Shown here: one piece after another, positions 1 through 64,000 of the stretch
Numbering within the stretch: the stretch's first letter is position 1
Layout of the letters: each line of letters opens with the position of its first letter
Notes under the pieces: generated by a model
What the model was told of the DNA's origin: nothing
What the model saw: the letters and a program-made list of their open reading frames with translations, nothing else
Databases searched by the model: none
Virus record (IMG/VR): IMGVR_UViG_3300019854_000029
Location: 1 to 64,000 of that record
Origin: a virus
DNA: 64,000 nucleotides
Direction: 5' to 3' (one strand)
Translations under genes and position numbers: made by a program

Positions 1-429
1 ATGGTGTTTTTCATCAGTTTTCTTACATCAGTTTACATCAGTCATCAAAAAACGTCATCAACACGCCGGGATGCTAGTGTTTCCAACGAAACAGTGTTTT
101 GGGGGTAGCGTGCTGTACGCCCGTGACCGTGACCAAGAAACAAACCGTGCTATAGCGTCTCAAAACGTGGACTAGACGCTCAAAACGTGACCAACCAAAG
201 CATCATGCTATAAACCCGAAACTATATGACCAAGAAACCCATCTTCATGACCAAAGAGTGAAACTTCATGACCAAGGCGTAAAACACGCCCCAAAAACAG
301 GAGCGTGCGAAAAACAGAAACTATATGACCAAGAAAACAAACTTCATAACCAAGAACCGCGATTTCCATAACCGAGAAACACAACTATATGACCGAGGAA
401 CAAGTTCATGACCAAGGCGTTATAAACGC
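1..429. repeat. IR-L: left copy of a ~430-bp inverted repeat packed with iteron-like direct repeats (outer edge cut by window start)
   Basis: 1-429 is the reverse complement of 60799-61227. Positions 1-87 versus 61141-61227 differ at about one base by eye; the inner part is colinear but diverged. Eight phased copies of [TC]AT[GA]ACC[AG]AG start at 225,246,267 and 324,345,367,388,407 (19-22 bp period). There are also degenerate GTGACC copies at 122-195, two CTCAAAACGTG copies (159,179) and five CATCA(G) copies at 12-60. Confidence 0.9.
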
Positions 430-487
430 TGGTTTATGCCGTAATTGTGTGAGTATGGCTATGTTTGGAACGTGTCTTTGGGGGCTT

Positions 488-718
488 CTATCTTCGCCGG
501 ATGATCTCTTGCGCTCGCCACACTAAGTCGGCGGGCGTGGTGTGGAACGCTCGTGCAAGCTGCGCGATCTGGTTGATTTTGATGTCGCGTTCTGCGGAGA
601 GGATACGCATGAGAGTGCTTACGGGGATGCCGGATGCTTCGGATAGTTCGCGCACCGTCATGCCGCTAATGGCTCTTTCAGCGGAGACGGCTTTCGCGAT
701 AGCGTGGTTCATGTCCAT
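488..718 (-). CDS. XRE/Cro-type helix-turn-helix regulator
   Basis: 76-aa ORF. GMTVRELSEASGIPVSTLMRILS fits the Cro/C1 HTH pattern. It lies immediately inside IR-L. Confidence 0.8.
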   Translation of the reverse strand: MDMNHAIAKAVSAERAISGMTVRELSEASGIPVSTLMRILSAERDIKINQIAQLARAFHTTPADLVWRAQEIIRRR

Positions 719-808
719 GTCTCTAGAACACGCGGGCGGTGGGAGAGCGTGGGGATAAATGTGTCCCCGCCCCAGACGGTGCCGAGACGGGGACAGTCGG
801 AGAGATAG

Positions 809-2305
809 TTAGCGACCTGCCTTCTGGATGTCAGCAACCTGCTTGACAGTCATACCGAGGAGTAGAGCGATTGTTTCTTGCGCGTAGCCTTCCTTCGTGT
901 ACACCTGGACGCTACTAACTAGATCGCCTTCATCGAACTCGGGGACGAACACGGGGGCGGCTACGATCACCGAGTACGTGAAATAGAACCAGCCTTTCTT
1001 CGGGCCTCCCTCACGAAAGACTTCTTCCTTCCCACCGGGAATCAGAGTGAACTCGTCGGCTTGCGGGTCGTAAGCGACTAGCCTCGCCATGAGGCGCTTG
1101 CGTTCCTCAGTGTTCTTAGCGGAATCAACTCTGTGCAACGTGTCTTTAAGGAGCTTCGTGAGGCCACTGATGCGCTTCTGCCCGTATGGGGCGGTTTTCT
1201 CCATCAGGTGCCTATAGAGACTGGTTTCGACGGTGCGCAGAATCTTGCTCTCGAAAACGTGGTCAAGGTCGTTGTAGTACAGGCCCTTATACATTTCCTT
1301 TGACGGCGGGTACTTGACGAGCGAAATGACCGTCGCACACAGTCCCTCCAACAGGGACGATTTAATGCCGTCGTAAGAGTCAGCGGGGATAGAAGTGCGC
1401 CACACTTGCTTCCCGTCTTGCATGAGACGGTACACCCACGTGTCGAACCCGAACCTAGCGTCAAACGTCGCCGTGTATGTCAGGCCAGTGAACTGCCTGT
1501 CAATGTTCACGCTTGGCCCCATTGCTCGTAGGGAGTAAATGGAACCGGAAACTAGGAGGGGGGTTTCTTCTCTCATTGAGTATGTGAGCTTACCGGGGCT
1601 GTCTGTGGAAGCGAAAGTGAAAGCATCATCAGGCTCGCTATCCTTAGCGGGTTTTTCTTCCGCGTCTGCGTGGGCTGACACGATCTTGCGGTCAGGCATT
1701 CCAGACACGATTTCCAGCTCGCGTTCTTCGCCGCCCGCCTCCATCTCATCGAGACTGTAGGTCACCTCAAAACACGTTGTGAAACAATCGTTCTTAAAGT
1801 CGTAAGCCCGCAAGCATGAAGCATACTCAGCGTATTTCTTAGGGACCGGCGGCACGAACCACGTGAACAGGTTCGTGTCCAAATCCCACAGGAGCGAAAT
1901 ACCGTCCTCCGCATACGGGTGAGTCTTGACGAACTTTTCCGCCGCCTTCCGAGAGTCAAACACTCGACTGGGAGACCATTCTTCCTCCCCAGCGGGAGTG
2001 AACTGCGGGCGCTCAGCCCACAAGTAATAGTCCTCACCGGACTGGCAAACGAACCGCGCGGGGACACCTTCGGGGACGATATCGTCACCGGGGCCATCAA
2101 TCGCGATCTCGCTAATGTGCGCGGCATCGCGAATGATGGTCTCTAAGGTTTTCAAGACCTCGCTGATATCCCAACCGGCCTCAGTGTCATTGAGAATACG
2201 GTGAAGATTAGCTTCTAGGTTGAGTGCCCACTGGACGTGAGTGTGCTCAACGCGCCACTTCTTGCCTTCTTGTTTGATCGTCGCGTAAATGCCTGTTTGC
2301 GCCAT
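809..2305 (-). CDS. HTH superfamily, long form A1 (unknown function; C-terminal sigma-70 region-4-like HTH)
   Basis: 498 aa; first of three tandem paralogs. Shared motifs are G[IV]YATI near the N-terminus, LLWD[LM]D[TA]N.FTWF, RFG[FY]DT.V and C-terminal YTKEGY.Q..IAL[LI]L..[TS]VK[QE]V. Confidence 0.85.
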   Translation of the reverse strand: MAQTGIYATIKQEGKKWRVEHTHVQWALNLEANLHRILNDTEAGWDISEVLKTLETIIRDAAHISEIAIDGPGDDIVPEGVPARFVCQSGEDYYLWAERPQFTPAGEEEWSPSRVFDSRKAAEKFVKTHPYAEDGISLLWDLDTNLFTWFVPPVPKKYAEYASCLRAYDFKNDCFTTCFEVTYSLDEMEAGGEERELEIVSGMPDRKIVSAHADAEEKPAKDSEPDDAFTFASTDSPGKLTYSMREETPLLVSGSIYSLRAMGPSVNIDRQFTGLTYTATFDARFGFDTWVYRLMQDGKQVWRTSIPADSYDGIKSSLLEGLCATVISLVKYPPSKEMYKGLYYNDLDHVFESKILRTVETSLYRHLMEKTAPYGQKRISGLTKLLKDTLHRVDSAKNTEERKRLMARLVAYDPQADEFTLIPGGKEEVFREGGPKKGWFYFTYSVIVAAPVFVPEFDEGDLVSSVQVYTKEGYAQETIALLLGMTVKQVADIQKAGR

Positions 2306-2320
2306 GACGAGCCTGCTTTC

Positions 2321-3811
2321 TTACTTGTCGGCCATTGAGCGTTGAAGTGCGGCAACCTGCTTAACGGTCACGCCGAGGAGTAGTGCGATGGTGGGCTGAC
2401 TGTAGCCTTCCTTCGTGTAAAGCAGGGCTTCCATCTTCGGTTCTTGCCCGTGTTCACGCACAGGGATAGCGAGCACATCACGATACGAGCAGACAGCGAC
2501 CGCGCTTTGCATACGCGCCACAAGGTTGCGAGAGCCACTGAGAAGCATGTCGATCTTCCCGTCTCGCATGACAGCGAAACAACGGGATGCGTGACGTTCC
2601 CGGTCCTCTTGAGTTTCCGCTGTTTCAACATCCCGGTAGGTCGCGGCCAGCAGGTTCACGAACTTCGCCACGGGAGGCATGTCCGCTGCGTCGGGGTTTC
2701 GCCGGTTCAGCATGTCGATGAAGTCCATTACCTTACGGTGCCCGTAGGGGAAGTCGATCTTCTCGTCAAAGACTGCGTGCGGGTCGTTGTAGAGCAGGCC
2801 CTTCGTCATCTTCTCGGTCATGTCGTCGGGGTCGTAGGTGGCGACCGCCGTGTAGAGACCTTCGAGGAATACGTCGCCGTCTTGCCCGTCGATCTTCGGG
2901 GTGTGGCTCCACCGCCAGACTTGCTTACCGTCCTTGATGAGCTTGTACACCCACGTGTCGAACCCGAAACGAGTGTCAAGCGTTGCCGTGTAGGTCAGTC
3001 CTTGGAAATCGCGCGTGACGCGGGGCGTTGAAACAGAGTAGATGCTTCCGGTTACCGTGGTGGCCGGGCCGTCATCGTGGCGCTGCATGGTGTAGTTGAT
3101 TGTTTCGCCCGGGAGGTGGGCGGGCGTATAGGTTTCGCCCTTCTCGGGGCCTTCCTCACTGGGAGAAGAACTCTCACCAAAGAGGGGAATAATGTCCTTA
3201 CTGCTAGACCTGCCGAAAAACTCAACGTTCTCGATTTCCGGGGCCTTCATTTGCTCAAAGCTGTATGTCACGCGGCAGCAGAACCCATACTGTCCGGTCG
3301 CAAAGTTATATGCCCGAATACTGTAGTAGTCGCCTTCGGTGAACCATGTGAACGTGTTCGCGTCCAAGTCCCACAGGAGCGAAACAGCGTCCTGAACATG
3401 ATTGTGGGTGAATATGAACGTTTCTGCTGCTTTACGGGTCTTAAAAACTTTGGAGACAGAGAAGCGGTATTCCTTCGGTGTGTCCTTCGAGCGTTCTGCG
3501 CCACCTACACAGAAGCATTCTTTCTTGTCGCGCGAATAGACCAAGTATTCACTAGGAGTCTCATCGACCGATTGCTCAAAGTACTTATAGTCGTCTTGGA
3601 GATATTCAACCGCGCCGATATGTGCACAGTCGCGGATAACGTTTTTAAGGACATTCAGACACTTGTCTGCCTGCGTCCGTTCAGGGTCTTGGAGCAGATA
3701 GTTCAATACGTGGTGAAGATGTAGCGCCCATTGCACGGTGACGTGTTCTAGGACGTATTCTCCGGTTTCAGGGTTCTTCTGGATGGTTGCGTAAACGCCG
3801 CGTTGTCCCAT
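2321..3811 (-). CDS. HTH superfamily, long form A2
   Basis: The track ORF extends to 3907. I moved the start to ATG 3811 because MGQRGVYATI aligns with the A1/A3 N-termini and GGAGG lies 7 nt upstream. It carries the same motifs as A1. Confidence 0.85.
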   Translation of the reverse strand: MGQRGVYATIQKNPETGEYVLEHVTVQWALHLHHVLNYLLQDPERTQADKCLNVLKNVIRDCAHIGAVEYLQDDYKYFEQSVDETPSEYLVYSRDKKECFCVGGAERSKDTPKEYRFSVSKVFKTRKAAETFIFTHNHVQDAVSLLWDLDANTFTWFTEGDYYSIRAYNFATGQYGFCCRVTYSFEQMKAPEIENVEFFGRSSSKDIIPLFGESSSPSEEGPEKGETYTPAHLPGETINYTMQRHDDGPATTVTGSIYSVSTPRVTRDFQGLTYTATLDTRFGFDTWVYKLIKDGKQVWRWSHTPKIDGQDGDVFLEGLYTAVATYDPDDMTEKMTKGLLYNDPHAVFDEKIDFPYGHRKVMDFIDMLNRRNPDAADMPPVAKFVNLLAATYRDVETAETQEDRERHASRCFAVMRDGKIDMLLSGSRNLVARMQSAVAVCSYRDVLAIPVREHGQEPKMEALLYTKEGYSQPTIALLLGVTVKQVAALQRSMADK

Positions 3812-3888
3812 GACGGGGCCTCCAATTCTTTTGGGTGGAGCGATTGTCTTACCGCTAGGAAATGTTTCCTCTCGCCGCGTGAACATGG

Positions 3889-3937
3889 TTAAAAAATCCG
3901 GTCCCACGCGCTGTGCTCAACAGACGCATGGGACCGG
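3889..3937 (-). terminator. Rho-independent terminator after A3
   Basis: 9-bp stem CCGGTCCCA (3898-3906) / TGGGACCGG (3929-3937). On the minus strand it is followed by a U6 run (A-run 3891-3896 on plus). Confidence 0.7.
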
Positions 3938-3974
3938 GGATGAACTATTCGGATTTTCCGAACGGTTGGGCCTG

Positions 3975-5468
3975 CTACAAGCCGCGCTGGGACGCTGATA
4001 CTTCCTTAACGCTCATGGCAAGAATCAACGCGATACGTTCTTGCGTATAGCCTTCTTTCGTGTAGGCCAAGACGCTTTCTCGGAATGGCCGGTCTTGGGC
4101 TTGCGGGTGAACCAGCGGAGAGTTTGCGAGGTCTTTGTAAGCGATGACGTGCGTGCGAGGCCCAGTGGCCTGTTTCGCTTTCTTCTTGGCTTCTGTCGCG
4201 CCGATAGCCTGCGCGAACACGCCGTTTTGCCAGTCAACGATGAAGTACGTGGTTCTAAGGCGCGTTTTTTCCTGCCGGGTTTCCGCTTTCTCTATGGCTT
4301 TGAGCGTCATTGCAGCGCTGAGTGTTAGGCGTTCAGCTAGGTTCATCTCACCGGCAGACAGTCCTTCACTGCGCGGAACGCTCACGTCACGCACACCCGC
4401 GTAGATGTAGACCTTGTAGGTGTCGAGGAGAAGATGCTTAGCTTTGTCTTGGAACAAGGTCCAGTCGTCGTTGTAGCGTAGACCGTCTTTCACGCCGATC
4501 ATCAACTCATCGCGGTTATCGGCAATATGCCTTGCGGTGGCGCACAGCGACTCGAACACGGCTTCCCTCATGTTCTTATAGGTAGAGGGATTACGGCTTG
4601 TTCTAAACACGGGTTTTTTATCGCGGTAGAACGTGACAACCAAAGTGTCGTAACCGAACCGCTTGTCGAGGACGACCTTGAACGAGGTGGGTTCCCACTG
4701 TTCGTGTTCCTTACCGTGAACAAGGATTTTCTCAATAGTCCCGGTGAGACTGGTTTCCGTGTTTTCTTTGCCTTTCCGGTACTCGATAACCACTGGCAGG
4801 AGCTTGCTCTCATACTCCTCTGGGGGGCGCTGCTCTAAGGGGGTGCGGTAAAGCGGGATTTCAGGGAGCCGGTGGCGTGATTCGCCGTTGATAGCGTTGA
4901 CCACGGCCCGGCGGTCACACATCTGCTCGAACGTGTAAGTCACGGCAGAACAACTCTCAACCTTCTCTAGGCCGAAATTGAACGCGACGAAACTGTAGCG
5001 TTTCCCCGGAGCGGTGAACCACGTGAACGTGTTCGCGTCCATATCCCATAGGAGGTTCTTGCTCATTAAAACGGGAGAGTAGTGGTTGTAGATAGCGTCG
5101 AGAGCTTCCTGTCGAGAATCAAACACTCGCTCATCAAAGTCACGCTCAAACGCGGGTACGTCGCTAGAGAGCCGCATGTTTGCGACTAAAAGTTTTTGCG
5201 TCTTATCTTCCGTGAATAAAGCAGCCCAATCGTCGTGAGCTTCAGCTTCTTCTGCCGAGCACTCTGTGATTGCGTGGATGCTTTCACAGTCCTTGATGAC
5301 TTTCAGTAAGACATCGAGGACTTTATATGGGTCCCAGCCCTGTTGGGGGAGAGACATCATGTGGTGGATTGAGTCATGGCTGATGCTCGTGTTTCCCACT
5401 TCAACGATACGGACAAGTGTTTTCCCGTCTTTGCGTTGGTTAATGGTCGCGTAAATACCTTCCGACAT
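3975..5468 (-). CDS. HTH superfamily, long form A3
   Basis: 497 aa; has the MSEGIYATI, LLWDMDANTFTWF, RFGYDTLV and YTKEGYTQERIALILAMSVKEV motifs. AAGGAAAGAAG lies upstream of the ATG. Confidence 0.85.
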   Translation of the reverse strand: MSEGIYATINQRKDGKTLVRIVEVGNTSISHDSIHHMMSLPQQGWDPYKVLDVLLKVIKDCESIHAITECSAEEAEAHDDWAALFTEDKTQKLLVANMRLSSDVPAFERDFDERVFDSRQEALDAIYNHYSPVLMSKNLLWDMDANTFTWFTAPGKRYSFVAFNFGLEKVESCSAVTYTFEQMCDRRAVVNAINGESRHRLPEIPLYRTPLEQRPPEEYESKLLPVVIEYRKGKENTETSLTGTIEKILVHGKEHEQWEPTSFKVVLDKRFGYDTLVVTFYRDKKPVFRTSRNPSTYKNMREAVFESLCATARHIADNRDELMIGVKDGLRYNDDWTLFQDKAKHLLLDTYKVYIYAGVRDVSVPRSEGLSAGEMNLAERLTLSAAMTLKAIEKAETRQEKTRLRTTYFIVDWQNGVFAQAIGATEAKKKAKQATGPRTHVIAYKDLANSPLVHPQAQDRPFRESVLAYTKEGYTQERIALILAMSVKEVSASQRGL

Positions 5469-5505
5469 GCTGCTTCTTTCCTTTCCGGTAAGCGAAACAG
5501 GTTGC

Positions 5506-5522
5506 GTTCTTATTTAGAGAAC
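5506..5522. promoter_or_regulatory. Palindromic operator-like site upstream of A3
   Basis: GTTCT-tatttag-AGAAC, 38-55 nt upstream of the A3 start. It shares AGAA/TTCT half-sites with the palindrome at 46793-46807 and a TATTTAG core with the recurring upstream element. Confidence 0.3.
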
Positions 5523-5623
5523 CACCTAGACGGGCAACAAACTCCGGTTAAAACAGGGGAGTGCCCGTGCCGCACGTGAATGCGACACAGGCACCCGCAC
5601 TGTGTATTTCTGGTTCTAGCCCT

Positions 5624-6013
5624 TCACCGGGTCTTGACGGTTCTTGTCGGGCCTGATTCCAGCCCAAATAGTCGCCATCCAGACGAGTCAACCATAAGGC
5701 AATCAAGCACATGGCTAATGGTCAACGGCTCATGCAAAAAACATCTGACAGTCCTAGCCGTACCACCATCAAAAGAACGCCCCTTACAGTCGTCAAAAAT
5801 CTCAAACGTCACTCGCACCCAACGGAAGATGTCTGTTGGCTGAGGTCTCGTCTGAAAAATGCTCACCCGGTAGTTAATCGGAGAAGCGCTGGGCTTTGTT
5901 GGGTCAGGCAGGGAAAGCACGCCGCCCGTGTTGATAGCGCCGCGCGGCCTTTGCCACTCCATCACGGCAGTTCCGGCCCGCGTATCCACGACCTCACGGT
6001 TAGAAAACATCAT
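5624..6013 (-). CDS. hypothetical protein
   Basis: Track ORF 5624-6019 uses a GTG start. ATG 6013 has AGGAAG 5 nt upstream. The start region overlaps the stop of the upstream gene (GTGA). No recognisable motif. Confidence 0.55.
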   Translation of the reverse strand: MMFSNREVVDTRAGTAVMEWQRPRGAINTGGVLSLPDPTKPSASPINYRVSIFQTRPQPTDIFRWVRVTFEIFDDCKGRSFDGGTARTVRCFLHEPLTISHVLDCLMVDSSGWRLFGLESGPTRTVKTR

Positions 6014-6015
6014 GG

Positions 6016-6318
6016 TCACTTCCTAGAGCATTCTTTCGCGTGAGAGTACAAGGTGTTCATGTCTTGCAGTGATACGCCTTGGACGCTGCTAGTGTCTTGG
6101 ATTTGCCGGAGAACGTGGTCACTGATTTCCCCTTGGCTTTTCTCGACCATGCACTGTGAGACGCTGGCGCTGTAGCCGCCGAACTCTAAGACACCGCCCG
6201 GCACGTATTCTTTAGCCCACGGGTTGTATTGGACGAAAAGGTAAACGAGGGCCGCTAAGACGGCGAGCAAAATAAGTGTTTTCACTAGGCCGATAGTCTT
6301 GAAGATGAGCTTAACCAA
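6016..6318 (-). CDS. small membrane-anchored protein
   Basis: The track ORF runs to 6354 (TTG). An internal TTG at 6318 is preceded by GAAAGGA. The hydrophobic KTLILLAVLAALVYLFV indicates a single TM or signal anchor. The start is uncertain. Confidence 0.55.
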   Translation of the reverse strand: MVKLIFKTIGLVKTLILLAVLAALVYLFVQYNPWAKEYVPGGVLEFGGYSASVSQCMVEKSQGEISDHVLRQIQDTSSVQGVSLQDMNTLYSHAKECSRK

Positions 6319-6340
6319 AACACGGGTCCTTTCTAGAGAA

Positions 6341-6377
6341 AGCCTCTCTACCAACCGGGTTGACTGGTAGAGAGGCT
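6341..6377 (-). terminator. 13-bp perfect hairpin downstream of rsr
   Basis: AGCCTCTCTACCA (6341-6353) pairs with TGGTAGAGAGGCT (6365-6377) around an 11-nt loop. On the minus strand it is followed by UUCUCU. Confidence 0.6.
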
Positions 6378-6430
6378 AGTCATGTTCTTTCCTCCACGGT
6401 TAAACACTTAAAGCTATGCGCCTGTCGCGC

Positions 6431-8017
6431 TTATTCCCACGGCCACTTTTGGGTGATGCCACGTTCAAGGAGAGGAATCATGTTGAAAGCGTTATCGGTG
6501 AGGCCACCGAACGTCCATCGCAAGGGCCGTGAGGCTCCCTGTGCTACGGCGTATCCGTCGAGGTTCCACGTGAACACGGGAGTGTTCTCAGCGAAACTGT
6601 CGAGAACGTTATCGACTGAGCGGCCCCAAGAGTTCATTGAGGTCTGTTCGTCAGTCAAAATGATGACGCGATCATACGTTTCACCGTTCGCGTATGCGTA
6701 CTCGATAGCGCGGTCAGTGTAAGTTCCGCCGTAAGAGCTGGGCATGGCTTCCGTTGCGCGCAAAAGGTCGCGAGTATCTACTCGAATATCCTTTGCGTTT
6801 TCTGCGAAAGCGACGACGCGAACGTTTTCGCCTCGGATAGCGAGCGCAGCCGCAAACACGTTAGCAGCGTCCTGACGAGTCAAACTAGAGCGCTCAGACA
6901 AGGCAGCGTGCATTGAGCCGGACGTATCAAGGAGAACGAGAGTACGGCCCTTGAGTGCGGGAACCGCCGACAAAGAGGCGTTAGCTGCCCGCTGCAAAGC
7001 AGGAGCGAAATCTAACGGCGTGTTCTTGTAGGCAGAGTAGAACGCGACGGGGAGAGTACGCGAGGCGCGTGCTTCTTCACGGTCTCCAATACGCTTTGAC
7101 ACGGTGTCTAGCAAACTGTCGGGAACGTCCTCTGTTTCTGCGATACGACGCAAGCTCATGCGCAGCGCCGTGTAGCCCATAAAAGGAACAAGGGACTCCC
7201 ACACGCTCGCGGGAACCTTACGCAAAGCACTGGAAACAACTTCAATACTCAAAGCTGCTTCCTTAATGACTTTCTCACTATCGAGGCCAGTTAGGGCCTC
7301 GATCTGCTTCTCGACAGGCAGAGACAGGAACGCTCGACGCGCACGAATAGTCTCCAATCCCTCAGCAGAGTTAGCTTTTCCGTATGACTCATCGAGGACG
7401 AGGCGAACAAGGCGAGACTGTGCCTCATTACGGGGGGAGAGGTGTACGAGGTTGATAACGTCACGCAGCTTGACGGTGCCTGAGTTCATGCGCCCGTTCC
7501 ACTTCAAGTACGAGCGCTCATTCAAGAGCGCCTTGAGAGCGTCGGACACGCCTCGACGCACACACGAGGGGACGTTTCGACCGTAGTTGCTCAGCCACCC
7601 GGCAAGGAAATCGCCGGTTTCGTCCAAACGGCCAATGGAAGCCCTAACGATCTCGCGATTGTAGCCGGAAAGCCCAGCTTCAAGGCGAGCCTTAACGACA
7701 CTCATTGCGACGATCATGGGGACAGAACGTAGGCCAACATCTTTACGGAGCCAACCCACAAGCCCGAGAACCCATTCAGGAGAGTTCAATACTTCTTCTT
7801 CGCGTGCGAGGCGCTGAATACGCTCAGTGCGTTCGTTAGCGGTTTCGTAGAACGTGTCCTCATTCAGTGAGGTGACGGCAGCGAGAAACAGTTCGCTCTT
7901 AGGGGTGCGGGTATAACCCAAGGCACCTTCATGAGTGAGAGCAACGCGGTCTGTGGTAGCGACCGGCGTGGTTGCAGTGTTTTTAGGGCGAGCGGTTCGC
8001 GTATTCATGCGCGACAT
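6431..8017 (-). CDS. rsr: Ro60-related protein (Rsr): TROVE domain + von Willebrand A domain
   Basis: The N-terminal part is TROVE-like (HEGALGYTRTPKSELFLAAVTSLNEDTFYE...). The C-terminal vWA has a complete MIDAS (LLDTSGSM ... GGTYT ... LTDEQ). I set the start at ATG 8017 (GGAGG 5 nt upstream); the track start is 8029. Confidence 0.85.
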   Translation of the reverse strand: MSRMNTRTARPKNTATTPVATTDRVALTHEGALGYTRTPKSELFLAAVTSLNEDTFYETANERTERIQRLAREEEVLNSPEWVLGLVGWLRKDVGLRSVPMIVAMSVVKARLEAGLSGYNREIVRASIGRLDETGDFLAGWLSNYGRNVPSCVRRGVSDALKALLNERSYLKWNGRMNSGTVKLRDVINLVHLSPRNEAQSRLVRLVLDESYGKANSAEGLETIRARRAFLSLPVEKQIEALTGLDSEKVIKEAALSIEVVSSALRKVPASVWESLVPFMGYTALRMSLRRIAETEDVPDSLLDTVSKRIGDREEARASRTLPVAFYSAYKNTPLDFAPALQRAANASLSAVPALKGRTLVLLDTSGSMHAALSERSSLTRQDAANVFAAALAIRGENVRVVAFAENAKDIRVDTRDLLRATEAMPSSYGGTYTDRAIEYAYANGETYDRVIILTDEQTSMNSWGRSVDNVLDSFAENTPVFTWNLDGYAVAQGASRPLRWTFGGLTDNAFNMIPLLERGITQKWPWE

Positions 8018-8044
8018 AATTGCCTCCATTATTGGCGTGTTTAT

Positions 8045-8138
8045 TTAGAAAAAAAGAGGTGGCGTTAGAGGAAAGACGAACTAGGTGAAAAAACATATCC
8101 ATCATGTAGTAACCCAGTTCAGCGCTTCTAACGCCACC
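8045..8138 (-). ncRNA. Y-RNA-like two-helix stem-loop with U-tract (alternatively an oversized terminator of the tRNA gene)
   Basis: 12-bp perfect stem (8058-8069 / 8127-8138). A second 9-bp helix (8078-8086 / 8112-8120) has one non-Watson-Crick pair, which is G.U on the minus strand but A.C on the plus strand. The apical loop is 25 nt, and UCUUUUUUU follows on the minus strand. The element starts 3 nt after the tRNA 3' end and ends 28 nt before the rsr start. Confidence 0.45.
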
Positions 8139-8140
8139 AG

Positions 8141-8231
8141 CGGAGCGAGTGGGAGTCGAACCCACGGAACGAGTTGTTTCCCGTTCACTTCATTAGCAGT
8201 GAAGCCCTTTCGGCCACTCAGGCACCGCTCC
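8141..8231 (-). tRNA. tRNA-Ser (anticodon GCU), class II, CCA not encoded
   Basis: The 91-nt manual fold has acceptor GGAGCGG/TCGCTCC (one G.U) and a 3-bp D stem with a GG loop. The anticodon stem is CTTCA/TGAAG with loop CTGCTAA. A long variable arm forms a GAACGGG/CTCGTTC stem. The T arm is GTGGG-TTCGACT-CCCAC and the discriminator is G. Confidence 0.9.
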
Positions 8232-8332
8232 TTTGGGGTGCCCCCTCCCCAAGGAAAGCAGAGTCAGTATTGACAGCAGAGAGGGGGCGTATTGAGTTAT
8301 GTTGTTGTGAACTGCGCACACCTGAATGATGT

Positions 8333-8356
8333 GTACCTAAATTGTAGGAGTATGGC
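8333..8356 (-). promoter_or_regulatory. Recurring upstream element, copy 1 (upstream of tRNA-Ser)
   Basis: The minus strand reads GCCATACTCCTACAATTTAGGTAC, about 20 of 24 identical by eye to 43564-43587 and 58029-58052. It lies 102 nt upstream of the tRNA 5' end in the same orientation. Confidence 0.5.
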
Positions 8357-8394
8357 AGTTCGTTAAGCAAGCTACTTTGGTGTGAACTAGGCCA

Positions 8395-11300
8395 CTAGCG
8401 AGCGTCGTTCAGGCCACGAGCAACCGCACCCATCGCACGCTTACCCCCACCACCAAGCAACTGGCCCACACCAAACAATGCGCTCGCGGTGAACCCAAAC
8501 GCGCTACGCCACGTCTTACCGAGGAACCCGATATCGTTGCGCTTCCACGTGTCAGTCGTCCAGTCCCACGTGCGCTTACGACCACGCGACAGGTAGCGGG
8601 TAGCGGCGTACATGGCTGCTTGCGTGTCGTCATAGCGGCGCATACCGGTCGGGACACCGTGTTCTTCACTCCATGTGGAGCGGTCGAACTCTTCCCCGGC
8701 AATCGTGATGTGTTGGAGAGTGGGGAAAGCAGCGAACATTTGCCCGATGCTCTTACGGCCCTCGAACCCGAGGTCAGGGCACACATACGACATGTAGAAC
8801 TGCCATGAGTCGAACGACATTCGGCGTAGGTTGTGCATCTCGCGAATCATCCGCCAGTTCGCGATAGGAGCGATGTTGCTTGACCGTACTGCTTCACGCA
8901 GGTACTCGGGGATAGCCTCAATATCCCATTCCTCAGCGACCTTAGTCTGGTAGGCGACACCGTTGAGGATAACGAGGCCACCGGCCACGCCCAGACGCTT
9001 CACTCGGCCCCAGTCGCCAACCCACTGGCGCATATCCTGATAGATCGCGTCCTGAACACCATCAGGGGTGAGTTCTTGCGCGTGGATAGTGCGAGGCGTG
9101 CCCTTGTTGAACGAGAACCCGCCGTACTGGTTCGGTGTGACAGGGCTGGTGGAGTAGTCCCATCCGGGAGCGGGTGCCGTCACGTCGTTCATGCGAGCAT
9201 TCACCGGCACGGGAGCGTCATCGGGAATGTCAGGCATGATGGGAGCCGGAGCGCTCACAACCGGCATAGCAGGAGCGACGGCAGGCTTAGGCTCTTCACC
9301 CCACCCGCCGACGGTTTCCACCTTCCCGGCGGGCGCAGTATCAGTCAGTGACGCGAACGCCGAGTCATCCCAAGCGTCCTCTTCTTCCATGCGCAACGGG
9401 TCCGCAGCGTCCTCTTCGGGGAACTCATTGGGATACACGCGGGCAAACAGTTCGCGCTCAGCGTTCACTGGGTTTTCCGAACGGTTAAACGCCGCATAGA
9501 ACTCAGCAGACGAGTACATGTACTTCGGACGCAAGTCCACAAGCCACTCTTGCCACGTCCCCGGATAACCGGCTTCCTTCACGACGAGGTTCGCCGCGTC
9601 GGAAAGTTTCTGTAGGGTTGCAGCGGCCTCAGCGCGAGACACTCCCGCGCGTTCAAGGTAGCCAATGAACCCCAAGGCCGGGTCAAGTCGCCCATCGTCA
9701 AGGGACACGTCCTTACGGACAGAATCAACGTCCACGCCCGCGCGCTTCATGTATTCCACGGAGAACGGCCAGCAGTACCCGTCCTCTTCGGCTTCCGCAT
9801 ACAGGAGACCGGGACGGAACGGGAGAGCAGTTTTAGCTAACTGCTCATCGCCCTTCACGAGAGCGCGCTCAATGTTCGGCCCGTTGAAGTCTTGCACGTA
9901 AGCAAACGCGCGCACCGTCTCAGAGAGCTTGTCATGCATGAACCCGTTCGGGGAACCCTGATTGAGGTACTGGGGGCGTTCCTTGTTGTAGCCGATAAAC
10001 GCATCAGCAGCAGTCAGGGACGAGGCGAACGAGAACACGAAATTGTCCATGTTCCCCAGCTTCACGGTCACGCCCTGAGTACGGTTCAACGGGGGCACGA
10101 ACGTTGAAACAGGAGTAGGAGCAACCTCGTGTTGACCAATGAGGAAGATATCGCTCACAGCCTGCTCGCGGTTCTTATAGTTCGCGTTACCAATCGTCGT
10201 GATCTTGTCCGCGCTCATACGGATACACTCACTGAACATTGAGGCCCACAAGTGAACCTCAGTGATCGCATCCTTGGGTTTCTTCTTCTCATCAAACCCG
10301 GACGCTTCCCACGTGTCGTAGGAGTTCACGTAGTCAGCGGGGCGCGCATATTTAGCGAGCTGCACAAAGAACCGGCTCATCGACAAGCCGACGTTACTGA
10401 TCTCATCGAAAACGAACGACACGCCCTTCTTGCCGCCCAACTGTTCGGCAACGCCCTCACCGTTCGTGCGAGCAAGGAGAATGCCCATAGCGAGAATCAT
10501 GTACCGGATGTAAGCGACCGTACCCAGCAGACCGGGGTAGCTTTCCCCTTGGAACCCGAGGGGCCTCAAGTAGGACGGGACGTGAGCCATGCGGCCTAGT
10601 TTTTCTACCTGATCGGCACCGAAATGCCCAAACAAGTCCGTGCCCTTCTCGCTACCGAAGTCAGGGCCGTTAATGACGAACGCATTCGGGTTGATCTCTA
10701 GCAGGAGGGAAGCCATGTCGGGCTTATTGTCCGCAAGACCGAGGGCCTTACCGGCAATGAGCATTGCCGCAAGGTACGCCTGAGTCATGAGGCCCTTACC
10801 GGAGCGAGAACCAGCTAGAACAACATGCAGGCCGCTCTTAGCGAACGCGGACAGTGCTTTGGACGTGTCAACGATTGTTTCGTCTAGTCCGAGGCCGAAA
10901 ATCGCGACGGTTTCAGCCCGCAGGTTCGCGCCTTGACTCATCTTGGCTTCAAGAATCTTGTAGGCGAAAATCGGGGCGGCGTTAGCGAGAATCGTATCCA
11001 CGTCATAACGGTGTTCCCACATGAGGCTGCTACGAACCGGCGCATACGACCGGCTCTTATTACCCGCAGCCACACCGTAAGCGCGTTCCACGGACTCTTT
11101 AGCGATGTCGTCACCTAGTTCCTCGTGGCGCGTGAGGGAACGCAGTTTGAGCTTGGTGAGGGTTGCGCGACTGTTGACCTCGAATGAGGACACGAGGAAA
11201 CACGTTGTCATCGCATTGTAGATACGTTCCAACGCGCCTGAAACACTATTCTTCACGCTCTTAGACGTGTAATCCTCGCCGTCGCTCGCGGCCCGCAGGA

Positions 11301-12888
11301 GGAGTTTCTTCACGACAGCTTGAAGCATCGTCTCCAAGCTCGGCTTCACCTCTTGTTCGAGGTAGGTTTCCCACTTGGAAGCCGCAGCGAGGCGCGGATA
11401 CGACTCCGGTGACGCGGGGTCAAAACCGCGCCCGAAAGCGTATTCGAGCATCTTGTAGGGGAAGTAGAACTCGGTGTCTTTCGCATACACCTTGCCGTTA
11501 GAGTCTTTCCCGTTTACGACGATCTCAGCGATCTCGTTAATGTCCCTCGTGGGCATGGCTTCCAACTGGGGGACGAGGCCCTTGATGACCTTCCATGTTT
11601 CCATCGTCACCGAGTCCGGTAGGCGCATGAACGCGCGGTCATCGTCGTTGATCGCCAGCACGCGGCCCTTAGAGTCCTTCCCGTCCGCGCCCGTGTTTTC
11701 GGGGGCGAGAATACCGAAAGGCTTAATGACCTCGTAGCCGGAGGAGAAGATTCGCGTGTATTCTTCCGCGATCATTTCAACGTGGGAGAAAATCATGCCG
11801 TTAAAGAATGACAAGGCTTCATCGGGAACAGTCTTGTCAGGCTCACGTTCCCCGTTGAGAGCGTCAATCACTTCTTGAATCGTGATGCTCTTAGAAACCG
11901 TGTCGAACCCGAGTTTTTCACGTTGCTCTTTCGGCAGGGCATGGAGATACAACGCGGCAGACAGGGCTTCGTTTTCACAGTCACACATCACGCCGTGGAA
12001 CTGTTCTTTCGTGAGCTGCCCGAGAACACTGCTGCTTGCAACGACAGGGAACCATTCGGGCTGAGCGTCAAGGGGGGAGAGGTCCCACGTGAGCGCGGCA
12101 ATAGCGTCAAGGTACACGCCGCCACGCTGGGCAGCGGCCTTCAACAGTCGCAACAGGCTCATGCGCAGTGGGGAAGCCTCAAACTCAGCAAGACGCGCAG
12201 CCAACCCGTCATCTTCGGGCGCACGGAACGCATCGACCGTCTCAACGGCTCCCTCTTCTTCGGGCATACGCGGGCGCGTACACAACCCCGACAGGAACGT
12301 CTCTAGCGTCCCGCCGATCATGTCCGCAGAATACGTTTGAGGTGAGAGCTGGAAACTGTTCATCACCATGTCATAGGGCTTCACTTGCACGTACTGGCCC
12401 ATTTGAGACAAGTCAACAGCGAACTGCAAGGGGACAGGCGCATCCAACAGGAGCGGGCGAGCATCCACGCCACCGCCTTGAGCTTCCGCATAAGCCTCAC
12501 GCTCACGGCGCAACGCGCCCGCAAGCAGTTCAATCCCCATCATGCTCTCATCGGGAATACGGTAAATCGCGCCAATACGAGTGCCCTCAGTGAAAAACCG
12601 CGACAAATCCACGCCCTCAAACATGCTTTCCGGCGCGACAATCACTTCCAACGCGCCGAACTGCTTATACGACAACGCGCGCAGCGGAGAACGACGCGAA
12701 TCAGCATTCTTCGGGTTAGCAGGAGTCAACGCACCCTTATTCGCCCCATGCTTTTCTACATACACGCCGTCATGGGAAATAATCAGGCTCTTCACCGTGT
12801 TCGGAGTCCACGAACCGTAATCCGTGCCCTCACCGTCAGTGACCCAATGACCACCCAACGCCTTCAACACGTCATCAAACGACACCAT
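8395..12888 (-). CDS. giant (~1497 aa) protein with central P-loop NTPase-like motifs, possibly TraG/VirD4-type
   Basis: A single uninterrupted ORF. The track start is TTG 12930; I prefer ATG 12888 (MVSFDD). Motifs are VVLAGSRSGKGLMT (Walker-A-like, GKG as I recall in TraG/VirD4 coupling proteins) and VSFVFDEIS (Walker-B-like). There is a Pro/Ala-rich linker near residue 1230. Confidence 0.8.
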   Translation of the reverse strand: MVSFDDVLKALGGHWVTDGEGTDYGSWTPNTVKSLIISHDGVYVEKHGANKGALTPANPKNADSRRSPLRALSYKQFGALEVIVAPESMFEGVDLSRFFTEGTRIGAIYRIPDESMMGIELLAGALRREREAYAEAQGGGVDARPLLLDAPVPLQFAVDLSQMGQYVQVKPYDMVMNSFQLSPQTYSADMIGGTLETFLSGLCTRPRMPEEEGAVETVDAFRAPEDDGLAARLAEFEASPLRMSLLRLLKAAAQRGGVYLDAIAALTWDLSPLDAQPEWFPVVASSSVLGQLTKEQFHGVMCDCENEALSAALYLHALPKEQREKLGFDTVSKSITIQEVIDALNGEREPDKTVPDEALSFFNGMIFSHVEMIAEEYTRIFSSGYEVIKPFGILAPENTGADGKDSKGRVLAINDDDRAFMRLPDSVTMETWKVIKGLVPQLEAMPTRDINEIAEIVVNGKDSNGKVYAKDTEFYFPYKMLEYAFGRGFDPASPESYPRLAAASKWETYLEQEVKPSLETMLQAVVKKLLLRAASDGEDYTSKSVKNSVSGALERIYNAMTTCFLVSSFEVNSRATLTKLKLRSLTRHEELGDDIAKESVERAYGVAAGNKSRSYAPVRSSLMWEHRYDVDTILANAAPIFAYKILEAKMSQGANLRAETVAIFGLGLDETIVDTSKALSAFAKSGLHVVLAGSRSGKGLMTQAYLAAMLIAGKALGLADNKPDMASLLLEINPNAFVINGPDFGSEKGTDLFGHFGADQVEKLGRMAHVPSYLRPLGFQGESYPGLLGTVAYIRYMILAMGILLARTNGEGVAEQLGGKKGVSFVFDEISNVGLSMSRFFVQLAKYARPADYVNSYDTWEASGFDEKKKPKDAITEVHLWASMFSECIRMSADKITTIGNANYKNREQAVSDIFLIGQHEVAPTPVSTFVPPLNRTQGVTVKLGNMDNFVFSFASSLTAADAFIGYNKERPQYLNQGSPNGFMHDKLSETVRAFAYVQDFNGPNIERALVKGDEQLAKTALPFRPGLLYAEAEEDGYCWPFSVEYMKRAGVDVDSVRKDVSLDDGRLDPALGFIGYLERAGVSRAEAAATLQKLSDAANLVVKEAGYPGTWQEWLVDLRPKYMYSSAEFYAAFNRSENPVNAERELFARVYPNEFPEEDAADPLRMEEEDAWDDSAFASLTDTAPAGKVETVGGWGEEPKPAVAPAMPVVSAPAPIMPDIPDDAPVPVNARMNDVTAPAPGWDYSTSPVTPNQYGGFSFNKGTPRTIHAQELTPDGVQDAIYQDMRQWVGDWGRVKRLGVAGGLVILNGVAYQTKVAEEWDIEAIPEYLREAVRSSNIAPIANWRMIREMHNLRRMSFDSWQFYMSYVCPDLGFEGRKSIGQMFAAFPTLQHITIAGEEFDRSTWSEEHGVPTGMRRYDDTQAAMYAATRYLSRGRKRTWDWTTDTWKRNDIGFLGKTWRSAFGFTASALFGVGQLLGGGGKRAMGAVARGLNDAR

Positions 12889-13362
12889 GCTTAGTGTCAC
12901 CTCTCTACTCAAGCCCCACACTAGGGGCAAAGAAAGTTGCTAACCTACAACACTCGAAAACATGGGGGAGAGGGCATAAAAAAGCGTGAACCGCACGGCC
13001 CATCGAGGCTAAGACCGCGCGGCTCACGCCGTGTATTTATCACTGTGAAAAAACTGGAAGCAACACAACCGCCAGCACTCACATAACTAAGCCTACAGCC
13101 ACCACCATGTTCTGTCAGGAACACGCCTATAAAGCACGAGGCCCGCGCGGCCCACCAGAAGTGGAGGGGGCACCGCGCGAGCCTTAAAACGACACAAACA
13201 CAAGGAAAATGAGGAAACCCCGTGCCCATGTCGCCATGCGATCTCAATACAGAGGACACGAAACACGATCATCGCCACCGCGTTTCTTGTTCTCACACGT
13301 AAGCATACAAGCAACACGCCGTAACGCAAATCACTTTACTGAGTAAAGACTGTAAATAGGCG

Positions 13363-13449
13363 AAAAAAATCAGGCCCGCAACAGTAGCGACCCAAAAAGC
13401 CAACTGTCACGGACCTGAAAGCTGCTAGGATTAGCAGCACCAAGAAACT
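13363..13449 (-). ncRNA. candidate small RNA (~87 nt): 7-bp hairpin + 15-bp terminator hairpin + U7
   Basis: On the minus strand, GCUGCUA-AUCC-UAGCAGC occupies 13438->13421. A 15-bp helix follows (13417-13403 / 13385-13371) with three G.U pairs that would be A.C mismatches on the plus strand. U7 (13369-13363) comes next. The 5' end is inferred from the promoter at 13456-13484. Confidence 0.4.
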
Positions 13450-13455
13450 AGAGCC

Positions 13456-13484
13456 AATATAGCACATTCCCTTAACAGTGCGAA
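13456..13484 (-). promoter_or_regulatory. sigma-70-type promoter for the candidate sRNA
   Basis: Minus strand: -35 TTCGCA (13484-13479), 17-nt spacer, extended -10 TGcTATATT (-10 hexamer at 13461-13456). Confidence 0.35.
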
Positions 13485-13820
13485 GCCTTTGGAAGCCTGC
13501 GAAAGCTGGTTGTCTACTGGGGGGCCAGGAGTACAGGAATCTCACGACCTCCCCACCGACTGACACTCGGTGCGTCCCCGGTTGTGCGGGATTTTTTAAC
13601 GATCTGCAAAACAGCGAGCCTATCCCCGTATGGTGATGTGCGGGGGCGAAGGGGTGCCACGGCTCGATTCAACCGCTCACACAGATACAAAGCGGTTGGG
13701 TGTGTCTAACAAACCAGTGAGATTACCGGAGTTTGCAGAATATGCCGCCACCGGTTGGGAGTAATGCCCCGGCCCCTACGACGACGCTATACGTGACGAG
13801 AAAAGTTTGGGTTGATTCGT

Positions 13821-13891
13821 AGTGCCTCTAAGAGTCTTAGCTTTACAGCGAGTTTTAACCGCTGTTTTTAGCTGAGATGATTAGAGGCACT
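13821..13891 (+). ncRNA. 71-nt rod-like three-helix hairpin (structured RNA or ssDNA element)
   Basis: Helix 1 is 11 bp (13821-13831 / 13881-13891). Helix 2 is 7 bp (13836-13842 / 13870-13876) with one U.G pair that is valid only on the plus strand. Helix 3 is 6 bp (13845-13850 / 13860-13865) with a 9-nt loop. Confidence 0.35.
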
Positions 13892-13992
13892 TCTCTGCCC
13901 ACTGCCGCTCAAAGAAAAGAGATGAGTAACGCTGTAGAACAGTGAGCAGTTAACTACAGTTCACGTGTTCTTAAGTTTCTATTAAGAGTTCC

Positions 13993-14083
13993 CGCTTCCG
14001 CTGTTGGTTGCTTCCCGCTCATGGCTGCACAAACGTTCAACTCCGCGCTCAAAGTTCCAAAGCGTGAGTGCAGCGTGGAAGCG
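13993..14083 (+). other. second nested-helix structured element
   Basis: Three nested helices: CGCTTCC (13993-13999) / GGAAGCG (14077-14083), GCTGCAC (14024-14030) / GTGCAGC (14068-14074), and CGCGCT (14044-14049) / AGCGTG (14061-14066). The last has a G.U valid only on the plus strand. A 12-bp bulged hairpin follows at 14140-14174. Confidence 0.3.
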
Positions 14084-14207
14084 TAAAGAAGCGAAACGAT
14101 AACGCAGTAACTCAGCCACAGTAGAGGGAAGAGAGAAAAGCACAAGCAAAGCCACCCGGAGGGGCTTTTTGTGCCTAAAACGCTTTAACTTGAGGCGTTT
14201 AACAGTC

Positions 14208-15170
14208 ATGTACGGGACTTTATTTGTCTATGTGGGACCTATGGGCGCGGGTAAGACGCAGGATGCGGCTTCATGTTTTCTGGATTCCAGTGTTGTCTCA
14301 CTGAGTGCTATTCACCGTGAAGCGTATGGCTCCCCGGTGGTTGATCGCCAGTATAAAGACGCAGTGACGCGGCGCGCGTTTAAGAAACTATTCGCATTGT
14401 TAGAGCGCGGTTTGGACGCGGTTTTCATAGCGCCTAACTGTTCTCGCATGTCTCGCGCGCACTTATATCGGGAGGTGAAAGCACGGTTCCCGGGCGTGCG
14501 GGTGGTTGTCGTGTTGGTGCATGTACCGCTCGCAGAGGCTATCAAGCGTTCTAACAATGTGAGCGCGTCCCATGTTCGAGACGAGTATCTAGGGCTGCAA
14601 ATCCCGCGCGTAGGCGTGGACTGCGACACGTTCACGCTGCAAACACCCGACTTCTCGGCCTACCTGCCGGAAATCAACCACTCGTACCTCGCGCCTCATA
14701 ACAGCCCGTATCACGTGGAGTCCATTGCTGAGCATGTTGCCCTCACGGTACATAACGCGCATAAAGACACCACCCGGCCCGCATTAGTGGATATCGCAGC
14801 GTTCCACGACCTCGGTAAGAGCGTCGCACGCACAGCACAAGACCTATCCAGACCATCATCGGCGTATATCGCATCCATTTACGGCAGTCACGACCAGTAC
14901 GCAGGCCATGAGAACGTGAGCGCCGTCTACTGGATGATCGCCCACAAGGACTGTCTTGACGCGCACGCCTTGTTCGTTGCGGAAGCAATCTTCCACCATA
15001 TGCAAGCCCATCGTGGTTTTACCGACAAGTACATCAACCGCCACCACCTCACCGGCGATCTGTTGGAAACCGCACGCGCTTTCGCGCAAATCGACAGTAG
15101 CTCGAAAATCGTAGACAAAGACATCTTGGACACGTACATGAGGCTGCGGGCAGCGGAAAAACAAGGCTAA
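14208..15170 (+). CDS. P-loop kinase (polynucleotide-kinase/AAA_33-like) fused to an HD phosphohydrolase domain (K1)
   Basis: The track start is TTG 14169; ATG 14208 gives MYGTLFVYVGPMGAGKT (Walker A). The C-terminal half carries NSPYHVESIAEH ... AAFHDLGKS ... HHMQAH, which are HD-domain metal ligands. It is a paralog of 22838-23821. Confidence 0.8.
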   Translation: MYGTLFVYVGPMGAGKTQDAASCFLDSSVVSLSAIHREAYGSPVVDRQYKDAVTRRAFKKLFALLERGLDAVFIAPNCSRMSRAHLYREVKARFPGVRVVVVLVHVPLAEAIKRSNNVSASHVRDEYLGLQIPRVGVDCDTFTLQTPDFSAYLPEINHSYLAPHNSPYHVESIAEHVALTVHNAHKDTTRPALVDIAAFHDLGKSVARTAQDLSRPSSAYIASIYGSHDQYAGHENVSAVYWMIAHKDCLDAHALFVAEAIFHHMQAHRGFTDKYINRHHLTGDLLETARAFAQIDSSSKIVDKDILDTYMRLRAAEKQG

Positions 15171-15245
15171 TAAACCCTGTCTAGCCGTCTCAACAGAGGT
15201 TACACGTTAAGAGCTTCCAAACTATCCGCAATAGGAGAAACCGTT

Positions 15246-16013
15246 ATGAACGATCAGAAGCCTTATCCTCTGCCGCTTTGCCCCGACGTTCAAGCAGTAG
15301 CCAACTGGTCAAGTAACGAACTAACAGGGACTTTGACGTTCTCAGACCCCGCATTCAAGCCCGTCCACTTCATCACCAAACCTATTGACCGTCATGGGCT
15401 TATCCGTGAAGTGACTTACCTGACGCACGATGACATGGTTATCGGAACAAGGTTTGTTTCTCGCTTTTACCTGGCTAACCCATTGACTGCGCGAGATTTA
15501 CTTCAAGGTCTTGAAATTAAGTCCCCGACATCTGTTCGTTGCTGCCCCAAGAAAAGTTGCGACGACGACAACTATAAAAAGGGCTTCTTTTTCAAGGTCC
15601 GTAAAGCTATCGGCGTACACAAACCACACTATCCTGATACAGAAATCGAAAAGGATACCTACCGCCAGATTGCCGAACAGTGTTTCAACCTGTTTCACGC
15701 ACTAAAAGGCGGGTTTATCACGCCAGAAGAAGCGGGCAACTGCAAGTGGCTCATCGACGTAAAAATGCTCTCATTCACAGCGGAATTTAACGGTATTTTC
15801 TCCAATATCGACAAGAAGAACCTCCCGCCACACGTGCGACTTGTCGCGTACTACGACATTCTCGACACGCCCGCTTTGTACGACGAGTGCTCATTCGCGA
15901 GAAGCGTGTTCCTGTGGGCCGCACAAGGCTACACGCAAGAAATGATCGCGTTCTTCATGGGAGTCAGCGCCAGCAAAATCTCCCGCATCCTCAACCAGCC
16001 ACTCGACGAGTAG
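15246..16013 (+). CDS. HTH superfamily, E-type, N-terminal part of a split gene (E0-N)
   Basis: 255 aa; aligns with residues 1-~250 of E1-E3 (LTGTLTFSDPAFKPVHF versus RGTLVFSDSRYKPISV). It ends with the HTH WAAQGYTQEMIAFFMGVSASKISRIL. Confidence 0.8.
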   Translation: MNDQKPYPLPLCPDVQAVANWSSNELTGTLTFSDPAFKPVHFITKPIDRHGLIREVTYLTHDDMVIGTRFVSRFYLANPLTARDLLQGLEIKSPTSVRCCPKKSCDDDNYKKGFFFKVRKAIGVHKPHYPDTEIEKDTYRQIAEQCFNLFHALKGGFITPEEAGNCKWLIDVKMLSFTAEFNGIFSNIDKKNLPPHVRLVAYYDILDTPALYDECSFARSVFLWAAQGYTQEMIAFFMGVSASKISRILNQPLDE

Positions 16014-16024
16014 GAAACACGCTC

Positions 16025-16363
16025 ATGACAGCCTCAAAAGAATCCACGCTTTTCCCCGTTGGAACAATCTTCGTTGATCGCGGTAATTACCGGACAGGGG
16101 ACAGCGTTGTCTTGTTCTACCAAGTGGTGCGCTGCACGGAGCGAACCGTGTGGTACGCGCAGATCACCTCGCACGTAGTCGCCTACGACTCGGCAACACT
16201 GAGGAAAGACCTTGTTCCGATTGCGGACACCTACAACCCGCGCGTAAAGCCCCACATGGCACGCATCCTCCGAGAGAAAAGATTCCACTGCGTGAAGTCA
16301 CCAACCGGAGACATAATGCTCCCGTGGGACGGACATCCCGTCAGCCAATACTACGGATACTGA
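16025..16363 (+). CDS. stand-alone copy of the E-family C-terminal domain (E0-C)
   Basis: The ATG at 16025 lies within track ORF 15887-16363, with AGGAA 8 nt upstream. STLFPVGTIFV...FYQVVRCTERTVWYAQ matches SKLYP[IT]GTI..T...[FY]WQV[IV]R[CS]T[EK][RK]TLW[VM]Q at the C-termini of E1-E3. Confidence 0.75.
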   Translation: MTASKESTLFPVGTIFVDRGNYRTGDSVVLFYQVVRCTERTVWYAQITSHVVAYDSATLRKDLVPIADTYNPRVKPHMARILREKRFHCVKSPTGDIMLPWDGHPVSQYYGY

Positions 16364-16369
16364 CACGCA

Positions 16370-16414
16370 AAAAGCAGTGGCCCACCAAGGAAACCAAGGT
16401 GGGCCACTGCTTTT
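16370..16414. terminator. bidirectional terminator between convergent genes
   Basis: 17-bp perfect stem AAAAGCAGTGGCCCACC / GGTGGGCCACTGCTTTT with an 11-nt loop. A/T runs flank it on both sides. Confidence 0.85.
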
Positions 16415-16418
16415 ACCG

Positions 16419-17642
16419 TTAGGACTCAAAACTCCTTAGCGCGCTTCGTCCCTCTCGGGCGAGAAGCCACGCGATAGCCGCAACCTTCCGGTAGCGCCCG
16501 TCATAGTCATCATGGGCCGCGCCAAGAGAAAGGTTCTTATCCGACAAGTGCGACTCCTTGAACAAGGAAACAAAGGCGTATTCCTCATCGTTACGGGGAT
16601 ACCGGTTAGCTATCGACCTAATCGAATCATCCGCAAGAATCATGCCCTGATAGCCGGGGATACTGCCTCCGGCTACAAGACGCACAGCAACCTTCTCAAA
16701 CGCCTTCCACGGGGCAACAATGCCCGTCCGAGAGTGTTCCGCGCAGGCAGCGTCATACATCATTTCCGCGATCTCCCCGGACGTAACCGGATCGCCCTCA
16801 ATGAGGTCGAACTCTGAGCGAGTGTCATCATACGCGAACCACGAGTTAAGAACACGCCCGTTTTCACGCGAAGTCGCCGCATCCACCTCATCGGAACGAC
16901 AGAACCCAGCGGACGAGAACGCAGGCAAAGAACCTTCTTTACGCGACTGCGCTTCCACGAACCTACGGGCCTTCATGAACTCACGCAGGAAAGCCTCAGT
17001 GGGGTCGTGGACATCTTGCGACAAAACAAAAGACGAACTCGCCGCCATCTTGTATGCCCACCACGCGGTATGCACGGCAGTGCGCACTACCGCAGTGTCC
17101 CGAGAGTCACTAGGCGGCGCTTCAGGAATGCTGATACTCCCCGCATATGCACTATCTTGCTTATGCGTTGCGTACACCTGCGGTTCGCGCACATCAGCGC
17201 TCCCATACAACGACAATGAGAAACCATTCTCCACGCCAAGCGTTTCCCGAATCCTACGGATAGTGCGACGGCACCGCATCGCAATACGGTTCACATCTTC
17301 CTCAGTCAACCCCCACATGATTGTGCAGTTCAACAAAACCGCCGCATAGTACGTCATGGCCGTCGCGTTAGCAGGCTTGAACTGTTCGGGGAAAGTGAGA
17401 GAAATATCGGGCTCAATCGCCGCGAGGTCTCCCTCTATCTTCCACTTCAGCTTGTTCATGCTTGTCGCAGCCTGAACCGAGTACGTTTGCCGTCTAGGAC
17501 TACTAGAAACCTCTAGAACCCCCACAAAACGCGGCTTCTCCCAGTCCGGCTCCTTGTAGAACACATTCCAAAAACGCCGATCACCATAAGGGCGCGGCCT
17601 AGACACAGGCTTCAACGTGAGCCTTTCAGGTAATAACAGCAT
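16419..17642 (-). CDS. family B paralog, long form (B6)
   Basis: 407 aa. The N-terminus MLLLPERLTLKP and the central IAMRCRRTIRRI...LSLYG align with the ~210-236-aa B family. It has an extra ~190-aa C-terminal extension. Confidence 0.8.
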   Translation of the reverse strand: MLLLPERLTLKPVSRPRPYGDRRFWNVFYKEPDWEKPRFVGVLEVSSSPRRQTYSVQAATSMNKLKWKIEGDLAAIEPDISLTFPEQFKPANATAMTYYAAVLLNCTIMWGLTEEDVNRIAMRCRRTIRRIRETLGVENGFSLSLYGSADVREPQVYATHKQDSAYAGSISIPEAPPSDSRDTAVVRTAVHTAWWAYKMAASSSFVLSQDVHDPTEAFLREFMKARRFVEAQSRKEGSLPAFSSAGFCRSDEVDAATSRENGRVLNSWFAYDDTRSEFDLIEGDPVTSGEIAEMMYDAACAEHSRTGIVAPWKAFEKVAVRLVAGGSIPGYQGMILADDSIRSIANRYPRNDEEYAFVSLFKESHLSDKNLSLGAAHDDYDGRYRKVAAIAWLLAREGRSALRSFES

Positions 17643-17740
17643 GATTATCGTCCTCTCTGGTTGAGACTTATGCAGTTGATGTGAAATAGCTGCCGCAGCC
17701 TAATTGGATTAGATTGCGACAGCCGTCTTTCTTCTAGGGT

Positions 17741-18082
17741 TCATCGAACACGTCTCCATAAGCCAGAACGTTCAGGCTCCCTAAACGCCTGTACGATCTC
17801 TCTCGCTATCGTGTCCTCGTTCGACCAGTGATTCACGCCGCGAACCATATTTTGGCGACCTGCTTCACGCCATACGCCGCGATAAATCATTCCCGGCTTA
17901 CCGCGCTCTCTTACACAGCAAGACTCTTCCGTGTCCACCTCGATAACGAGGCCGGTAGCCGGGTCAGTGATGTAGCCGTAGCAACCGCGCGCAACGCCGT
18001 TAATACGGATGTTCTTCATGTCCACCTGTAAGGCTGGGTTAAGCCGGTGAATCTGATTACGGAACTTAACGACGAGAAGCAT
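17741..18082 (-). CDS. hypothetical protein
   Basis: 113-aa ORF with AAGGAAAGGA 7 nt upstream of ATG 18082. It is tightly spaced inside the B-family operon. Confidence 0.6.
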   Translation of the reverse strand: MLLVVKFRNQIHRLNPALQVDMKNIRINGVARGCYGYITDPATGLVIEVDTEESCCVRERGKPGMIYRGVWREAGRQNMVRGVNHWSNEDTIAREIVQAFREPERSGLWRRVR

Positions 18083-18100
18083 TGGGAAGTCCTTTCCTTG

Positions 18101-18811
18101 TCATAGCTCAAGAAGAGCCGGGTCTTTTGGTTTCTCGCCGCGATACATGGCAAGAGCGTCAGCATGTGCGCGACTGTAGCGAGTAATAAACGTTTGCCGA
18201 GGCGTTGCAGTCGGGCCTTCCATTGCGCTTTGTAGGCACGCGGTTCGGTACGCAGAACATGACGCGGCAACCAACTGCCGTAACAGAGTGCGAACTTCTT
18301 CCGGCGACCAGTCAAGCAACCTCACGTGAACCGGGATAAGCGTAAACGCATCCTCATAATCGAGGCGGGGCACCTCGCCAACACTGATCGCCTCACCAAA
18401 GAAGTCGAACAAGATAACGCCACTGTCAGGCACGCGGCCTTGCTCAACCATGCGCGCCATAGTGCGGCGAATACGAGTCGCCACACGCTTCACGTCATCA
18501 GCGTTAAAGCCCATCCAGTTCGGAACAGACGACATCATTAACGCAGCATGGCGGGCAATAGTGCGATCAACGGTCGGGAACGCGAGATCACCCTCGTCGA
18601 AATACCGCACCAATAGGGGAGACCTAGCCGCTTGTGCGCTTACACGCCCCGCACGCATAGGAAACAGTTCAACCTCAAGCTCACCCAACGGGCGAACCGG
18701 ATTACCACCGTTGCGCACGTCGAGACTACGGAAGTAGTAACTGACCTTGAAGCGGCGACCGGAACGCGAGTCCACCTCACGTAGCCGAATGTTCTCTGGG
18801 TTGTAAATCAC
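18101..18811 (-). CDS. family B paralog (B1)
   Basis: MIYNPENIRL N-terminus, VATRIRRTMARM, FDFFGE. Confidence 0.8.
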   Translation of the reverse strand: MIYNPENIRLREVDSRSGRRFKVSYYFRSLDVRNGGNPVRPLGELEVELFPMRAGRVSAQAARSPLLVRYFDEGDLAFPTVDRTIARHAALMMSSVPNWMGFNADDVKRVATRIRRTMARMVEQGRVPDSGVILFDFFGEAISVGEVPRLDYEDAFTLIPVHVRLLDWSPEEVRTLLRQLVAASCSAYRTACLQSAMEGPTATPRQTFITRYSRAHADALAMYRGEKPKDPALLEL

Positions 18812-18819
18812 TTCTACTC

Positions 18820-19329
18820 CTACGATTGCGAATCCAATGAGATGAGCTGGCTGAGGACGCTCTGTGAGCCTTCGATCTCCTGTACCTGAGCGACAAGCAC
18901 CTCTGCGAGTCTCTTTGCCGCCACGTATTGCGTTGATTCAACGCCGTAGCGGCTCGCAATGTCATCAAGGCGCGCAGGGATGGTCGTCGCGCTACCGTCC
19001 TTGGATGTCAGCATGTCCGCCAGATTGAGGACCAGAAGCTCTGGTGATTGGTAGGAGCTATTTGGCTCCCCATGATGGAAAATCTCAGCCCAGTACGCAA
19101 AACCGAGAGAACGCAGCAGGTCGCCACCAAGTTCCTCGTGCTCGGATTGTTCATGGGCGAACTGATAACCAATGTCGTGCAGGTATCCCATGACGAACAT
19201 TTCTCGACACTTCTCGTCCGACCACCCGAACAGGGCGCACCCCAGTTCGGAAGCCCTCACACCTACACCGCGACAGTGGCGCAGCCGGTTCTCGTCCATG
19301 CCAATTGCAGGCATCTCATCAGTCATCAT
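18820..19329 (-). CDS. HD-domain phosphohydrolase (small, stand-alone)
   Basis: 169 aa. HCRGVGVRASELG ... GYLHDIGY ... H..H matches the H...HD...H(D) pattern of the HD superfamily. Confidence 0.8.
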   Translation of the reverse strand: MMTDEMPAIGMDENRLRHCRGVGVRASELGCALFGWSDEKCREMFVMGYLHDIGYQFAHEQSEHEELGGDLLRSLGFAYWAEIFHHGEPNSSYQSPELLVLNLADMLTSKDGSATTIPARLDDIASRYGVESTQYVAAKRLAEVLVAQVQEIEGSQSVLSQLISLDSQS

Positions 19330-19379
19330 GCAATCCTCTGCATTTCGTCGGCCAAGGCAATCACTTTTTGCTCCTACGG

Positions 19380-20030
19380 TTACAGGTCCAAGCGAGGCTC
19401 ATCAAGGCGCTCTAGTCTCTGAATTACTGCCTCATACTTGTACTTAAAGAGAACGTCACTATCCTTTCCTTGCGGGCGACTCTGAGTGACAGTGCGACAT
19501 GCTTGCTGGAAAGCAAGCCAAGAGCGAGCGACCGTCACCATAACTGAACGGCGAATTTCCTCATCGCTACGGCCACGCCAGTTAGTCCGTAACTGCATGA
19601 AGCATGAATCAAACGGCGCACCGGTTAACTGTTCTCCAAACAGGTCAAACCTAGCCGTTGAGCTAGAGTTTTTTGCGAGGGTGAGACCGCGCCGAATACG
19701 AGTAACGATACGAGCAATATGCTCACAGTCAATCTTGTTAGCTAAGTCAACGTTCGTGACGGCACTCATCAAAGCCGCAGTGTGATAGCGCAAATGGGCG
19801 GGCGTGTCAGGGAATGTGAAATAGTCCAGATCAAAGTAGCGACTGAGGGAGTGGTCTAGATCGTAAGGCTTCACAATCATGTAGCCGGTTTCCGGGGATA
19901 ACCGTCCCACTTGCATTTCCCCAAGCAACGTAGGGGACTTACGCTCTGGTGCGTAAACGACACGATAAATCGTGTATGTATCACCGCATTCAATTGGCGC
20001 AAGTTTAATGAATCTAGGGTCGTAAATCAC
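19380..20030 (-). CDS. family B paralog (B2)
   Basis: MIYDPRFIKL, VTRIRRGLTL, FDLFGE. Confidence 0.8.
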   Translation of the reverse strand: MIYDPRFIKLAPIECGDTYTIYRVVYAPERKSPTLLGEMQVGRLSPETGYMIVKPYDLDHSLSRYFDLDYFTFPDTPAHLRYHTAALMSAVTNVDLANKIDCEHIARIVTRIRRGLTLAKNSSSTARFDLFGEQLTGAPFDSCFMQLRTNWRGRSDEEIRRSVMVTVARSWLAFQQACRTVTQSRPQGKDSDVLFKYKYEAVIQRLERLDEPRLDL

Positions 20031-20046
20031 GCTCTGTCCCCACTTT

Positions 20047-20673
20047 TCAGAGCTGGACCGACGCGGGTAGGCCGTTCGTGGTCATTGGTGCGCTCATGAG
20101 CGTCGAGCAGCGTTCGCTATAGCTATTCCTGAACGTCGTGTACAAGGTGTTACGGTCAACGCCAGCAGGAACAGCCTCTACCACCTCGGCAGCTTCCTTA
20201 AACGCCGCCCACATGCAGAACACGAGGTGACGAGTGAACATGCGAGAGCGTTCCTCGTCCATGAGCATCAAGTTCGAGTCCATCACGAAATGTCCGAACG
20301 CATACGTTTCTAGAGCCTCACGCTGAGTGATTTCCTTACCGAACAGCGTGAAAATAACCGGCCTATGAAGCCCCTCGTTTTCGATAACGACCTTCATGTG
20401 GCGACGAACATTACGAGCCGCGACAGTCGCATCCTCAACAGTGAACGTGGCGGCGGTAAGGAGCTGAGCGACAGTGAACCGCAAGGCTTCCTTATCAGCA
20501 AACAATGAGTCCGTCGTGTACTCACACAACGCAGTCCCATTGGGGAGCTTCACGCGAATACGTCCCATGTCAGCGTCGGTCTCAAACCGGGCAACCTTCT
20601 TCTTCCCCTCAGCCCGGAAGTTATAAAACACGTCTCGGCCCTTCAAGGACACGCGGTCAGGGTAGTAGAGCAT
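20047..20673 (-). CDS. family B paralog (B3)
   Basis: MLYYPDRVSL, ARNVRRHMKV, FTLFGKE. Confidence 0.8.
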   Translation of the reverse strand: MLYYPDRVSLKGRDVFYNFRAEGKKKVARFETDADMGRIRVKLPNGTALCEYTTDSLFADKEALRFTVAQLLTAATFTVEDATVAARNVRRHMKVVIENEGLHRPVIFTLFGKEITQREALETYAFGHFVMDSNLMLMDEERSRMFTRHLVFCMWAAFKEAAEVVEAVPAGVDRNTLYTTFRNSYSERCSTLMSAPMTTNGLPASVQL

Positions 20674-20744
20674 GGTTACAGTCTCTTTCTTTATAGGTTT
20701 CTGGTCTTGACTGTTAAACGCCCACTAAACGGCGCACACCACCG

Positions 20745-21440
20745 TTAAAGGTCAGCCGGAATCCGATCATTACGGTCCAAGTTGTACTGGCTGATCTGAA
20801 AATCGTAGTCCACGCTGTACATCTCGTTATAGGCGCGTGAAGCGTCTATGCCACGGAAGTTCAACGACGCGGCGCACCCGTTTTCGTGCGCCCGCCAAGC
20901 CGCATAAACCATGTTCATGAGCCGCTTACGGTTCCCCCCAGACTGGTGAATCAAGTCCGTGCGAGCCATGAACGTCCCCGGCGCGGTCTGCGCGAACACA
21001 TCCAGTTCGCCGGGCCGATAGTAGTGCAGCATCCCACCCAACAGGTCGAACACGATGTCCAAGGGCATACCGTTTTCCCTCTGGTCTGCTCGGCGCATAA
21101 AATCACGCGCCCGGCTTGCAACAAGCATCAAGTCCTCCCGCGTGTACCGCCACGGGGCGACAAGCGGGAACATGAGGCACGCGACCATACGCAAATCCGG
21201 CTTACGTTCAGCGACATAAATGTTCCACGCGAACGACGCTTGCGGGTGGAAGCCCGTAGTCTTACCCGTCGCAGTCACTTGAATCGTGGACGCACCCACT
21301 TGACGCAACGTCAAAACCCCAAGACTCAACTTAGGGTTTCCGGGCCTCTGGTAGGACACAACAATGTCCCCCTGATACGTCCCCCACACGTTATCTTTCA
21401 AGTCAGGGGACAAGATCACGTTCCGAGGATGGAAAAACAC
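20745..21440 (-). CDS. family B paralog (B4)
   Basis: MFFHPRNVIL, ASRARDFMRR, FDLLGG. Confidence 0.75.
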   Translation of the reverse strand: MFFHPRNVILSPDLKDNVWGTYQGDIVVSYQRPGNPKLSLGVLTLRQVGASTIQVTATGKTTGFHPQASFAWNIYVAERKPDLRMVACLMFPLVAPWRYTREDLMLVASRARDFMRRADQRENGMPLDIVFDLLGGMLHYYRPGELDVFAQTAPGTFMARTDLIHQSGGNRKRLMNMVYAAWRAHENGCAASLNFRGIDASRAYNEMYSVDYDFQISQYNLDRNDRIPADL

Positions 21441-21459
21441 TCTAAGCCTCCAAAGCGGC

Positions 21460-21471
21460 CAATTTAGTTAC
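21460..21471 (+). promoter_or_regulatory. Recurring upstream element, core-only copy (upstream of D1)
   Basis: CAATTTAGTTAC differs at one base from CAATTTAGGTAC (the 8.3-kb copy). It lies 90 nt upstream of ATG 21561. Confidence 0.35.
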
Positions 21472-21560
21472 CGATAACAGCTTGAAACGCGCGGAATAAC
21501 AGCGGAAACACATTAAAACAAGACGTTTTTAACCACTAGCACCTAGTGAAGGAGCAAGTC

Positions 21561-22193
21561 ATGCAGCTCTCAGACGCATTCGATCTCGGTAAGGCCACCA
21601 CGGCCACACTCAAACGCCAGAAAGTAACACTCGACCAAGTACGAGCCGACACTGGGCTGCGAGCCAAGATCACAGCAAGCGTCCTGCGCAAAGCCATTAA
21701 AGACGGCTTCCTGTGGGACGGCCTGAAAGTGCGTGTCCAAGCGTGGGGGCCAGCGGTTCTTGTTGAACTGTGGGCGCTCGCTGAGCCGGACAATCAGAAG
21801 CAGCTATGTGGCTTATTTTCAATTGTCCAAAGCGAAAGCGGCAGGGCCGTTGTCAATATCGCGCCAGAACTAGAAATCAGTAGGCAACGCGCGAACATTA
21901 TTCTCCGCAACCTCACGTCCCCCCAAGGCCAACCACCGTTGAAAACCGACCTTGGTCTCTACGTTGGCTACGGGACTCGCCCCAGTGACGGGAACGCCAC
22001 TACGCCACGCTACCCAGCGGACATGCCCGAAGCAGCCAGCGCAGCGCTCCTAGCGTTCCCGCAAGACATGTCAGAACGCCCCTTAGTGGCAGGCAGTCGC
22101 GTATTTATAGTCCGCGAGTGGGACAGTATCGTTCGCGCCAGTGTCTTGAGCCTACGTTTCCTCAATGATGGGCTTATTGTCTGTTCCCGCTAA
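21561..22193 (+). CDS. family D paralog 1 (unknown function)
   Basis: The track start is GTG 21546; ATG 21561 has GAAGGAG 6 nt upstream. It shares FLW[DE] and EISR[QH]RA..IL with 22218-22823. Confidence 0.75.
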   Translation: MQLSDAFDLGKATTATLKRQKVTLDQVRADTGLRAKITASVLRKAIKDGFLWDGLKVRVQAWGPAVLVELWALAEPDNQKQLCGLFSIVQSESGRAVVNIAPELEISRQRANIILRNLTSPQGQPPLKTDLGLYVGYGTRPSDGNATTPRYPADMPEAASAALLAFPQDMSERPLVAGSRVFIVREWDSIVRASVLSLRFLNDGLIVCSR

Positions 22194-22217
22194 GGTTCGT
22201 GAAAGACACTCGTATTT

Positions 22218-22823
22218 ATGCCACACCAGTCGAAAAGACCTTTTAAGCGCTCATTCAATCTTGGTGTCGTTCAAGCTGTCGCGCTCAATGAGCTTGGTTT
22301 AACTATCGAGCAGGCGCGACAGTCGTTGCACGCTTCTTACTACGTCGCTAACCGAGTGCTTATTGAAGCCATCAGGCAAAACTTTCTATGGGAAAAAATG
22401 ACCTCTTCGGTTTCTAAAAAGCGCGATTTTCTTGATGTGGCCTTGCGGAAAAAGAAAGGCCCTCTCTACGACTACGTGTACGTTGAACGCCAGAACGGAG
22501 CGTTTCTAACGCCGCTACCGTGCGTGGAAATTGAGATATCCCGACACCGGGCGAAAGCGATTTTGCAGGCCGTCCTCACCACGCATGAAATGACGTTCCC
22601 CATCCCTTCCGAGGTGCGTATCGCGCTAGGAGATCGAACCAAGCCCAAGCCCCGAGAAATCCGCAGCCCGTTCACCTTGCAGGAAATCATGTACGCGCGG
22701 CGACGTAAGACACTCAACGGGAACATGCTCGTCTACACGCCGCAAGACCGTTTTAACATCCTTACGGGCGCTGCCGGAGCATTAACTTACAGCCATACAA
22801 CCGGATTCTTGTACCGCCCGTAG
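22218..22823 (+). CDS. family D paralog 2
   Basis: 201 aa. IRQNFLWEKM and EISRHRAKAILQAV align with D1. Confidence 0.75.
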   Translation: MPHQSKRPFKRSFNLGVVQAVALNELGLTIEQARQSLHASYYVANRVLIEAIRQNFLWEKMTSSVSKKRDFLDVALRKKKGPLYDYVYVERQNGAFLTPLPCVEIEISRHRAKAILQAVLTTHEMTFPIPSEVRIALGDRTKPKPREIRSPFTLQEIMYARRRKTLNGNMLVYTPQDRFNILTGAAGALTYSHTTGFLYRP

Positions 22824-22837
22824 AAAGGCAGGCTCTC

Positions 22838-23821
22838 ATGCCAGCGCTTTATATCCTCATCGGCCCAGCGGGGGTCGGTAAGACAAGCCTTGTGAACAGG
22901 ATTAGCGCCGGTAATGTCGTGTCTACAGACGCTATTCGCATCGAACGATACGGTTCCCTCACGGAAGGCAACAAACATAACCCGCAAGTATTCAAGGCTG
23001 CTTACAGTTACATTCACACGCTGCTGGACATGGGACAAGACGTGTTCTTTGACGCGACGAACATTAGGCGACTCTTACGCGCCGATCTGTATCAGGACGT
23101 GAAGAAACGTCACCCTAATGTTCCCGTCATCGCGCTCATCATTCATAAGCCTCTCGCTCAGATTCTTGCCCAGAACGCTTTACGTATGGGGGACGCTCGG
23201 GTACCTGAAGAAGCTATCCGCTACATGTACCTGCACTTGGATATTCCGCGCCTCGGAGTAGACGCAGACGCAGTAGAACTGCAATGCCCCGCGTTCGACG
23301 AGTACATTCCCGAAATGACGCTCAACATTGACGCACCCCACCGCAACCCCTACCACGTGGAAACAATCGCGAAACACCGCGAGCGCGCCATACAGATCGC
23401 AGCGAGCGGCCCATACGCAGACAACCCCGCGTTAGCTCACGCAGCCGCCTACATTGACCTCGGTAAACCCGTCGCACGCACCCCACAAGACACGTCCACG
23501 CCATCAGGCGCTTACGCAGCGGCCCACTGTGGCGGCTACGACATGTACGACTGCTACGAGAAAGTCAGCGCCCTCTACTTCCTCATCGCACACAAAAACG
23601 CGCTCACCCCCTACACGTGGCACGTAGCCGAAAGCATCTTCCAACACGTCCACGCGCACAGTGGCTTCACGAAACGCTACGCCGCCACACACCACCTCAC
23701 GCGCGACGTGATAGCCACAAGCAAACAACTCGCCTCCATCGACCAACAAGCCAGCCTCACCAACCCGCAGGTACTCAACACCTTCAAGCACCTGCAACTA
23801 GCCGAAAGGAAAACAGCGTAA
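22838..23821 (+). CDS. P-loop kinase / HD-like fusion (K2) with a degenerate HD dyad
   Basis: MPALYILIGPAGVGKTS (Walker A) and FFDATNIRR (PNK/AAA_33-like). The C-terminal half is colinear with K1, but FHDLGK is replaced by YIDLGK. Its stop overlaps the start of the next gene (TAATG). Confidence 0.8.
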   Translation: MPALYILIGPAGVGKTSLVNRISAGNVVSTDAIRIERYGSLTEGNKHNPQVFKAAYSYIHTLLDMGQDVFFDATNIRRLLRADLYQDVKKRHPNVPVIALIIHKPLAQILAQNALRMGDARVPEEAIRYMYLHLDIPRLGVDADAVELQCPAFDEYIPEMTLNIDAPHRNPYHVETIAKHRERAIQIAASGPYADNPALAHAAAYIDLGKPVARTPQDTSTPSGAYAAAHCGGYDMYDCYEKVSALYFLIAHKNALTPYTWHVAESIFQHVHAHSGFTKRYAATHHLTRDVIATSKQLASIDQQASLTNPQVLNTFKHLQLAERKTA

Positions 23822-24891
23822 TGGCACGCGATACTGATATCGCTCAGGTCCCGACCAACCCTAGCGTCACTGTCAGACTTGAGTGGGAAGAAAAAGACGA
23901 ACGCGGAACACTTGTTTTCAGTGACTCGCGGTATAAGCCGATCAGTGTCGAGGTGGAAGAACTTAAAGGAACTCACCAGCCGATCATTCGCATCATCTAC
24001 TACCGTGGCGGCAACGACTATGCGCGGTATGTCAGACCAAAGTCCGGCGCACCATTAAACGCGCAAAGCATCATGGCAGGCATTGAAGTAACACCGGACA
24101 GAATGCGCTCTGTTCAGCGCATGATTGGGCTGAAGAAGATTTTCTTCTACAAGACTGTATCTCTCATTAAGAACGGCCCGTTCGACGGTCACCCTGAGTT
24201 CAAGAGGCTCAGGACACTTGCAGACGAAATTGCGCGTTGGGCGTTCCAAGTCTATGAAGAATACGGTGTTAGGCACGATGAAGCGGCAATGTGTGACTAT
24301 CTCGCTGCGGAGGTAGCAAGGCTTGGCGAAATGCCGCAACAGCCGTTGGTAAGCCAACGTAATCTACGCGCATCCATCACCTACCAGCAGTTCTTAAAAA
24401 CCCCCGGCCTCATTGACGACCTAGACGCACACGACACCGTGCTCTACTGCCACGCGCGCGACATGAGCGTCAACTTCATTTCGTTCCTACTCGCACTCCC
24501 CAAGGAAGAAGTGAAAGACATCATCAAGGAGAGCCGACGGGCAGGAAAGAAGCCTCGCGCAACGGGGGAGAGTGGTGAGTCAAAGCTCTATCCCACTGGG
24601 ACAATCCTCGTGACCTCATGGAGCTATGAGAGAACAACTGTCTCTTTCTGGCAGGTTGTTCGCAGTACCGAGAAAACCCTCTGGGTTCAGCGAATCCGCG
24701 TCACAGCGACAGTCAACACTCCGACATACAAGGAGCTAATGCCCGTCATGCCCCCAGAACCAGTTGACGACACCGTGTACCAGTGCCGAATTAACCTCCG
24801 GTTCGGACGAAATACCCCTATCTGCATTCAGAACGCGCGCGCATACGTCTGGGAGGGTACGCCCGCGCAAGCGTCCGGCGATTATTCTTAA
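23821..24891 (+). CDS. HTH superfamily, E-type, full length (E1)
   Basis: ATG 23821 lies inside track ORF 23617-24891. MARDTDIAQVP...VRLEWEEKDERGTLVFSD aligns with E2/E3. The HTH is FISFLLALPKEEVKDIIKE, and the C-terminal domain is SKLYPTGTILVT...FWQVVRSTEKTLWVQ. Confidence 0.8.
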   Translation: MARDTDIAQVPTNPSVTVRLEWEEKDERGTLVFSDSRYKPISVEVEELKGTHQPIIRIIYYRGGNDYARYVRPKSGAPLNAQSIMAGIEVTPDRMRSVQRMIGLKKIFFYKTVSLIKNGPFDGHPEFKRLRTLADEIARWAFQVYEEYGVRHDEAAMCDYLAAEVARLGEMPQQPLVSQRNLRASITYQQFLKTPGLIDDLDAHDTVLYCHARDMSVNFISFLLALPKEEVKDIIKESRRAGKKPRATGESGESKLYPTGTILVTSWSYERTTVSFWQVVRSTEKTLWVQRIRVTATVNTPTYKELMPVMPPEPVDDTVYQCRINLRFGRNTPICIQNARAYVWEGTPAQASGDYS

Positions 24892-24930
24892 CCAACAGCA
24901 ACCATCTAACAACCGAAAGGCAACAGGACG

Positions 24931-26004
24931 ATGAGCCAGAAGAAAGAAACTGTCCCTCTCCACGGGTATGTCGGCGTGACCGCTGATGTTGAGTGGGAGA
25001 AAGAAGGCGAGAGCGGCAGGGTAACGTTCCACGGCACAGGTAACTTCCAAGATAAGTTCCCGCCGTTGGAGTTTAAGGTCGATCACCTTAAAGGCAGCAC
25101 CGTCTCACTCACGCGATTCACTTATTTCCTTAACGGGAAAGAAAAAGCGCGCTTCGTTGAGGACATGAGAGAAGGGGAAACTGTCACTGCGAACATGGTC
25201 GAGTTCTACGCCAGTTTGTACCTTGAAGGCAGGTCACAGTTCCCGAGTTCCTACAAGCAAATGTTTTCTCACAAGGCATTCGTGTACCTCTGCAAGGGGC
25301 CATACGCGCGGTTTGTCGATTGCCGTCCAGGACTATCTACTTTGGTGCGCAAAGTCGCAGAGTGGGCAACACACATCCTAGAGACGCGCGGACCCCGATG
25401 TGAAATAACCGGAATCTACGATTACAAGAGGAAAGACGTCCTAGAGATTCAAGACGGCAACGTTACTTTCACCAAAACAATGGAAGAAATGGGCCTCCTC
25501 CCCATTCACTTCCCCTCGCTCGTGAACACGCCGGGGTGCTTCTTCCCGCACCTAAGCGTAGAGAGCAACGCTTTCGCAGCCGCCGCACTCGGAGCCGAAA
25601 CAAAAGACATCGCATGGCTACTGTCAATTTCAGAAGAACAAGCCAGAGCATTCAGCGCCCCCGCGCGCAGAATATGGCTAGACCCACGAAACGAGTCGAA
25701 ACTTTATCCCATTGGGACAATCTTCATGACCGCGCGCCCTATGGCATCCGATCAGGTGCTTCTTAGGTACTGGCAAGTGGTCCGCTGCACGAAAAGAACC
25801 CTCTGGATGCAAGAGCTACAAGCCGCAGGAGACCGCCAGACAGGACGATATCTCCCCGTGCGCGACACTATGAAGAATGACGCTATCTACGAGTGCCGCA
25901 TCAACCTGAAAGCCGCAGTCGGGGCACCCATCCGCATCGACGGGGATATCGCAACCATCTGGGCCAGGAAAGTATTCACAGAGGACGCTCATCGCACTGT
26001 TTAG
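24931..26004 (+). CDS. HTH superfamily, E-type (E2)
   Basis: MSQKKETVPL...VEWEKEGESGRVTFHG; AAAALGAETKDIAWLLSISEEQ; SKLYPIGTIFMT...YWQVVRCTKRTLWMQ. Confidence 0.85.
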   Translation: MSQKKETVPLHGYVGVTADVEWEKEGESGRVTFHGTGNFQDKFPPLEFKVDHLKGSTVSLTRFTYFLNGKEKARFVEDMREGETVTANMVEFYASLYLEGRSQFPSSYKQMFSHKAFVYLCKGPYARFVDCRPGLSTLVRKVAEWATHILETRGPRCEITGIYDYKRKDVLEIQDGNVTFTKTMEEMGLLPIHFPSLVNTPGCFFPHLSVESNAFAAAALGAETKDIAWLLSISEEQARAFSAPARRIWLDPRNESKLYPIGTIFMTARPMASDQVLLRYWQVVRCTKRTLWMQELQAAGDRQTGRYLPVRDTMKNDAIYECRINLKAAVGAPIRIDGDIATIWARKVFTEDAHRTV

Positions 26005-26074
26005 TCGCGCGAAACTATCCGACGATTACTCCTAGCCAAACACAACCATTTAGCACGAGAAAGGCAATAGCCCA

Positions 26075-27121
26075 ATGAGTCAGAAGAAAGAAACCGTCCC
26101 CCTCAGCAGATATGCCGGGGTAATCGCTGTTGTCGAGTGGGAAGAAGAAGGGAAAAGCGGAAAACTCAATTTCCACGGCGCAAGCGACCTCCTGCCGTAT
26201 GAGTTCAAGATTGAGCACCTTAAAGGCACGCATATTCCACTCGCACGGATTTCCTATCTCCTCAATGGGAAAGAAAAAGCACGCTTTGTTGTAACCGCAC
26301 AAAACGGCGTTGACCTAGACACTCTCACGGGATACGCAGTTAACGCCAGTAGGGGAGACTCGCAGGTTCCAAAAACATTGTTCAGCAAAGTCAGCGCTTA
26401 CGTGTCTCACGTGGGGCCATACAAAGAGAGCTTCCCTAGCAACTTAGATAAGTATGAGGCGCTACGCGCAATCACAAAGTGGGCAGATCACGTACTGAAA
26501 GCACACGGCCCACACTATGAAGTCACTGGCATCTACAACTACTCGACAGGGGAAGTTGAAGAAGCGGAAGGCTTCATCGACTTCCCGGACAAAATGCTAA
26601 AAAAGGGCTTCCCCATTTACTACCGGATGCTCTTACACACGCCGGGGTATGTCATCCCCGGCCTAGATCGGAACGACAACATAATCGCGGCTATCGCGCT
26701 CGGAATGGAACCCGAACACATTGCACGCCTGCTAGTAATGAAGGAAAAAGATGTCAGGAACATCGCCACTTGCATAGTCGAGCAAGGGGAAGCTCAAAAC
26801 GACTCGAAACTTTACCCCATCGGCACAATCTTCGTAACCGAACGCCCCATGCCCCTCGACGTAAGAATAATTAGGTTCTGGCAGGTGATTCGATGCACTG
26901 AGAGAACCCTATGGGTTCAGGAAGTACATGCTGACCAAGCTGTCCCCAGCGACCGAGATCGGTTCCCTGTACGCGACATGCCCGTGAACAACACCATTCA
27001 CATGTGCCGAATCAACCTGAAAGCCCACCGCGAGACCCCCATTCACATTGACGGGCAACTTGCAACCGTATGGGCCGGAACAGTCCTCACAAAAGACAGA
27101 CTGTGGTCATATCGCTCTTAG
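26075..27121 (+). CDS. HTH superfamily, E-type (E3)
   Basis: Shares the MSQKKETVPL start and near-identical 5' DNA with E2. Motifs: AAIALGMEPEHIARLLVMKEKD and SKLYPIGTIFVT...FWQVIRCTERTLWVQ. Confidence 0.85.
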   Translation: MSQKKETVPLSRYAGVIAVVEWEEEGKSGKLNFHGASDLLPYEFKIEHLKGTHIPLARISYLLNGKEKARFVVTAQNGVDLDTLTGYAVNASRGDSQVPKTLFSKVSAYVSHVGPYKESFPSNLDKYEALRAITKWADHVLKAHGPHYEVTGIYNYSTGEVEEAEGFIDFPDKMLKKGFPIYYRMLLHTPGYVIPGLDRNDNIIAAIALGMEPEHIARLLVMKEKDVRNIATCIVEQGEAQNDSKLYPIGTIFVTERPMPLDVRIIRFWQVIRCTERTLWVQEVHADQAVPSDRDRFPVRDMPVNNTIHMCRINLKAHRETPIHIDGQLATVWAGTVLTKDRLWSYRS

Positions 27122-27148
27122 CGACGAAAAAACGCTCTTTTCTATCGA

Positions 27149-27192
27149 AAACGGGGCGCTCAGAACACGAAATTGCTCTGAGCGCCCCGTTT
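27149..27192. terminator. bidirectional terminator
   Basis: 14-bp perfect stem ACGGGGCGCTCAGA (27151-27164) / TCTGAGCGCCCCGT (27177-27190), extended by A/T pairs. It sits between convergent genes. Confidence 0.85.
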
Positions 27193-27210
27193 AGCGTTTT
27201 TAGCGGACTT

Positions 27211-27399
27211 CTAGTCGCCCCATGTGAGGTCACCGTTTTCGTCCGTCTCAGCGGAGACAGTTCCCTTGGTCTGAGTGAAGCCCATACGGCCACCCTCGTC
27301 ACGCTGCTTAGTCATGCGCACGTAGTAGAAGATGAGGAACGCGGCCAATAGGGTAAAAACAATCGCGAACACGATTGAGACAATCGAAATGATGGACAT
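27211..27399 (-). CDS. small membrane protein
   Basis: 62 aa. The N-terminal MSIISIVSIVFAIVFTLLAAFLIFYY forms one TM helix. Confidence 0.6.
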   Translation of the reverse strand: MSIISIVSIVFAIVFTLLAAFLIFYYVRMTKQRDEGGRMGFTQTKGTVSAETDENGDLTWGD

Positions 27400-27426
27400 G
27401 TTGAGTGTTCTTTCTGTGAGAGTGTT

Positions 27427-27672
27427 TTAGTTGATGGAAGCGAGTTCTTTGATCTTGTCGGGCCTATAACCGCCCCAAGAATCAATCGTTCGAGTCCCGT
27501 CAGTCACGGTAACCACCGGAGCTGATGTGAACCCGAGGGCTTTCACGACCTCGATCTGGCTTGCGTCAGCGTCAAGGTCAACGGTCGTATAGGGCACGCC
27601 ACGGCGGTCAAGTAGCCGCTTGGTTGCGACGCACTGTTGGCAGTTGCTTTTAGTGTAGACAGTGAATGTCAT
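27427..27672 (-). CDS. nrdH: NrdH-type glutaredoxin-like redoxin
   Basis: 81 aa. It has the CQQC active site at the NrdH position and WGGYRPDKI, which matches the NrdH WSGFRPD motif. Confidence 0.85.
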   Translation of the reverse strand: MTFTVYTKSNCQQCVATKRLLDRRGVPYTTVDLDADASQIEVVKALGFTSAPVVTVTDGTRTIDSWGGYRPDKIKELASIN

Positions 27673-27690
27673 GGTGTTTCTTCTTTCTGG

Positions 27691-28428
27691 CTAGTTTTCA
27701 GGCTTGTTGTTTGGCTTGGAGTAGTCACGGTTCAAGATATGGGCAACGTTTACGAGAGGCCACCCACGCTCTTCTGCTTGCTCAGGGGTTCGGACGATAC
27801 GAACACCGCGCTTAGGGCCACCGATCACGCGGGCGCACAAGTTCAGCCACTCATACGCGCCCCACGCGCTGTCTGGCGGGAAGCTGTCAGCGTGGGGACA
27901 TACGACGGCGACAGTATCCCCATCGGTCGCGTAGATAGCGGCCTGTAGGTCACGCGCGGCCTTCTCATGCTTACGGGCGATTTCTTCAATCCCGTCACCC
28001 ACCCACGGGCCGGGCTTAGTCGCCCCAGTTTCCCATGCTTCCACGAGCTTCGGGCCGCGTGCTTTGAGTGCGCGAGCGAGCTGTGCTCGTCCTAAGCCGA
28101 TGTTTTCCCGGTAGGCGAGTACTTCCCACGGGAATGGGCGTTCATCGTCCTCAAGACTGACTTCAACCTTGATATCTCGGACACTGATCGTGTCATCATC
28201 GAGGACATAGGCGAGGAACCGAATGAGGTCCTTGATGCGCAGCGGGTATTCATCTGGCCCATACAGGTCAGTGGTCGCGCCGTCGAAACGCTGCCAGACC
28301 TTGCGAGCCTCATCCCACTGCCACACGGGGGTGTTTTGCTCACTGTCAGACATGCGCGAGATACGTTCCTCAATGTCGAAAACAGTGTCCCCACTGATAG
28401 AGCCGGACGGGTAACTGATAGTAATCAT
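27691..28428 (-). CDS. hypothetical protein with a central HTH-like segment
   Basis: 245-aa ORF. NIGLGRAQLARALKARGPKLVEAWETG looks like an XRE-type HTH. No other motif was recognised. Confidence 0.65.
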   Translation of the reverse strand: MITISYPSGSISGDTVFDIEERISRMSDSEQNTPVWQWDEARKVWQRFDGATTDLYGPDEYPLRIKDLIRFLAYVLDDDTISVRDIKVEVSLEDDERPFPWEVLAYRENIGLGRAQLARALKARGPKLVEAWETGATKPGPWVGDGIEEIARKHEKAARDLQAAIYATDGDTVAVVCPHADSFPPDSAWGAYEWLNLCARVIGGPKRGVRIVRTPEQAEERGWPLVNVAHILNRDYSKPNNKPEN

Positions 28429-28503
28429 TCTGTTCGTTTTTCCTATTGGTGTTTGCTGATGTTGTGGTTGGTGTTAAACAGTTCGGACTGTGTGCTTGTC
28501 TGG

Positions 28504-29388
28504 TTAAAGCTCAATCTGTCCGGCTGTGATGAGTTCTTCCAACTGTGCGAGAGCTTCGTTCGCGTGGCGGCGTTCTTCTTCTTGCTGCGCGCGTTCCGCT
28601 TCCCGTTTCGCTTCCCGAGCTTCAATGCCGCGTCGCTTAATTGACTCGACGATCTGCCGGTTAGCTTGACGGATACGTTCTTTCGCTTCGGGGGAGTCTT
28701 GGGCTTTACGCGCTCCACTGTTAGCGGTTGATGGTGTTTGCGTGCGCCCGTGAATGAGTTGCTGGATACGGTCGGGCGAGTAAGCGGCAACACTACTCGG
28801 CTCACTGTCGGTCGAGAACACGGCAGCGGTCTCAACGGGGGACAGGAACGTGCCACCGGAGATTGCCTCGCTCAGGTCTTGGAAGTGCTCATACAAGCTC
28901 TTGAGCGCGCCGCCCTCATTGAAACGCTGAACAGCGATAGTGCCCGCACGTTCGATGCCGCGCTTTGACGCACCACCGGCTGCTGCCATGTGAGCCGCAC
29001 GCCGATACAACAAGCCCGCGTACTGGTTGCTCTCTTCAAGGGCCTCGTCAGCGGTGTCGTTCATGGTGAGTTCAGCGAGTACACCCGTGTCGCTTTCTTC
29101 CAAGTCCTTAATGATCTGGCTTCGAGCTGAGGCTGCGCGCTGGCGTACCACGCGCAAAGCCTTATTGAACCGGGCAACAGTCACGTAGGAGCCGCCTGTT
29201 TCTTCTTCTTGCATGAGGTAGGAAACAGCGGCCTTCATGTTCGCGTCCGTCGCGTTCGGGATAATGCCCTCACGCCACGCTTGGGTGAGTGCTTCCAGTT
29301 TCTTAGGCGCTTCGGGGAGCGGGCGGATGAGACCGGTTTCGGACAGTTTCGTGAGGCATTCGCGCATCGTTTCAGGAGTGACATACAT
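28504..29388 (-). CDS. hypothetical protein (C-terminal charged coiled-coil)
   Basis: 294-aa ORF; its start lies 6 nt after the stop of the upstream gene. It has a KERIRQANRQIVESIKRRGIEAREAKREAERAQQEEERR tail. Confidence 0.7.
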   Translation of the reverse strand: MYVTPETMRECLTKLSETGLIRPLPEAPKKLEALTQAWREGIIPNATDANMKAAVSYLMQEEETGGSYVTVARFNKALRVVRQRAASARSQIIKDLEESDTGVLAELTMNDTADEALEESNQYAGLLYRRAAHMAAAGGASKRGIERAGTIAVQRFNEGGALKSLYEHFQDLSEAISGGTFLSPVETAAVFSTDSEPSSVAAYSPDRIQQLIHGRTQTPSTANSGARKAQDSPEAKERIRQANRQIVESIKRRGIEAREAKREAERAQQEEERRHANEALAQLEELITAGQIEL

Positions 29389-29394
29389 GTCTGG

Positions 29395-30528
29395 TCACCG
29401 GCTTTCTACAAGGAGTTTGGTTTGCTGTTGGTCGAGTTCAAGCATGTCAGGCGCGGGGCGGACTTTCGTGTAGATTTCTTTCGCGAAAACCGCTTGTTCC
29501 TGTGGGGAGTATTCCTGCTGGGGACGCAAGTAGCTCAAAGTATTGTTGATCGCCGCGTCTACGTCACTTCCCGTCTCCACGTGGGAGAGAGCTTCAGTGA
29601 GGACGCTTGCTACCGCGCTGTGATTGATTTTGCCGCTCAGGAGCTTTACGTCATCCAAGGCTGCTAATGCTGCTTGACGGCGCGCATCCTCTAGGTTCAT
29701 GCCGCCGCGCGCGGCTTGCATGATGATCGCCTTGGGGATTGCGTGAACGTTATGGAACGTCTTGTACCACCCGTAGCGGCACGCATTATGGAAGATCACG
29801 CTTGTTGTCTGCGCGCACACTGCCTGTAGGTTGTGGGAGGTGCGGGCGAGTTCTTCCATCGTCGTGGAGGCCACGTAAGCGTTGTAGGCTTCCACGAGGC
29901 TAGTCATCTTCGGGACGACTTCTTCAAGGCTGGTCTTAATCTTGTCCAGCCCGCCAATCATGTCCGCGTGCTGGGGGATATCTTCGAGCATGAACCCAAG
30001 ATCGCGTGCGGCTGAGTCAATGTCTTGCCCGGTTAGAACCGGGTAGGTTTCCAACTGGCGGCGCACGGCCTTAGCTTCTTCTTCCGCACTGTATTGGCTC
30101 ATGCTCATGCCGCGCTGACGCTGAGTGGAAGCCATGTATTCTTTTTCGCGCTCAAACTGAGCCGCGTCAACCATGCTTTTACGCGCGTCCCCGATACTGT
30201 CAGCGTCAAGCTGGTTCAAGAACGTGGTCGGGTGCTTCACGTACCGCAGATCGCGATTCTCGGCAGCTACAAGCTCCCGATAGTCAGTTGCTTCACGCAG
30301 GATATCTTCGGCCCGCAAACCGGCTTCTAGGGCCTTCTTCCATGACCGGAATGCGCCCTTCTTGTTCTCATGCCGAGGGTAGATCGTCCAGAACGCGCGA
30401 AAATCCGCGTCGTCATACAAACAGCGTTCCCGCTTCGGGGAAGCGGCCTCCATGTCGCCCTCGGTTACGTCGAGAACAACCACGTTTTGTGCGTCATCTT
30501 GTCTGGACGCTAGTTCTTTACTGCTCAT
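29395..30528 (-). CDS. hypothetical protein, possibly replication-associated
   Basis: 377 aa. The N-terminal FRAFWTIYPRHENKKGAFRSWKKAL resembles the F..FW..YP.K..K..A...W.K motif I recall at the N-termini of phage/plasmid replication-organiser proteins (not searched). Confidence 0.65.
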   Translation of the reverse strand: MSSKELASRQDDAQNVVVLDVTEGDMEAASPKRERCLYDDADFRAFWTIYPRHENKKGAFRSWKKALEAGLRAEDILREATDYRELVAAENRDLRYVKHPTTFLNQLDADSIGDARKSMVDAAQFEREKEYMASTQRQRGMSMSQYSAEEEAKAVRRQLETYPVLTGQDIDSAARDLGFMLEDIPQHADMIGGLDKIKTSLEEVVPKMTSLVEAYNAYVASTTMEELARTSHNLQAVCAQTTSVIFHNACRYGWYKTFHNVHAIPKAIIMQAARGGMNLEDARRQAALAALDDVKLLSGKINHSAVASVLTEALSHVETGSDVDAAINNTLSYLRPQQEYSPQEQAVFAKEIYTKVRPAPDMLELDQQQTKLLVESR

Positions 30529-30562
30529 GGTTTACGTTTTCTGGCTGTTGGCTTTGGTTTGG

Positions 30563-30820
30563 TTAGTTGGAGAGAGCGTTTTTGGTTTCTTGGAAGATGT
30601 CGTCGGCAGAGGAACCAATCAGGTCACACAGGCGTGCGTATTCATCGACCGTGAACGTCTCGTTGCAGGTTTGGTTGAGCTTGCGAGACATGGTGACGCG
30701 GGAAAGGCCGATAGCGTTCGCCGCATCAGCGATGCTTATTCCCTTCTCGTATAGGCGTACTTTGAGCCGGTGGCCGACTGCGCGTCGGAAGTCGCCTGAT
30801 GTGTACTCTGTGGTGTCCAT
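30563..30820 (-). CDS. XRE-type HTH regulator
   Basis: The track ORF extends to 30871; ATG 30820 gives MDTTEYTSG. GISIADAANAIGLSRVTMSRKLN is a Cro/C1 HTH. Confidence 0.8.
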   Translation of the reverse strand: MDTTEYTSGDFRRAVGHRLKVRLYEKGISIADAANAIGLSRVTMSRKLNQTCNETFTVDEYARLCDLIGSSADDIFQETKNALSN

Positions 30821-30875
30821 GCCCAAAAGAATATACGAAAACCGCACACACGTAAAGTTAAGCGCACACATGTTT

Positions 30876-30887
30876 CAATTTCGATAC
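30876..30887 (+). promoter_or_regulatory. Recurring upstream element, degenerate copy (upstream of the envelope operon)
   Basis: CAATTTCGATAC compared with CAATTTAGGTAC. It is followed by TGGTATGGT (extended -10-like) and lies 100 nt upstream of ATG 30987. Confidence 0.3.
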
Positions 30888-30986
30888 ACGTGTGGTATGG
30901 TGGAACCATTAACCAAACCGCAAACAATCGCCCATACAAATCAACGACCAGCCATTAAAAAACGGCAATCAAAAGGAAAGGGCAGC

Positions 30987-31511
30987 ATGGCAAACAGCTC
31001 CAACCCGCTTGCAAGGCGTTTCGCGTCTTTCGGCGCGCGCCTCATCAGGTTCATGTTCATCATCACCGCATACGTGATCGGCGGTAGCCTATCCGCGTCC
31101 CTCACGCGACTAAACCGGCAGATGACACGCAACGACACTCAACTCGCCCTCCACCCGCCAACAGACGCAACAACGCAAATCCCTAACCCGCTCCCAGACG
31201 GAGCTATCACCGCTCACGTGTCCTCACACGCCGGGGCACCCGCATACTCCGCTTCCGAGAACGTTCTCGTCAGCCCCGTGAGCCTCTTCCATCAGCCGTT
31301 CGTGTCTTACATTTCCCTGCTCATCATCATTTTTGCTCTCACCTATTTCGCTACCCGCAGGGGGTGGAGTCGCATCCCTAAGCTGGGGGAGTATCGGACA
31401 ATGACCGGCAGACAAATCGGAGAGAAAATCTGGGGATTCATGACGACCGTCGCATTCCTCATGGGATTCGCCCTCCTGAGCGCAATCTTGCATACGGCAC
31501 TCATCCGCTAG
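30987..31511 (+). CDS. polytopic membrane protein
   Basis: ATG 30987 (AAAGGAAAGGG upstream) lies inside track ORF 30567-31511. The 5' part of that ORF overlaps the XRE gene on the opposite strand. There are several hydrophobic helices (FMFIITAYVIGGSL, LLIIIFALTYF, TVAFLMGFALLSAIL). Confidence 0.7.
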   Translation: MANSSNPLARRFASFGARLIRFMFIITAYVIGGSLSASLTRLNRQMTRNDTQLALHPPTDATTQIPNPLPDGAITAHVSSHAGAPAYSASENVLVSPVSLFHQPFVSYISLLIIIFALTYFATRRGWSRIPKLGEYRTMTGRQIGEKIWGFMTTVAFLMGFALLSAILHTALIR

Positions 31512-31524
31512 AACCGAGGTACTT

Positions 31525-32406
31525 ATGGAAATCGAATACGACCCGTGGTCAGGGGAAGAAGAACCCCAACAGCCCCCCAAGCGCGCCACGGTACAAGCTG
31601 AAGCACGCAAGGCCGCTAAAGGTGGAAACCAGAGCCGCAAGGTCTACATCGTGTGCGCAATCCTCATCGCGCTACTCATGGGCTTCTTCATCCTCGGGAA
31701 AACCATCTACAAACCAGCAAAAACCACTCCAACACCCAGCGCCCCCACCTCAACCACCCCCGCGCCGCGCATCACCTACAACGCAAGCGACTACGAGGAA
31801 AACCCAGACACCTGTAAGCGCATGTACGAAACCGGCGACCCGCAGTTGTATTGGTCGTGCGTCCAAGGCGACCTGAAACTCGGGGCCGTCTCATGGACCG
31901 GGAAAGTCAAAGACCGGCCCGAAAACTCTCGCCCCTCACTCATCGCCCCCGGTAACGGGCTTGGCCCATACAACGACGGAGTGATCGACCCAGAAGCAAC
32001 CGCAACATGTTTCGCTGAAACCTGCCTCGTCCCCGTCACTTTCGACAACGGAAACAAGCCCGCATACGCCTTGTTCAGCATCTACGACTCGTGGGCAGGG
32101 GGAGTGTTCGTCCCCGTCGAGGACGCAGCCCAAGTTCTCACGCCCAAAGTCATCTTCTCCTACGTGCCAAACGGAGACGCTTCCCCAGACCCCGACATCG
32201 CACAAGCAACCCCTACAAGGCTCAAGATCGACGGGAAAACCTACGTTGGGTTCCTCCCATACGCAGCCACTTACTGTGGGGAAACAACCAGCGAATGTCA
32301 ACACAACCGGGAAGCAGACCGCTCTAAAGTCACCCCCACCGGCACTACGCATATCCTCTCCCCAGCGGAAGTACACGTGACCACGAAAAGCCCCACCAAC
32401 AAGTAG
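31525..32406 (+). CDS. membrane-anchored extracytoplasmic protein
   Basis: 293 aa with one TM helix (VYIVCAILIALLMGFFILG), then a Pro/Thr-rich linker and a Cys-containing domain. Confidence 0.75.
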   Translation: MEIEYDPWSGEEEPQQPPKRATVQAEARKAAKGGNQSRKVYIVCAILIALLMGFFILGKTIYKPAKTTPTPSAPTSTTPAPRITYNASDYEENPDTCKRMYETGDPQLYWSCVQGDLKLGAVSWTGKVKDRPENSRPSLIAPGNGLGPYNDGVIDPEATATCFAETCLVPVTFDNGNKPAYALFSIYDSWAGGVFVPVEDAAQVLTPKVIFSYVPNGDASPDPDIAQATPTRLKIDGKTYVGFLPYAATYCGETTSECQHNREADRSKVTPTGTTHILSPAEVHVTTKSPTNK

Positions 32407-32448
32407 CTCCAAACCAACAAGCACCAACTAGAAAAGACCAGACCCGAA

Positions 32449-33618
32449 ATGACTCCACTCATCCTGATCGACACCGATGGACACATGTTCGTCGCCCCCG
32501 GCTCACAGGCAGCTATCCCGTTCATCGCTGAAGTCATTGAACGCACCGAGGACGGGTACGACCTCGCGGACGCTCTCTTGATCGCAGAAAGCCTCTACGA
32601 CCTCCACGAGGACGGGAATATCCCGTACATCAACCCCTACGACCTTTCACCCGAGGACACTCTGGCAGTCACCCGCCACATCAGCGCGTTCCGTTTCCGC
32701 ACGCGCTTCCTCGCATACCAGCCCACATGGCAGGTCTACGTGGACGAAGCTCCCGTCCGCTTCACCCTCGAAGATGTCTTTAACGACGAGTACTCCTGTG
32801 AGCGCATCGCCCGCGTTCTCGACAATCACGGCGTACACGTCCCCGAGGGTGAAGAAACCAACTTTGACTACGAGAACAAGAAACAGCGAGCACTCCTGTG
32901 GTGCGTCGCAGCCACATGCGCGCTCCTCCTCGGAAACAACCGGTCGTTGGAAGCCCGTGACCGGCTCAACCGGGAAATGTTCGGCGGCAGTCAAGCTCTC
33001 GTCGGCCCTGTCCCGATGAAAATGTATTGCGATACGGTGAATGAGTACGCGCTCACCATGCCCCGCAGTCTCGCTGTCGCCACACGCCTCCTAGTGGACA
33101 GTTACCTGTACGAGAACACTCCTTATCGTCTCCTCGACGATACGGAACTCATGCACCTACGCATGGCCGACAAGTCCTATGAATGGCTCGCACCCCGCTA
33201 CACGCTCTCAGGGAACGTCCTCACCTACGAGTGGTACAAGGACACCAACACGTACACGTATCTCGCAGGCAGGCTCTCCATCCCCCGAAGGTTCCTAGAA
33301 GGCGGCGTAGACGAAGTACAAGAACTCACCATGATCGCCCGCGATACCCTCGCAGAACATATGCGAGACCAGCCCGAAACATTCCAGCACGGCTTCTTGT
33401 TGGGCACTCGCGGGGACGAGTGCGTTACCCAAGGACAGATCGCCTACATTGACGGCCACGAGGTCCCCGCATACACGTACCCGCCGTTCATTCCGGGATT
33501 CGACTACGACATTTGCAGACTTCTACGCACGGTGCCCGGTGGCTACTATGCAGGCACTTTTACCACCGTCATCGACGAAAACTTTGGCGTTTACTACCAG
33601 CCAAAAGAAACCGATTAA
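32449..33618 (+). CDS. hypothetical acidic protein
   Basis: 389-aa ORF. Its N-terminal LILIDTDGHMFVA module resembles two modules in the next gene. Confidence 0.75.
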   Translation: MTPLILIDTDGHMFVAPGSQAAIPFIAEVIERTEDGYDLADALLIAESLYDLHEDGNIPYINPYDLSPEDTLAVTRHISAFRFRTRFLAYQPTWQVYVDEAPVRFTLEDVFNDEYSCERIARVLDNHGVHVPEGEETNFDYENKKQRALLWCVAATCALLLGNNRSLEARDRLNREMFGGSQALVGPVPMKMYCDTVNEYALTMPRSLAVATRLLVDSYLYENTPYRLLDDTELMHLRMADKSYEWLAPRYTLSGNVLTYEWYKDTNTYTYLAGRLSIPRRFLEGGVDEVQELTMIARDTLAEHMRDQPETFQHGFLLGTRGDECVTQGQIAYIDGHEVPAYTYPPFIPGFDYDICRLLRTVPGGYYAGTFTTVIDENFGVYYQPKETD

Positions 33619-33630
33619 GGAGGCGTGCTC

Positions 33631-35055
33631 ATGGCTGCCAGCGTGTTCCCCGTCCTTGTTGTCATCAACCATGAAGGGTTCTATGTCGCAAGCCGTAAAG
33701 ACTTAGAGGACGGCGTATTTGACAACCTACAGTTCTCAGAAGAAAAGCTCGCGCGAGTAGCGGAGTTAGGCAATTATGCGCAGGAAGTCTACGGTACGGA
33801 CGAGAAGTTCTGTGACGACGAGATCAAGAAAGCTATCACGCGGGACTTTGTAGGCTGGCTCGCGGACATGATCGACTCCGGTAGTCCTAGCGACTTGGTT
33901 ACCGCCATCAAAGACCTTGATATGCCCGGCAGGTTCATCCCTCTGCTTGGACACGCTTCCTATGTTGAAACGCTGCACGCCCCGTATAAGTGGGACGAAG
34001 AAGTTGGCTACAAGACACGCAGGGGACTGCACCTTACGGGAATCAAGCTCGCAGACTTAATCAACGACCGCTTGTACGAAGATCGCCTAATTCAGAGCAT
34101 CGAGCAGTGTATTGACGAGCGAGAAATTAAGGACCCGTCCTGTCGCAGAGACTTCTGCTCCACGGTGCATTTCCTACACTTTACGGACGGGGTGAGCGCG
34201 ATTAACGCTTGTGCTGTCCTTAAAGGCAATCCAACAGCGCGTGAAAAGCTCACCGAGGAAATGAATCTTTCCATAGAGAAACTGGGCTTACTGAAGGGCA
34301 TGACCTTAGAAGGCTGCACAATCGGCTCCGATGGGCGAGTAATGGAGGACGTGCAAGAACACTGCCCTTACCCCGCTTTAGTGTCGATTGATGGAGACGC
34401 GGTTTTCCTCGCTTGTGACGAGGATATTGATGTCGCTTCTGACGTGTTCCTCTCTAATGTTGATGAGGACGAAATGGTTAGGGTTTTTGGCCCAGAATGC
34501 GAGGACCGAACATACGGACACCGCTACGACGAAGAACTTCAGGAACGCATCGGAGACTATCTAAACGACGCGCTGATCGAACTTTCTTGTGCGCTCGGGT
34601 TCGCGGGTGAAACTAAAACCGGCAAACCCAACGGTGAATACGAAACCGAGGTCGTAGACTACAAAATCAACCGCGTTCTCGGTATCTCCAAGGAATACGA
34701 CGCGGCCCTACCCATCGTGGGACTATGGCAACCCGCCGAGCTTGCGTTCACCCCTAAGACGTGGCTGTATTTCATTGACAGCAAGGGGCGCGAAATGGAA
34801 CTTCCTCTCGACGGCTTTATCGCTCACTACGTGACTGATGAAGAGATCAACAAAGTTGCCGAACGATTCCACAAAACACATGCCGACATCCCTGCGCGCA
34901 AAAAGTTCGCATCAGTGACAATGGACCTCCACAGCGGCATTGACGCATTGAACATGCTCACCCTCCTATACGGGAGCCGTGAGATCGCGACACTAGCGTT
35001 GGTAGACGCAGCCGCTAAGCGTGGAATCACGATCGCCGGAGTGGCGTTCCGTTAG
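33631..35055 (+). CDS. hypothetical acidic protein with an internally duplicated module
   Basis: ATG 33631 has GGAGG 7 nt upstream (track start GTG 33625). FPVLVVINHEGFYVASRKDLEDG and YPALVSIDGDAVFLACDEDIDV are repeated modules. Confidence 0.75.
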   Translation: MAASVFPVLVVINHEGFYVASRKDLEDGVFDNLQFSEEKLARVAELGNYAQEVYGTDEKFCDDEIKKAITRDFVGWLADMIDSGSPSDLVTAIKDLDMPGRFIPLLGHASYVETLHAPYKWDEEVGYKTRRGLHLTGIKLADLINDRLYEDRLIQSIEQCIDEREIKDPSCRRDFCSTVHFLHFTDGVSAINACAVLKGNPTAREKLTEEMNLSIEKLGLLKGMTLEGCTIGSDGRVMEDVQEHCPYPALVSIDGDAVFLACDEDIDVASDVFLSNVDEDEMVRVFGPECEDRTYGHRYDEELQERIGDYLNDALIELSCALGFAGETKTGKPNGEYETEVVDYKINRVLGISKEYDAALPIVGLWQPAELAFTPKTWLYFIDSKGREMELPLDGFIAHYVTDEEINKVAERFHKTHADIPARKKFASVTMDLHSGIDALNMLTLLYGSREIATLALVDAAAKRGITIAGVAFR

Positions 35056-35062
35056 GCAACAA

Positions 35063-36274
35063 ATGATTACAGTCAACCAAGCCCATCACGCGCTCATCGC
35101 GCGCTTGGCCCTAGTAGCTTGCCTCATCGTCATGCTGCTAGGGCTAGGCGGCGTTCGCGGCGCATACGCTCTACCCGCTAATCCCACTGTCTCTGATGAG
35201 GCTATTGAGGCGAACTGGAACAGTCTTGACGACGACCATAAGAAGATCGCGCAGGATGTCGTATCAGCCGCGCAAGCCCAAGGGTTCAGTAAGGAAGCGG
35301 CAGCAGCTATCGCAGGGAACTTCTGGCGCGAGTCAGGGTTCAGTTTGGACGCACAAAACCCCTCTAGTGGCGCGTGTGGCCTGTATCAGGCTCTCGGCTC
35401 AAGGCGCACCTCGCTACTCGCTAAGAACGGCGTGAACTCCTGTAGCGGGCTGAAAGCCGACAAGACAATGGAAGCTGCCATTGAGGACGGGCGCTTAGAG
35501 TGGGTGGGTTGGAAAACCACCGCGAGTATTTACCCGTCAATGGCCCAGTATGCGCTCACCGACGCTGACAAGTACGGCGTGAAGGGCGCGACCGTCCCGT
35601 CTGGGGAAGATAAGTTCGACAACGTAGACGCATTCAAGAAAACCGACAATTGGTATTTCGCGACGTGGATTTGGATGACGAACTGGGAAGCGCCCGGCGG
35701 CGCGGAAGCCGGGTTCATGAAGCGCGTCTCCTACACGGCGACAATCCTCAAGAAAGTCAACGGCGGCTCTGTTTCTTCATCGTCCGCGTCTGCCGGTACA
35801 GATAAGGGCGGCGGGGGAATTAAGGACGACTGGGAACTACCGGGTATGCCCAAGAAACCGAGCATCACGGAAGGACAAGCCGTCTCACTGGCTGAAGGTT
35901 CTCAGTTGTCCCAGCAGCAGAAAGACAACCTGTACGACATTCTCGCCCAACGGGAACTTGAGTCTCAGTCCGCGCTCGATAGGGCTGTCGCAGTGGGCTG
36001 TTCGGTGTTCGGTGTCTTGTTGATCGTCTGGGCGGTCATGCAGTTCGCTGGCTTAGCTGTCAGTCTTGTTTCCCCACAGTTGCACGCCTACCGGCTTGTC
36101 ATGCTTGGGAACCTTGAATACGCGCCCACCCCGGAAGAAGCAACAAGCGACAAGTACGTGACCTTGAAGGGCGCGATAGGTATTGCTGTTGCGACGCTCA
36201 TCATGGCCGCGCTCCTCCTAACAGCAGCCCTACAAGACGCAATCACCTCACTTTTAAGCTATTTCATTTCCTAA
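35063..36274 (+). CDS. secreted peptidoglycan hydrolase (phage-tail-lysozyme-like) with C-terminal membrane anchor module
   Basis: ATG 35063 begins a signal peptide (ARLALVACLIVMLLGLGGVRGAYA). IAGNFWRESGFSLDAQNPSSGACGLYQALGSRRTSLL matches the GN..ES...G..Q..G.R..L lysozyme motif. The C-terminal ELPGMP...LLIVWAVM module with TM helices is shared with 42229-43563. Confidence 0.7.
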   Translation: MITVNQAHHALIARLALVACLIVMLLGLGGVRGAYALPANPTVSDEAIEANWNSLDDDHKKIAQDVVSAAQAQGFSKEAAAAIAGNFWRESGFSLDAQNPSSGACGLYQALGSRRTSLLAKNGVNSCSGLKADKTMEAAIEDGRLEWVGWKTTASIYPSMAQYALTDADKYGVKGATVPSGEDKFDNVDAFKKTDNWYFATWIWMTNWEAPGGAEAGFMKRVSYTATILKKVNGGSVSSSSASAGTDKGGGGIKDDWELPGMPKKPSITEGQAVSLAEGSQLSQQQKDNLYDILAQRELESQSALDRAVAVGCSVFGVLLIVWAVMQFAGLAVSLVSPQLHAYRLVMLGNLEYAPTPEEATSDKYVTLKGAIGIAVATLIMAALLLTAALQDAITSLLSYFIS

Positions 36275-36292
36275 CCACGAAAGGACAAAACT

Positions 36293-37021
36293 ATGCCCAT
36301 CAAAGAGGAACTTCCTCAAGAACACGCAGAAGCAACCCGGATTATAGAAGCCTGCCAAGAAGCCTACGGGCCACTATTTACCAGTTTCGTTGCGGCCTTG
36401 TTCCCCTCTCTCAAGCTCGAAACACCCGTATGCTGCTGCTCAGAAGCGAACTATGAGAACATTTTCAGTCTTACCGGAGACGAAATCCCGCTGCCTCGTA
36501 AGGTTACCCACTACGCGCTGGTCGGAAACGATGTAAAGCCTGTATCGGAAGGCGATGCTTTATTTACATTTTTCCCGGTGAAATCTGGCCTACTCCTGAC
36601 AGTAGACAAGAAACAGTTGATGTCTAAACTCGCCCCCATTGTCCCTGAGTATGCGGCGCGGGTGATAGATGACGTGCAAGAGGACCGACTGCAAATGTTG
36701 AGCAGGTGGCGCTACTTGCTTTCTCGTAAGCTCCAATCTCTCCTGTTCGGCTACTACAGCGTCAACACAAGCGGCATTATCACAAGGAATGATGAGAGTT
36801 ACCCCGCTTTTAACCTGTCTCTACGGGAACTCATGCAGAACGTGAGCGGCGAATATGGGGACTATGTGCTCGTGTCAGGCGGGCGAGCATATACGCCAGA
36901 GGAAGCCGCACACAATGAAGCCTTAATTCTGTCTCAAGCGCAACTCGCACCCTCGGAGAATGCTCTCATTGGGGCGCTCCAAACCCGCGCCGCATACGAG
37001 GCAACCGTGAAGGGACTGTGA
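36293..37021 (+). CDS. hypothetical protein
   Basis: 242-aa ORF with AAAGGA upstream, tightly packed in the operon. Confidence 0.7.
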   Translation: MPIKEELPQEHAEATRIIEACQEAYGPLFTSFVAALFPSLKLETPVCCCSEANYENIFSLTGDEIPLPRKVTHYALVGNDVKPVSEGDALFTFFPVKSGLLLTVDKKQLMSKLAPIVPEYAARVIDDVQEDRLQMLSRWRYLLSRKLQSLLFGYYSVNTSGIITRNDESYPAFNLSLRELMQNVSGEYGDYVLVSGGRAYTPEEAAHNEALILSQAQLAPSENALIGALQTRAAYEATVKGL

Positions 37022-37025
37022 CCCC

Positions 37026-37403
37026 GTGTTCATCGAAACCACGCGCCCAGACGTGAAAGAAACCATCCTCGTCCCTAGCCGCGAGTGGGACGAGGCGTGT
37101 AAGCCGATCACTGAAGCTATCCGCGAGCGCGGCTATGTCGATGTCGTGCGCACAACCCTCGGTAGGAACCCGCAAACACAATGGGTTTCATTGGCCGGGG
37201 ACGCAGACGGAAGCATCGTGCTTGACGACGTTGAAGCCCCATATTGCGGCGAGGTCACACTTAACGTCCCGCAGGCTCCCATGCCAGTTGTTGCAGTGAA
37301 GATGGGCGATGGGCCGGTCGAGTGGCGGCAGGAAGGTGATGAGATTGTGCCTCATCAAGACGAAACCGCATACCCGATTGATATAATTGCCATACTCTCA
37401 TAA
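37026..37403 (+). CDS. hypothetical protein
   Basis: 125-aa ORF with a GTG start 4 nt after the previous stop. Confidence 0.6.
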   Translation: MFIETTRPDVKETILVPSREWDEACKPITEAIRERGYVDVVRTTLGRNPQTQWVSLAGDADGSIVLDDVEAPYCGEVTLNVPQAPMPVVAVKMGDGPVEWRQEGDEIVPHQDETAYPIDIIAILS

Positions 37404-37429
37404 TTTATGTACACCATAGGAAGCTAAAC

Positions 37430-39331
37430 ATGGACCCGGAAAACACCCCAGACTTTGTGACCACCATCTTGAATGTTGGCACTCACTTCGCAGACGATGA
37501 AGCTCTCAAGGCCCTCTATAGCGCCTATGGGAGCACAAGCATCCCCGAAGAGTTCGCTATCGTGCGCAACGAGGACGGTAGTTACGACGTTATCCGCGCA
37601 GACGAAGTAGACGACCCCTCTAGCGTCGTCACCGAGCCTCCTTTCATGGCCGACGAAGCTGACACCCCCGCACGCGCGGTAGACGGGGAAGAGGAACCAG
37701 AAGAAGGCGATGAGCCGATCATTGTCCACTGGGACGAAGATGAGGACGAGGACGAAGAAGAAGCCTCTAGCATCACCGTAAAACCGGAAGCTCTGGCCGA
37801 AGCCTCCGAAACCGTAGCTCTCACCACTGAAGCCACTCCGCGTAAGAGCGAGAACGTGACGAGCCTCCTTGAAAGCGCCTCCAATATCGCGAACATTACT
37901 CCCGGCGACTACACGATCACCTACGGGGAAACCGTCAACATTAACCAGATCGACGCGCTCCTCCCGTTACGCGAATACCGTAAGGAAACCCGCAGGGGCC
38001 TGAACAATATCGTCAAAGACCTCGGCATCCTCAACCCCATTGTCGTGACCCTCACTGAGGAATACCAGAAGTACCTCGACGCTCACGGGTTCACGACCGC
38101 AGTAGAAGCAGACGCAGCCGGATACGCGGGAGCACGCTACAAGCTCCTCGACGGCTTCCGACGCATGTCCGCAGCCCTGACCTACAACCTTGAAGATGTC
38201 CCCGCGACGATCATCCGCTTCCGCGACCCCCAGCAGTCCAGCGAACTAGCAATATTCTTCCATCTCGTCCTCAACCGCCACCAAAAGCACACGTGGCCCG
38301 AAATCTGGAAGATGCTCCAAACCGTAGACCGCTCCTACACGGTCGAAGCCACAGCCCTCGACTGGCTCCTTGGCATCGACTTGGGCGACAGTATGCGCCT
38401 ACGCGACGTAATGGAATGCGAATACCCCGAAATCATTGACGAGTTCACCAGCGGGAAGCGCTCACTCCTCAAGAGCTACAACAGCTTGCAGAAAGCACGC
38501 CGAGACGAACAAAACCCGCGCGCAATCGACGACACTCGCAGCGTCAACGACGTTGAAGAGGCAAAAGACCTCGCAAACGACGAGGAACAAGCCCCATTGC
38601 CCGATGAGGAAGTCCAAAAGCTCCTCGGCATGGGTGAAGAACTCATCAGCGTCCGCGACGAACTCAACACTGAAGCAAACCTTTTCGCCGGGCTAACCGA
38701 CGAGGACCGTGAAAACTTGGAGAACACGCTCCTCCAAGACGAACTCAGTGGCCTGAAAGACGAGGACTTTCTCGACGAAGGCGAAGTCGTCCCGATCTTC
38801 AACAAGCCTTTCAGTCAGGGCGACGACCTTGACGACCGGTTCCCCGGCCTCGGTAAAGACGTTATCCAAGACCCCAAGAACCGCCAGCCGCTCCCGCCCG
38901 AAACCCGTGCAGCTATCCTCATGCGCGACGGCGCGAAGTGTCAGGCGTGTGGGTTCGGTGAAGGCTATAAGGACAACATTCACCTCGGACTGTTGGAATG
39001 CCACCACATCACCGCCGTGTACCTTGGTGGCGCTGACACTGCCAGTAACTTTGTGACCCTATGTAACCGCTGCCACGCAGCCGTTCACATTTTCGCTGGC
39101 GTTGGTGGACGTATCTACATGGATAAGGAACAGTTCAAGACCGTTCCCGCAGCTCAGAGGCGCACCGACGCTATCTGCTTGCACTACGCGAAGATTCTCC
39201 TACGCGCCGAAGCTGAAACCGGTAAGCGCCTCCGCAAGTACAAGCCTGCCCGCAACCCGTTCTGGGTGGCTCAGGCAATTGCAGAACGCGACGTAAAAAC
39301 CGTTGAAGCACTGACAGGTAGCGCAGCATGA
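37430..39331 (+). CDS. ParB/sulfiredoxin-like domain fused to an HNH endonuclease domain
   Basis: 633 aa. An acidic N-terminal region includes a DEDEDEDEEE run. The ParB-like core contains YKLLDGFRRMSAAL. The C-terminal HNH is CQACGF...LECHHITAVYLGGADTASNFVTLCNRCHAAVH. Confidence 0.8.
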   Translation: MDPENTPDFVTTILNVGTHFADDEALKALYSAYGSTSIPEEFAIVRNEDGSYDVIRADEVDDPSSVVTEPPFMADEADTPARAVDGEEEPEEGDEPIIVHWDEDEDEDEEEASSITVKPEALAEASETVALTTEATPRKSENVTSLLESASNIANITPGDYTITYGETVNINQIDALLPLREYRKETRRGLNNIVKDLGILNPIVVTLTEEYQKYLDAHGFTTAVEADAAGYAGARYKLLDGFRRMSAALTYNLEDVPATIIRFRDPQQSSELAIFFHLVLNRHQKHTWPEIWKMLQTVDRSYTVEATALDWLLGIDLGDSMRLRDVMECEYPEIIDEFTSGKRSLLKSYNSLQKARRDEQNPRAIDDTRSVNDVEEAKDLANDEEQAPLPDEEVQKLLGMGEELISVRDELNTEANLFAGLTDEDRENLENTLLQDELSGLKDEDFLDEGEVVPIFNKPFSQGDDLDDRFPGLGKDVIQDPKNRQPLPPETRAAILMRDGAKCQACGFGEGYKDNIHLGLLECHHITAVYLGGADTASNFVTLCNRCHAAVHIFAGVGGRIYMDKEQFKTVPAAQRRTDAICLHYAKILLRAEAETGKRLRKYKPARNPFWVAQAIAERDVKTVEALTGSAA

Positions 39332-40215
39332 GATGGCATGAAGCATCATTCATGGGCGCTCGCGGCTACGGGGCAACATTCCCCGACGCTGACGGCACTC
39401 TACGCGGCCTGATCGCAGCCTACATGCCCCTTGTGGGGGAGTTCTTTTGGGTTGCCCTCCCAAAGCCTACGGTCGGTGGCCCGGCGCTCTCAGGGGCGTT
39501 CCTGCTGTCCCGCGTGAACGTGACGCGCCTCGCTCGTCTCATCATCGAGTCGAACGGGGCGCGCGCCCTGTCTGAAACTGACCTTGTGTCCATGTATGAG
39601 ACCGTGATGGAAGAAGGCGCGCCATTCAAGCCCGAGAGCGCAGACAGGCAAACTCTCATGGTGTTCCAAACACCCCGCGCACTCATCTACGCGGACGAAG
39701 AAAACGGAAGCGTCCTCGTGACACTAGGGAAACCGGGCGAGGACGAAAAGATCAACGCTCAACCCACCTTGAAAGTCCTATGCGGCCTCTACTCGCCAGA
39801 CCAGACGCGCCTCCACGAAGGACTCTGGAAATACGCGGCAGAACGCGGGGCCACGCTCCCTAAGCAGTTCGAGGCGGGCGGCTACATGTGGATGCTCAAA
39901 ACCCGTAGCGGACAGTGGGCTTCCCTCGAAAACGACTTAGGGTACATAAAGACCCCTAGTGCGGCGATCAAACTAGAAGATGACACGGAAACCAAGTTGC
40001 AGAACATCCTCGACGAGTATCCCGCGACAGGAAACAACTTCATGTTCGACCTCGGTGTTCACGCGCAGAACATGTACATCGTGCGGCGTGCAATCGGATA
40101 CATGAAAGACCAACCCGCGCTTCCCGTGTTTGAGTTCGACCGCGAGGCGGCTATTATCCGTACCGCGAAAGCCTTACAACGCATGAAAAAACGAGCCGCT
40201 AGGCTCGCGCAGTAG
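39328..40215 (+). CDS. hypothetical protein
   Basis: 295-aa ORF. Its start overlaps the previous stop (ATGA), implying translational coupling. Confidence 0.7.
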   Translation: MRWHEASFMGARGYGATFPDADGTLRGLIAAYMPLVGEFFWVALPKPTVGGPALSGAFLLSRVNVTRLARLIIESNGARALSETDLVSMYETVMEEGAPFKPESADRQTLMVFQTPRALIYADEENGSVLVTLGKPGEDEKINAQPTLKVLCGLYSPDQTRLHEGLWKYAAERGATLPKQFEAGGYMWMLKTRSGQWASLENDLGYIKTPSAAIKLEDDTETKLQNILDEYPATGNNFMFDLGVHAQNMYIVRRAIGYMKDQPALPVFEFDREAAIIRTAKALQRMKKRAARLAQ

Positions 40216-40275
40216 CGTTAAAGACAGGCAACAAACTCGCGCTTACCCCATCAACCAACAGGAGAGAAAATACTG

Positions 40276-42219
40276 ATGCGTCCGTCGCTTATCACTTCAT
40301 CGTGTGCCCTTGCGGTACTGTTCGCTGTAGGTGTCGCACCGACCGCGTTCGCTGACGTAACCAGCGGGACACCCTCACCGTCCCCGTCCGTGACCGCCAC
40401 TGAAACGACCCCTACGCCGTCACCCACGCCCTCGGCAAGCAGCACGCCCAGCGCAACAACACCTAGTGAAGCAACGCCCACAGTCTCACCAACCCCCACC
40501 GCCGCACCTACCACAGCGACACCCACTCCAACCCCCACCGCCACCACGCCTGCCGCAGCCGACTTCATCCGCCAACATTGGCAAGAAATGGGCGGCGAGA
40601 ACGGTGTCCTCGGCTCTGCTACGTCTGGGCTAGTCCCATTGCGTGACGGCGCGTTCATTCAGTTCTATCGTGGTGGTCAAATCTACTGGACCGCCCAGTA
40701 TGGTGCTCATGCTTCACGCGGTGGAATCCACGGGGCCTACGGCTCCTACAAGTGGGAGAACGGGCCTCTCGGGTTCCCCACGTCCGATGAAGTAAACCGG
40801 ACGATTGCAGGTGTCCCCGGCGCGGTACAGACCTATGAGAACGGTCAGATCAGTTGGAGTAGCAGGGGAGGCGCGCACCCTATTTGGGGCAAAATCCTTG
40901 AACGCTACCAGAGCGCAGAAGCAGAAGGCCGTTCGCTGGGTTGGCCGCTGAATGACGAGATGAAGGACGCGGCCAACGGTGGCGCATATCAGCATTTCAC
41001 TGGTGGCTCGATCTACTTCCACCCATCTACCGGCGCACACCGAGTGACCGGGGGTATCCGCAACATGTGGGAAGCTCAGGGCTGGGAACGCGGCCAGATG
41101 GGCTACCCGACGGGCGAAGAAACTGCCACGGCTAATGGTGGCGTGTATCAGACTTTCCAAGGCGGAACCGCATACTGGCACCCGCGTACAGGCACTTACT
41201 ACGTGCATGGTGCGATGCTGGGAGCATACGGGCGCGCAGGATACGAATGGGGACGTTTCGGCTACCCGACCAGTAACGAAACCCCGTCCGCTAACGGCGG
41301 CGTGTTCCAGATTTTCCAAGGCGGCACAGCCTACTGGCATCCCGGTTCGGACTCTTATTTCGTCCACGACGCGATCATGGGCACTTATCGCTATTACAAC
41401 TGGGAACGAGGGGAACTCGGATACCCGCTGAGCGACGAAACCGGCACGGCGAACGGTGGCGTGTACCAGCGTTTCCAAGGCGGCACCGCATACTGGTCGC
41501 CGCGTACCGGCTCTCACGCGGTCACAGGCGAATTGCTCGGTGAATACGGTAACCACGGTTACGAGCACGGACACTTGGGCTACCCGACTTCCGAACCCTA
41601 TTGGGACGGTAACCGTCATAAGCAGAACTTTGAGCACGGTGTCCTCGAAAAAGCCCACGATTTCAACGTCGCATGGGCCGGTCAGCCGAACAACTATTTC
41701 TGTGGCCCGACGAGCGGTTGGATGGTTCTTAACGCTATCGGCGCTCACCGCTCCGCACAAGGCGTTCCCTTGAGCATTAACGCGCTCGCAAGCCGCGATT
41801 ACATGAACACCGTCGGATACGGGTACACGAGCTTCCATGACCGTCGTTTCGAGTACGGCATGAACAAGTGGCTGGGATACGACGCTTACACGACGATTCA
41901 CACGCCCACGGTCGATCAAGTCCGTGAAGCTGTGAAGAACTCCTTCCGTAAGGGGATACCCACTGTCGTTGACGCGCAAGAACGACGCGGAGGACCGCAC
42001 TACAACGGCCACCCGAACAGCACGTTCTCTCACATCATGGTTGTCACGTCCTACGACCCGAACACTGACTCTATGCGTATCGCTGACCCCGGTGTCCACT
42101 ACCTGTGGGGCGGCGAAGAGCAGTTCTGGTATCACCTGCCCTCGTTCACTCAACGGTTCCTCCAAACTGAGGTTGAGCGTGACGGGCGTGAGCATATCGG
42201 TATTTACACGGCTCGATGA
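40276..42219 (+). CDS. secreted LGFP-repeat protein with C-terminal papain-like (C39-like) peptidase domain
   Basis: Signal peptide (ALAVLFAVGVAPTAFA), a Pro/Thr/Ser linker and 6-7 LGFP-type repeats (PLGFPTSDE, LGWPLNDE, MGYPTGEE, FGYPTSNE, LGYPLSDE, LGYPTSEP). The C-terminal NYFCGPTSGW ... FSHIMVVTSYD ... IADP forms a Cys-His-Asp set. Confidence 0.8.
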   Translation: MRPSLITSSCALAVLFAVGVAPTAFADVTSGTPSPSPSVTATETTPTPSPTPSASSTPSATTPSEATPTVSPTPTAAPTTATPTPTPTATTPAAADFIRQHWQEMGGENGVLGSATSGLVPLRDGAFIQFYRGGQIYWTAQYGAHASRGGIHGAYGSYKWENGPLGFPTSDEVNRTIAGVPGAVQTYENGQISWSSRGGAHPIWGKILERYQSAEAEGRSLGWPLNDEMKDAANGGAYQHFTGGSIYFHPSTGAHRVTGGIRNMWEAQGWERGQMGYPTGEETATANGGVYQTFQGGTAYWHPRTGTYYVHGAMLGAYGRAGYEWGRFGYPTSNETPSANGGVFQIFQGGTAYWHPGSDSYFVHDAIMGTYRYYNWERGELGYPLSDETGTANGGVYQRFQGGTAYWSPRTGSHAVTGELLGEYGNHGYEHGHLGYPTSEPYWDGNRHKQNFEHGVLEKAHDFNVAWAGQPNNYFCGPTSGWMVLNAIGAHRSAQGVPLSINALASRDYMNTVGYGYTSFHDRRFEYGMNKWLGYDAYTTIHTPTVDQVREAVKNSFRKGIPTVVDAQERRGGPHYNGHPNSTFSHIMVVTSYDPNTDSMRIADPGVHYLWGGEEQFWYHLPSFTQRFLQTEVERDGREHIGIYTAR

Positions 42220-42228
42220 GGAAGAAGG

Positions 42229-43563
42229 ATGAGTTCGCTGCAATTGTCTGCCACACGTTTTAAGGGATTGTCGAGGCGATACCTCGCAGTCGTCGTACTG
42301 CTCATGGTGTCGGTGCTTGCGCTTGCGTTCTCGGGGCCGTCATACGCTTATGACGAGTCCTCGTCTCCGCATAACCAGAAAGATAAGCCTTCCACGTGGT
42401 GTCAGTATTGCGCGGACTCTGACTTCAACTACAACCCCAAAGAAAACAAGGGAATGTCGCAGCAAGACTCATACGATCTTGGTGCGGCTGGGTGTGGTAA
42501 TTTCGCGTTCACTGCAATGGAAGTGCGCGCGGGAGTGAAAGCACGCGGATACACGGTTCTCGATATGCGTTCTGAAGCGAAGAAACTCCAAGACGCAGAC
42601 AAGGACTCGCCGTTCGACGGCCAAGGCTGGCTCTACCAGAACAACTCGCAGGGCTTTAAGCAGGGCGTGGAGAACATTACCAACGGTGAACTCACTCTCG
42701 CCGGTATTGACGGGGACACGAATGGTGCCGGGCGTGGAAGCAACCAGTTCAGTGAAGATGACGTGCGTAACGCCATGAACGAAGGGTATTTCGTGGTCAT
42801 CATGGTCCAAATGGCTGGAAGCACGTCCCGCCACTGGATTGCGGGCGACTACGTTGAAGGCAACACGGTCCACACTATCGACTCCGGCGCGAAAGTCACC
42901 ACCCTTGACCGCACGCGCTACCCCGGTGGTATTGGCCCGATCTTGAAGTTCTCCCGTAAAGACGGGAAGAAACTCCAAGACCTCCCGCACATCGACGAAG
43001 CCGCCACGAACCTTGCCTCCAACAGTGGGGACTCGAACGTCGTCAACACGGGAATGTTGTCTGATTTTGACTTGCCCGGTATGCCTCCACGCACGCAGGG
43101 TGAAACCAAGCGCATGTCCTCTCAAGACATGGAAGAACTCGCGGGCGTTCAGCTTGCTAGTGCCAGTTTCGACAAGCTCAGTCAAACCGAGCGCGACAAC
43201 ATTGTGCAGATCAAGGAACAAAAGCAGCTAGAGGACGCGGCGAGCCTCGACGGCACGTTCTCGCTGGCTATCTCTGTTGTCGGTTTGCTCCTCATCGTGT
43301 GGGATGTTCTTCTTGCAGGCGCATACGCTATCGACCTTGTTTTCTCTGGGGTAGGGGCGTTCACGTTCTTGACGTTCGGCGGGTATGCGGTTCCTCCGGG
43401 CGGTCACGCGGATGAAGCCCTCGGAAGCCCCGACCGTGCGCGTAAGTGGCTCCCTATCCCCAAGGCTATTGGGGTGATGGTGTTGATTTTGCTTGCATCC
43501 GCCCTGTTGACGACGGGTATTTTGGCCGCTGGGATTCACAATCTAGTCACTAAAGTCGTATAG
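42229..43563 (+). CDS. secreted papain-like/CHAP-like hydrolase with C-terminal membrane anchor module
   Basis: N-terminal signal/TM (AVVVLLMVSVLALAF). It has LGAAGCGNFAF (catalytic Cys candidate) and TSRHWIAGDY...IDSG (His/Asp). The C-terminal DLPGMP...LLLIVWDVLL module with TM helices is homologous to the tail of 35063-36274. Confidence 0.7.
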   Translation: MSSLQLSATRFKGLSRRYLAVVVLLMVSVLALAFSGPSYAYDESSSPHNQKDKPSTWCQYCADSDFNYNPKENKGMSQQDSYDLGAAGCGNFAFTAMEVRAGVKARGYTVLDMRSEAKKLQDADKDSPFDGQGWLYQNNSQGFKQGVENITNGELTLAGIDGDTNGAGRGSNQFSEDDVRNAMNEGYFVVIMVQMAGSTSRHWIAGDYVEGNTVHTIDSGAKVTTLDRTRYPGGIGPILKFSRKDGKKLQDLPHIDEAATNLASNSGDSNVVNTGMLSDFDLPGMPPRTQGETKRMSSQDMEELAGVQLASASFDKLSQTERDNIVQIKEQKQLEDAASLDGTFSLAISVVGLLLIVWDVLLAGAYAIDLVFSGVGAFTFLTFGGYAVPPGGHADEALGSPDRARKWLPIPKAIGVMVLILLASALLTTGILAAGIHNLVTKVV

Positions 43564-43587
43564 GCCATACTGCTACTATTTGGGTAC
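43564..43587 (+). promoter_or_regulatory. Recurring upstream element, copy 2
   Basis: GCCATACTGCTACTATTTGGGTAC is 23 of 24 identical to 58029-58052. It is followed by TATGGT and lies 39 nt upstream of ATG 43626. Confidence 0.5.
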
Positions 43588-43625
43588 CCTATGGTATTCT
43601 TTTGTGTAACAACAGAGGAGAACAC

Positions 43626-44213
43626 ATGCCGTCCGTATCGTCCCTACAAAACGCCACAATCCCACTGCCAGAGGTGAACGCAGCAGCCCGCAAGCTCCCC
43701 GCCGTCTGCCCTGAATGCGGGTGGGCTACGCAAATCAGAGTGGACTATACGCGCCTCGAATGCACCAACCCTTACTGCACGGCAAAAATCGTTGAACGAG
43801 CCTACAAGCTCACCCGATACTGCGGGGTAGAAACCCTCTCATGGGACGACGTTAATTCTCACGTGCGCTCTCTTAACGTGAAGAACCCGCTCCGGCTCCT
43901 TGACCCCATGAGCCGCCAGAAGCTCTCGGACCTCATCATCGCAAGCCCCCGGCTAGTTCTCCCAAACTACGTCACAGCCGCGTTCCTCCCGCATGTGGGA
44001 CACAGTGAAGCCCGAGCCTTATTCGCCCCCGAGCAGACGTTAGAGGAAGCCTACGAGGGTGTTCTCACGGGTGGCGTGGGATACATCAAGAACAAGCTCG
44101 CCATTCCAGACGACACATACAGCTCCCGAGCAGGGCGAATCTACGAAAGCCTCCTCGAATACAAGACCACCCTCGAAGATACGAAGCACCTCATCGAAAG
44201 CAGCCAGAAATGA
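43626..44213 (+). CDS. protein resembling only the Zn-finger + helix-hairpin-helix module of NAD-dependent DNA ligase
   Basis: ATG 43626 has GAGGAG 5 nt upstream. CPECG-x14-CTNPYCTAK matches the LigA C4 zinc finger (CPxCG...C.N..CPAQ). FLPHVGHSEARALFA resembles the LigA HhH (I.HVG...A..LA). There is no adenylation (KxDG) or OB region. Confidence 0.6.
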   Translation: MPSVSSLQNATIPLPEVNAAARKLPAVCPECGWATQIRVDYTRLECTNPYCTAKIVERAYKLTRYCGVETLSWDDVNSHVRSLNVKNPLRLLDPMSRQKLSDLIIASPRLVLPNYVTAAFLPHVGHSEARALFAPEQTLEEAYEGVLTGGVGYIKNKLAIPDDTYSSRAGRIYESLLEYKTTLEDTKHLIESSQK

Positions 44214-44716
44214 CCAGCAACGAGACTCATAAGGATTACACGGTGGTCGCATACGTCTCCCCACTGTTCGCCAGAGTGGGAGGCCGCACATGCACAATCA
44301 TGTTGAAAGCGGACAATGAAACCGTGCTTTGGGAGAAAGAAACACCCCTAGCGGAAGGCGTGAACGCGACATCAGTTATCCTCACGCTCCTCGCAGAAGC
44401 CCTCCCAGCTTTAGCGCCAAAGATCACGAACCCTGACGCTACGCTCACGTTCGAGGTGTACAAGGACACGATCTATTCAATCCTGAAAGACGGATACGTG
44501 AACCGCCGTTACCGTGAGGAAATCAAAACCCTCATGGGTAGTGCGGTAAACGTTATCCCTAACCGTAAAGTCAAGGTTGAGATGCTGAATGGGCGCTCAA
44601 AAATGCGTTCACTCAAACTGCTCGCAGAACACGAAAGCCCCGCTCCTGAAACGAAGCCCCTCGTTGACATGCTCCTTGAGGACTTTTTCGACGAACTCCA
44701 AGACCAAACCAAATGA
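44210..44716 (+). CDS. hypothetical protein
   Basis: 168-aa ORF with an ATGA overlap with the upstream gene. Confidence 0.7.
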   Translation: MTSNETHKDYTVVAYVSPLFARVGGRTCTIMLKADNETVLWEKETPLAEGVNATSVILTLLAEALPALAPKITNPDATLTFEVYKDTIYSILKDGYVNRRYREEIKTLMGSAVNVIPNRKVKVEMLNGRSKMRSLKLLAEHESPAPETKPLVDMLLEDFFDELQDQTK

Positions 44717-44883
44717 CAACCAGCCAGAAAGACCAAGCCATGTTCCACATCAAGCGGCAACGCAAACGCAAGCCCCGCCACGCGCCCTACACGCAATCCG
44801 GCAAGCCGCCGGTCGTGAAAGAGTGCGACAAACCCAAGCGTGACCAGTTCACGCCGCCCATGTGGCCGTCAACGCCCCGCTAA
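44713..44883 (+). CDS. small basic protein (56 aa), not in the ORF track
   Basis: ATG 44713 overlaps the upstream stop (ATGA). The product is MTTSQKDQAMFHIKRQRKRKPRHAPYTQSGKPPVVKECDKPKRDQFTPPMWPSTPR, with the stop at 44881-44883. It is below the track's length cutoff. Confidence 0.45.
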   Translation: MTTSQKDQAMFHIKRQRKRKPRHAPYTQSGKPPVVKECDKPKRDQFTPPMWPSTPR

Positions 44884-44905
44884 AACCGTGCGGTACTTCA
44901 GTAGA

Positions 44906-45472
44906 ATGAGGCTCGCTGACCCGGCGGGCCTGTGGCAAACGTTCGCGTCCATTAAGGAAGTCGCTCGACGCTACGACGTACCCACGTTGGAAATTATTCG
45001 AGCCGTACAAAACGACCCTGATAAGGACGCTTCACGCTATAACCTGTATGCGACGAGCGCAGCCGCAGCAGCTAACGACAAGAGACGCGAACAAACCCAC
45101 CAGTACCGGAACATCCCACTGTTAGAGGCAACGTCTAGCACCATTGAAGGCGTAAAAGACGGCTCCCTAGCTGGGACACTCGACGATGGGTTCCTCGCAT
45201 ACCGTGCCTACCAAGAAACCGTCGATATCGACAGTGACATCCCGTTCGAGGAAGCCGTTAAAGACCTCGACGCTCTCACGCTGAAATACGTTGAGGACGG
45301 CATCAACCTCAAGGCCATGATCGACGCTGCCCCCATCGTGAAGAGCGCGGCCCGTAATCTTGAAGAGTTCCTAGCCGCTCACCCCAGTGTCCGGGGGAGC
45401 GTTTTAGGGTATATCGCGTCCGCACCATCGTGGAAACAAACTAGGGACGCACTCACTCACGCAAATGAATGA
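44906..45472 (+). CDS. hypothetical protein
   Basis: ATG 44906 lies inside track ORF 44840-45472, and this choice avoids overlap with the small ORF. IKEVARRYDVPTLEIIRAV is HTH-like. Confidence 0.65.
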   Translation: MRLADPAGLWQTFASIKEVARRYDVPTLEIIRAVQNDPDKDASRYNLYATSAAAAANDKRREQTHQYRNIPLLEATSSTIEGVKDGSLAGTLDDGFLAYRAYQETVDIDSDIPFEEAVKDLDALTLKYVEDGINLKAMIDAAPIVKSAARNLEEFLAAHPSVRGSVLGYIASAPSWKQTRDALTHANE

Positions 45473-45486
45473 ATATGCGTCCCTAG
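45441..45486. terminator. hairpin between convergent genes
   Basis: 10-bp stem CTAGGGACGC (45441-45450) / GCGTCCCTAG (45477-45486). The left arm lies inside the 3' end of the upstream CDS. Confidence 0.45.
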
Positions 45487-45502
45487 CAGGGTTTTAGTGG
45501 TC

Positions 45503-46060
45503 TCAGCCCCGTGTATTTAGGGCCTTTTGTGCATAATCAACGACGCGAGTGAATGAATCTGCACCGAGAATGCGGTCAATAGCAGCCTGATCGCGAGTCA
45601 AAATCTCCCGAACAAGCGCACTCTGAGAGGCCAGTTCCTCAATCTCCTCCAACGAACGCACCTCACCGCCCTTATTGACGGCAAGCAACGCGAGTTCAGC
45701 GGCAGCAAGCGGGAGATACTGCTTACGGTCCTTACGGCCCGCGAGCGCGCGACGCATAGAGAACGACTGGTGAGCGACCTGCGAGCGGGAAATACGGAAC
45801 TGCTTGATGTACGAGTTAGCAACCTTATCGGCATTGTCGATGAACATGCGCGGGTGCATGTCGGCAAGCTGGCGAGTGAGTTCTTCTGCTGCTTGAGCGT
45901 ACTTCTCGTCCCACCCGCAGTATTCGGTGATGAGACGCGCGTAGCGTGGGGCCTTCCCAGCGGCAGTGTCGTCAATAACGGGTGCGGGGATGAAAATGCG
46001 TTGAGTCATGATTGGTTTGTCTTTCGGTTTGGTGCCTATCAGCGGTGTTTGTACGCTCAT
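45503..46060 (-). CDS. hypothetical protein
   Basis: 185-aa ORF. The alternative start at M18 (ATG 46009) is equally possible. No motif was recognised. Confidence 0.65.
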   Translation of the reverse strand: MSVQTPLIGTKPKDKPIMTQRIFIPAPVIDDTAAGKAPRYARLITEYCGWDEKYAQAAEELTRQLADMHPRMFIDNADKVANSYIKQFRISRSQVAHQSFSMRRALAGRKDRKQYLPLAAAELALLAVNKGGEVRSLEEIEELASQSALVREILTRDQAAIDRILGADSFTRVVDYAQKALNTRG

Positions 46061-46099
46061 AATCGTACTAAAACCGCCACAAAACGCAAAATCTATTTC

Positions 46100-46765
46100 C
46101 TATTTAGGTGCTTTCTGTTTCGTCACAGTCAGAATCTCCTCTAAAGACACGGGTTTCAAGCCCCACACGTCCACGCCGACATTCACTGCCACGCCCTCAT
46201 CCCCACCGAGGAACGGTGTTTTCGCGTGAGTATGCCCATACAAGTAGACGCGCCTCCACACTCCGGCGGACTTCACTAGCGGACGCGACCACCGGAACCG
46301 GGGAAGAGGCGAGGCCATTGCTTCACCGTCGCGCACGTGACAGCGCGTCCGGTTACACGCATCAACGAATTGGAGAGGCGGATAGTGACAGACATCGACC
46401 TCCACGGGGCCGAAACCGTCAACGTCAGCGAAAAAGTTCAACATCGGCGTGAGCGTTGAAAACACCGTGCAATACAAGGCGTTCTCGCGCGCCGTGTTCG
46501 CCTCATGGTTCCCGCGTACCAAGTGCATACGCCGGTATCCCACGCGGTTCTTCAACGGGGCCAACAGTTCGACGGCATGTTCAACGCTACGAGCGCCCCC
46601 ACTGGTCACGTCACCAACAATGAACACCTCGTCGCCTTGACGGACTTTCCCCAAGAGGCCACTCATGATCGCATCGTCATGCGCCGCAATATCCTTACGG
46701 AAGCCGCGCTGTTTGGTGAGCTGCGGGCTACCCAAATGCAGGTCGCTAGTGAACCAATACGTCAC
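46100..46765 (-). CDS. calcineurin-like metallophosphoesterase
   Basis: SDLHLG, GDVTSGG, GNHE and GHTH occur in the canonical order. Confidence 0.85.
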   Translation of the reverse strand: MTYWFTSDLHLGSPQLTKQRGFRKDIAAHDDAIMSGLLGKVRQGDEVFIVGDVTSGGARSVEHAVELLAPLKNRVGYRRMHLVRGNHEANTARENALYCTVFSTLTPMLNFFADVDGFGPVEVDVCHYPPLQFVDACNRTRCHVRDGEAMASPLPRFRWSRPLVKSAGVWRRVYLYGHTHAKTPFLGGDEGVAVNVGVDVWGLKPVSLEEILTVTKQKAPK

Positions 46766-46792
46766 CGAAACTTACCTTCCACGACGCTTACG

Positions 46793-46807
46793 TTAGAAAC
46801 GTTCTAA
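46793..46807. promoter_or_regulatory. palindrome upstream of B5
   Basis: TTAGAA-acg-TTCTAA, about 75 nt upstream of ATG 46880. Confidence 0.25.
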
Positions 46808-46879
46808 ACCGATATCTAAACAATCGCAGCCAACAGGCAATAGCCTCGCTTAAAACACCGGAACGGAGAAAAACAAGCC

Positions 46880-47557
46880 ATGCTGATCTATCCCGCGAAC
46901 CTTGAAATCGCACGCTTTGAGGAAACACCACAGGTCGAGCGATACGAGTTCAGGTCGAAAACAATCCGCTCATTCAGAGTGTTTCTCCAAGCCGCCACAG
47001 CCAAGAAAGAAAACGGCATCGTCTACACACAGTTCGCCCTATACGACAAGCACGGGGAAACAGCCGCGTGGAACGTTGTCGGCCCGTGGACCGGAGCCGT
47101 GCCCATCCGCCGCGTAGCAGCAAGCCTCCTCGCCACCGTAGACGAGCACGCACCAAATCGGAAAGACTACGAGAACATTGCGCGGCGCATCCGCGTAGAA
47201 ACAACGAAAGAAGGCGGATTCCCGAGGCAAGGCCGCACCTGCGACCTGTTCGGTGAACCACTAGCCGTCAACCCGCCATACAGCCGCTACGGGTTCATTC
47301 GCATCCCCCAAGAATACGAGGAAAAGACCGACGAAAACCGGCGTAAGATCAGGGAAACCGTCAACGCCTCATGGGTTGCCCACCGTGCGGCTGTGAGCGC
47401 GACGCTCACTGCGGCTGACAGTATGTTCGAGGGAGCGTACCGAGACACGTACCTGTCTGTCCTCAGACAGTGCATGTTCGCTTACTCCTACCAGACTGGT
47501 GTTATTCCGCCCGAAATTGCCGACTCCATGCAGGAAAATAGACTGTACATGTTCTAG
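46880..47557 (+). CDS. family B paralog (B5), isolated copy
   Basis: MLIYPANLEI, IARRIRVETT, CDLFGE. Confidence 0.8.
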   Translation: MLIYPANLEIARFEETPQVERYEFRSKTIRSFRVFLQAATAKKENGIVYTQFALYDKHGETAAWNVVGPWTGAVPIRRVAASLLATVDEHAPNRKDYENIARRIRVETTKEGGFPRQGRTCDLFGEPLAVNPPYSRYGFIRIPQEYEEKTDENRRKIRETVNASWVAHRAAVSATLTAADSMFEGAYRDTYLSVLRQCMFAYSYQTGVIPPEIADSMQENRLYMF

Positions 47558-47581
47558 ACCTAGCGAGGAAGGGACAAGATC

Positions 47582-47818
47582 ATGCCGTACTACGGATTCT
47601 CAATGGAAACGCGGGGGCGTTGGGTGAAACTCCCAGACGGTACTTTCGGCGTGAAAACAGACGGGGCAGCCCAGCGCGGCATGGTCATCGAAGTGCAAGC
47701 ACGCAGTGGAAACATTCAACAGCGCCGACTCACGCAACAGGTCGGCTTTAACCTCTGGAAAACTGTTCCCGCTGACGGGCCGAACCGTTACGGTGGCATG
47801 GAGTGCTGGGACTACTGA
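47582..47818 (+). CDS. hypothetical small protein
   Basis: 78-aa ORF, 24 nt after B5, followed by a terminator. Confidence 0.55.
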   Translation: MPYYGFSMETRGRWVKLPDGTFGVKTDGAAQRGMVIEVQARSGNIQQRRLTQQVGFNLWKTVPADGPNRYGGMECWDY

Positions 47819-47835
47819 TTTAGGTGCAAAAAATG

Positions 47836-47885
47836 TTTTTCCCGGCCCTGGGTGAACCTGTCAAAGCCACCAGAGCCGGGAAAAA
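47836..47885. terminator. bidirectional terminator
   Basis: TTTTTCCCGGC (47836-47846) / GCCGGGAAAAA (47875-47885) with an inner CTGG/CCAG helix. Confidence 0.7.
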
Positions 47886-47934
47886 ACCCTCCAGAAAGCC
47901 GTTAAAACCAGTGTAATAAAGGCTTTCTCTGAAA

Positions 47935-48207
47935 CTATACGTTATCGGTGTTCTGTGCGTCTACCAGTTCTCGTATTCGCACCGTGCTCACTTTCCTGCC
48001 GGTGTCAGCTAGGGAGAGGAGCGTTAGGAACTCGGGCATTGTGGGAGCGCGGTTCCCGCTGTTGATGTTCGCTAGGCGAGTGGTGCCGATGCCGAGGGCT
48101 TGAGCGATGTCCTTGTTTGTGCAGCCGCGTTGTTCTTTGACTCGCAGTAGGGTCTCGGTCCATAAGGCTAGGCTTTTGTAGGAGTTCTGTAGTGGTGTTC
48201 GGGCCAC
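47935..48207 (-). CDS. XRE-type HTH regulator
   Basis: 90 aa; CTNKDIAQALGIGTTRLANINSG is a Cro/C1 HTH. Confidence 0.8.
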   Translation of the reverse strand: MARTPLQNSYKSLALWTETLLRVKEQRGCTNKDIAQALGIGTTRLANINSGNRAPTMPEFLTLLSLADTGRKVSTVRIRELVDAQNTDNV

Positions 48208-48211
48208 GGTT

Positions 48212-48760
48212 TCACCTCGCTTCTTCTAGGTTATGTTCCCCGTTGAGGGCAATGATCTGGTAGTAGGCCGCGAACTTACGCGGGGAAAGAACCCTCAGCC
48301 CGTCTTGGGCTTTGATAATCCAATCTCCCGCGTGTGCGATTCTCACGTGTTTGACGGCTTGCCTTGTTGTTGGGTCGTTTCCACGCGCATACACGCACAG
48401 GGTGGTCCCGATCATGTATGCGTGGTCTCTTCCGAGCCACGTGAGGATACGCCCCTTGGGGACGGGACCGACCATTGCCGCGATATACAGGTTTTCTGGG
48501 TTCTGTTTTGACGACACGAGAACAGCCGCTACGGGCGTTGGCCTAGTCTCAGGCGGGCTGACGACTTTCATGCCGTCATTGAAAGGTAGGTAACAGTACG
48601 TGGGGGGAATGAGGTTTTCCCGTTCCGTGCGTTGCCTGTTTCGCCTAGCAAGTTCTTGCCGCTGTTGTTCTTTCCGGTTGATGCACATTGCGCGCCGCTC
48701 GCAGGCGGGTAGCGTGGCTGCGCTACGAGCGGCGGCAATGATCTCGCTTGCGGTAGGCAT
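48212..48760 (-). CDS. hypothetical protein
   Basis: 182-aa ORF. Its start overlaps the ssb stop region by 1 nt. Confidence 0.65.
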   Translation of the reverse strand: MPTASEIIAAARSAATLPACERRAMCINRKEQQRQELARRNRQRTERENLIPPTYCYLPFNDGMKVVSPPETRPTPVAAVLVSSKQNPENLYIAAMVGPVPKGRILTWLGRDHAYMIGTTLCVYARGNDPTTRQAVKHVRIAHAGDWIIKAQDGLRVLSPRKFAAYYQIIALNGEHNLEEAR

Positions 48761-49197
48761 TAGAACGGGGGCTGGGGGTTGTATTCGTCCGAGTAGTCTA
48801 CGGAAGCCGGGGGAGCGTCATACTGGCGCGGAGCGCCCGTTTCCGTGGCCTTGTAGGTCTTGAACAACAGGGACGGGCCAACTTCTTCAACGCGCATTTC
48901 CGTGGAGGTTCGCTTATTGCCGTCACGGTCAGTGTAGGAAGAGGCAACGAGCGTGCCGGTCGCGATCACGCGGTCACCCTTACGGAGCGTTTCAGCGACG
49001 TTTTCAGCGGCCTTGCCCCACAAGACGCAACGCATGTACAGCGTGGACTTTTCCACCCACTCGTTGCGCTCGCGGTCATAGCTGCGCTCACTGCTCGCAA
49101 TCGTGAACGTTGCCATAGCCTTACCGTTCGTGTTGAAACGAACCTCGGGGTCAGCGGTGAGGCCACCGACGATAGTGAACGTGTTCAGAGTAGCCAT
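48760..49197 (-). CDS. ssb: single-stranded DNA-binding protein
   Basis: OB-fold signature (TIVGGLTADPEVRFNTNGKAMATFTIA ... LWGKAAENVAETLRKGDRV) and an acidic tail ending DEYNPQPPF. Confidence 0.9.
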   Translation of the reverse strand: MATLNTFTIVGGLTADPEVRFNTNGKAMATFTIASSERSYDRERNEWVEKSTLYMRCVLWGKAAENVAETLRKGDRVIATGTLVASSYTDRDGNKRTSTEMRVEEVGPSLLFKTYKATETGAPRQYDAPPASVDYSDEYNPQPPF

Positions 49198-49257
49198 AGT
49201 TGGCCTGCTTTCTGTTGGTTGTTTTGGTGGTTTGTTGTAGCCAAAATGAGGTGTCTG

Positions 49258-50421
49258 TCAGCGGTGTCCGCCCTCAGTCCAACGACCGTTCGCGTTGCCG
49301 TTAGACCACTGGCCGTCCTTGTAAATCTGGTTGCCGCTATTGTCATGGCAAGTGGTAGAACCGTTGGTCTTGAGGGTGCAGTTGTAACCAAGACTGGGGT
49401 CTGATTCCTCGCTGTAAGTCCAGTAGCTCTCGCCGGTAGCGCGGCCCTGAGAACCGCCAGTAGAACCGGCTGAATGCGAGGCGGAGCCGCCACCATTGCT
49501 GTATGAGCGGCCACCAGTAGAACCTGCGGAGCGAGAGTACGAGCCGCCACCGTTGCTGTAGGAAGAACCACCAGCATTGGACGAAGAAGCGGCAGCAGCA
49601 GCCTGAGCAGCCTGCTCAGCTTCCCACTGACCATGCGAGTCACGAACCTGATTCGACTTCTCACCCAAAGCGTTCACAGCATCGGTCAGCTTCTTTTCCT
49701 CATCGACGTTCCACTTGCGGTCATCGCCCACGTGCGAACGATTCTTCACAGCCTCGCGTGCTTCATCAAGGGTCTTAGCAGTGTCGTCGATGGTGGACTG
49801 TAAGCCGTCACGGGTCGCATTGTCCTTGACCTTCCCATCGGTTTCACCCATGAGATTCTTCGCGTCATTCACGGCTTGATCTGCCTTGTTAGCGGCTTCG
49901 TCGAGCTTCTTAATGGTCAGGTCATCAAGCTCGCCCGCAATAGGAGTCATAGCAGCGTTGAGCTTGTTCGTGGAGGTCTTAGCCTGATCGAGAACCTTCT
50001 TCAAGGACTCGATCTTCTCGTTACTGGCCTTCGCGTTGTTGGGAGCCTCAGTCAGAGCGGTAACAGTCGCGTCCGAATCAGCGTAAATAGCCTTGAGAGC
50101 AGTCACGTTCTCGGAAGTAAGACCGTATTCGTCGGCCAGAGCGATAGAGGACTGTGCGGACGTGCGGGCAGTACCGAACGCGGTCTCGGCTTCAACGAGT
50201 TCAGCCTGAACCTTCTCAACGCCGGAGACTACGTGACGGTTATTGACGTAGGCGTAAGAGCCGCCAGCGATACCTGCGATAACAACGGATGCTGCGGCAA
50301 CGAGCGCTACGAGCGCCTTTGCGTTGGGCTTGGGGGGATTGGTTTCCTCAGCGGCGGTGTTAACGGTTTCAGTGTTCATGGGAAGTGTTTCTTTCTGTGT
50401 GACAGGTTTGCTTGATGACAC
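49258..50421 (-). CDS. membrane-anchored coiled-coil protein with Gly/Ser-rich repeats
   Basis: One TM helix (ALVALVAAASVVIAGIAGG), a long alpha-helical Ala/Lys/Glu/Asp region, then GGSSYSNGGGSYSRSAGSTGGRSYSNGGGSASHSAGSTGG encoded by a ~57-nt tandem duplication near 49440-49560. The start is either GTG 50421 or ATG 50379. Confidence 0.75.
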   Translation of the reverse strand: MSSSKPVTQKETLPMNTETVNTAAEETNPPKPNAKALVALVAAASVVIAGIAGGSYAYVNNRHVVSGVEKVQAELVEAETAFGTARTSAQSSIALADEYGLTSENVTALKAIYADSDATVTALTEAPNNAKASNEKIESLKKVLDQAKTSTNKLNAAMTPIAGELDDLTIKKLDEAANKADQAVNDAKNLMGETDGKVKDNATRDGLQSTIDDTAKTLDEAREAVKNRSHVGDDRKWNVDEEKKLTDAVNALGEKSNQVRDSHGQWEAEQAAQAAAAASSSNAGGSSYSNGGGSYSRSAGSTGGRSYSNGGGSASHSAGSTGGSQGRATGESYWTYSEESDPSLGYNCTLKTNGSTTCHDNSGNQIYKDGQWSNGNANGRWTEGGHR

Positions 50422-50432
50422 CCACTGTAATA

Positions 50433-50445
50433 CCTATTTAGGTAC
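50433..50445 (+). promoter_or_regulatory. Recurring upstream element, core copy
   Basis: CCTATTTAGGTAC, 146 nt upstream of ATG 50591. It forms a 10-bp inverted pair with 50497-50506. Confidence 0.4.
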
Positions 50446-50496
50446 ATTGCAAGTCTGTTTTCGTAGTGTTCGCCACACAAACACGCGAAATGATTT

Positions 50497-50506
50497 CCTA
50501 AATAGG
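50497..50506 (-). promoter_or_regulatory. inverted partner of the core element
   Basis: CCTAAATAGG is the reverse complement of CCTATTTAGG. TATGGT follows 6 nt downstream on the plus strand. Confidence 0.3.
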
Positions 50507-50590
50507 GACTCTATGGTGTAACATATACACGTATCCAAACAACAATCCCCCTTATTCCAGACCAAAACACAAACCGAAAGGCACCCCATC

Positions 50591-51883
50591 ATGCCAAACG
50601 AACAAGTAAAAGGAACCCTCCTCGCCGTAGGCGTAACAGCCGCGTCAACAGCACTCCTTGTTGGGGGAATCATCGGCATTCACAACACTTACGAAAGCGC
50701 TACAGGCGTAGACCCCTCAACGGTGATCGACTTCCGCGCAAAGCAAGCCTCTGACGCGGCAGCAGGCGGTACCGGAGAGTTCAGCGATCACTGCCTCGTC
50801 ATGCGAGAGGGCTACATGATCGCCGTTCCATCCGCGAGCTGGACGACAGACGAGCAAGGTAACCCCGTCATGGACGCTCTGCCCCAAACCCTAAACTGGC
50901 AGTGGGTTAATACGACGCGCCAAAGCCCCGGTTGGAGCACGTTCCTCGACCCACTCACAGTTGGAAACACGTATCCCAAGGTTGCGACCCCTGACGGACG
51001 CACGCAAGACAATCTGAACGAATGGTTCGATGTCATTAAGAAGCACGTCCCCGGTTCGTACCCCGTGCCCGGAATGCTTCAAGTCGGCTATAAAGCAGAT
51101 TCTCGCCCCCAGCATGTTCTCGCCGCACACTGCGAATGGGATATGACTGTCTCTAGTCATGCAGACACGAACGTTGACGGCCCAACGCTTAGCGACAATG
51201 TGACTATCGGCGCAGCAGGGCAGGAGCGAGACGAAAGCGCCTCGTGGCTCGTTGTGAATGGCGAGAAAGCTCAAGTAACGGTTCATGGCCGCGCTTACCG
51301 AACGGCAGACAAGCCCGTTAAAGGCAACGACGTTCCGGCAGACGCGCAGCTCATCGGGGAAACAACCCTTGACTTCGCCGCACCCGGAACTAAGACCGCG
51401 ACCATCAACAAGCCGTCCAATCTTGACGGAGGCTACGTCACTTGGGTTTGGACTGTTGAAAAGAACAACCAGCCTGAAGAATGGGGTAAGTACCTCATTA
51501 ACGATGCTGTTTCTGACGGGTGGGCCGCTGAAAACGAGGTCGTTGAAATCCCTGAGACCCCTAAGCCCACGCCGAGCGTAACGCCTACACCTAGTGTTGT
51601 CACGCCGTCTCCTGAACCGAGCGTAACAACACCGTCCCCCAAACCGAGCGTAACAACGCCAGCCCCATCACCGAGCGAGTCCTCAACGCTGCCACCAGCA
51701 CCCGTCGAGAACAACACTCCCACCACTCCTCCGCAGTCAACTCCTGTTACTACGCCTAAGACACCCGAAACCCAAGCGAGCCTTGCGCATACAGGTTCTA
51801 TGGCCGCGCCACTCATCGAAGCAAGCGTTGTGATACTGGCAGGTGGTTTGACCATCGCGTTCAGGAAACGCAACGCAATCTGA
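50591..51883 (+). CDS. LAHTG-anchored surface protein
   Basis: N-terminal TM/signal. GYVTWVWTVEKNNQPEEWGKY is a domain shared with 55491-57854. A Pro/Thr/Ser linker contains SVT(T)PSP repeats. The C-terminal LAHTG + hydrophobic + RKRN is a sortase signal. Confidence 0.8.
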   Translation: MPNEQVKGTLLAVGVTAASTALLVGGIIGIHNTYESATGVDPSTVIDFRAKQASDAAAGGTGEFSDHCLVMREGYMIAVPSASWTTDEQGNPVMDALPQTLNWQWVNTTRQSPGWSTFLDPLTVGNTYPKVATPDGRTQDNLNEWFDVIKKHVPGSYPVPGMLQVGYKADSRPQHVLAAHCEWDMTVSSHADTNVDGPTLSDNVTIGAAGQERDESASWLVVNGEKAQVTVHGRAYRTADKPVKGNDVPADAQLIGETTLDFAAPGTKTATINKPSNLDGGYVTWVWTVEKNNQPEEWGKYLINDAVSDGWAAENEVVEIPETPKPTPSVTPTPSVVTPSPEPSVTTPSPKPSVTTPAPSPSESSTLPPAPVENNTPTTPPQSTPVTTPKTPETQASLAHTGSMAAPLIEASVVILAGGLTIAFRKRNAI

Positions 51884-51973
51884 ATATCCCGCCCATCGCA
51901 CGGAGCGCGGCGGCTCGTAACACTGTTTTTGTGGTGCGAGCCGTCGCCTTCCCCTAAAGGACTTAAGAAGAAA

Positions 51974-52912
51974 ATGATTCGTTCACCGTTTAAGCGAGCC
52001 TCACAAGCCGTCGATAACATCGACTATTCAACCGATGAGGGCAAAGACAAGGGCGCGCGCGTAGCCGTCATTCTCACACCTATCGCTATCGTGCTCACTG
52101 TCCTAGCGATAGTGGGGATTTGGCTGTTCGCGTCGGGGCGTTTCAACCCTGAGAAAGACGCTTTCCAAGAGGCCCAGAAGCAGCTTCAAGAAAACACTGA
52201 ACGGTCAGAAAAAGGCGTAGCAAACGCGGGAGTGGCCCGGCCCGTTAACACTGGCACAACGAACTGGACACTGTTCCCCGCTCTGCCCAGTGGCGCGTCG
52301 TGGGATACGTCTAACGTCGCGTATGACGACGGGTGCTTGAACCTCACCCAGCCCATTAAGAGCGATCTAGCGTCCGCATATAAGACCCTCGACGGCGCGG
52401 AAATGTACGCCGTCGCCTACAGCAAAGACCTCAACACCACTCCGGGCGGCTGCACAACCTCGACGCTAGAGGCTGGCTACTACTTCCTCTCAGACGGCGC
52501 ATCAAGCGTCTTGTACGTCGCTCATGTTGGTGACGCTAAGCGCGTGGACGCGGATAACGCGATCAACATGCAAACAGCGAACGGCTCATATGCGATCTGG
52601 GAACAGTTGTTCCGCAAGAGCGACGACGCGGGAAACCCCGTTGTCCGTAATCTCCCCGACGGATGGGATAGCGCGGCTCTCGTCGTCGGCTGGCATGATA
52701 CTCCCAGTAAGCAAGCCGCAACAATGTTCTCGGTTGCGCCATCGACGCTGTACGTCGCGTCCTATTCCACTCCGGTAGACGGTGGGACGGCGTTTGCTGC
52801 CGCGTGGCAGAGCGTGTCCACCTCACCAGCCCCGAAGGTTGTCCTGTTGAAGAACAGCCAGTCGGAAGGGCTTTTAACGGGTTCTCCCATGTGGTTTGTG
52901 AGTGTTGACTAG
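51974..52912 (+). CDS. membrane-anchored extracytoplasmic protein
   Basis: ATG 51974 lies inside track ORF 51929-52912. TM helix VAVILTPIAIVLTVLAIVGIWLF. Confidence 0.7.
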   Translation: MIRSPFKRASQAVDNIDYSTDEGKDKGARVAVILTPIAIVLTVLAIVGIWLFASGRFNPEKDAFQEAQKQLQENTERSEKGVANAGVARPVNTGTTNWTLFPALPSGASWDTSNVAYDDGCLNLTQPIKSDLASAYKTLDGAEMYAVAYSKDLNTTPGGCTTSTLEAGYYFLSDGASSVLYVAHVGDAKRVDADNAINMQTANGSYAIWEQLFRKSDDAGNPVVRNLPDGWDSAALVVGWHDTPSKQAATMFSVAPSTLYVASYSTPVDGGTAFAAAWQSVSTSPAPKVVLLKNSQSEGLLTGSPMWFVSVD

Positions 52913-52942
52913 CAACAACATGTCGGTGTTTTAAGGACCACA

Positions 52943-53536
52943 ATGAGTATTGGTATTTCTATAGGCGATCTGCAAGCAACAGCAGCTTCTATCCCGCACC
53001 AGATTCCCGCAACCCCCATGCACTTGTATAACGGGGTGACGATGCACAGTTATTGCGCGAGCGAACTAGCGCCCATTCTTCTCGCTAACAAGTACGGGGA
53101 CCCGTCGGTTAGTGACGACATGGTTCTCCAAGGTGGGGGCAGCGGTATTGCAAGCGTGAGGCTCCGTAACGGACTCGTGTCCATGCTGTGCAATCGCGGG
53201 CTGAACGTCGAAGCGGGTAGTGGCCGGTATCCGATGGTGAAGTACGGGGATTTTTATTTCACGCTCATCATCGAGTCCAGCAAGCCCATGTTCCGTCCAT
53301 ACATTGACAGCAAACTCCTGCTCCTGCGTTCGGGGAATAGTGTTTTACGTAAGCAAGTGCGCTCACTACTACGTGAGGCGGGGCGCTCAGGCGGTAAGAC
53401 ACGTTCGGACACTATGCGTCTCCTCGCGTCGATCTGTCGCGACGGGGTTCTCGCCCCACTTGAAGTCCAGTCCCTTGCTTCCCCTGAATTATGGGAACGT
53501 GCAAATATTCGCAGCGGTTTAACCGTAGACGCATAA
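52943..53536 (+). CDS. hypothetical protein
   Basis: 197-aa ORF; no motif recognised. Confidence 0.65.
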   Translation: MSIGISIGDLQATAASIPHQIPATPMHLYNGVTMHSYCASELAPILLANKYGDPSVSDDMVLQGGGSGIASVRLRNGLVSMLCNRGLNVEAGSGRYPMVKYGDFYFTLIIESSKPMFRPYIDSKLLLLRSGNSVLRKQVRSLLREAGRSGGKTRSDTMRLLASICRDGVLAPLEVQSLASPELWERANIRSGLTVDA

Positions 53537-53564
53537 GCAGCGTTGTAACGAAAGGAAAACGATC

Positions 53565-53789
53565 ATGGCATACAACCGCCCCATAGACGATTCTGGTTTT
53601 AGGAACTGGTGGGCTGAGCCTAATGTCGCGTTCGAGCAGGCAGACCCCCAGAAAGCATGGTTGTGGTACTGCCGTAACCGGCACACGTTCAAGACGACCG
53701 GCGTTGCCGCGTATGAAACGTACATGACTTACGGTTACCTGATCTGCGCTGAATGCGAAGATGGTGGCGCAGCAATCCGCCGCTACTGA
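53565..53789 (+). CDS. small Cys-containing (zinc-ribbon-like) protein
   Basis: 74 aa with CRNRH ... CAEC pairs. Confidence 0.55.
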   Translation: MAYNRPIDDSGFRNWWAEPNVAFEQADPQKAWLWYCRNRHTFKTTGVAAYETYMTYGYLICAECEDGGAAIRRY

Positions 53790-53803
53790 ACGAAGGAACC
53801 GTG

Positions 53804-54394
53804 ATGCGCGGGAGAGGATACCTGTCCAACCGGTCGATGAGTGTTAACGCGGCTATCGCTTACGAGAACGGCGAGAGGCCGATCAGTAAGTGGCGTAAAG
53901 ACGACATCTTGAACGGCTTAGGTCGTGAGCTTGTCGCCGCGTTAAACCTCGACCGGTATCCCGCTGCATTCTTGAAAGAAATGTACCTACAGCCTGTCGC
54001 TTGGCATCACACGAGCCGCCACTACAACGTGACGGACTTCTATGCGCTCAGGCAGACAGGTTCCATTCCTCAAGAACAAGCCTTACTTGCTTCCAGATAC
54101 CCAGAATGGGCGGAAGAGCAAGCTCGCATGAAGGCCGCGAAAGCGGTTAGGGAAGAGCCTGTTAAGGCCCTTGTCCGCTATCTCGTATGGCCTAAGACCG
54201 GCGGGAGTAAGAAGAAGCGCCCCTTGGTTCGTGAGGAGTACGCGATTTTGTTTCCGCCGTTCGCCTACCTTGCTTCCGGTACTCGCAAGAGGCTGGACGG
54301 TTCTCATTTCGAGGTGGTCCAGCGGTTTGAGGCTGCTCCTAGTGGGGCGGGTGAGGTTTTTGCGTTCATCGAGTCCCGACTCCCAAGAAAGTGA
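53804..54394 (+). CDS. hypothetical protein
   Basis: ATG 53804 (GAAGGA upstream) lies inside track ORF 53753-54394. Confidence 0.65.
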   Translation: MRGRGYLSNRSMSVNAAIAYENGERPISKWRKDDILNGLGRELVAALNLDRYPAAFLKEMYLQPVAWHHTSRHYNVTDFYALRQTGSIPQEQALLASRYPEWAEEQARMKAAKAVREEPVKALVRYLVWPKTGGSKKKRPLVREEYAILFPPFAYLASGTRKRLDGSHFEVVQRFEAAPSGAGEVFAFIESRLPRK

Positions 54395-54506
54395 CACACA
54401 CCATGCCATAGTGCGACTATTTGTGTACAGCATGTGTTATTGTTGCCTTGTACAAAACAGGAGCACCCACACGGGTGCGTACAACCGTAAAGGGAGGCAT
54501 AGACAA

Positions 54507-54815
54507 ATGCCCGCAACAATCAAACGCGCATGGACGCACGTCAAGAACTTCATCGAACGCCACGAACTCGCTTTCCTCACCCCATTCTTGGTCTTGTCGT
54601 TCCTCATGTACAAAGCCGAAGCAGGATACCCGGCAGACGGATACTCGTTTGGTGTCACAATCTTCTTCTTCGTAATGGTCTGCCTATACGCGGGTGCCAT
54701 CGCTGACCGCCTTGGGGTTTTCCCCGAAGAAGAAGAGGAAAAGGAAGAAGAATCGGCCAGCGACAAACCTGTTGAAAAAATCACTACACGAGGCCACTAC
54801 ACGTGGCGCGCGTAA
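54507..54815 (+). CDS. small membrane protein with acidic tail
   Basis: ATG 54507 (AAGGGAGG 9 nt upstream) lies inside track ORF 54171-54815. It has two hydrophobic helices and an EEEEEKEEE tail. Confidence 0.65.
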   Translation: MPATIKRAWTHVKNFIERHELAFLTPFLVLSFLMYKAEAGYPADGYSFGVTIFFFVMVCLYAGAIADRLGVFPEEEEEKEEESASDKPVEKITTRGHYTWRA

Positions 54816-54877
54816 ACTTACCTAAAGAAACCAAACATTAGACGCACACAGCTCTGAAACCAGAAAGAAACCCAATC

Positions 54878-55537
54878 ATGTTCACCGCAGTAAAGCATTC
54901 GACCAACAAGCCCTATGGGCCTGTTGTAGGTTTCGTATGCGCACTTACTGTGGCGTTCGGTTTGCTTTTAGGTTCAGGGAGCCAGTCGGTAGCCGCCCAA
55001 GCGACCCCCAATGGGGATGAAAACGCATCCCTTAAAGGAACTGTCTCAGGTCTTTATAGTCTCGACGAAGCTGGACATGCGGTTGCCGGTGTTCCGATTC
55101 ATGTTGAACTCACGGGAAACGCTGTATTCACTGAGACTGCAACTAATGTTTGGGAAGGGGAGACGACGCTTGAGCCGCTTTCTCTTCAATGGGAAAGTGA
55201 CGGAACACAGCCTGTCTCCTATAAGGTCTATTTCGATTCGGCTAAGGAGATTCGCAGCCCGCTTTCCCGTTCAGAAGGGGTAGTTGCTCGTGAGGCTCAG
55301 AAAGTCTCGCAGTCGGTTCCTGTAGCTACAGCAGCGCAGTCTTACCCCGAGCATGATTATGCGACAGTGAAAACTGTTTCTCACACGCTCTTGATTATGC
55401 CGACGATTATGCTGCTGTTAGTTATTTCCATCTTGGGAGTAGCCCTAAGCTATTCCCGCACCAAGCCCCCGGTAGGGCAAAACGGTTTACATGCCTTACC
55501 GGTTTGTTTGCAAACAAGTACAACACGAAAGGAATGA
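54878..55537 (+). CDS. secreted protein with C-terminal TM, sharing a domain with the downstream adhesin
   Basis: Signal peptide. VPIHVELTGNAVFTETATNVWEGETTLEPLSLQW aligns with IPLRVELTGPAVFDETGSKTWTGVSTTAPETLHW of 55491-57854. Confidence 0.75.
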   Translation: MFTAVKHSTNKPYGPVVGFVCALTVAFGLLLGSGSQSVAAQATPNGDENASLKGTVSGLYSLDEAGHAVAGVPIHVELTGNAVFTETATNVWEGETTLEPLSLQWESDGTQPVSYKVYFDSAKEIRSPLSRSEGVVAREAQKVSQSVPVATAAQSYPEHDYATVKTVSHTLLIMPTIMLLLVISILGVALSYSRTKPPVGQNGLHALPVCLQTSTTRKE

Positions 55538-57854
55538 TGTTTTGACTACATCACCTACCCATGCGCGGCCCGCTCAGTCGAGCCGCTTCCGCCGAGCACT
55601 TTGGTCCCTTGGTGCTTGCGCGATTGTTGCTGGCAGTGCTTTCGGTGCTGCAAGCTCCATTCCATCAGTACAGCAGGCCGCGAACGCTGCCCCCGTCGGC
55701 GGTGGCCTGTACATCAACATCGGTGACGGCCACCAGTCGTGGATGGGTGGCTATCAGGCCCCCTCGAACGCCGATCAGGAATACCCCGTTTACTGTGTGC
55801 AGATGTGGCTCCCGAACCCCACGCCCGCTGACGTGGTAACGAAGGACACCCTGCATGAGTCTCGTATGCTCGGCCCCGAAGAGCTGCACTTGAACACTCA
55901 GCAGATGGCTTTCGTGTTCAGTCAGCACGCGAAGGACCAAGAGTCCGTGAATCAGGCCGCTGTTTCGCTTCTTGTTCACACGAACTTTGAGCAGAATCAG
56001 GCCGGACGCGACATTCAGGAGTCCGTGAACCACTACGTGAATCAGGTGAAGGCTCAGCGTATGGACGTGTACAACCGTGCAGTCCAGTACGCTGCTGAGG
56101 CTCGCTCTATCGCAACCAGCGGGTACACCGAAGGTGACGTTACTGGCGATAATGATCGTCATGGTCTCATTAAGGACATCAAGGGATACAACGAGCGCGG
56201 CGAGGCCGTTGCGAACATCCCACTCCGCGTCGAACTGACTGGTCCCGCAGTCTTTGACGAAACCGGTTCTAAGACTTGGACCGGCGTGAGCACCACTGCT
56301 CCCGAGACTCTTCACTGGACCGCAACCGGCAACGGTGAAGTTCAGGCCAAGATTTACTACACCTCCGGCATTCGTCGCACGTTCACGAAGTACGTTGTCG
56401 GCTGGGGCGTGCAGGAAACACTGTCCTACGGTGACCGTAACGCTGCTGCCGACCCCGAAGAGGTTGAGAAGCCTACTCGCAAGTGGAACGTCATCTTTGA
56501 CTTCCAGCCCGAAGGCACCTCGAACGTCGGTGAATCAAAGTACACCGACGGCAAGAACATTTCCGACACCCTGACCGCTTCCGCTAAGAAGGATTACGGT
56601 GACGGTAAGTGGCTCAAGATCGACGGCAAGAACGTCCCCGTCAAGTACGAAGGCACTGCCTACTACACTGGCGAGAACGCTCCCACCGCCGCTAACGAGG
56701 TTCCCGCCGACGCTAAGGCCATTGGTACCGCAACCCTGACGTTCGACGGTGAAGGCACCCAGACCGCCACCGTCACCCCCACCGAAGAACTCAAGCCCGG
56801 TTTCGTCACTTGGGTTTGGAAGGTCACCAAGAACAATCAGGGCGACTACTCGAAGTACATCCACGAGGACTGGACTGACGGTTACGCTGCCGCCAACGAG
56901 ACGAACAGCTTCCGCCACAAGGCCAAGATCAACACTGCTGCGTCTATCCGCACCACTCAGGGCGGCACCTACATGGTGGACGACATGTGGGTTGACGGCC
57001 TGCCCACCAACCACGGTGAGTTCACCGGCAACGCCGAGTTCGATAAGGACGGCGCAACCCTGAAGCAGGACCTCTTGTTCTTCCCCAAGGGCACTGAGGT
57101 TAAGGAAGCCAACAAGGACAAGGCCGAGGTCATTTCCTCGACCACCATCCCCGCCAAGAACGGTTTCTACCCGTCGATTGGCACCAACGGCTTCAAGCTG
57201 AAGGAAGGCGCTTCCGGCACTTACGTGTTCGTCACCTCGTTCGAGGGCGACAGCCGCGTTGAGGCTTACACCTCTAGCGTTGAGGACGTGACCGAACAGT
57301 ACACGGTCGATACCCCCGAAGAGACCCCGACCATCGGAACCACCGCCACCGACACCAAGGATGGCGACAAGGAAATCAACCCCACCGGCCCCGTGTCGAT
57401 CACTGACCGCGTGTGCTACGAGAACCTGAAGCCCGGTAAGGAATACACCCTGACCGGCACTCTGATGGACAAGACCACTGGTGAGGCTTTCCGTAACGAG
57501 AAGGGTGAGGACATTTCGTCCTCGACCACTTTCACCGCTAAGGAAGCTAAGGGCTGTGAGAACGTTGTTTTCGAGACCACTGGTGAGACCCTGAAGGGCC
57601 ACGACACTGTTGTTTTCGAGAACATGTTCTCTGACAACAAGCGCATCGCTGTCCACGCTGACATCAACGACGAGGGCCAGACCGTTCACCCGAAGGTCAC
57701 CCCCTCGACCACTGCTCCTGCTGCTCCTGCCCCCAAGGGCGGTAAGCTCGCACACACTGGTGCTATCACTGGTGGCGTGCTCGCTGTTGCGGGTGCCTCC
57801 GCTATTGGTGGTGGCGTTCTGCTCATGAAGCGTCGCCGCAACGAGGAGGACTGA
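55491..57854 (+). CDS. LAHTG-anchored adhesin with candidate thioester (TQXA-type) domain and VaFE-like repeats
   Basis: YPVYCVQMW fits the [YF]C[VIL][EQDN] thioester Cys motif, and VNQAAV is a candidate Gln partner. ENVVFETTGETLKGHDTVVFENMF gives two VaFE-like motifs. The C-terminus is KLAHTG + hydrophobic + KRRRNEED. The start may instead be TTG 55542, just after the upstream stop. Confidence 0.8.
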   Translation: MPYRFVCKQVQHERNDVLTTSPTHARPAQSSRFRRALWSLGACAIVAGSAFGAASSIPSVQQAANAAPVGGGLYINIGDGHQSWMGGYQAPSNADQEYPVYCVQMWLPNPTPADVVTKDTLHESRMLGPEELHLNTQQMAFVFSQHAKDQESVNQAAVSLLVHTNFEQNQAGRDIQESVNHYVNQVKAQRMDVYNRAVQYAAEARSIATSGYTEGDVTGDNDRHGLIKDIKGYNERGEAVANIPLRVELTGPAVFDETGSKTWTGVSTTAPETLHWTATGNGEVQAKIYYTSGIRRTFTKYVVGWGVQETLSYGDRNAAADPEEVEKPTRKWNVIFDFQPEGTSNVGESKYTDGKNISDTLTASAKKDYGDGKWLKIDGKNVPVKYEGTAYYTGENAPTAANEVPADAKAIGTATLTFDGEGTQTATVTPTEELKPGFVTWVWKVTKNNQGDYSKYIHEDWTDGYAAANETNSFRHKAKINTAASIRTTQGGTYMVDDMWVDGLPTNHGEFTGNAEFDKDGATLKQDLLFFPKGTEVKEANKDKAEVISSTTIPAKNGFYPSIGTNGFKLKEGASGTYVFVTSFEGDSRVEAYTSSVEDVTEQYTVDTPEETPTIGTTATDTKDGDKEINPTGPVSITDRVCYENLKPGKEYTLTGTLMDKTTGEAFRNEKGEDISSSTTFTAKEAKGCENVVFETTGETLKGHDTVVFENMFSDNKRIAVHADINDEGQTVHPKVTPSTTAPAAPAPKGGKLAHTGAITGGVLAVAGASAIGGGVLLMKRRRNEED

Positions 57855-57889
57855 GCTGAGGTAATCTCAGTTCTGAGAATCAGTTAAAG

Positions 57890-57927
57890 GGAACGCCCCG
57901 CTTACGTCTTTGTGAGCGGGGCGTTCC
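57890..57927 (+). terminator. terminator after the adhesin gene
   Basis: 13-bp perfect stem GGAACGCCCCGCT / AGCGGGGCGTTCC. Confidence 0.7.
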
Positions 57928-58028
57928 TGTATCTTCATTAAACCACTGGTTGTTGCGCGCGCACCCATAGAGGGAACGGCCCCCGCGAGTGGCCTACTGC
58001 GCGGGCAAACCCTACGTGACACGCTCGG

Positions 58029-58052
58029 GCCATACTGCTACTATTTAGGTAC
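58029..58052 (+). promoter_or_regulatory. Recurring upstream element, copy 3
   Basis: GCCATACTGCTACTATTTAGGTAC, 104 nt upstream of ATG 58156. Confidence 0.5.
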
Positions 58053-58155
58053 AACACAAACCCGTAGGGCGCACCAACATCAACACAAACCCTTAAAACG
58101 CGCCACCAACACGCATTCCTTAAACACATCACACCCAACAGGACAGGACACGGCA

Positions 58156-59013
58156 ATGAACGTTTCGTTCCAGTTAGTACACTTCTCAGGCCACCGCGTA
58201 GACGCGGAAGCCGCAATCACCGCTAACGCGCTCAATGCAAGAGTCGATAAAGAGATCGTCCTACAAGGCACCATTGACTCGATAGCCTGCCGTAGTGACG
58301 GGGAGTTCGTAGACTCTCCCGTGCCGTTCACCGTGCAATACGTTGAGATCGCCGCCGTCATCCCCGCATACATCATCCGCGTCTATGACAACGAACACCG
58401 CATTCTCCTCAAAGACCTGCAAGACGGGCGGCTCACAACAGGCTCAGAAGAACACCTAGTGCGCCTGCTCGTAGAACGCGCGGGAGAAACGTATCTACAG
58501 TGGGCCGACGACCCGCGTAAGCATCACTACTACAGGGGACTGCCCTACAAGGACACTTACCGGGTACTTGATGGTAAGCTCGCGCAGGCGTGCCTCGTGC
58601 GCTACGGGAAGTCATTGCACCGCACTCTACGAGCCAACACGGGACTACACCATCAGGTCGTCACATGCCTGCTCACTATCCATAACCTCATGAGCGGCAC
58701 GAAGAGTGACCTAGAGAAAGAACGCTACTGCCTGAGCCTCGTGCGCATCTACCAAGGCAAAGCACAAGTCATCCCCTACGGGAGCCGCGCCTACAACAAC
58801 CCGCCAGCCGGTTCCATCGACATCGACTACGCGCTCATTCACACGCTGCCAATCCTGAAATACTCCGCGCCAGTTGACCCACACGAACGCGGAACAGTCT
58901 CGATCATCCACAAGTACAAAGCACTCGGATACTCCAAGACCGATATCGCTTTCATCCTCGGCCTAGACGAAACCAGCGTCGAAAACGCGCTCAAAGAACA
59001 ACCACGCTACTGA
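58156..59013 (+). CDS. HTH superfamily, short form C1
   Basis: 285 aa with C-terminal HKYKALGYSKTDIAFILGLDETSVENAL (HTH). The N-terminal region is unrelated to C2/C3. Confidence 0.8.
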   Translation: MNVSFQLVHFSGHRVDAEAAITANALNARVDKEIVLQGTIDSIACRSDGEFVDSPVPFTVQYVEIAAVIPAYIIRVYDNEHRILLKDLQDGRLTTGSEEHLVRLLVERAGETYLQWADDPRKHHYYRGLPYKDTYRVLDGKLAQACLVRYGKSLHRTLRANTGLHHQVVTCLLTIHNLMSGTKSDLEKERYCLSLVRIYQGKAQVIPYGSRAYNNPPAGSIDIDYALIHTLPILKYSAPVDPHERGTVSIIHKYKALGYSKTDIAFILGLDETSVENALKEQPRY

Positions 59014-59043
59014 CCAAACCCAACCACAACAACAGGAAAAACA

Positions 59044-59907
59044 ATGCAAACACAAACCACAAGCACGCCGTATGACCTCTATATGACGCTCTCCGAAATA
59101 GAGCTTTATTCAATAAGGGGGCAAATCCATTCATTCGTCAATCTCCGCACTGGCGTAAGGTCTCGACCTAAGCGCAACCTATACTTCACAGCTCGACGGG
59201 AAGATCGTTATGGGTTTACAACATGGGTTGTATCCTTGCGCACAGAAACCCCTCACTCAAAGACATTCTGGCGCATGAGCTTCAGTCCTCACCCCGGACA
59301 CATGTATGAGCCGAGTAGCTACGAATCCCTCCAAGAGGCAAAAACGGCAGTTACCAAAGCATTTTCAGCGTTCATGGACATGGGTGACCATACTGCCACC
59401 GGACACGCAAAGTGGGGCCTGTGCTACACCAACGTCCGAGTGCTCCTTAAAGCCAAGATTTTGCAGATGATTGCCCCTCAAGATGAGGTCGCAGCAAACA
59501 TCAACAGCTCGATAGTTCAGCGCCTTAGAGAAGATGCTCTCTCTGAAATTGTTGAAAAGCTCGAACAAGTAGCGCGCTACACCAGAGAACCATCAGGGCT
59601 TCCCACCCGGAAGGCTATGTACCGTGCGCTGGGAGTACGCATTACAGCCGACGGCAAAATCTCCGTCATCGGGGCCAGCCAACAGCAAACAAGAAATAAG
59701 AAACTTGGAATCGACTTCCGTTACGGCGAAGTCATGGACACGCCTATATATGCACTAGGCTGCTCTGACACCGACACAAGCATTTGGGCGTACACAAAAG
59801 AAGGGTATGCCGCGTCAGATATCTCCGCCGTACTCGGCCTCCCTACCGTGGCGGAAGTGAAGCGCATACAAAAACTTCCCGGCCTCACATGGAAGATGGG
59901 GGAGTGA
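59044..59907 (+). CDS. HTH superfamily, short form C2
   Basis: RYGFTTWVVSL corresponds to RFGFDTWVYRL of family A. The C-terminal AYTKEGYAASDISAVLGLPTVAEVKRI is the family HTH. Confidence 0.85.
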   Translation: MQTQTTSTPYDLYMTLSEIELYSIRGQIHSFVNLRTGVRSRPKRNLYFTARREDRYGFTTWVVSLRTETPHSKTFWRMSFSPHPGHMYEPSSYESLQEAKTAVTKAFSAFMDMGDHTATGHAKWGLCYTNVRVLLKAKILQMIAPQDEVAANINSSIVQRLREDALSEIVEKLEQVARYTREPSGLPTRKAMYRALGVRITADGKISVIGASQQQTRNKKLGIDFRYGEVMDTPIYALGCSDTDTSIWAYTKEGYAASDISAVLGLPTVAEVKRIQKLPGLTWKMGE

Positions 59908-59911
59908 AACC

Positions 59912-60727
59912 GTGATTCGCATTGAAGATACTCAACGCTACACGTGCCAGCTCGGCCCTATCGCGCAACGCTGCGGGCTTTACGAAGCGCCTATTGAAAG
60001 TTTCTGCGATACAGAAACCGGACTCAACGTCCGCCCCAATCAGAACAACACGCTATCGCTTGTCGCTAAGAGAAACGACCGATTCGGGTTCACAACATGG
60101 GTAATCACTATTAAGCGGAACAGAAAAATAGCGTTCCGAATGGGAGTCACCCCTCAGTTCCTAAGTGCGGTCAGCGACAAGAGACCCACCCTCGCAGAAA
60201 ACGCCGATACCCTGCACCAGTGCGTGAACTTTGTGTTCAACACATACGTTCACGTAGCAAGTCGTGGAGAACTGAAAGCGATTCTTCTTTACGAAAACCC
60301 GCAGCTCCTATGGGAAGAAAAAGTACGCGCATATAGCACTCCCCGATATGCGCACCTCTTAGACGCTCCCCTCGGTGATTCCACCCCGCTAGAACAAATC
60401 GCCACGATCATGCGCGAAACGGCTGATGCGCTCTCAAACACCCCGAGAAGCAGGAACACAAAGAAGCGCGCCACGCTACTAAGCGCCGGATGTGCTTTAG
60501 GGATAGACGGTTCACTGCTCCGTATTTTCAATCCCCTCACCCCCACAAGTAACGCACACCTTGGCATCTACCAATACGGGCATGTTGTACGTGCTCCCAT
60601 CCTTGCTGTGGGGTGCCCGAACGCTAAAGCAAGTGTCTTTGCGTTCGCAAAAGAAGGCTACGGAAGAAGAATGATCTCTACACTAACCGGTATTCCTCTT
60701 AGCACTATCAGCGATTTCCTGCGTTAG
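59912..60727 (+). CDS. HTH superfamily, short form C3
   Basis: GTG start. Motifs: RFGFTTWVITI and FAKEGYGRRMISTLTGIPLSTISDFL. Confidence 0.8.
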   Translation: MIRIEDTQRYTCQLGPIAQRCGLYEAPIESFCDTETGLNVRPNQNNTLSLVAKRNDRFGFTTWVITIKRNRKIAFRMGVTPQFLSAVSDKRPTLAENADTLHQCVNFVFNTYVHVASRGELKAILLYENPQLLWEEKVRAYSTPRYAHLLDAPLGDSTPLEQIATIMRETADALSNTPRSRNTKKRATLLSAGCALGIDGSLLRIFNPLTPTSNAHLGIYQYGHVVRAPILAVGCPNAKASVFAFAKEGYGRRMISTLTGIPLSTISDFLR

Positions 60728-60739
60728 GCTAAGCGAAAT

Positions 60740-60775
60740 GGCCCTACTGCTTTTCGTTGCAGTGGGGCCGTTTTG
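60740..60775 (+). terminator. terminator after C3
   Basis: GGCCCTACTGC (60740-60750) / GCAGTGGGGCC (60759-60769), 11 bp with one U.G, followed by GTTTTGGTTT. Confidence 0.65.
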
Positions 60776-60798
60776 GTTTATTTCGGCCTAGTTTTTCG

Positions 60799-61227
60799 GC
60801 GTTTTCAACGCCTTGGTCATGAACATTTTTCTTGGTCATATAGTTGTGTTTCTTGGTTATGGAAATCGCGTTCCTTGGTTATGGGAATTATTTCCTTGGT
60901 TATATAGTTTCCATTTTTCACGCGGTCGTGTTTTTGGGGCGTGTTTTACGGCTTGGTCATGAAGTTTCACTTCTTGGTCATGAAGATTCATTCCTTGGTC
61001 ATATAGTTTCCGGTTTGTAGCACGATGCTTCGGTTGGTCACGTTTTGAGCGTCTAGTCCACGTTTTGAGACGCTATAGCACGCTCGGCGGCTTGGTCACG
61101 GTCTCCCTTTTACAGCACGCTACCCCTAGAGACCTGTTTCGTTGGGAACACTAGCATCCCGGCGTGTTGATGACGTTTTTTGATGACTGATGTAAACTGA
61201 TGTAAGAAAACTGATGAAAAACACCAT
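60799..61227. repeat. IR-R: right copy of the iteron-bearing inverted repeat
   Basis: Reverse complement of 1-429. It carries the same phased CTTGGT[CT]AT[GA] copies, AAAACGTG copies and CTGATG copies. Whether the homology continues beyond 61227 cannot be tested, because the left copy runs off the window. Confidence 0.9.
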
Positions 61228-61364
61228 CAGAAAACCCCCGCAACGACTTCCCAAACACCGGAGGTCTCCGAAAACACGGGGGTAAGACCAAACACCCGCC
61301 CCCGGTTGATGTGTTTTGACGACGAAAACCATCAACAAAATAGGCTACGAAAGACGCAAAACCC

Positions 61365-61763
61365 ATGAGTGAAGAGCTAGAAGAAACACCTGAGTACGGT
61401 TACATCGTCGGTTCGGGGGACGCGCGGCAAGAGCTGCGCTGGCGGTTCATCGTCGCTTTGGGCGCGTCCATGTCTAAAAACCCGCGTCGAGAACTAGCTG
61501 CCTACTGTCGCACGGTCGTTAAGAACGGGGAAGAGGCATTGACTGGTTCGAGCACGTTGCGTCTCCACCTGCTTGCTAGTGGCGTGGATGTTCTGCGTGA
61601 GTGTTTAGCCGATGAGGTCGATAGCGTGGAGACGTTAACTGGGGTCCTCATGGAAGCGATGCCCGGTGGGCCGGAGTGTTGGAAGGCGTGGGATAAGACT
61701 GCGACAGGTGTTGACGGGGCGCGTAGCGTGGTCCCGTTGCTTTTGCGTGCGTTGCTTTTGTGA
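61365..61763 (+). CDS. hypothetical protein
   Basis: 132-aa ORF immediately outside IR-R; no motif recognised. Confidence 0.6.
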   Translation: MSEELEETPEYGYIVGSGDARQELRWRFIVALGASMSKNPRRELAAYCRTVVKNGEEALTGSSTLRLHLLASGVDVLRECLADEVDSVETLTGVLMEAMPGGPECWKAWDKTATGVDGARSVVPLLLRALLL

Positions 61764-61850
61764 CCGGCCTCGTTCGGCTGGCGCGTGGTGAGCGTTTAAC
61801 TTAACTGTCGTGCGCGCGCGTAGTAAATGTTTCTTATCCAGTGAGGCTAA

Positions 61851-62693
61851 GTGTCGTTAGATCATGGAAGGACTTTTACTGTGTCGAGCGCGAATGTCAT
61901 GCCGCCGTATATGCAGATGCAAGAGTGGGACCTTGATGAGCAAGACAAGGTTATTAAGCGCGCGTTTCGCGTGTGGAAGGAAACTCGTCCCTCAAGGTAC
62001 TTGCAGAGCTTGTCGATGATTGTCCCGCAAGTGACACCGGAGGTGTTGCCTCCTGATATGCGTCACCCGCGTGTGGAGATTAAAGAGACGTGGGATGAGT
62101 CCATTCACCCGGACTATAAGAAACTACTCGGTGCTCCTGCCGTGCTGTATGACGGGCCACTGCTGCGCCCTAAGTTCAATGAGTATCGGAAGTACTTGGG
62201 GGATGAGGAAGTCCGTTGCCCGTCTGGTAGCGTCGCTGTACTGTCTGTTGATATTGGGCTTTCGCCCGAACAGTTTAAGAACCCGCCCGAGGGATACATG
62301 TATGTTCGCGCGGTCGGCCCGAACGCTGAGTATCCCGGTGGCGGCTGGGTGTACTGTATTCCGAAAGTTTTCGTGAAAGAACAACCCCAGTACGCACTGT
62401 TCTTGTCTCGCCACACTCTGTCGGACACTGTTGACTCCTACAAGGTGTATATCGACGGGTATAGCGAGATGGTGTACTTGTCTATTGTCCGACAGTCCCC
62501 ATACACAACTCGTTATGCGACTAAAGCTCCTATCGCTATTGCTGGGAGCTACGATCCGAACGTTGTTCTCGCTTACGCTGAGGAAGTTCTACGCGGTTGG
62601 GAAGCGCATGGGATTATCCCCCCGCGAGCGCGATACACGCTTTCCACGCAAGAGTGCTTGTCGGTGTCTCACGCGAAACAGTTGGACGCTTGA
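61851..62693 (+). CDS. hypothetical protein
   Basis: 280-aa ORF with a GTG start (GAGG 4 nt upstream). ATG 61899 is an alternative start. Confidence 0.65.
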   Translation: MSLDHGRTFTVSSANVMPPYMQMQEWDLDEQDKVIKRAFRVWKETRPSRYLQSLSMIVPQVTPEVLPPDMRHPRVEIKETWDESIHPDYKKLLGAPAVLYDGPLLRPKFNEYRKYLGDEEVRCPSGSVAVLSVDIGLSPEQFKNPPEGYMYVRAVGPNAEYPGGGWVYCIPKVFVKEQPQYALFLSRHTLSDTVDSYKVYIDGYSEMVYLSIVRQSPYTTRYATKAPIAIAGSYDPNVVLAYAEEVLRGWEAHGIIPPRARYTLSTQECLSVSHAKQLDA

Positions 62694-62720
62694 TGCAAGA
62701 CGGCTTCTAGTTTCCTGAGA

Positions 62721-62760
62721 AAACCCGCTAGTGGTGGCATACGCGGCTGGCGGGTTTTTA
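62721..62760 (+). terminator. terminator
   Basis: AAACCCGC (62721-62728) / GCGGGTTT (62750-62757), followed by TT. Confidence 0.55.
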
Positions 62761-62937
62761 TACTAATTAACAGGCACATGGGTAATGCCCTCCTTTCTGG
62801 TTGTTGTGCTTTTGGTTTGGAGCATGTGGCGCTGTCCTCTCAAGGGATAGCGCCACAGCTGTTTATGCGGCAGTGTGGTCGCGAGGTGGCGTTCTAAGCG
62901 TGAGTGTTGTTCCAAGCCGAGGAAGGAAAAGAGAAAA

Positions 62938-64000
62938 ATGGAACTGCTGATGATGGTTGTTCACCCGACTGCCACTAAGGATTACTTGGCTGTGTGGCGA
63001 CTGTCGGGCGTTAACGCCTCGAAAGAGATCACGCCTGACAACGTGAGGGCTGCTGCGCTCAAGCACAAGGATGAGGCTTCTGGTGACGCGAAGAAAGTGA
63101 TTGACGTTGTTGCTGACATTGAGGGCGCGGAAAGTGAAGTGCTTGGTGCCGGAGTACTGTTCACGCCTCAAGCTGTTAAGGGCATTGCCGAGAGCCACTT
63201 GAAGGAGCGCCCCGACTACGAGGAGTGCGTCGTCGTTGACTACTGTTCTTCCACGCTCCTTTGGGGCAAGGACGGCGAGTGGGAGACCATGCCGCTATTC
63301 ACGGACGACGCGGGTAACGCGGACGACGCATCGGACACGCCCCTCGCTGAGCTATTGAAGCGCGTCGAGGTCTCAGACCTGACCGCGTTCACTGGCGAGA
63401 AGGCTCGTATTCGCACAGAACGATCAGTGAAGCGCCACTGGCCTTACGTGTTGAAGGTCAAGAAGGTCCGCGAGGTTCCCGATGAGGAACTTACCGGCCT
63501 GCGTAAAGACATTAAGGGCCTGCGCCTGTTGGATATTGCGCTTGAGACCGGCGTTGTTCACCTGCTTGTCCCTAACTGTAAGGACGTGCGCGGGGGAGAG
63601 GCGCAACGTTACTTGTGGCATAAGCAACTGGCGCGCGCCATCTACGCTTTCGAGCGAGATAGGGTTGCTCAAAAGAAGATGCAAGCCGGTCAGGAGAAAA
63701 TCTTGATTCGCTACGGTGAGTCAGAAAACCCGGTGTGTGTGGCGATCACAGCGGAAGCGTTGAAGCGGGAGCTTACTATCGACGGCGAACCCGAAAAGGG
63801 CGCTACGAAGCACGTCTACACGGCAGATGGCATCACGATCATTCGCTACGGTGAGCGTGGCTGGGAATGGAGTTACTTCGATATTGGGGAGGGGAAGCAC
63901 CTAGTGCAGCGCACCGGCCAGAACGGTGAAGGGATATTCGTTCTCAAACAGAGCGCATGGTGTCTGCTACGGGATGCCGTGGACTTCAAGGCCCCCGCAA
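62938..64000 (+). CDS. hypothetical protein, 3'-truncated by the window end (not in the ORF track)
   Basis: ATG 62938 follows GGAAGGAAAAGAG. The frame stays open for 354 codons to the window edge (MELLMMVVHPTATKDYLAVWRLSG ... AVDFKAPA). It is absent from the track, presumably because no stop codon is reached. Confidence 0.7.
   Translation, partial: MELLMMVVHPTATKDYLAVWRLSGVNASKEITPDNVRAAALKHKDEASGDAKKVIDVVADIEGAESEVLGAGVLFTPQAVKGIAESHLKERPDYEECVVVDYCSSTLLWGKDGEWETMPLFTDDAGNADDASDTPLAELLKRVEVSDLTAFTGEKARIRTERSVKRHWPYVLKVKKVREVPDEELTGLRKDIKGLRLLDIALETGVVHLLVPNCKDVRGGEAQRYLWHKQLARAIYAFERDRVAQKKMQAGQEKILIRYGESENPVCVAITAEALKRELTIDGEPEKGATKHVYTADGITIIRYGERGWEWSYFDIGEGKHLVQRTGQNGEGIFVLKQSAWCLLRDAVDFKAPA

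Follow-up and report, generated by a model that had tools for sequence, protein, structure and literature searches.

Plasmid origins of the iteron type, such as RK2 oriV, the R6K gamma origin, P1 oriR/incA and F ori2/incC, are built from in-phase direct repeats of about 20 bp beside an AT-rich segment, are accompanied by another set of iterons within the replicon and lie at a switch in strand composition. Cis-acting replication elements that are present twice, in inverted orientation, are known from pSM19035 (inc18), HSV-1 oriS, chloroplast oriA/oriB and the 2-micron plasmid, a group whose repeats are long, as a rule coding and maintained as identical copies, several of them mediating inversion. 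Finally, in the parC/ParR/ParM systems of R1 and of pLS20 (Alp7), two clusters of direct repeats are found around or upstream of a promoter, and an actin-like protein is encoded. The locus described here, a pair of inverted repeats (left copy, IR-L; right copy, IR-R), resembles the first group in its repeats, its second iteron set and, at IR-R but not at IR-L, its position at a composition switch; the second group in being a duplicated, inverted element that splits a circle into two arcs; and the third in having paired repeat clusters next to outward-facing operons, on a replicon encoding an actin-like protein.

The window, by which we mean the entire 64,000-nucleotide stretch analyzed, belongs to an element found in more than 100 human oral metagenome assemblies, many of them near-complete at 108 to 133 kb. 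Although filed as viral in IMG/VR, the element looks like a conjugative plasmid whose genes are nearly all orphans. Relatives of its VirB4-like and FtsK-like transfer genes are found on the Bacillus plasmid pXO16, whose poorly understood transfer system provides the only database relatives of the element. A phage genome was considered and rejected, as none of about 50 proteins scanned was a capsid, portal or terminase protein. The replicon is circular, with a size of about 120 to 122 kb: one contig of 122,138 bp closes on itself through a 47-bp overlap inside the left repeat copy. Together with the unique DNA found beyond both copies, this led us to discard terminal inverted repeats of a linear replicon, of which the first-pass annotation had been reminded. 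The host is probably actinobacterial, judging solely from the LGFP repeats, LPXTG adhesin and WhiB encoded by the element; neither the exact 36-mer of the repeat core nor the FtsK-like protein had a match among GTDB species genomes, and a megablast search with window positions 1 to 1500 retrieved nothing from PLSDB and INPHARED.

As the first-pass annotation had reported, positions 1 to 429 of the window form an inverted repeat with positions 60799 to 61227, with 88% identity (scored as complementarity) over 429 nucleotides, a length at which a chance match cannot be the explanation. The suspicion that the left copy was cut by the window edge proved correct as well, since contigs spanning this copy contain, upstream of the window start, sequence homologous to the region from 61228 onward, with the match continuing up to 61344. 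From these contigs, the full repeat measures 548 bp and has sharp borders. IR-R is complete (60797 to 61344, minus strand, by comparison with the spanning contigs) and IR-L (1 to 429, plus strand) is short of about 119 bases that lie upstream of the window start. The earlier concern that this start might be an assembly artefact was justified insofar as the break falls inside the repeat, where other assemblies are interrupted too, close by but not at the same position; the left copy is real all the same. Within IR-R, the iteron half (60797 to 61100) is followed by the core (about 61133 to 61227) and by an outer part (61228 to 61344) that represents the upstream region and leader of a gene encoding a 132-aa protein. 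The two copies lie almost opposite each other, dividing the circle at approximately 52:48. A 70-codon open reading frame across the outer part, open in all copies, was dismissed as non-coding because variable sites were spread evenly over the codon positions (16/16/16), and Rfam returned no credible family within the repeat. Transposon ends of the Tn7 or Mu type were likewise rejected, given that every assembly has the same flanks and that no transposase is found at the borders. In short, the 548-bp repeat is a genuine non-coding, cis-acting module that occurs twice, in inverted orientation.

Each copy combines a ten-site array and an AT-rich core with the leader and upstream sequence of an outward operon that differs between the copies. 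The ten putative binding sites (core ATGACCAAG, phase of approximately 21 bp) are organized as two outlying sites, a cluster of three and a cluster of five; in IR-L, where the iteron half spans 120 to 429 (plus strand), these start at 129 and 187 (outlying, GTGACCAA), at 226, 247 and 268, and at 325, 346, 368, 389 and 408, respectively. The resulting spacing (58, 39, 21, 21, 57, 21, 22, 21 and 19) is kept in nearly all of the 28 copies compared (see below), and each cluster closes with a short GGCGT..ACGCC hairpin. The iterons recognized in the first-pass annotation are thereby upheld: allowing at most one mismatch, ATGACCAAG occurs 33 times in the window versus 11 expected, with 17 of the 33 inside the two repeats, while the pattern AT[GA]ACC[AG]AG occurs 17 times in a 120-kb composite genome, 15 times within the repeats. 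Within these 120 kb, the sites are thus essentially confined to the two repeats. The near-invariant AT-rich core of IR-L (1 to 95, plus strand) contains five to six (A/T)CATCA(G) motifs and a CTGATG..CATCAG hairpin; its 40-bp blocks have a GC content of 33 to 47%, against about 55% for the element, and, of all 80-bp stretches in the window, the two poorest in GC are the iteron halves. Compared with the at least three direct repeats of about 17 to 22 bp, in helical phase, that characterize an iteron origin, there are ten sites per copy, and the accompanying AT-rich segment is, by base composition, a predicted unwinding region. No DnaA box was found in the repeat: the DnaA-box-like sequence TGTCCAC occurs in neither copy, and the closest two lie together at about 103.8 kb of the composite. 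When IMG/VR was searched for paired iterons, only this element was retrieved, plus one unrelated palindromic array in another record.

Twenty-eight repeat copies from at least 24 assemblies allowed a comparison at the population level. In the core block, 80 of the 94 columns are invariant (longest invariant run, 33 nt), while flanks and spacers vary, and the iteron cores are more conserved than their spacers (70% versus 55% invariant; p = 0.017), all of which agrees with the earlier idea of an old duplication with a repeat core under selection. The outermost ~87 bp had been described as nearly identical, and indeed the two copies of the window have just one mismatch in their first 94 bases; rather than being a sign of recent recombination, this part is invariant population-wide, as expected under functional constraint. 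That the two copies diverged independently is not supported: left and right copies show not a single fixed difference and share 115 polymorphisms, and fixed left/right differences start at both repeat borders. Given these shared polymorphisms, the lack of fixed differences and the sharp borders, we conclude that the copies exchange sequence. This might happen by gene conversion, with tracts being swapped between the copies, possibly aided by the RecT-like protein of the element (phrog_561, E 7e-16), the gene for which lies 3.5 kb outside IR-R. Within one genome, IR-L and IR-R are 86 to 91% identical, no different from the population left/right mean of 87%, an unusual evolutionary state in which the copies draw on one shared allele pool and are neither homogenized nor used for inversion.

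Just inside the repeats lie two gene arrays, both transcribed, as noticed before, toward the nearer repeat. A1, A2 and A3 (809 to 2305, 2321 to 3811 [open reading frame to 3907] and 3975 to 5468; minus strand) encode paralogs of about 497 aa and face IR-L, and C1, C2 and C3 (58156 to 59013, 59044 to 59907 and 59912 to 60727; plus strand), encoding proteins of 285, 287 and 271 aa, face IR-R; a strong terminator-like hairpin with a 17-bp stem (60734 to 60775, plus strand) lies between C3 and the nearby inner border of IR-R. Among strains, A genes number one or three, the single-copy forms being A3/A2/A1 chimeras, and C genes number one, two or three. Residues 233 to 495 of A1 align with residues 5 to 277 of C2 (24% identity; E 5e-12), so that the coding arms are, as proposed, diverged paralogs. 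The C-terminal module that A and C were said to share is homologous, but it makes up the whole length of the C proteins (~265 aa), which correspond to the last 265 aa of the A proteins. Similarly, the mirror symmetry attributed to the arms extends to the facing arrays and is otherwise only partial: a 76-aa Xre-type HTH protein (Pfam HTH_26, HTH_31 and HTH_3) encoded between A1 and IR-L (488 to 718, minus strand) has no counterpart at IR-R, and family members occur elsewhere, namely a seventh, 255-aa protein with the same C-terminal HTH-like module (15246 to 16013, plus strand), away from the repeats, and a related trio at 23617 to 27121. The A and C proteins are true paralogs forming an orphan family. 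Database searches yielded 163 word-indexed matches and 27 among 1.84 billion cluster representatives, all apparently members or fragments of the family and none carrying a Pfam domain or source name, and Pfam and PHROGs searches with the proteins themselves gave no match. An AlphaFold model of C2 (pLDDT 72) had no PDB fold match at E < 0.1 and did not resemble winged-helix initiators; a PDB profile search produced only weak LuxR-like matches, to the last 50 residues.

Strand composition was analyzed on the composite genome, assembled from two strains about 95% identical, and places the cumulative GC skew minimum at 60602; taken together with per-gene and GC3 models, the switch point falls between 60500 and 61400. 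A model of per-gene skew based on position outperformed one based on orientation alone (R2 of 0.43 versus 0.18), with fitted switches at 61 kb and 103 to 104 kb, and third-codon skew gave the same points. Plus-strand genes illustrate the change, with skews of -0.17, -0.08 and -0.13 for C1 to C3 and of +0.25, +0.08 and +0.14 just beyond IR-R. Thus, IR-R sits at one of the two switch points, while IR-L shows none. About two thirds of the genes are oriented head-on to forks leaving IR-R.

The reading that we advance, as tentative rather than probable, is that the repeat represents an iteron-type replication origin or control module that has been duplicated, with no inversion taking place between its copies. 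One sequence-specific DNA-binding protein would load on both arrays, and IR-R would act as the main bidirectional origin, because the skew there has the canonical sign (G over C and T over A on the leading strand). IR-L would be the second iteron set and might serve as a weak secondary origin, as a pairing (handcuffing) partner of IR-R or as a centromere-like promoter for the operon containing the actin-like gene. None of the neighboring proteins (A and C, the 76-aa HTH protein and the 132-aa and 216-aa proteins) matched a Rep family. A weak Rep-like candidate (phrog_270) is encoded at 29395 to 30528, away from the repeats; homologues of this Rep-like 377-aa protein came from this element only, and a PDB search with it returned nothing.

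The outward operons provide an alternative that we consider unlikely, yet worth weighing: a centromere-promoter like parC or sopC, in which the iterons bind a partition adaptor that autoregulates these operons, and a large, low-copy replicon could be attached at two points, the copies lying at opposite poles. At IR-R, the first outward genes encode proteins of 132 and 280 aa (61365 to 62693, plus strand; first start 20 bp beyond the repeat border) and are not homologous to those at IR-L, where genes for proteins of 216 and 317 aa lead on to an MreB/ParM-like gene. On each side, the first outward start codon is no more than 18 to 20 bp past the repeat border, which should place the outward promoters within the repeat; this regulatory role, like the terminator-like hairpin after C3, also counts in favor of the origin or control module. 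A promoter scan of the repeat found no consensus and nothing above background. In-phase direct repeats immediately upstream of both operons, a 391-aa MreB-like_C protein in the IR-L operon and iteron sites that occur nowhere else in the element would all suit a partition site. However, the actin-like gene is the fifth of its operon, 3.2 kb from IR-L, the IR-R operon contains no partition-like gene, no ParR-like or ParA-like partner was recognized, and the ParMRC arrangement, with iterons immediately upstream of an actin-like gene and its adaptor, was found at neither repeat. The coincidence of IR-R with a skew switch would also be left unexplained.

That coincidence has a second possible meaning, which we regard as doubtful, namely that IR-R is a replication terminus at which protein-bound iterons form a barrier, the repeats being polar fork-arrest or fork-pausing sites, with the origin at about 104 kb. 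While the skew sign at IR-R fits an origin, gene orientation there fits a terminus, because of the head-on majority described above; with an origin at about 104 kb, some two thirds of the genes would instead be co-oriented with replication. Moreover, the switch at 103 to 105 kb coincides with divergent transcription, with a Rep-like gene encoding an HTH_36 protein and with DnaA-box-like direct repeats (TGTCCAC) beside it. The HTH_36 match is below the Pfam cut-off, though, and the leading strand would be rich in C and A, against the near-universal bacterial bias, with unequal replichores (43 versus 77 kb) and a fork passing IR-L without a trace.

A transfer site (oriT or clt) used by the FtsK-like or VirB4-like, pXO16-type apparatus appears very unlikely. 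Under this reading, the variable A and C arrays would represent genes of the leading region, read in the direction of the transfer origin, in keeping with the way in which hypervariable orphan gene arrays aim at each repeat; the transfer genes are related to pXO16, for which oriT and relaxase are themselves unknown, and the FtsK-like TraB of Streptomyces uses short direct repeats as its clt sites. Nevertheless, what speaks for this reading is geometry: a relaxase and a nick-site motif were looked for and neither was found, the skew switch would go unexplained, and we know of no precedent for two inverted transfer origins.

Least probable of all is flip-flop inversion of the 60-kb segment in the style of the 2-micron plasmid, chloroplasts or the P1 C segment, which was raised in the first-pass annotation and would suit inverted repeats that cut the circle into near-equal halves, exchange sequence and frequently contain assembly breaks, but for which the flipped arrangement was seen in 0 of 27 junction-spanning stretches, the copies are merely 86 to 91% identical within a genome, the skew is coherent across the segment, and the backbone genes scanned include no site-specific recombinase. 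All 27 stretches, counted on assemblies, which can hide minor isomers, have one arrangement (A, HTH gene, repeat, 216-aa gene; and C, repeat, 132-aa gene), and regular inversion is unlikely because it would erase the strong strand skew retained by the segment. Resolvase matches do occur, but since they adjoin TnpB genes at positions differing between strains, we read them as IS insertions.

Returning to the duplicated origin or control module, a bolder version, in which the two mirror-image modules are coupled into a single system, on elements that would form a new pXO16-related family in oral Actinobacteria, seems to us improbable. If true, one copy might, for example, fire as the origin while the other pairs for copy control, termination or segregation, with selection keeping the binding sites functionally identical and enough divergence elsewhere to prevent inversion. 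In any case, no other cis-acting feature of the element stands out as clearly as the paired module, and a search for the origin of the element, for its means of copy control or partition and for the protein recognizing the iterons would naturally begin there.

In gene content, the element compares best with pXO16 of Bacillus thuringiensis sv. israelensis (tip locus): the VirB4-like ATPases are 31% identical over 89% of their length (E 9e-91), a homologue of the 1511-aa protein also occurs, and the gene order VirB4-like, FtsK-like, hypothetical, SpoVG-like is common to both, as are a large size, mostly orphan genes and tandem paralog arrays. pXO16 differs in its host phylum, in its size of 350 kb and in having all genes on one strand in two sampled 50-kb stretches, between which (100 of 349 kb compared) no inverted repeat was found. 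Unlike at parC of R1 and Alp7, the actin-like gene lies apart from the repeats, an adaptor was not recognized, and two copies drive unrelated operons. Whereas the known inverted-repeat origins are long and identical, the repeats described here are 548 bp, non-coding and diverged, with no inversion isomer seen. With respect to RK2, R6K, P1 and F, neither a Rep gene nor a DnaA box accompanies the iterons, each copy also heads a different operon, and the second set is not a nearby control array but a complete inverted copy 60 kb away.

A repeat search of the window recovered two arms, at positions 1 to 429 and 60799 to 61227, that are 88% complementary over 429 nt; comparison of both strands placed a single mismatched position in the first 94 bases of the arms, with the remainder being colinear and more diverged. 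The window has 33 sites matching the 9-mer ATGACCAAG (≤1 mismatch), versus 11 expected, and 17 of them fall within the two arms, in a single orientation in each. Both the ~430-bp inverted repeat and the iterons (short repeated sites inside it) reported by the first-pass annotation are thus confirmed. That annotation also allowed for a repeat longer than the part visible, and homology indeed continues beyond the window start: the left copy (IR-L) is internal in two related IMG/VR loci, L004 and L006, and in these spanning contigs homology to the right copy (IR-R) extends to position 61344 (BLAST against the window), so that the full repeat measures 548 bp. An invariant 63-mer from the repeat has five matches, spread over four IMG/VR contigs of 109 to 122 kb. 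The window starts inside the repeat because assemblies break there, at points that differ among several of them. The left copy itself is no artifact: its sequence differs from that of IR-R, and many independent assemblies show it with unique flanking DNA. The finding is real and wider in extent than first described.

The inverted duplication had been likened to the inverted-repeat arms of linear replicons, a reading that does not survive: UViG_3300008090_000002 ends inside IR-L and starts in the outer part of IR-L, with a 47-bp overlap, and therefore closes into a circle of ~122 kb, which the two copies split ~63:59 kb. The proposed flip-flop inversion fails too. Among the matches listed, all junction-spanning stretches, at least 15 on the left (in L004, L006, L007 to L017, L071, and L072) and at least 12 on the right (in L002, L005, and L020 to L029), show one arrangement, and strand skew speaks against inversion over evolutionary time. 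Frequent flip-flop is thereby excluded, while rare flip-flop is still compatible with the data, since assemblies may mask minor isomers.

Read from the outside in along the right copy (61344 down to 60797), the module opens with an outer part of ~117 bp, which holds two stem-loops and adjoins the outward gene, followed by a low-GC core of ~95 bp, where an (A/T)CATCA(G) motif occurs five to six times and a CTGATG..CATCAG hairpin is also found. Inward of the core lie two outlying GTGACCAA sites, a first cluster of three iterons at 21-bp steps, a 57-bp gap holding a GGCGT..ACGCC hairpin, a second cluster of five iterons (at steps of 21, 22, 21, and 19 bp), and, at the inner border of the repeat, a small second hairpin. 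Of 17 sites matching the pattern AT[GA]ACC[AG]AG in the 120 kb, 15 lie in the repeats, and the two iteron halves are the two lowest-GC 80-bp stretches of the whole window. Nearly all of the 28 copies conserve this layout. Strains differ in iteron number (L005, 5202 to 5942; L020 and L023, 9417 to 10036), with one right copy carrying 13 sites through a duplicated block and two right copies lacking one iteron. With only 18 to 20 bp between the outer border and the first outward start codon, we infer that the outward operons should have their promoters within the repeat; a sigma-70 consensus scan of the repeat returned no convincing promoter. Directly before the inner border of IR-R, a terminator with a 17-bp stem follows the gene C3. 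A 70-codon open reading frame with a TTG start (61126 to 61338, minus strand, with an equivalent in every copy) is open without frameshift in 26 of 26 full-length copies; since its variable sites are evenly distributed over the three codon positions, we treated it as noncoding.

How the two sides vary was assessed in an alignment of 28 copies (23 distinct haplotypes), 15 of the left and 13 of the right, drawn from at least 24 assemblies. Within the repeat there are no fixed left/right differences and 115 shared polymorphisms, fixed differences beginning right at both borders. Multibase variant blocks reappear on both sides in different combinations, and several copies have their nearest relative on the opposite side (e.g., R_L024 with L_L003, 94%). 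Left/right identity within the three genomes having both copies (88%, 86%, and 91%) is close to the population mean of 87%. Because of these shared polymorphisms, cross-side relatives, and near-average within-genome identities, the copies swap tracts without being homogenized, whether through gene conversion or through recombination between coresident elements. In the core, 80 of 94 columns are invariant, and invariant columns make up 70% of the iteron cores versus 55% of the rest of the iteron half (P = 0.017), a pattern that would be expected of protein-binding arrays whose spacers are free to vary.

For strand composition, we joined the window to the remaining half of the 122-kb contig in a composite of 120,063 bp; the strains combined in it are ~95% identical. 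Its cumulative GC skew has a minimum at 60602 and a maximum at 104.5 kb and is almost flat from 104 kb via IR-L to 9 kb. In a per-gene regression, position (R2 of 0.43) explained more than orientation (R2 of 0.18), with the best-fitting switch points at 61 kb and 103 to 104 kb. At third codon positions, orientation was the dominant term (beta of −0.15), and a term for position (0.086), switching at the same points, raised R2 from 0.60 to 0.70. Finally, the three plus-strand genes on either side of IR-R have opposite skew signs. On the basis of the skew minimum, the regressions, and these flanking genes, polarity switches at two points, of which IR-R is one; IR-L is not such a point.

In the best-supported reading, held with low to moderate confidence, the module would be an iteron-type cis element present in duplicate and linked to replication at IR-R. 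If the canonical skew sign is assumed, IR-R would be the origin. It would also fit the data for IR-R to be the terminus, with the second switch (composite ~103.4 to 104.5 kb; L050 8900 to 10000) as a candidate alternative origin: transcription diverges there, gene orientation is compatible with an origin at 104 kb, and the site encodes a protein of 366 aa that matches HTH_36 weakly and a 145-aa GerE/sigma-r4-like protein, next to TGTCCAC repeats (two to three AATGTCCACTATAGG direct repeats, DnaA-box-like). Two further rivals take the module to be a centromere-promoter or a transfer site.

Just inside the repeats, A1 to A3 (809 to 5468, minus strand) and C1 to C3 (58156 to 60727, plus strand) are long open reading frames directed at the nearer repeat. 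The mirror-image arrays of paralogs proposed earlier hold up as to direction and homology (A1 versus C2, 24% identity, E = 5e-12 by BLASTP), but the shared part is not merely a C-terminal module, as both alignment and BLASTP match C over its full length to the C-terminal 265 residues of A. These are real paralogs, but the family is dispersed and unstable, because it has members elsewhere and a variable copy number. A 255-aa seventh member lies at 15246 to 16013 (plus strand) and connects the family distantly to a trio of 348 to 424 aa at 23617 to 27121 (plus strand). Tandem paralogs thus lie at these two loci and at 14169 to 15170 and 22838 to 23821 (all plus strand), a set that also has two AAA_33 kinase-like proteins. 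Between otherwise 95%-identical strains (L017 and L020 to L029), A is present in one or three copies and C in one, two, or three. Where A is single, the gene is an A3/A2/A1 chimera, indicating unequal crossing-over in the array. Searches for outside relatives gave 163 word-indexed matches and 27 of 1.84 billion cluster representatives, all apparently family members or fragments, and as judged by these comparisons the family is an orphan. The C2 model (pLDDT of 72) has a beta sheet at its N terminus, is helical in the middle, and has a three-helix unit at its C terminus, and no fold match for it was found in the PDB; the last 50 residues weakly resemble LuxR-type HTH domains. As the recognition helices differ among the A/C proteins, they are poor candidates for reading the invariant iteron.

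Outside IR-L, a 216-aa gene starts 18 bp past the border, followed by genes of 317, 236 to 275, and 278 aa, a 391-aa MreB/ParM-like gene, and others, all directed away from the repeat. Outside IR-R are genes of 132, 270 to 280, and 369 to 390 aa and, further on, WhiB, a RecT-like protein, GmrSD_C, a SpoVG-like protein, and FtsK/SpoIIIE. The RecT-like single-strand annealing protein (phrog_561, E = 7e-16; composite 64874 to 66157, L020 13510 to 14859) is encoded ~3.5 kb outside IR-R and could drive recombination between diverged repeats and paralogs. A 377-aa protein (29395 to 30528, minus strand) matches PHROG replication-initiation families (phrog_270, E = 6e-16); its gene lies almost exactly halfway between the repeats, beside a divergent promoter region (30528/30567). 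TnpB (Cas12f-like) genes of the IS605/IS607 type, paired with Y1 or serine recombinases, have inserted at places that vary by strain (L008, L011, L017, and L020 to L029).

Most proteins of the element lack a family match. Informative matches in the window half are LGFP repeats with a C39-like peptidase, an LPXTG adhesin with a T-Q ester domain, a tail-lysozyme-type hydrolase, a ParB-HNH protein, two AAA_33 proteins, and a Ro60/TROVE-vWA gene (6431 to 8029, minus strand). The latter adjoins a 92-nt tRNA-Ser(GCT) gene (8140 to 8231, minus strand), a pairing reminiscent of that between bacterial Ro60 and tRNA-like Y RNAs; at this locus, Rfam reported the tRNA alone. The other half matches a DUF87/VirB4-like ATPase, FtsK/SpoIIIE, a 1591-aa membrane protein, a 1354-aa surface protein, a Ser/Thr kinase, an FHA protein, and WhiB. 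No capsid, portal, or terminase was found among ~50 scanned proteins. IMG/VR files the element (the window and L002 to L050) as viral contigs of 109 to 123 kb; from its gene content, with VirB4-like and FtsK/SpoIIIE proteins, cell-wall hydrolases, LPXTG adhesins, WhiB, and LGFP, it looks like a circular ~120-kb conjugative-plasmid-like replicon of an actinobacterium. It is frequent, with the A1 protein found in contigs from many samples, many of them 108 to 133 kb, and the carrier of the module is a common oral replicon, so far undescribed.

Among PLSDB entries, relatives of the VirB4-like ATPase (within composite 70881 to 76456; 31% identity) and of a 1511-aa protein (8395 to 12930, minus strand; 26%) were found in Bacillus thuringiensis pXO16 (350 kb) alone, which shares with the element the gene order VirB4-like, FtsK, hypothetical, SpoVG. 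This suggests kinship, across phyla, with the pXO16 "tip" transfer system. According to a review (PMC9673590), the T4SS used by pXO16 is novel, and neither its oriT nor its relaxase is known. The module itself is comparable in kind both to iteron origins and to origins duplicated in inverted repeats, yet is a variant of each.

Follow-up and report, generated by a model that had tools for sequence, protein, structure and literature searches.

A domain-shuffled family of ten putative helix-turn-helix proteins in one lineage of plasmid-like elements

Ten genes in three architectures

Ten open reading frames (ORFs) in the window, the 64,000-nucleotide stretch of DNA that was analysed, encode proteins sharing a domain of about 55 residues, namely A1-A3, C1-C3, E0 and E1-E3 (Table 1). 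The first-pass annotation had recognised these ten by a single motif. While the grouping itself held, the motif is strict only in A1-A3, relaxed in C1-C3 and E0, and degenerate in E1-E3. The common unit also exceeds it by an upstream Y-x-x-h-h-x-x-P strand, the domain consisting of this strand followed by a predicted three-helix helix-turn-helix (HTH). A domain HMM found exactly ten members in the window with the next-best match at E=0.37, a count that is partly circular because the same members had served to build the HMM. Leave-group-out HMMs recovered the other group, and when an HMM of A and C proteins only was run against the 844 six-frame ORFs, the next four matches were E0 (6.5e-10), E1 (3.6e-3), E3 (0.32) and E2 (0.99). 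In the hhalign comparison of the A/C module with the E family, only the 55-column C-terminal domain aligned (probability 94.5%, E=8e-8). E0 forms the bridge between the groups, and both A and C are strongly linked to it: by blastp it matches A3 (3e-7), C3 (2e-5) and E1 (2.5e-10), corresponding in the last case to the N-terminal part and HTH. E1-E3 join the family through their full-length homology to E0, and the membership of E2 and E3, in which the HTH motif is degenerate, is transitive only.

Table 1. Positions of the family members, their HTH domains, motif islands and the flanking repeats in the window
Feature	Position	Strand	Length	Description
Inverted repeat, left arm	1..429	.		Holds ~21-bp iterons, core ATGACCAAG; context feature
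A1	809..2305	-	498 aa	ORF, paralogy, AlphaFold2 model; N-module aa 1-~150, middle ~150-290, C module ~290-440, HTH domain 441-498
A1 HTH domain	812-985	-		aa 441-498
DNA island for RFGFDTWVY...KQVWR	1398..1486 (A1)	-		Copy at 2913-3001 (A2)
DNA island for LLWDxDxNxFTWF	1852..1894 (A1)	-		Copies at 3337-3379 (A2) and 5012-5054 (A3)
A2	2321..3811	-	496 aa	ATG start with GGAGG ribosome-binding site
A2 HTH domain	2324-2494	-		
A3	3975..5468	-	497 aa	ORF, paralogy
A3 HTH domain	3978-4148	-		
E0	15246..16013	+	255 aa	E-type N-module and C-terminal HTH domain
E0b	16025..16363	+	112 aa	E-type C-terminal beta domain as separate gene; own ribosome-binding site; without HTH
E1	23821..24891	+	356 aa	N-module, internal HTH, disordered linker, all-beta C-terminal domain (262-343)
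E2	24931..26004	+	357 aa	E1 architecture
E3	26075..27121	+	348 aa	E1 architecture
C1	58156..59013	+	285 aa	Divergent C type: middle/C module and HTH
C2	59044..59907	+	287 aa	C-terminal ~265 aa of A proteins (RYGFTTWV ... HTH)
C3	59912..60727	+	271 aa	C2 architecture
Inverted repeat, right arm	60799..61227	.		Same repeat as left arm; context feature

A1-A3 are genuine ORFs of 496-498 aa and paralogs of one another (pairwise blastp 1e-37 to 1e-74), in which an N-module, a middle module and a C module precede the HTH; the borders given for A1 were taken from the natural chimera described below. For A2, the longest mechanically possible ORF (528 aa, GTG start, ending at 3907) was not adopted, and the product is also called as 496 aa in relatives. 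With pI values of 5.0-6.4, the A proteins are acidic (A1, net charge -21 and pI 5.0). At the DNA level, the copies of the LLWDxDxNxFTWF island constitute repeat family D12 with 79-91% identity, and those of the RFGFDTWVY...KQVWR island constitute repeat family D11 with 83% identity. The N-module of A is also found elsewhere, either solo and without an HTH or fused to an unrelated module with a paralog in the next gene.

C proteins consist of the middle/C module and the HTH. As had been proposed, the A proteins contain the module that stands alone in C2 and C3, since both match residues ~233-495 of A over their full length (1e-11). C1 is more distant, its blastp match to A1 (2e-5) being weaker than those of C2 and C3, and it is syntenic in a divergent relative (L047).

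In the E architecture, an N-module unlike that of A is followed by the HTH and a beta domain of about 110 aa. This arrangement had been predicted as well, and it was confirmed by alignments and by E0b, the ORF after E0, which matches the C-terminal domain of E1-E3 (blastp 1e-9 to 1e-11); the same architecture is also found divided over two genes. E0 keeps a length of 255-256 aa in relatives. E1-E3 are mutual paralogs (1e-32 to 1e-93), and the C-terminal domain of E1 matches phrog_37844, a PHROG family of unknown function, at 1.7e-6. The start of E1 overlaps the stop of a kinase-HD gene (TAATG), the product of which gave weak matches of the Cas3-HD type in PADLOC.

The shared domain and known HTH families

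In the AlphaFold2 models of A1 (pLDDT 78.7) and E1 (pLDDT 81.2), DSSP assigned a bundle of three helices, the second and third joined by a tight turn, formed by residues 462-472, 476-483 and 487-497 in A1 and by residues 203-212, 217-224 and 228-242 in E1. The pLDDT of these helices at the motif was about 85-94, in agreement with the earlier call of this segment as an HTH. When the domain profile was compared with the PDB, the DNA-binding domain of SdiA matched at E=9.4e-5 over 49 of 59 positions (profile 8-56 and residues 172-218), followed by RhlR (4e-3), the SIRV HTH protein 2x48 (4e-3) and a sigma-H factor (0.018). Furthermore, Foldseek against BFVD aligned 54 columns to a SIRV2 'resolvase HTH domain' protein with a probability of 0.99. 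These comparisons support the shared domain as a predicted three-helix HTH of the LuxR/sigma-4/resolvase class, and of the two resemblances proposed at first, to LuxR and to sigma-4, the latter is the weaker. Foldseek with the full-length models gave nothing significant, neither for A1 in PDB and BFVD nor for E1 in PDB, and the fold class is therefore based on the 59-position profile and the secondary structure; matches to DnaK, a levivirus coat and PUR repeats, with TM-scores of 0.1-0.3, were treated as noise.

The curated Pfam cut-off was reached by no member, and the sub-threshold Pfam matches were all to HTH families. PHROG, NCBIfam and PADLOC matches were weak at most: NCBIfam gave nothing for the eight members scanned, and PADLOC gave one 13.7-bit match for A1 (E=0.005) and none for the seven other members scanned. 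Full-length family profiles against PDB sequences likewise gave HTH matches only, and no relatives of the non-HTH modules were detected by sequence or fold in Pfam, PHROG, NCBIfam, PADLOC, full-length Foldseek or PDB profiles.

Like the LuxR/GerE proteins SdiA and RhlR, the family has a helix 1 ending in 'xEG', a second helix 'xxxIAxxLG' and a recognition helix 'xSxxxVxxx', and the domain stands C-terminally behind a variable N-terminal part. In contrast to LuxR/GerE, the family lacks an autoinducer-binding or receiver domain, and the fourth (dimerisation) helix is absent, because the A, C and E0 proteins stop 0-10 residues past the third, recognition helix. GerE (PF00196) itself matched 2 of 17 members, with a best E of 0.12, below the Pfam cut-off. 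The charge also differs from that of LuxR/GerE: the net charge of the HTH domains is near-neutral, from -2 to +3, and the recognition helix of C1 is acidic. Near-neutral HTH domains and acidic proteins are atypical of dedicated DNA-binding regulators.

The resemblance to region 4 of sigma-70 and of ECF sigma factors lies in a three-helix HTH at the C-terminal end, which in the A, C and E0 proteins closes the chain as region 4.2 does in sigma factors, and in weak profile and fold matches. If such a domain docked on the beta flap of RNA polymerase or replaced region 4 of the host sigma factor, the variable modules could redirect transcription, and a near-neutral charge fits a protein-protein role of this kind. 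The sigma matches are nevertheless all sub-threshold, and LuxR-type domains score better. Sigma70_r4 and Sigma70_r4_2 reached 12-13 bits against cut-offs of 24-26 (E 0.011-0.15, in 3-4 of 17 domain sequences), the E values with PhyR_sigma-like included spanned 0.004-0.15, and the E1 Foldseek list, enriched in ECF sigma factors and PhyR (E 0.28-2), is non-significant. Neither sigma region 2 nor region 3 was found by Pfam or NCBIfam, with none of the ten proteins matching Sigma70_r2 in Pfam at E<=1. The N-terminal modules of the A1 and E1 models are mostly beta, unlike sigma-70, and the domain is internal in E1-E3. Since region 2 is absent, the members are not sigma factors, and the idea of sigma-like specificity subunits in the first-pass annotation failed. 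The promoter-like sites in the window are of ordinary -35/-10 types, and no element-specific promoter motif could be tied to the proteins. We regard an association with RNA polymerase as very unlikely. As for the recurrent upstream element on which the proteins had been supposed to act, nothing was found that links them to it.

A terminase small subunit, the known family that the earlier reading had singled out as its own possible refutation, or another known HTH family, is hardly credible as an explanation. Weak PHROG matches to small subunits exist (E about 0.03), but they are non-significant and confined to ~30 residues of the HTH, and terminase identity would have to accommodate ten paralogs in three architectures. 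No terminase was detected among the 30 neighbouring proteins scanned, and the window and the 10 kb beyond it yielded neither a terminase large subunit nor a portal or capsid. The context is plasmid-like.

Closer in concept are the Bro-N, KilA-N and ANT proteins, domain-shuffled viral and phage regulators that Iyer, Koonin and Aravind reportedly described in Genome Biol in 2002. These, too, are multi-copy families of mobile elements, with a single DNA-binding module that fusion and fission have paired with many different partner modules, and with stand-alone versions. The likeness does not extend to sequence, none of the members having a Pfam or PHROG match to Bro-N, KilA-N or ANT, and in contrast to those regulators the HTH is C-terminal or internal and the family occurs in one element lineage.

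Distribution and genomic context

Among 1.84 billion proteins, the family has 26 representatives, and every context checked was the same kind of element. The E family gave 74 matches among 5.8e9 proteins, and the HTH-domain profile, run against the same 5.8e9 proteins with candidates preselected by a word index, gave four fragments of the same genes. A1 is absent from the GTDB species genomes and had no tblastn match in PLSDB plasmids or GenBank phages, and for E1 the tblastn search of phages returned only a weak match of 77 residues in the C-terminal domain, in Synechococcus phage S-CBS4. The family is thus private to one element lineage, as had been supposed. Two further candidates from the representative search, the beta-propeller protein P0212 and P0217 with its three 'GYATPEIAAILG' repeats, were rejected as motif coincidences.

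The lineage comprises plasmid-like extrachromosomal elements of ~110-133 kb, which are common in public metagenomes (hundreds of protein clusters, contigs of 110-133 kb) and probably reside in human-associated Actinomyces/Schaalia (Pauljensenia). The element analysed here is of about 120-130 kb. Its plasmid-like features are a Rep-like protein, a ParM-like partition protein, iterons and a sortase-anchored adhesin. A DNA search with the A region and a 20-kb block found no match in GenBank phages or PLSDB plasmids, and nothing relevant on the element was found in the literature. Considering that the element has no match among sequenced plasmids or phages and that almost all of its genes are orphans, any handle on its regulation is useful. 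Candidate promoters on the element DNA are represented by TTTAGGTAC. The upstream motif GTTTTAAC was rejected as a promoter, being the tail of terminator-like hairpins, and it is not enriched, because 7 copies were observed against 3.8 expected.

Copies of an inverted repeat, ~558 bp when complete, flank a 60-kb segment. The A array, with a small Xre gene, runs into the left arm and the C array into the right arm, each arm holding 8-10 iterons about 21 bp apart, and a ParM-like gene lies past the left arm. From this layout, the proteins might be iteron-binding factors for replication, partition or copy control, a reading we consider quite improbable. The E arrays are far from the repeats, at least six divergent recognition helices would have to share one iteron consensus, and the separate Rep-like protein and the small Xre protein are better candidates. 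In addition, the arms vary among relatives (85-93% identity) without obvious co-variation with the A1 HTH allele.

Recombination at the A locus and possible functions

While the backbone genes of the element are 97-99% identical among relatives, the A locus is a hypervariable spot in which the alleles are mosaics and the copy number varies from 3 to 1. In the relative L006, the single A gene is an in-frame chimera, with about 95-100% identity to A3 over aa 1-150, 98-100% to A2 over 150-290 and 100% to A1 over 290-489. Its junctions fall inside LLWDxDxNTFTWF (junction 1) and RFGFDTWVY (junction 2). Between A1 and its counterpart in another relative (L034), identity is 97% in the N-module and 62% in the middle part, and the dS of the swapped segment is about 1, compared with 0.01-0.07 in the backbone. 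Even where the remaining protein is replaced, conservation of the A1 HTH domain stays at 98-100%. The chimera and the mosaic alleles show that homologous recombination, with short conserved motif islands as its sites, diversifies the family both inside single tandem paralogs and from one to another, as the claim of domain shuffling had anticipated. The claim of rapid diversification stands only in part: the hypervariability is recombination of old, divergent alleles, and dN/dS, at 0.06-0.55 wherever measurable, indicates purifying selection, not fast positive selection.

Our preferred, though tentative, reading is that the proteins are modular HTH regulators specific to the element, for which DNA binding is inferred. 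The HTH module would anchor each protein to DNA, most likely at operator-like sites on the element itself, and the exchangeable non-HTH modules would supply a variable sensor, effector or partner-binding function. As element-specific transcription regulators, the proteins may also autoregulate their own arrays.

The hypervariable, mosaic A locus in a conserved backbone and its changing copy number also bring to mind anti-defence genes. AcrIF24 and AcrIIA1 are Acr-Aca fusion proteins that join an effector to a small HTH and are encoded in hypervariable spots of mobile elements, and the present family likewise seems to couple a putative effector part to a small HTH in such a spot. If the proteins were anti-defence or host-interference effectors of this kind, inhibition of host or competitor systems would fall to the variable N-terminal and middle modules, leaving the HTH no task other than autorepression of the genes' promoter. 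The occurrence of the N-module without an HTH elsewhere, the strong acidity of the A proteins, which is shared by many DNA-mimic anti-restriction proteins, and the orphan state of the modules, which have no detectable fold relatives, are consistent with this explanation, and AcrIF24 appears among the non-significant Foldseek matches of E1 (E about 0.8-1.3). However, there is no similarity to known anti-defence proteins, PADLOC and Pfam giving nothing in libraries that are not aimed at anti-defence genes, and A proteins of ~500 aa are large for Acr-type inhibitors. The family proteins are also much larger than Acr-Aca fusions. Moreover, relatives show a stable copy number for the C and E arrays, and dN/dS stays below 1 without a codon-level arms-race signature. 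Overall, we judge the anti-defence explanation unlikely.

A related and rather improbable proposal is that the arrays are a built-in combinatorial cassette system, by which a widespread element of human-associated Actinomyces/Schaalia diversifies anti-defence or host-manipulation functions. In such a system, the invariant part would be the HTH 'dock', holding exchangeable effector modules on DNA or on a partner that they share, and recombination at the short conserved LLWDxDxNTFTWF, RFGFDTWVY and HTH islands would allow modules to be reassorted inside single tandem paralogs and from one to another. If the non-HTH modules are anti-defence or sensing domains, both their folds and the manner of their diversification would be new; if the proteins are ordinary regulators, they are simply a new lineage-specific HTH family. 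The L006 gene, in which three tandem paralogs became one conserved chimera across two motif junctions, provides a clean natural example of protein modularity.

The A, C and E genes and their modules

The first-pass annotation had proposed a superfamily of ten proteins, and the ten ORFs were found where it had placed them, with paralogy supported by blastp and a common domain by profile comparison. A1, A2 and A3 are tandem ORFs within 809-5468 and clear paralogs (E 1e-37 to 1e-74). The A proteins consist of an N-module, a middle module, a C module and an HTH domain of ~55 residues, and, as had been claimed, they contain the module found alone in C2 and C3. In the E type, a different N-module precedes the HTH, and the ~110-aa domain described after it, a beta domain, was indeed present, but a separate gene next to E0, denoted E0b, had been overlooked. 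Since E0b corresponds to the C-terminal domain of E1-E3 and adjoins E0, the two genes together make up the E architecture in split form, which is kept in relatives, where E0 clusters measure 255-256 aa.

Coordinates of genes, repeats, signals and predicted helices
Feature	Position	Strand	Description
Inverted repeat arms	1-429 and 60799-61227		full repeat ~558 bp, right arm ~60797-61354
A1	809-2305	minus	ORF, 498 aa
A2	2321-3811	minus	ORF, 496 aa counted from ATG behind GGAGG ribosome-binding site
A3	3975-5468	minus	ORF, 497 aa
Ro60-like gene with tRNA gene	6431-8231		vWA_Ro60 domain, 532 aa
tRNA-Ser(GCT)	8140-8231		adjoins Ro60-like gene
1511-aa ORF	8395-12930
Kinase-HD genes	14169-15170 and 22838-23821		AAA_33 (Pnkp-like) kinase domain and HD domain
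E0	15246-16013		N-terminal part and HTH of E1, 2.5e-10
E0b	16025-16363		112 aa, own ribosome-binding site; C-terminal domain (~110 aa) of E1-E3, 1e-9 to 1e-11
E1	23821-24891		paralog of E2, E3
E2	24931-26004		paralog of E1, E3
E3	26075-27121		paralog of E1, E2
LGFP protein	40276-42219		six LGFP repeats, C39-like peptidase domain
Adhesin	55491-57854		787 aa; signal peptide, T-Q-ester domain, LAHTG sortase signal, membrane anchor
C1	58156-59013		weaker match to A C-terminal ~265 residues, 2e-5
C2	59044-59907		full length matches A C-terminal ~265 residues, ~1e-11
C3	59912-60727		full length matches A C-terminal ~265 residues, ~1e-11
CTATTTAGGTACA, best three copies	8332-8344	minus
	50434-50446	plus
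	58041-58053	plus
Terminator-like hairpins	5559-5596	minus	followed by (G/T)TTTTAAC
	~3895-3960	minus	followed by (G/T)TTTTAAC
	13593, 13852, 21526, 22750		followed by (G/T)TTTTAAC
A1 HTH helices	residues 462-472, 476-483, 487-497		AlphaFold2
E1 HTH helices	residues 203-212, 217-224, 228-242		AlphaFold2

The A N-module, the middle and C modules of A and C, and the E N-module had no significant relatives in Pfam, PHROG, NCBIfam or PADLOC, and the non-HTH modules gave no significant match in the PDB by sequence and no significant fold match in the PDB or BFVD by whole-protein comparison. The weak exception was the E beta domain, which matched phrog_37844 (no assigned function, 1.7e-6) and a hypothetical protein of Synechococcus phage S-CBS4 (5e-4).

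The common HTH domain

The HTH motif had been ascribed to all ten proteins. While homology of the domain holds throughout, the strict motif occurs in A1-A3 only, with recognisable variants in C1-C3 and E0 and a degenerate form in E1-E3, and the conserved unit is longer than described, as in 10/10 proteins the helices are preceded, at a distance of ~20 residues, by a Y-x-x-h-h-x-x-P strand. When the A/C module was compared with the E family profile to profile, the 55-column domain alone aligned (probability 94.5%, E=8e-8). An HMM built from A and C only, run on 844 six-frame ORFs, ranked E0 (6.5e-10), E1 (3.6e-3), E3 (0.32) and E2 (0.99) directly after the A and C proteins. The domain HMM retrieved exactly ten members in the window (next-best E=0.37), a count that is partly circular because the HMM was made from those members. 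These comparisons show that the superfamily is real, in which E0 bridges the A/C and E groups and E2 and E3 are members by transitivity.

Structure prediction, proposed as a check on the HTH, returned three helices, and profile searching returned HTH proteins. AlphaFold2 models of A1 and E1, based on alignments of 25-26 sequences, had mean pLDDT values of 78.7 and 81.2, respectively, and placed three consecutive helices on the motif in both (local pLDDT ~85-94). Against all PDB sequences, a 59-position domain profile matched the LuxR-type DNA-binding domain of SdiA (E 9.4e-5, 49/59 positions), followed by RhlR (4e-3), the SIRV HTH protein 2x48 (4e-3) and Sigma-H factor (0.018). Foldseek aligned A1 with a SIRV2 'resolvase HTH domain' protein in BFVD over 54 columns (probability 0.99), and the Pfam matches of single members, all sub-threshold, were all to HTH families (Sigma70_r4/_2, PhyR_sigma-like, HTH_3, HTH_23 and GerE). 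Therefore, the earlier label of a sigma-4/LuxR-like HTH describes the fold class fairly.

No member reached the level of any curated family. LuxR/GerE domains have a fourth helix that is missing here, and the proteins are not canonical LuxR/GerE proteins. Sigma factors were likewise ruled out, as the family lacks sigma region 2; docking to RNA polymerase by the sigma-4-like domain is very unlikely. In its working, the family at most resembles LuxR-type regulators with a C-terminal HTH. In evolutionary style it is similar to the Bro-N/KilA-N regulators, domain-shuffled proteins of DNA viruses reportedly described by Iyer, Koonin and Aravind in 2002, by analogy and not by homology. The family is new and lineage-specific, on a known HTH class.

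Module exchange by recombination at motif junctions

A conserved HTH module is combined with exchangeable modules, and recombination takes place at motif junctions. Backbone genes (those of the Ro60-like vWA protein and the 1511-aa protein) are 97-99% identical between relatives, whereas A1 is 60-98%, A2 86-94% and A3 90-97% identical. The variation of A1 is mosaic. Compared with the allele of the related locus L034, its N-module (aa 1-200) is 97% identical, its middle part (aa 236-440) 62% with dS ~1, and its HTH domain (aa 441-498) 83%; compared with the gene of locus L006, the same segments are 34%, 87% and 98% identical. A2 and A3 carry a variable patch at ~aa 400-460.

The L006-type element has one A gene instead of three, and this gene is a three-way chimera, 95-100% identical to A3 from aa 1 to ~150, 98-100% identical to A2 at aa ~150-290 and 100% identical to A1 at aa ~290-489. 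Both junctions lie inside motifs noticed in the first-pass annotation, LLWDxDxNTFTWF and RFGFDTWVY, which together with the HTH form islands of 79-91% DNA identity (repeat families D12, D11 and D3) in paralogs that are elsewhere only ~30% identical as proteins. The chimeric gene has an intact reading frame and is present on several contigs, the longest of 114 kb. The proposed assembly by domain shuffling was thus borne out. The proteins had also been called rapidly diversifying, which is correct as to module exchange by recombination and not as to fast positive selection: dN/dS was 0.06-0.55 in every measurable segment, and the hypervariability is therefore due to old alleles being exchanged while under purifying selection.

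Proteins of ~170-200 aa that consist of the A N-module alone are also found, and on another small metagenome contig (L048, 942-3953) this N-module is fused to an unrelated ~350-aa module without HTH, of which the next gene is, by eye, an apparent stand-alone paralog; this arrangement points to more events of fusion and fission across the wider family. Most relatives examined have three copies in the C array and in the E array; one locus has no close E3, and a divergent relative keeps the gene order adhesin, C1, C-like gene. Many E-family matches (clusters P0169-P0194) from long contigs are truncated to 75-200 aa, which suggests that E genes are often frameshifted or truncated among element variants.

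In function, the HTH would anchor each protein to element DNA and sensing or effector functions would reside in the variable modules, so that the family could quite possibly be transcription regulators of one lineage. Points that weigh against this reading are the near-neutral HTH domains (net charge -2 to +3) and the acidity both of the C1 recognition helix and of the A proteins (pI 5.0-6.4); nor was an operator identified. The hypervariable A locus, the acidity, the orphan folds and the N-modules without HTH would also fit anti-defence effectors with an autoregulatory HTH, similar to Acr-Aca fusions, which is an unlikely alternative to lineage-specific regulators.

The element, its host and neighbouring genes

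The A+C profile matched only 26 proteins among 1.84 billion representative proteins (full HMMER scan), and the E profile matched 74 among 5.8 billion, apparently all on the same kind of contig. A1 has ~200 clusters, from near-identical to 60% identical, on metagenome contigs as long as 133 kb, with relatives in IMG/VR on 'viral' contigs of 62-123 kb, and was not found in GTDB species genomes, PLSDB or GenBank phages; the description as a private family is thereby upheld. The interest of the family lies in directly observed module exchange and in an unexplored, prevalent host element.

This element encodes a Rep-like protein, a lysozyme and, just beyond the window edge, a ParM-like partition protein, and carries iteron clusters. 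A scan of 30 neighbouring proteins detected no capsid, portal or terminase, and the element is therefore regarded as plasmid-like; that the family represents terminase small subunits is extremely improbable. Because the LGFP protein is 75-90% identical to Actinomyces/Pauljensenia chromosomal genes, we infer that the host probably belongs to this group.

The inverted repeat arms, ~60 kb apart and 88-92% identical, each contain 8-10 iteron-like units (core CTWNATGACCAAG) with a spacing of ~21 bp, and short 'catca' repeats at the outer end. The window starts within one arm, and at least one IMG/VR contig (~62.6 kb) is apparently bounded by both. Between relatives, the arms vary more than the backbone (85-93% identity), and the left arm of most relatives examined resembles the right arm of the window more closely than the left one, a pattern suggestive of sequence exchange between the arms or of a 60-kb segment that flip-flops. 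One arm of the 558-bp repeat adjoins the A array and the other the C array, as might be expected for iteron-binding maintenance proteins, but the E arrays lie elsewhere and the arms showed no obvious co-variation with the A1 HTH allele, so that such a role is improbable.

Among the neighbouring genes, the 1511-aa ORF has no match in Pfam, PHROG, NCBIfam or PADLOC. The paralogous kinase-HD genes, with weak Cas3-HD-like matches, each lie directly upstream of an E cassette, and the stop of the second overlaps the E1 start (TAATG), which suggests that 'kinase-HD + E' is a duplicated and functionally linked unit. Together with the Ro60-like and tRNA-Ser genes, the kinase-HD genes hint that the element may carry a module for RNA repair or quality control. 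In the related loci L002-L005 (4618-5739) and L006 (8219-9343), the Ro60-like gene is separated from the A array by an IS605-type TnpB/OrfB gene, which has the opposite orientation in L006 and is missing from the window.

The motif CTATTTAGGTACA has 7 matches at <=2 mismatches (0.43 expected), and the best three share bases with -10-like hexamers in promoter-like sites that precede the tRNA/Ro genes, gene 50591 and the C array. The copy at 50434 is followed ~65 bp downstream by the inverted copy CCTAAATAGG, and the pair could be an operator. Terminator-like hairpins lie ~85 nt upstream of A3 (17 base pairs), A2 and the second kinase-HD gene, and the A genes may each be separately insulated or attenuated.

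What the first reader, a model, noticed from the sequence alone, without database searches (positions are those of the whole stretch)
6341..8356. Ro60/Rsr gene with an adjacent Y-RNA-like stem-loop joined 3 nt downstream of a canonical tRNA-Ser
Seen: the protein has a TROVE-like N-terminus plus a vWA domain with a full MIDAS, which is the Ro60/Rsr architecture. Directly upstream on the same strand lies a canonical class II tRNA-Ser(GCU). Three nucleotides later comes a 12-bp + 9-bp interrupted helix with a 25-nt loop and a U-tract. The only non-Watson-Crick pair of helix 2 is G.U on the gene strand and A.C on the other. Established: bacterial Rsr binds Y RNAs encoded next to rsr, these Y RNAs pair a Ro-binding stem with a tRNA-like module, and Ro orthologs occur in some actinophages. 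Inference: this locus may express a modular tRNA-Ser + Ro-binding-stem RNA, or a Y RNA processed from a tRNA precursor. The trivial alternative is that the stem is only the tRNA terminator.
Basis: partly seen in the sequence, partly recalled or inferred. Interest (0 to 1): 0.75.

Follow-up and report, generated by a model that had tools for sequence, protein, structure and literature searches.

The report
Phage Ro60 gene with tRNA-linked Y RNA
An uncultured phage carries a Ro60-type RNA-binding protein gene preceded by a genuine serine tRNA and, two bases later, an 81-base hairpin related to the small "Y RNAs" that partner Ro proteins, so this is a new example of a known protein-RNA pair, not a new kind of system.

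Summary
On the minus strand lie a canonical class II tRNA-Ser(GCU) (8231-8141), a 2-nt spacer, an 81-nt two-helix hairpin (8138-8058) with a U7 tract, and a Ro60 gene (about 8017-6431).

The protein is a Ro60 by sequence and by predicted fold. The top 13 PDB matches are all Ro60 structures.

The hairpin is not merely a terminator.
- A sister phage group, with Ro 62-64% identical, keeps the same tRNA-Ser + hairpin + Ro layout. It has four both-sided base-pair changes in each helix and only a weak U tract.
- Covariance models built without any window sequence find this hairpin as the only hit in the 64 kb window (E 0.007 and 0.0008).
- The same models find more than 100 related RNAs. Nearly all are on the Ro strand, beside Ro genes of actinophages and Actinomycetota.
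- The long members of this family carry T and D arms and are YrlA-type Y RNAs. The window's RNA is a short form that lacks the tRNA-like domain, and Rfam's YrlA model misses it.
- Spacers of 0-7 nt between a tRNA and a Y RNA recur in several lineages. This suggests release by tRNA-processing enzymes.

Expression, processing and Ro binding remain untested. Verdict: a new member of a known kind, of moderate interest.

The parts
8341..8370 (-). Candidate promoter for the tRNA / Y RNA / Ro unit: TTGCTT (8370-8365), 18-nt spacer, TACAAT (8346-8341).
   Evidence: Read directly from the sequence. The sister group has TTGCGC-N18-TACACT at the equivalent place. The strict sigma-70 scan did not list it, so this part is inferred and weak.
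8240..8288 (-). GC-rich leader hairpin (GCCCCCUCUCU...GGGGAGGGGGC) just 5' of the tRNA.
   Evidence: Predicted in the 271-nt fold. A comparable hairpin precedes the tRNA in the sister group. Function unknown.
8141..8231 (-). Canonical class II tRNA-Ser(GCU) with a G discriminator at 8141 and no encoded CCA.
   Evidence: ARAGORN. Rfam tRNA 52.1 bits, E 1.7e-09. Conserved, with compensatory changes in its stems, in the sister group.
8139..8140 (-). 2-nt spacer (CU) between the tRNA discriminator and the Y RNA stem. The sister group has CA here.
   Evidence: Similarly short tRNA-Y spacers (0-7 nt) occur in other lineages.
8058..8138 (-). Short-form Y RNA-like element.
- Lower helix: 8138-8127 with 8069-8058.
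- 5' internal loop AGCGC: 8126-8122.
- Upper helix: 8121-8112 with 8086-8077.
- Apical loop: 8111-8087, beginning UUACUAC and holding a 4-5-bp mini-hairpin.
- 3' internal loop UCUUUCC: 8076-8070.
   Evidence: Fold z = -5.4. It is the only hit in the window of models R1 (20.2 bits, E 0.007) and R2 (25.6 bits, E 0.0008), both built without window sequences. Compensatory changes against the sister group. Family-wide covariation.
8048..8057 (-). U tract (UCUUUUUUUC) directly after the lower helix. It is a probable intrinsic-termination or 3'-end signal specific to this lineage.
   Evidence: U6-U7 in the near-identical relatives. Absent or weak in the sister group and in 56 of 62 short family members.
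6431..8029 (-). Ro60 / Rsr-type protein gene: TROVE HEAT-repeat ring plus a vWA domain with MIDAS. The probable true start is ATG 8017, with the Shine-Dalgarno GGAGG at 8027-8023.
6341..6377 (-). 13-bp hairpin (AGCCUCUCUACCA...UGGUAGAGAGGCU) followed by UUCUCU, about 55 nt downstream of the Ro stop codon. Possible terminator of the unit.
   Evidence: Read from the sequence. The scan lists a shorter version on the plus strand. Not examined further.

Best explanation
This is a phage-borne Ro60-Y RNA module. The Ro60 gene is preceded on the same strand by a real tRNA-Ser(GCU) and, 2 nt after its discriminator base, by an 81-nt Y RNA of a short form.

What the short form is. It has the Ro-binding stem / internal-loop module of YrlA-type Y RNAs, but a 25-nt apical loop takes the place of the tRNA-like domain.

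Shown here:
- The protein is a Ro60.
- The RNA belongs, by sequence and structure, to a family found next to Ro genes on the Ro strand.
- Both helices are kept by compensatory change.

Inferred:
- tRNA, Y RNA and Ro mRNA are made from one promoter about 110 nt upstream of the tRNA.
- RNase P cuts at the tRNA 5' end.
- A 3' tRNA-processing nuclease, RNase Z or similar given that no CCA is encoded, cuts after G8141. This frees the tRNA and creates the Y RNA 5' end.
- The U7 tract ends a share of transcripts and so sets the Y RNA 3' end. Read-through supplies the Ro mRNA, because there is no room for a separate promoter in the 40 nt before the start codon.
- The Y RNA then binds the phage Ro60. 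By analogy with D. radiodurans, Salmonella and Thermus phage phiLo, it gates or tethers Ro to a host exoribonuclease such as PNPase during infection.
For: Protein.
- vWA_Ro60 scores above its cut-off. PHROG 850 matches at 1e-38.
- phiLo Ro60 matches at 2.6e-28, and D. radiodurans Rsr also matches.
- The top 13 Foldseek PDB matches are Ro60 structures over 506-557 aligned columns.

RNA.
- Stable fold, z = -5.4.
- The sister group (Ro 62-64% identical) has the same tRNA-Ser(GCU) + hairpin + Ro order.
- There are four both-sided pair changes in each helix, and three Watson-Crick pair types at one position within the sister group.
- Model R1 was built from 26 distant RNAs only. It hits the window hairpin alone (E 0.007) and the sister-group hairpins at 36-40 bits, E about 2e-7.
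- Model R2 has no window or near-identical sequences. It gives 25.6 bits, E 0.0008, again as the sole hit.
- 86 hits in phage loci and 41 in Actinomycetota genomes are all on the Ro strand.
- Across the family, 83.6% of cells are paired, against 58% when shuffled and about 42% when slid.
- Long family members carry T and D arms and match Rfam YrlA at sub-threshold scores. One example is L066, at 42.4 bits and E 3e-8.

Precedents.
- Y RNAs are encoded upstream of Ro and processed from one precursor. D. radiodurans Yrn1 and Yrn2 are co-transcribed with tRNA-Asp (PMC4201824).
- phiLo Ro60 binds two upstream-encoded Y-like RNAs and host PNPase (PMC12135203).

Tight tRNA-Y junctions recur in BRock, Alone3, Atuin, the L057 group and Brevibacterium oceani.
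Against: - No RNA-level data exist. Transcription, processing sites and Ro binding are all inferred.
- Rfam YrlA and Y_RNA give no hit, even at E up to 10.
- The published Ro-contact motif (GNCGAAN0-1G, or 'CGAA') is not matched exactly. The window has GAAGCGCUGA at the homologous place.
- The covariance-model E-values for the window itself are modest, and the calibration is rough.
- The family alignments were fitted to the model's structure, which inflates the pair counts.
- The strict promoter scan found nothing.
- The opposite strand folds nearly as well.
Confidence: 0.72

Rival explanations
1. The hairpin is only the intrinsic terminator of the tRNA gene and has no role with Ro.
For: In the window, a perfect 12-bp lower helix is followed at once by U7. 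This should terminate a fraction of transcripts.
Against: - The sister group keeps both helices and the unpaired motifs, but has only UUUU placed 5 nt after the stem.
- Only 6 of 62 short family members have a U tract.
- A terminator has no need of the conserved unpaired sequences (A/U)GCG, GUUACUUC and CUC, yet they align with the family.
- A fully efficient terminator would leave the Ro gene with no promoter, since only 40 nt lie between the stem and the start codon.
Confidence: 0.08
2. The element acts mainly in cis as a 5' leader of the Ro mRNA. Ro60 binds it to autoregulate termination, read-through or translation, and no free small RNA matters.
For: - The hairpin lies in the Ro 5' leader, 40 nt from the start codon, with a U tract that could work as an attenuator.
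- In many distant loci a further hairpin that would sequester the Shine-Dalgarno-like GAGGGG sits just before the Ro start.
Against: - Family members also occur downstream of Ro and between tRNAs far from any start codon. Examples are Atuin 4251-4833, Brevibacterium L100 1367-1593 and 5355-5486, and sister-group L029 4606-4704.
- In M. smegmatis the upstream Y RNAs accumulate as free Ro-bound RNAs (PMC4201824).
- This rival is compatible with the main explanation and does not exclude it.
Confidence: 0.1
3. tRNA-Ser and the hairpin stay joined as one stable RNA of about 175-190 nt. In it, a real tRNA substitutes in cis for the tRNA-like domain of YrlA.
For: - The 2-nt junction and the tRNA-Ser(GCU) + hairpin pairing are conserved between groups whose Ro proteins differ by 38%.
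- The window has no YrlA-type RNA and no other tRNA.
- In related loci the tRNA-like modules often carry a Ser-GCU-like anticodon loop, CUGCUAA.
Against: - The tRNA is fully canonical, so it should be a normal substrate for 3' processing. Such processing would separate the two parts.
- In YrlA the tRNA-like domain is inserted at the top of the Ro-binding stem, not placed beside it.
- Elsewhere, different tRNAs (Asn, Leu, Pro, Lys, Trp, Thr, Arg, Phe) abut Y RNAs on either side. This fits a processing role better than a specific partnership.
Confidence: 0.07
4. It is a chance hairpin with no function.
For: Short intergenic hairpins are common, and the reverse strand folds as well.
Against: - 0 of 200 shuffles fold as well.
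- There are compensatory changes in both helices.
- It is the sole hit of independent models in 128 kb of searched sequence.
- Its position is conserved.
Confidence: 0.02

Closest known systems
Actinobacterial and mycobacteriophage YrlA / YrlB Y RNAs (Chen et al. 2014, PMC4201824; Rfam RF02553)
   Same: - Encoded just upstream of the Ro60 gene on the same strand.
- The 5' and 3' ends pair into a long stem with an internal loop carrying a GCG-containing motif.
- The conserved GUUACUUC-like sequence at the top of the stem corresponds to 'gaAUGCuu' at the 5' end of the Rfam YrlA consensus.
- Each species has several Y RNAs, at least one of which is a plain long hairpin.
   Different: - There is no T arm, D arm or acceptor-like stem, so it is not a YrlA, and RF02553 does not detect it.
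- The motif reads GAAGCGCUGA, not GNCGAA.
- A real tRNA sits 2 nt upstream, and a U7 tract follows.
Deinococcus radiodurans Yrn1 / Yrn2 with tRNA-Asp
   Same: [quoted passage not shown] This is the direct precedent for co-transcription of a tRNA and a Y RNA.
   Different: - Different sequence family.
- A cellular gene, not a phage gene.
- I have not checked the spacing there, or whether tRNA-processing enzymes set the Y RNA ends.
Thermus phage phiLo Ro60 with Yrl1 / Yrl2 (PMC12135203; PDB 9KOP, 9L5Y)
   Same: - Closest solved protein: 2.6e-28 by sequence and the top structural match.
- A phage Ro60 with stem-bulge-stem Y-like RNAs encoded upstream of its gene.
- Shown in vitro to bind those RNAs and host PNPase.
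   Different: - Only about 23-24% identity.
- Two Y-like RNAs with a CGAA bulge.
- That paper mentions tRNA only twice, and I did not check for a linked tRNA.
Eukaryotic Y RNAs (Rfam RF00019)
   Same: About 80-110 nt, with terminal stem, internal loop and upper stem, a 3' oligo-U tail, and Ro60 as the partner.
   Different: - No sequence similarity detected.
- Pol III transcripts with La binding.
- Conserved bulged GGUCCGA helix.

Membership tests
Ro60 / TROVE (Rsr) protein | Ring of HEAT-like helical repeats (TROVE domain). | tested here: met
   AlphaFold model has pLDDT 82. The top 13 Foldseek PDB matches are Ro60 structures aligned over 506-557 columns, TM 0.57-0.72. Sequence matches to phiLo Ro60 at 2.6e-28 and to Rsr 2NVO at 4.6e-4. 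Pfam TROVE itself is below its cut-off, 16.8 against 23 bits, though homologues at 50-63% identity carry PF05731.
Ro60 / TROVE (Rsr) protein | C-terminal vWA domain with a MIDAS site. | tested here: met
   PF25045 vWA_Ro60 scores 43.5 bits against a cut-off of 27.7. D368-x-S370-x-S372, T436/T438 and D460 are invariant among 14 homologues.
Ro60 / TROVE (Rsr) protein | Binds Y RNA and misfolded RNA. | not testable with these tools
   Needs pull-down or EMSA.
Bacterial / phage Y RNA (broad sense) | Encoded next to the Ro60 gene on the same strand. | tested here: met
   The hairpin ends 40 nt upstream of the Ro start on the same strand. All 86 + 41 family hits are on the Ro strand.
Bacterial / phage Y RNA (broad sense) | The 5' and 3' ends pair into a long stem interrupted by an internal loop, and the structure is kept in evolution. 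| tested here: met
   Fold. Compensatory changes. Family covariation score 0.544 against 0.16 shuffled and about 0.12 slid. Caveat: the alignment was fitted to the model.
Bacterial / phage Y RNA (broad sense) | Ro-contact motif on the 5' strand (GNCGAAN0-1G, or 'CGAA'). | tested here: inconclusive
   At the homologous place the window has GAAGCGCUGA. The family shows GCG followed by AA, CA, UA, CU or CC. The GCG core is kept in most members, but the published motif is not matched exactly.
Bacterial / phage Y RNA (broad sense) | Accumulates as a small RNA bound and stabilised by Ro60. | not testable with these tools
   No expression data are available.
YrlA (Rfam RF02553) | Internal tRNA-like domain: T arm, D arm and acceptor-like stem. 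| tested here: not met
   The apical region is a 25-nt loop with a 4-5-bp mini-hairpin and has no GGUUCGAAUCC or UAGCUCA elements.
YrlA (Rfam RF02553) | Match to the Rfam covariance model. | tested here: not met
   No hit at E up to 10 in 5500-9500, nor at E up to 5 in the whole window. Long relatives score 31-42 bits against a gathering score of 69.
Ro-linked short-form RNA family defined here (models R1, R2) | Significant match to a model built without the candidate. | tested here: met
   R1 gives 20.2 bits, E 0.007. R2 gives 25.6 bits, E 0.0008. Each is the sole hit in the window on either strand. E-values are rough.
Intrinsic terminator | A stable stem directly followed by a U tract, conserved in relatives. 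| tested here: inconclusive
   Present in the window (12-bp stem + U7) and its near-identical relatives. Not conserved in the sister group, which has U4 placed 5 nt away, nor in 56 of 62 short family members. The simple scan did not list it because of its large 'loop'. It probably terminates here, but that does not explain the conservation.
Canonical tRNA-Ser (class II) | Cloverleaf with a long variable arm, GCU anticodon and G73. | tested here: met
   ARAGORN. Rfam 52.1 bits. Stems are kept by compensatory change in the sister group.

The most novel reading that the evidence does not exclude
Ro-encoding actinophages build 'tRNA-punctuated' Y RNA arrays, in which tRNAs serve as processing handles for Y RNAs. 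In this lineage the arrangement is reduced to one real tRNA-Ser(GCU) joined to one short Y RNA.

In this reading the real tRNA takes over the job of the missing tRNA-like domain. The Ro / Y RNP would then work on tRNAs during infection, for example in surveillance or salvage of tRNAs damaged by host anticodon nucleases.

This would tie the long-unexplained tRNA mimicry of bacterial Y RNAs to a concrete phage-host conflict.
Probability: 0.12. Interest if true: 0.7.

Novelty: new member of a known kind. Interest (0 to 1): 0.38.

Why it matters
Phage Ro60 proteins and Y RNAs are known, but few examples have been studied, and current models (Rfam YrlA) miss the short forms. This locus and its relatives give three things.

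1. A compact natural unit, tRNA - 2 nt - Y RNA - Ro60, that is easy to test for processing and binding.
2. A sequence and structure signature that finds more than 100 Ro-linked RNAs in actinophages and Actinomycetota. The signature is: lower stem, GCG loop, upper stem, GUUACUUC, U-rich CUC loop.
3. Evidence that Y RNAs are routinely embedded in phage tRNA arrays with spacers of 0-7 nt. This bears on how they mature, and on why tRNA-like modules of Y RNAs get annotated as tRNAs in phage genomes.

It does not reveal a new type of system.

Tried and rejected
- Near-identity DNA search of 5500-9500 against 50,697 phage records found no match. The window's lineage is known only from IMG/VR contigs.
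- Those close relatives are 97-99% identical, so they are useless for covariation. They differ only in the apical loop and in U-tract length.
- Rfam at relaxed thresholds gave no Y_RNA or YrlA hit.
- The strict sigma-70 scan found no promoter, and the terminator scan did not list the hairpin.
- RNAalifold on the first MAFFT alignment recovered only the lower helix, because the 3' strand of the upper helix was misaligned by one column. I therefore set the consensus pairs from per-sequence folds and let Infernal realign.
- Comparing fold energies of the two strands did not discriminate between them.
- The genome-collection scan gave no relative closer than 47%, so the host stays unidentified. 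All hits but one MAG are Actinomycetota.
- PHROG, Pfam and PDB searches of neighbouring ORFs found no RNA-repair genes (RtcB, ligases) beside Ro.
- Two reviews on bacterial Y RNAs (PMC10870794, PMC6047535) are not held. What they say about phage tRNA arrays is therefore unchecked.
Full report
**What is in the sequence**

On the minus strand, ARAGORN finds one tRNA in the whole 64 kb window: tRNA-Ser(gct) at 8231..8140. Rfam's tRNA model scores it 52.1 bits at 8231..8141. It is a normal class II tRNA with a long variable arm and a G discriminator (G8141). No CCA is encoded.

Two bases later (C8140, U8139) an 81-nt hairpin begins, spanning 8138..8058.
- Lower helix: 12 bp, perfect, GGUGGCGUUAGA / UCUAACGCCACC.
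- Internal loop: asymmetric, AGCGC on the 5' side and UCUUUCC on the 3' side.
- Upper helix: 10 bp with two wobble pairs.
- Apical loop: 25 nt, starting UUACUAC and holding a small hairpin.
- Tail: UCUUUUUUUC at 8057-8048.

The fold has an MFE of -35.7 kcal/mol and z = -5.4, and no shuffle out of 200 folds as well. Two details differ: the spacer is 2 nt after the discriminator, and the upper helix can be drawn with 10 pairs.

The complementary strand folds almost as well, at -34.7 kcal/mol. The strand is assigned by context, not by energy.

**The protein**

The ORF at 6431..8029 matches as follows.
- Pfam vWA_Ro60 above its cut-off, and TROVE below its cut-off.
- PHROG 850, 'RNA-binding protein', at 1e-38.
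- The Ro60 of Thermus phage phiLo at 2.6e-28 over nearly its full length, and D. radiodurans Rsr more weakly.

An AlphaFold model built on 14 homologues has a mean pLDDT of 82. Its 13 best PDB matches are all Ro60 structures: phiLo, Xenopus, human and D. radiodurans. They align over 506-557 columns with TM 0.57-0.72. After them come isolated vWA domains. The MIDAS residues are invariant in the homologue alignment.

The likelier start codon is ATG 8017. The Shine-Dalgarno GGAGG lies 5 nt upstream, the homologues begin MARMNT, and the 98%-identical cluster representative is 528 aa long.

**Relatives**

The window matches no GenBank phage at the DNA level. It has eight near-identical IMG/VR contigs of 62-123 kb. 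These are too similar to be informative.

A protein search found many Ro60 proteins at 45-64% identity. A profile scan of viral contigs then returned 79 loci.

A sister group of 21 loci, with Ro 61-64% identical, has exactly the same order: a 90-nt tRNA-Ser(gct), a 2-nt spacer, a 77-78-nt two-helix hairpin, then Ro.

Between the window and this group, four pairs in the upper helix and four in the lower helix changed on both sides, and pairing was kept throughout. Within the sister group, one upper-helix position shows U-A, A-U and G-C. The tRNA stems also carry compensatory changes.

The sister group's hairpin is followed by CCCACUUUUG, not by a U tract.

**A wider family**

The regions upstream of more distant Ro genes share a signature. 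These include Streptomyces, Gordonia and Arthrobacter phages at 33-37% identity, and many IMG/VR contigs. The signature runs:
- lower stem;
- (G/A)(U/A)GCG(N)(A/U)G;
- upper stem;
- (G)UUACUUC;
- apical region;
- upper stem;
- a U-rich loop ending CUC;
- lower stem.

The elements come in two sizes. Short forms are 65-85 nt. Long forms are 115-150 nt, and their apical region holds a T arm, an acceptor-like stem-loop and a D arm.

The long forms are YrlA-type Y RNAs. Rfam RF02553 hits them at 31-42 bits. That is below its gathering score of 69, but the E-value reaches 3e-8 in a local search. The Rfam consensus starts with 'cggCgaAUGCuu', which corresponds to the GUUACUUC region.

**Independent test of membership**

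I built model R1 from 26 distant short forms, with no window or sister-group sequence.
- In the whole window, on both strands, its only hit at E up to 10 is 8134..8062 on the minus strand: 20.2 bits, E 0.007, with all 14 modelled pairs formed.
- It hits the sister-group hairpins at 36-40 bits, E about 2e-7.
- It gives 86 hits at E up to 0.01 in 43 phage loci, all on the Ro strand.
- It gives 41 hits in Actinomycetota genome loci, again all on the Ro strand and mostly within 600 nt upstream of Ro.

A second model, R2, was built from 78 hits. It excludes the window and its near-identical relatives. It gives 25.6 bits, E 0.0008, again as the only hit.

On the 105-sequence alignment, 83.6% of cells are paired. 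The figure is 57.9% in shuffles and about 42% when partners are slid. Thirteen of 14 pairs show both-sided changes. The covariation score is 0.544, against 0.16 and about 0.12. The alignment was fitted to the structure, so these numbers lean towards it. The E-values are rough.

**Terminator or Y RNA?**

In the window, the lower helix plus U7 should terminate some transcripts. But only 6 of 62 short family members have five or more U in the 8 nt after the stem, and the sister group does not. Conserved unpaired motifs have no role in termination.

Only 40 nt separate the stem from the Ro start codon. Ro expression therefore probably needs read-through from upstream.

A plausible promoter, TTGCTT-N18-TACAAT at 8370-8341, lies upstream of the tRNA. 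The sister group has a counterpart, TTGCGC-N18-TACACT. The strict scan did not call either one.

**tRNA linkage**

Tight junctions recur in other lineages.
- BRock: tRNA-Asn, 5 nt, long Y RNA.
- Alone3: tRNA-Asn, 3 nt, long Y RNA.
- Atuin: short Y RNA, 3 nt, tRNA-Trp; and short Y RNA, 3 nt, tRNA-Thr.
- The L057 group: tRNA-Leu, 2 nt, long Y RNA.
- Brevibacterium oceani: tRNA-Pro, 2 nt, Y RNA, 5 nt, tRNA-Lys, 2 nt, Y RNA; and tRNA-Arg, 0 nt, long Y RNA, 3 nt, tRNA-Phe.

Different tRNAs sit on either side of the Y RNA. This fits tRNAs acting as processing signals, so that RNase P and the tRNA 3' endonuclease define the Y RNA ends.

Chen et al. (PMC4201824) report three relevant points. D. radiodurans Yrn2 is made as a polycistronic precursor with tRNA-Asp and Yrn1. 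M. smegmatis YrlA and YrlB come from one precursor upstream of rsr. Each species studied has a tRNA-like Y RNA plus a plain long-hairpin Y RNA.

The phiLo study (PMC12135203) shows a phage Ro60 binding two upstream-encoded Y-like RNAs and host PNPase.

**Conclusion**

This is a phage Ro60 gene with a short-form Y RNA that is joined to, and probably matured together with, a genuine tRNA-Ser(GCU).

It is not a YrlA, because it has no tRNA-like domain and no RF02553 hit. Its putative Ro-contact motif departs from the published consensus.

Shown here are homology, structure conservation and genomic association. Expression, processing sites, termination efficiency and Ro binding are inferred.

I rate it a new member of a known kind, of moderate interest. 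The more novel reading is that the real tRNA replaces the tRNA-like module, and that the RNP acts on tRNAs during infection. That reading is not excluded, but it has no direct support.

Noticed in passing
L002 2283-2356 (GenBank OR725492 10920-10993). Also L065, L066, L070, L072, L074, L076, L084, L086, L087, L089, L090 and L099, about 100-180 nt upstream of Ro.: Streptomyces phage Alone3 gene 36 is annotated as a 74-nt tRNA-Ser(gct). Its Rfam tRNA score is only 29.5 bits. It is the 5' half of a long YrlA-type Y RNA. ARAGORN makes the same kind of call (Ser-gct, Asn-gtt, Ile-gat, Met-cat) in many Ro loci. The tRNA-like modules of Y RNAs are probably being annotated as tRNAs in phage genomes.
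   Followed up: partly
L003 (Arthrobacter phage Atuin) 1949-2018, 2259-2366, 4251-4323, 4403-4546, 4555-4695 and 4703-4833. L100 (Brevibacterium oceani) 1367-1436, 1521-1593, 2375-2440 and 5355-5486.: Some genomes carry arrays of four to seven Y RNA-like elements interleaved with tRNA genes on both sides of the Ro gene, with spacers of 0-7 nt.
   Followed up: partly
L029 4606-4704, L031 4604-4702: The sister group has a second, larger Y-like element between tRNA-Tyr and tRNA-Gln, downstream of Ro. It has a 12-bp lower stem and an ACGCGAAUG loop containing CGAA. The model hits are weak (E 0.03-0.19). The window has no counterpart and no downstream tRNA array.
   Followed up: partly
window 8017-8029: The mechanical ORF starts at ATG 8029, which overlaps the GGAGG Shine-Dalgarno. 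The real start is more likely ATG 8017, giving 528 aa. This matches the homologues' N-termini and the 528-aa cluster representative P0001.
   Followed up: yes
window 6341-6377: A 13-bp perfect inverted repeat (AGCCTCTCTACCA ... TGGTAGAGAGGCT) lies just downstream of the Ro stop codon and overlaps the TTG start of the next ORF (6016-6354, a small protein that looks membrane-bound). It may be the terminator of the Ro unit.
   Followed up: no
window 8395-12930. Also 809-2305, 2321-3907, 3975-5468, 16419-17642 and 55491-57854.: A 1511-aa ORF lies directly upstream of the tRNA. It and several other large ORFs have no PHROG, Pfam or PDB sequence match. This phage lineage is poorly charted.
   Followed up: partly
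window 14169-15170 (+): A 333-aa protein has an N-terminal AAA_33 P-loop kinase domain (2.7e-08) and no PDB sequence match. I could not tell whether it is a polynucleotide kinase-type RNA-repair enzyme.
   Followed up: partly
e.g. L066 about 2465-2500, and many loci L065-L099: In GC-rich relatives, a hairpin CUUCCCCUCC...GAGGGG plus a U run lies directly before the Ro start codon. It would sequester the Shine-Dalgarno-like GAGGGG. It could be a terminator or a translational control element between the Y RNAs and Ro.
   Followed up: no
long-form elements in L066, L084, L087, L096, L099 and L002, and the short form at L003 4251-4323: The hairpin after GUUACUUC (the 'V arm') often has a 7-nt loop, CUGCUAA or CUGUUAA. 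This is a perfect anticodon-loop signature for Ser-GCU or Asn-GUU. The real tRNA beside the window's Y RNA is also Ser-GCU. This may be a coincidence or a trace of common origin.
   Followed up: no
window 8240-8288 (-): A stable GC-rich hairpin lies in the leader between the candidate promoter and the tRNA 5' end. The sister group has an analogous one. Function unknown.
   Followed up: no
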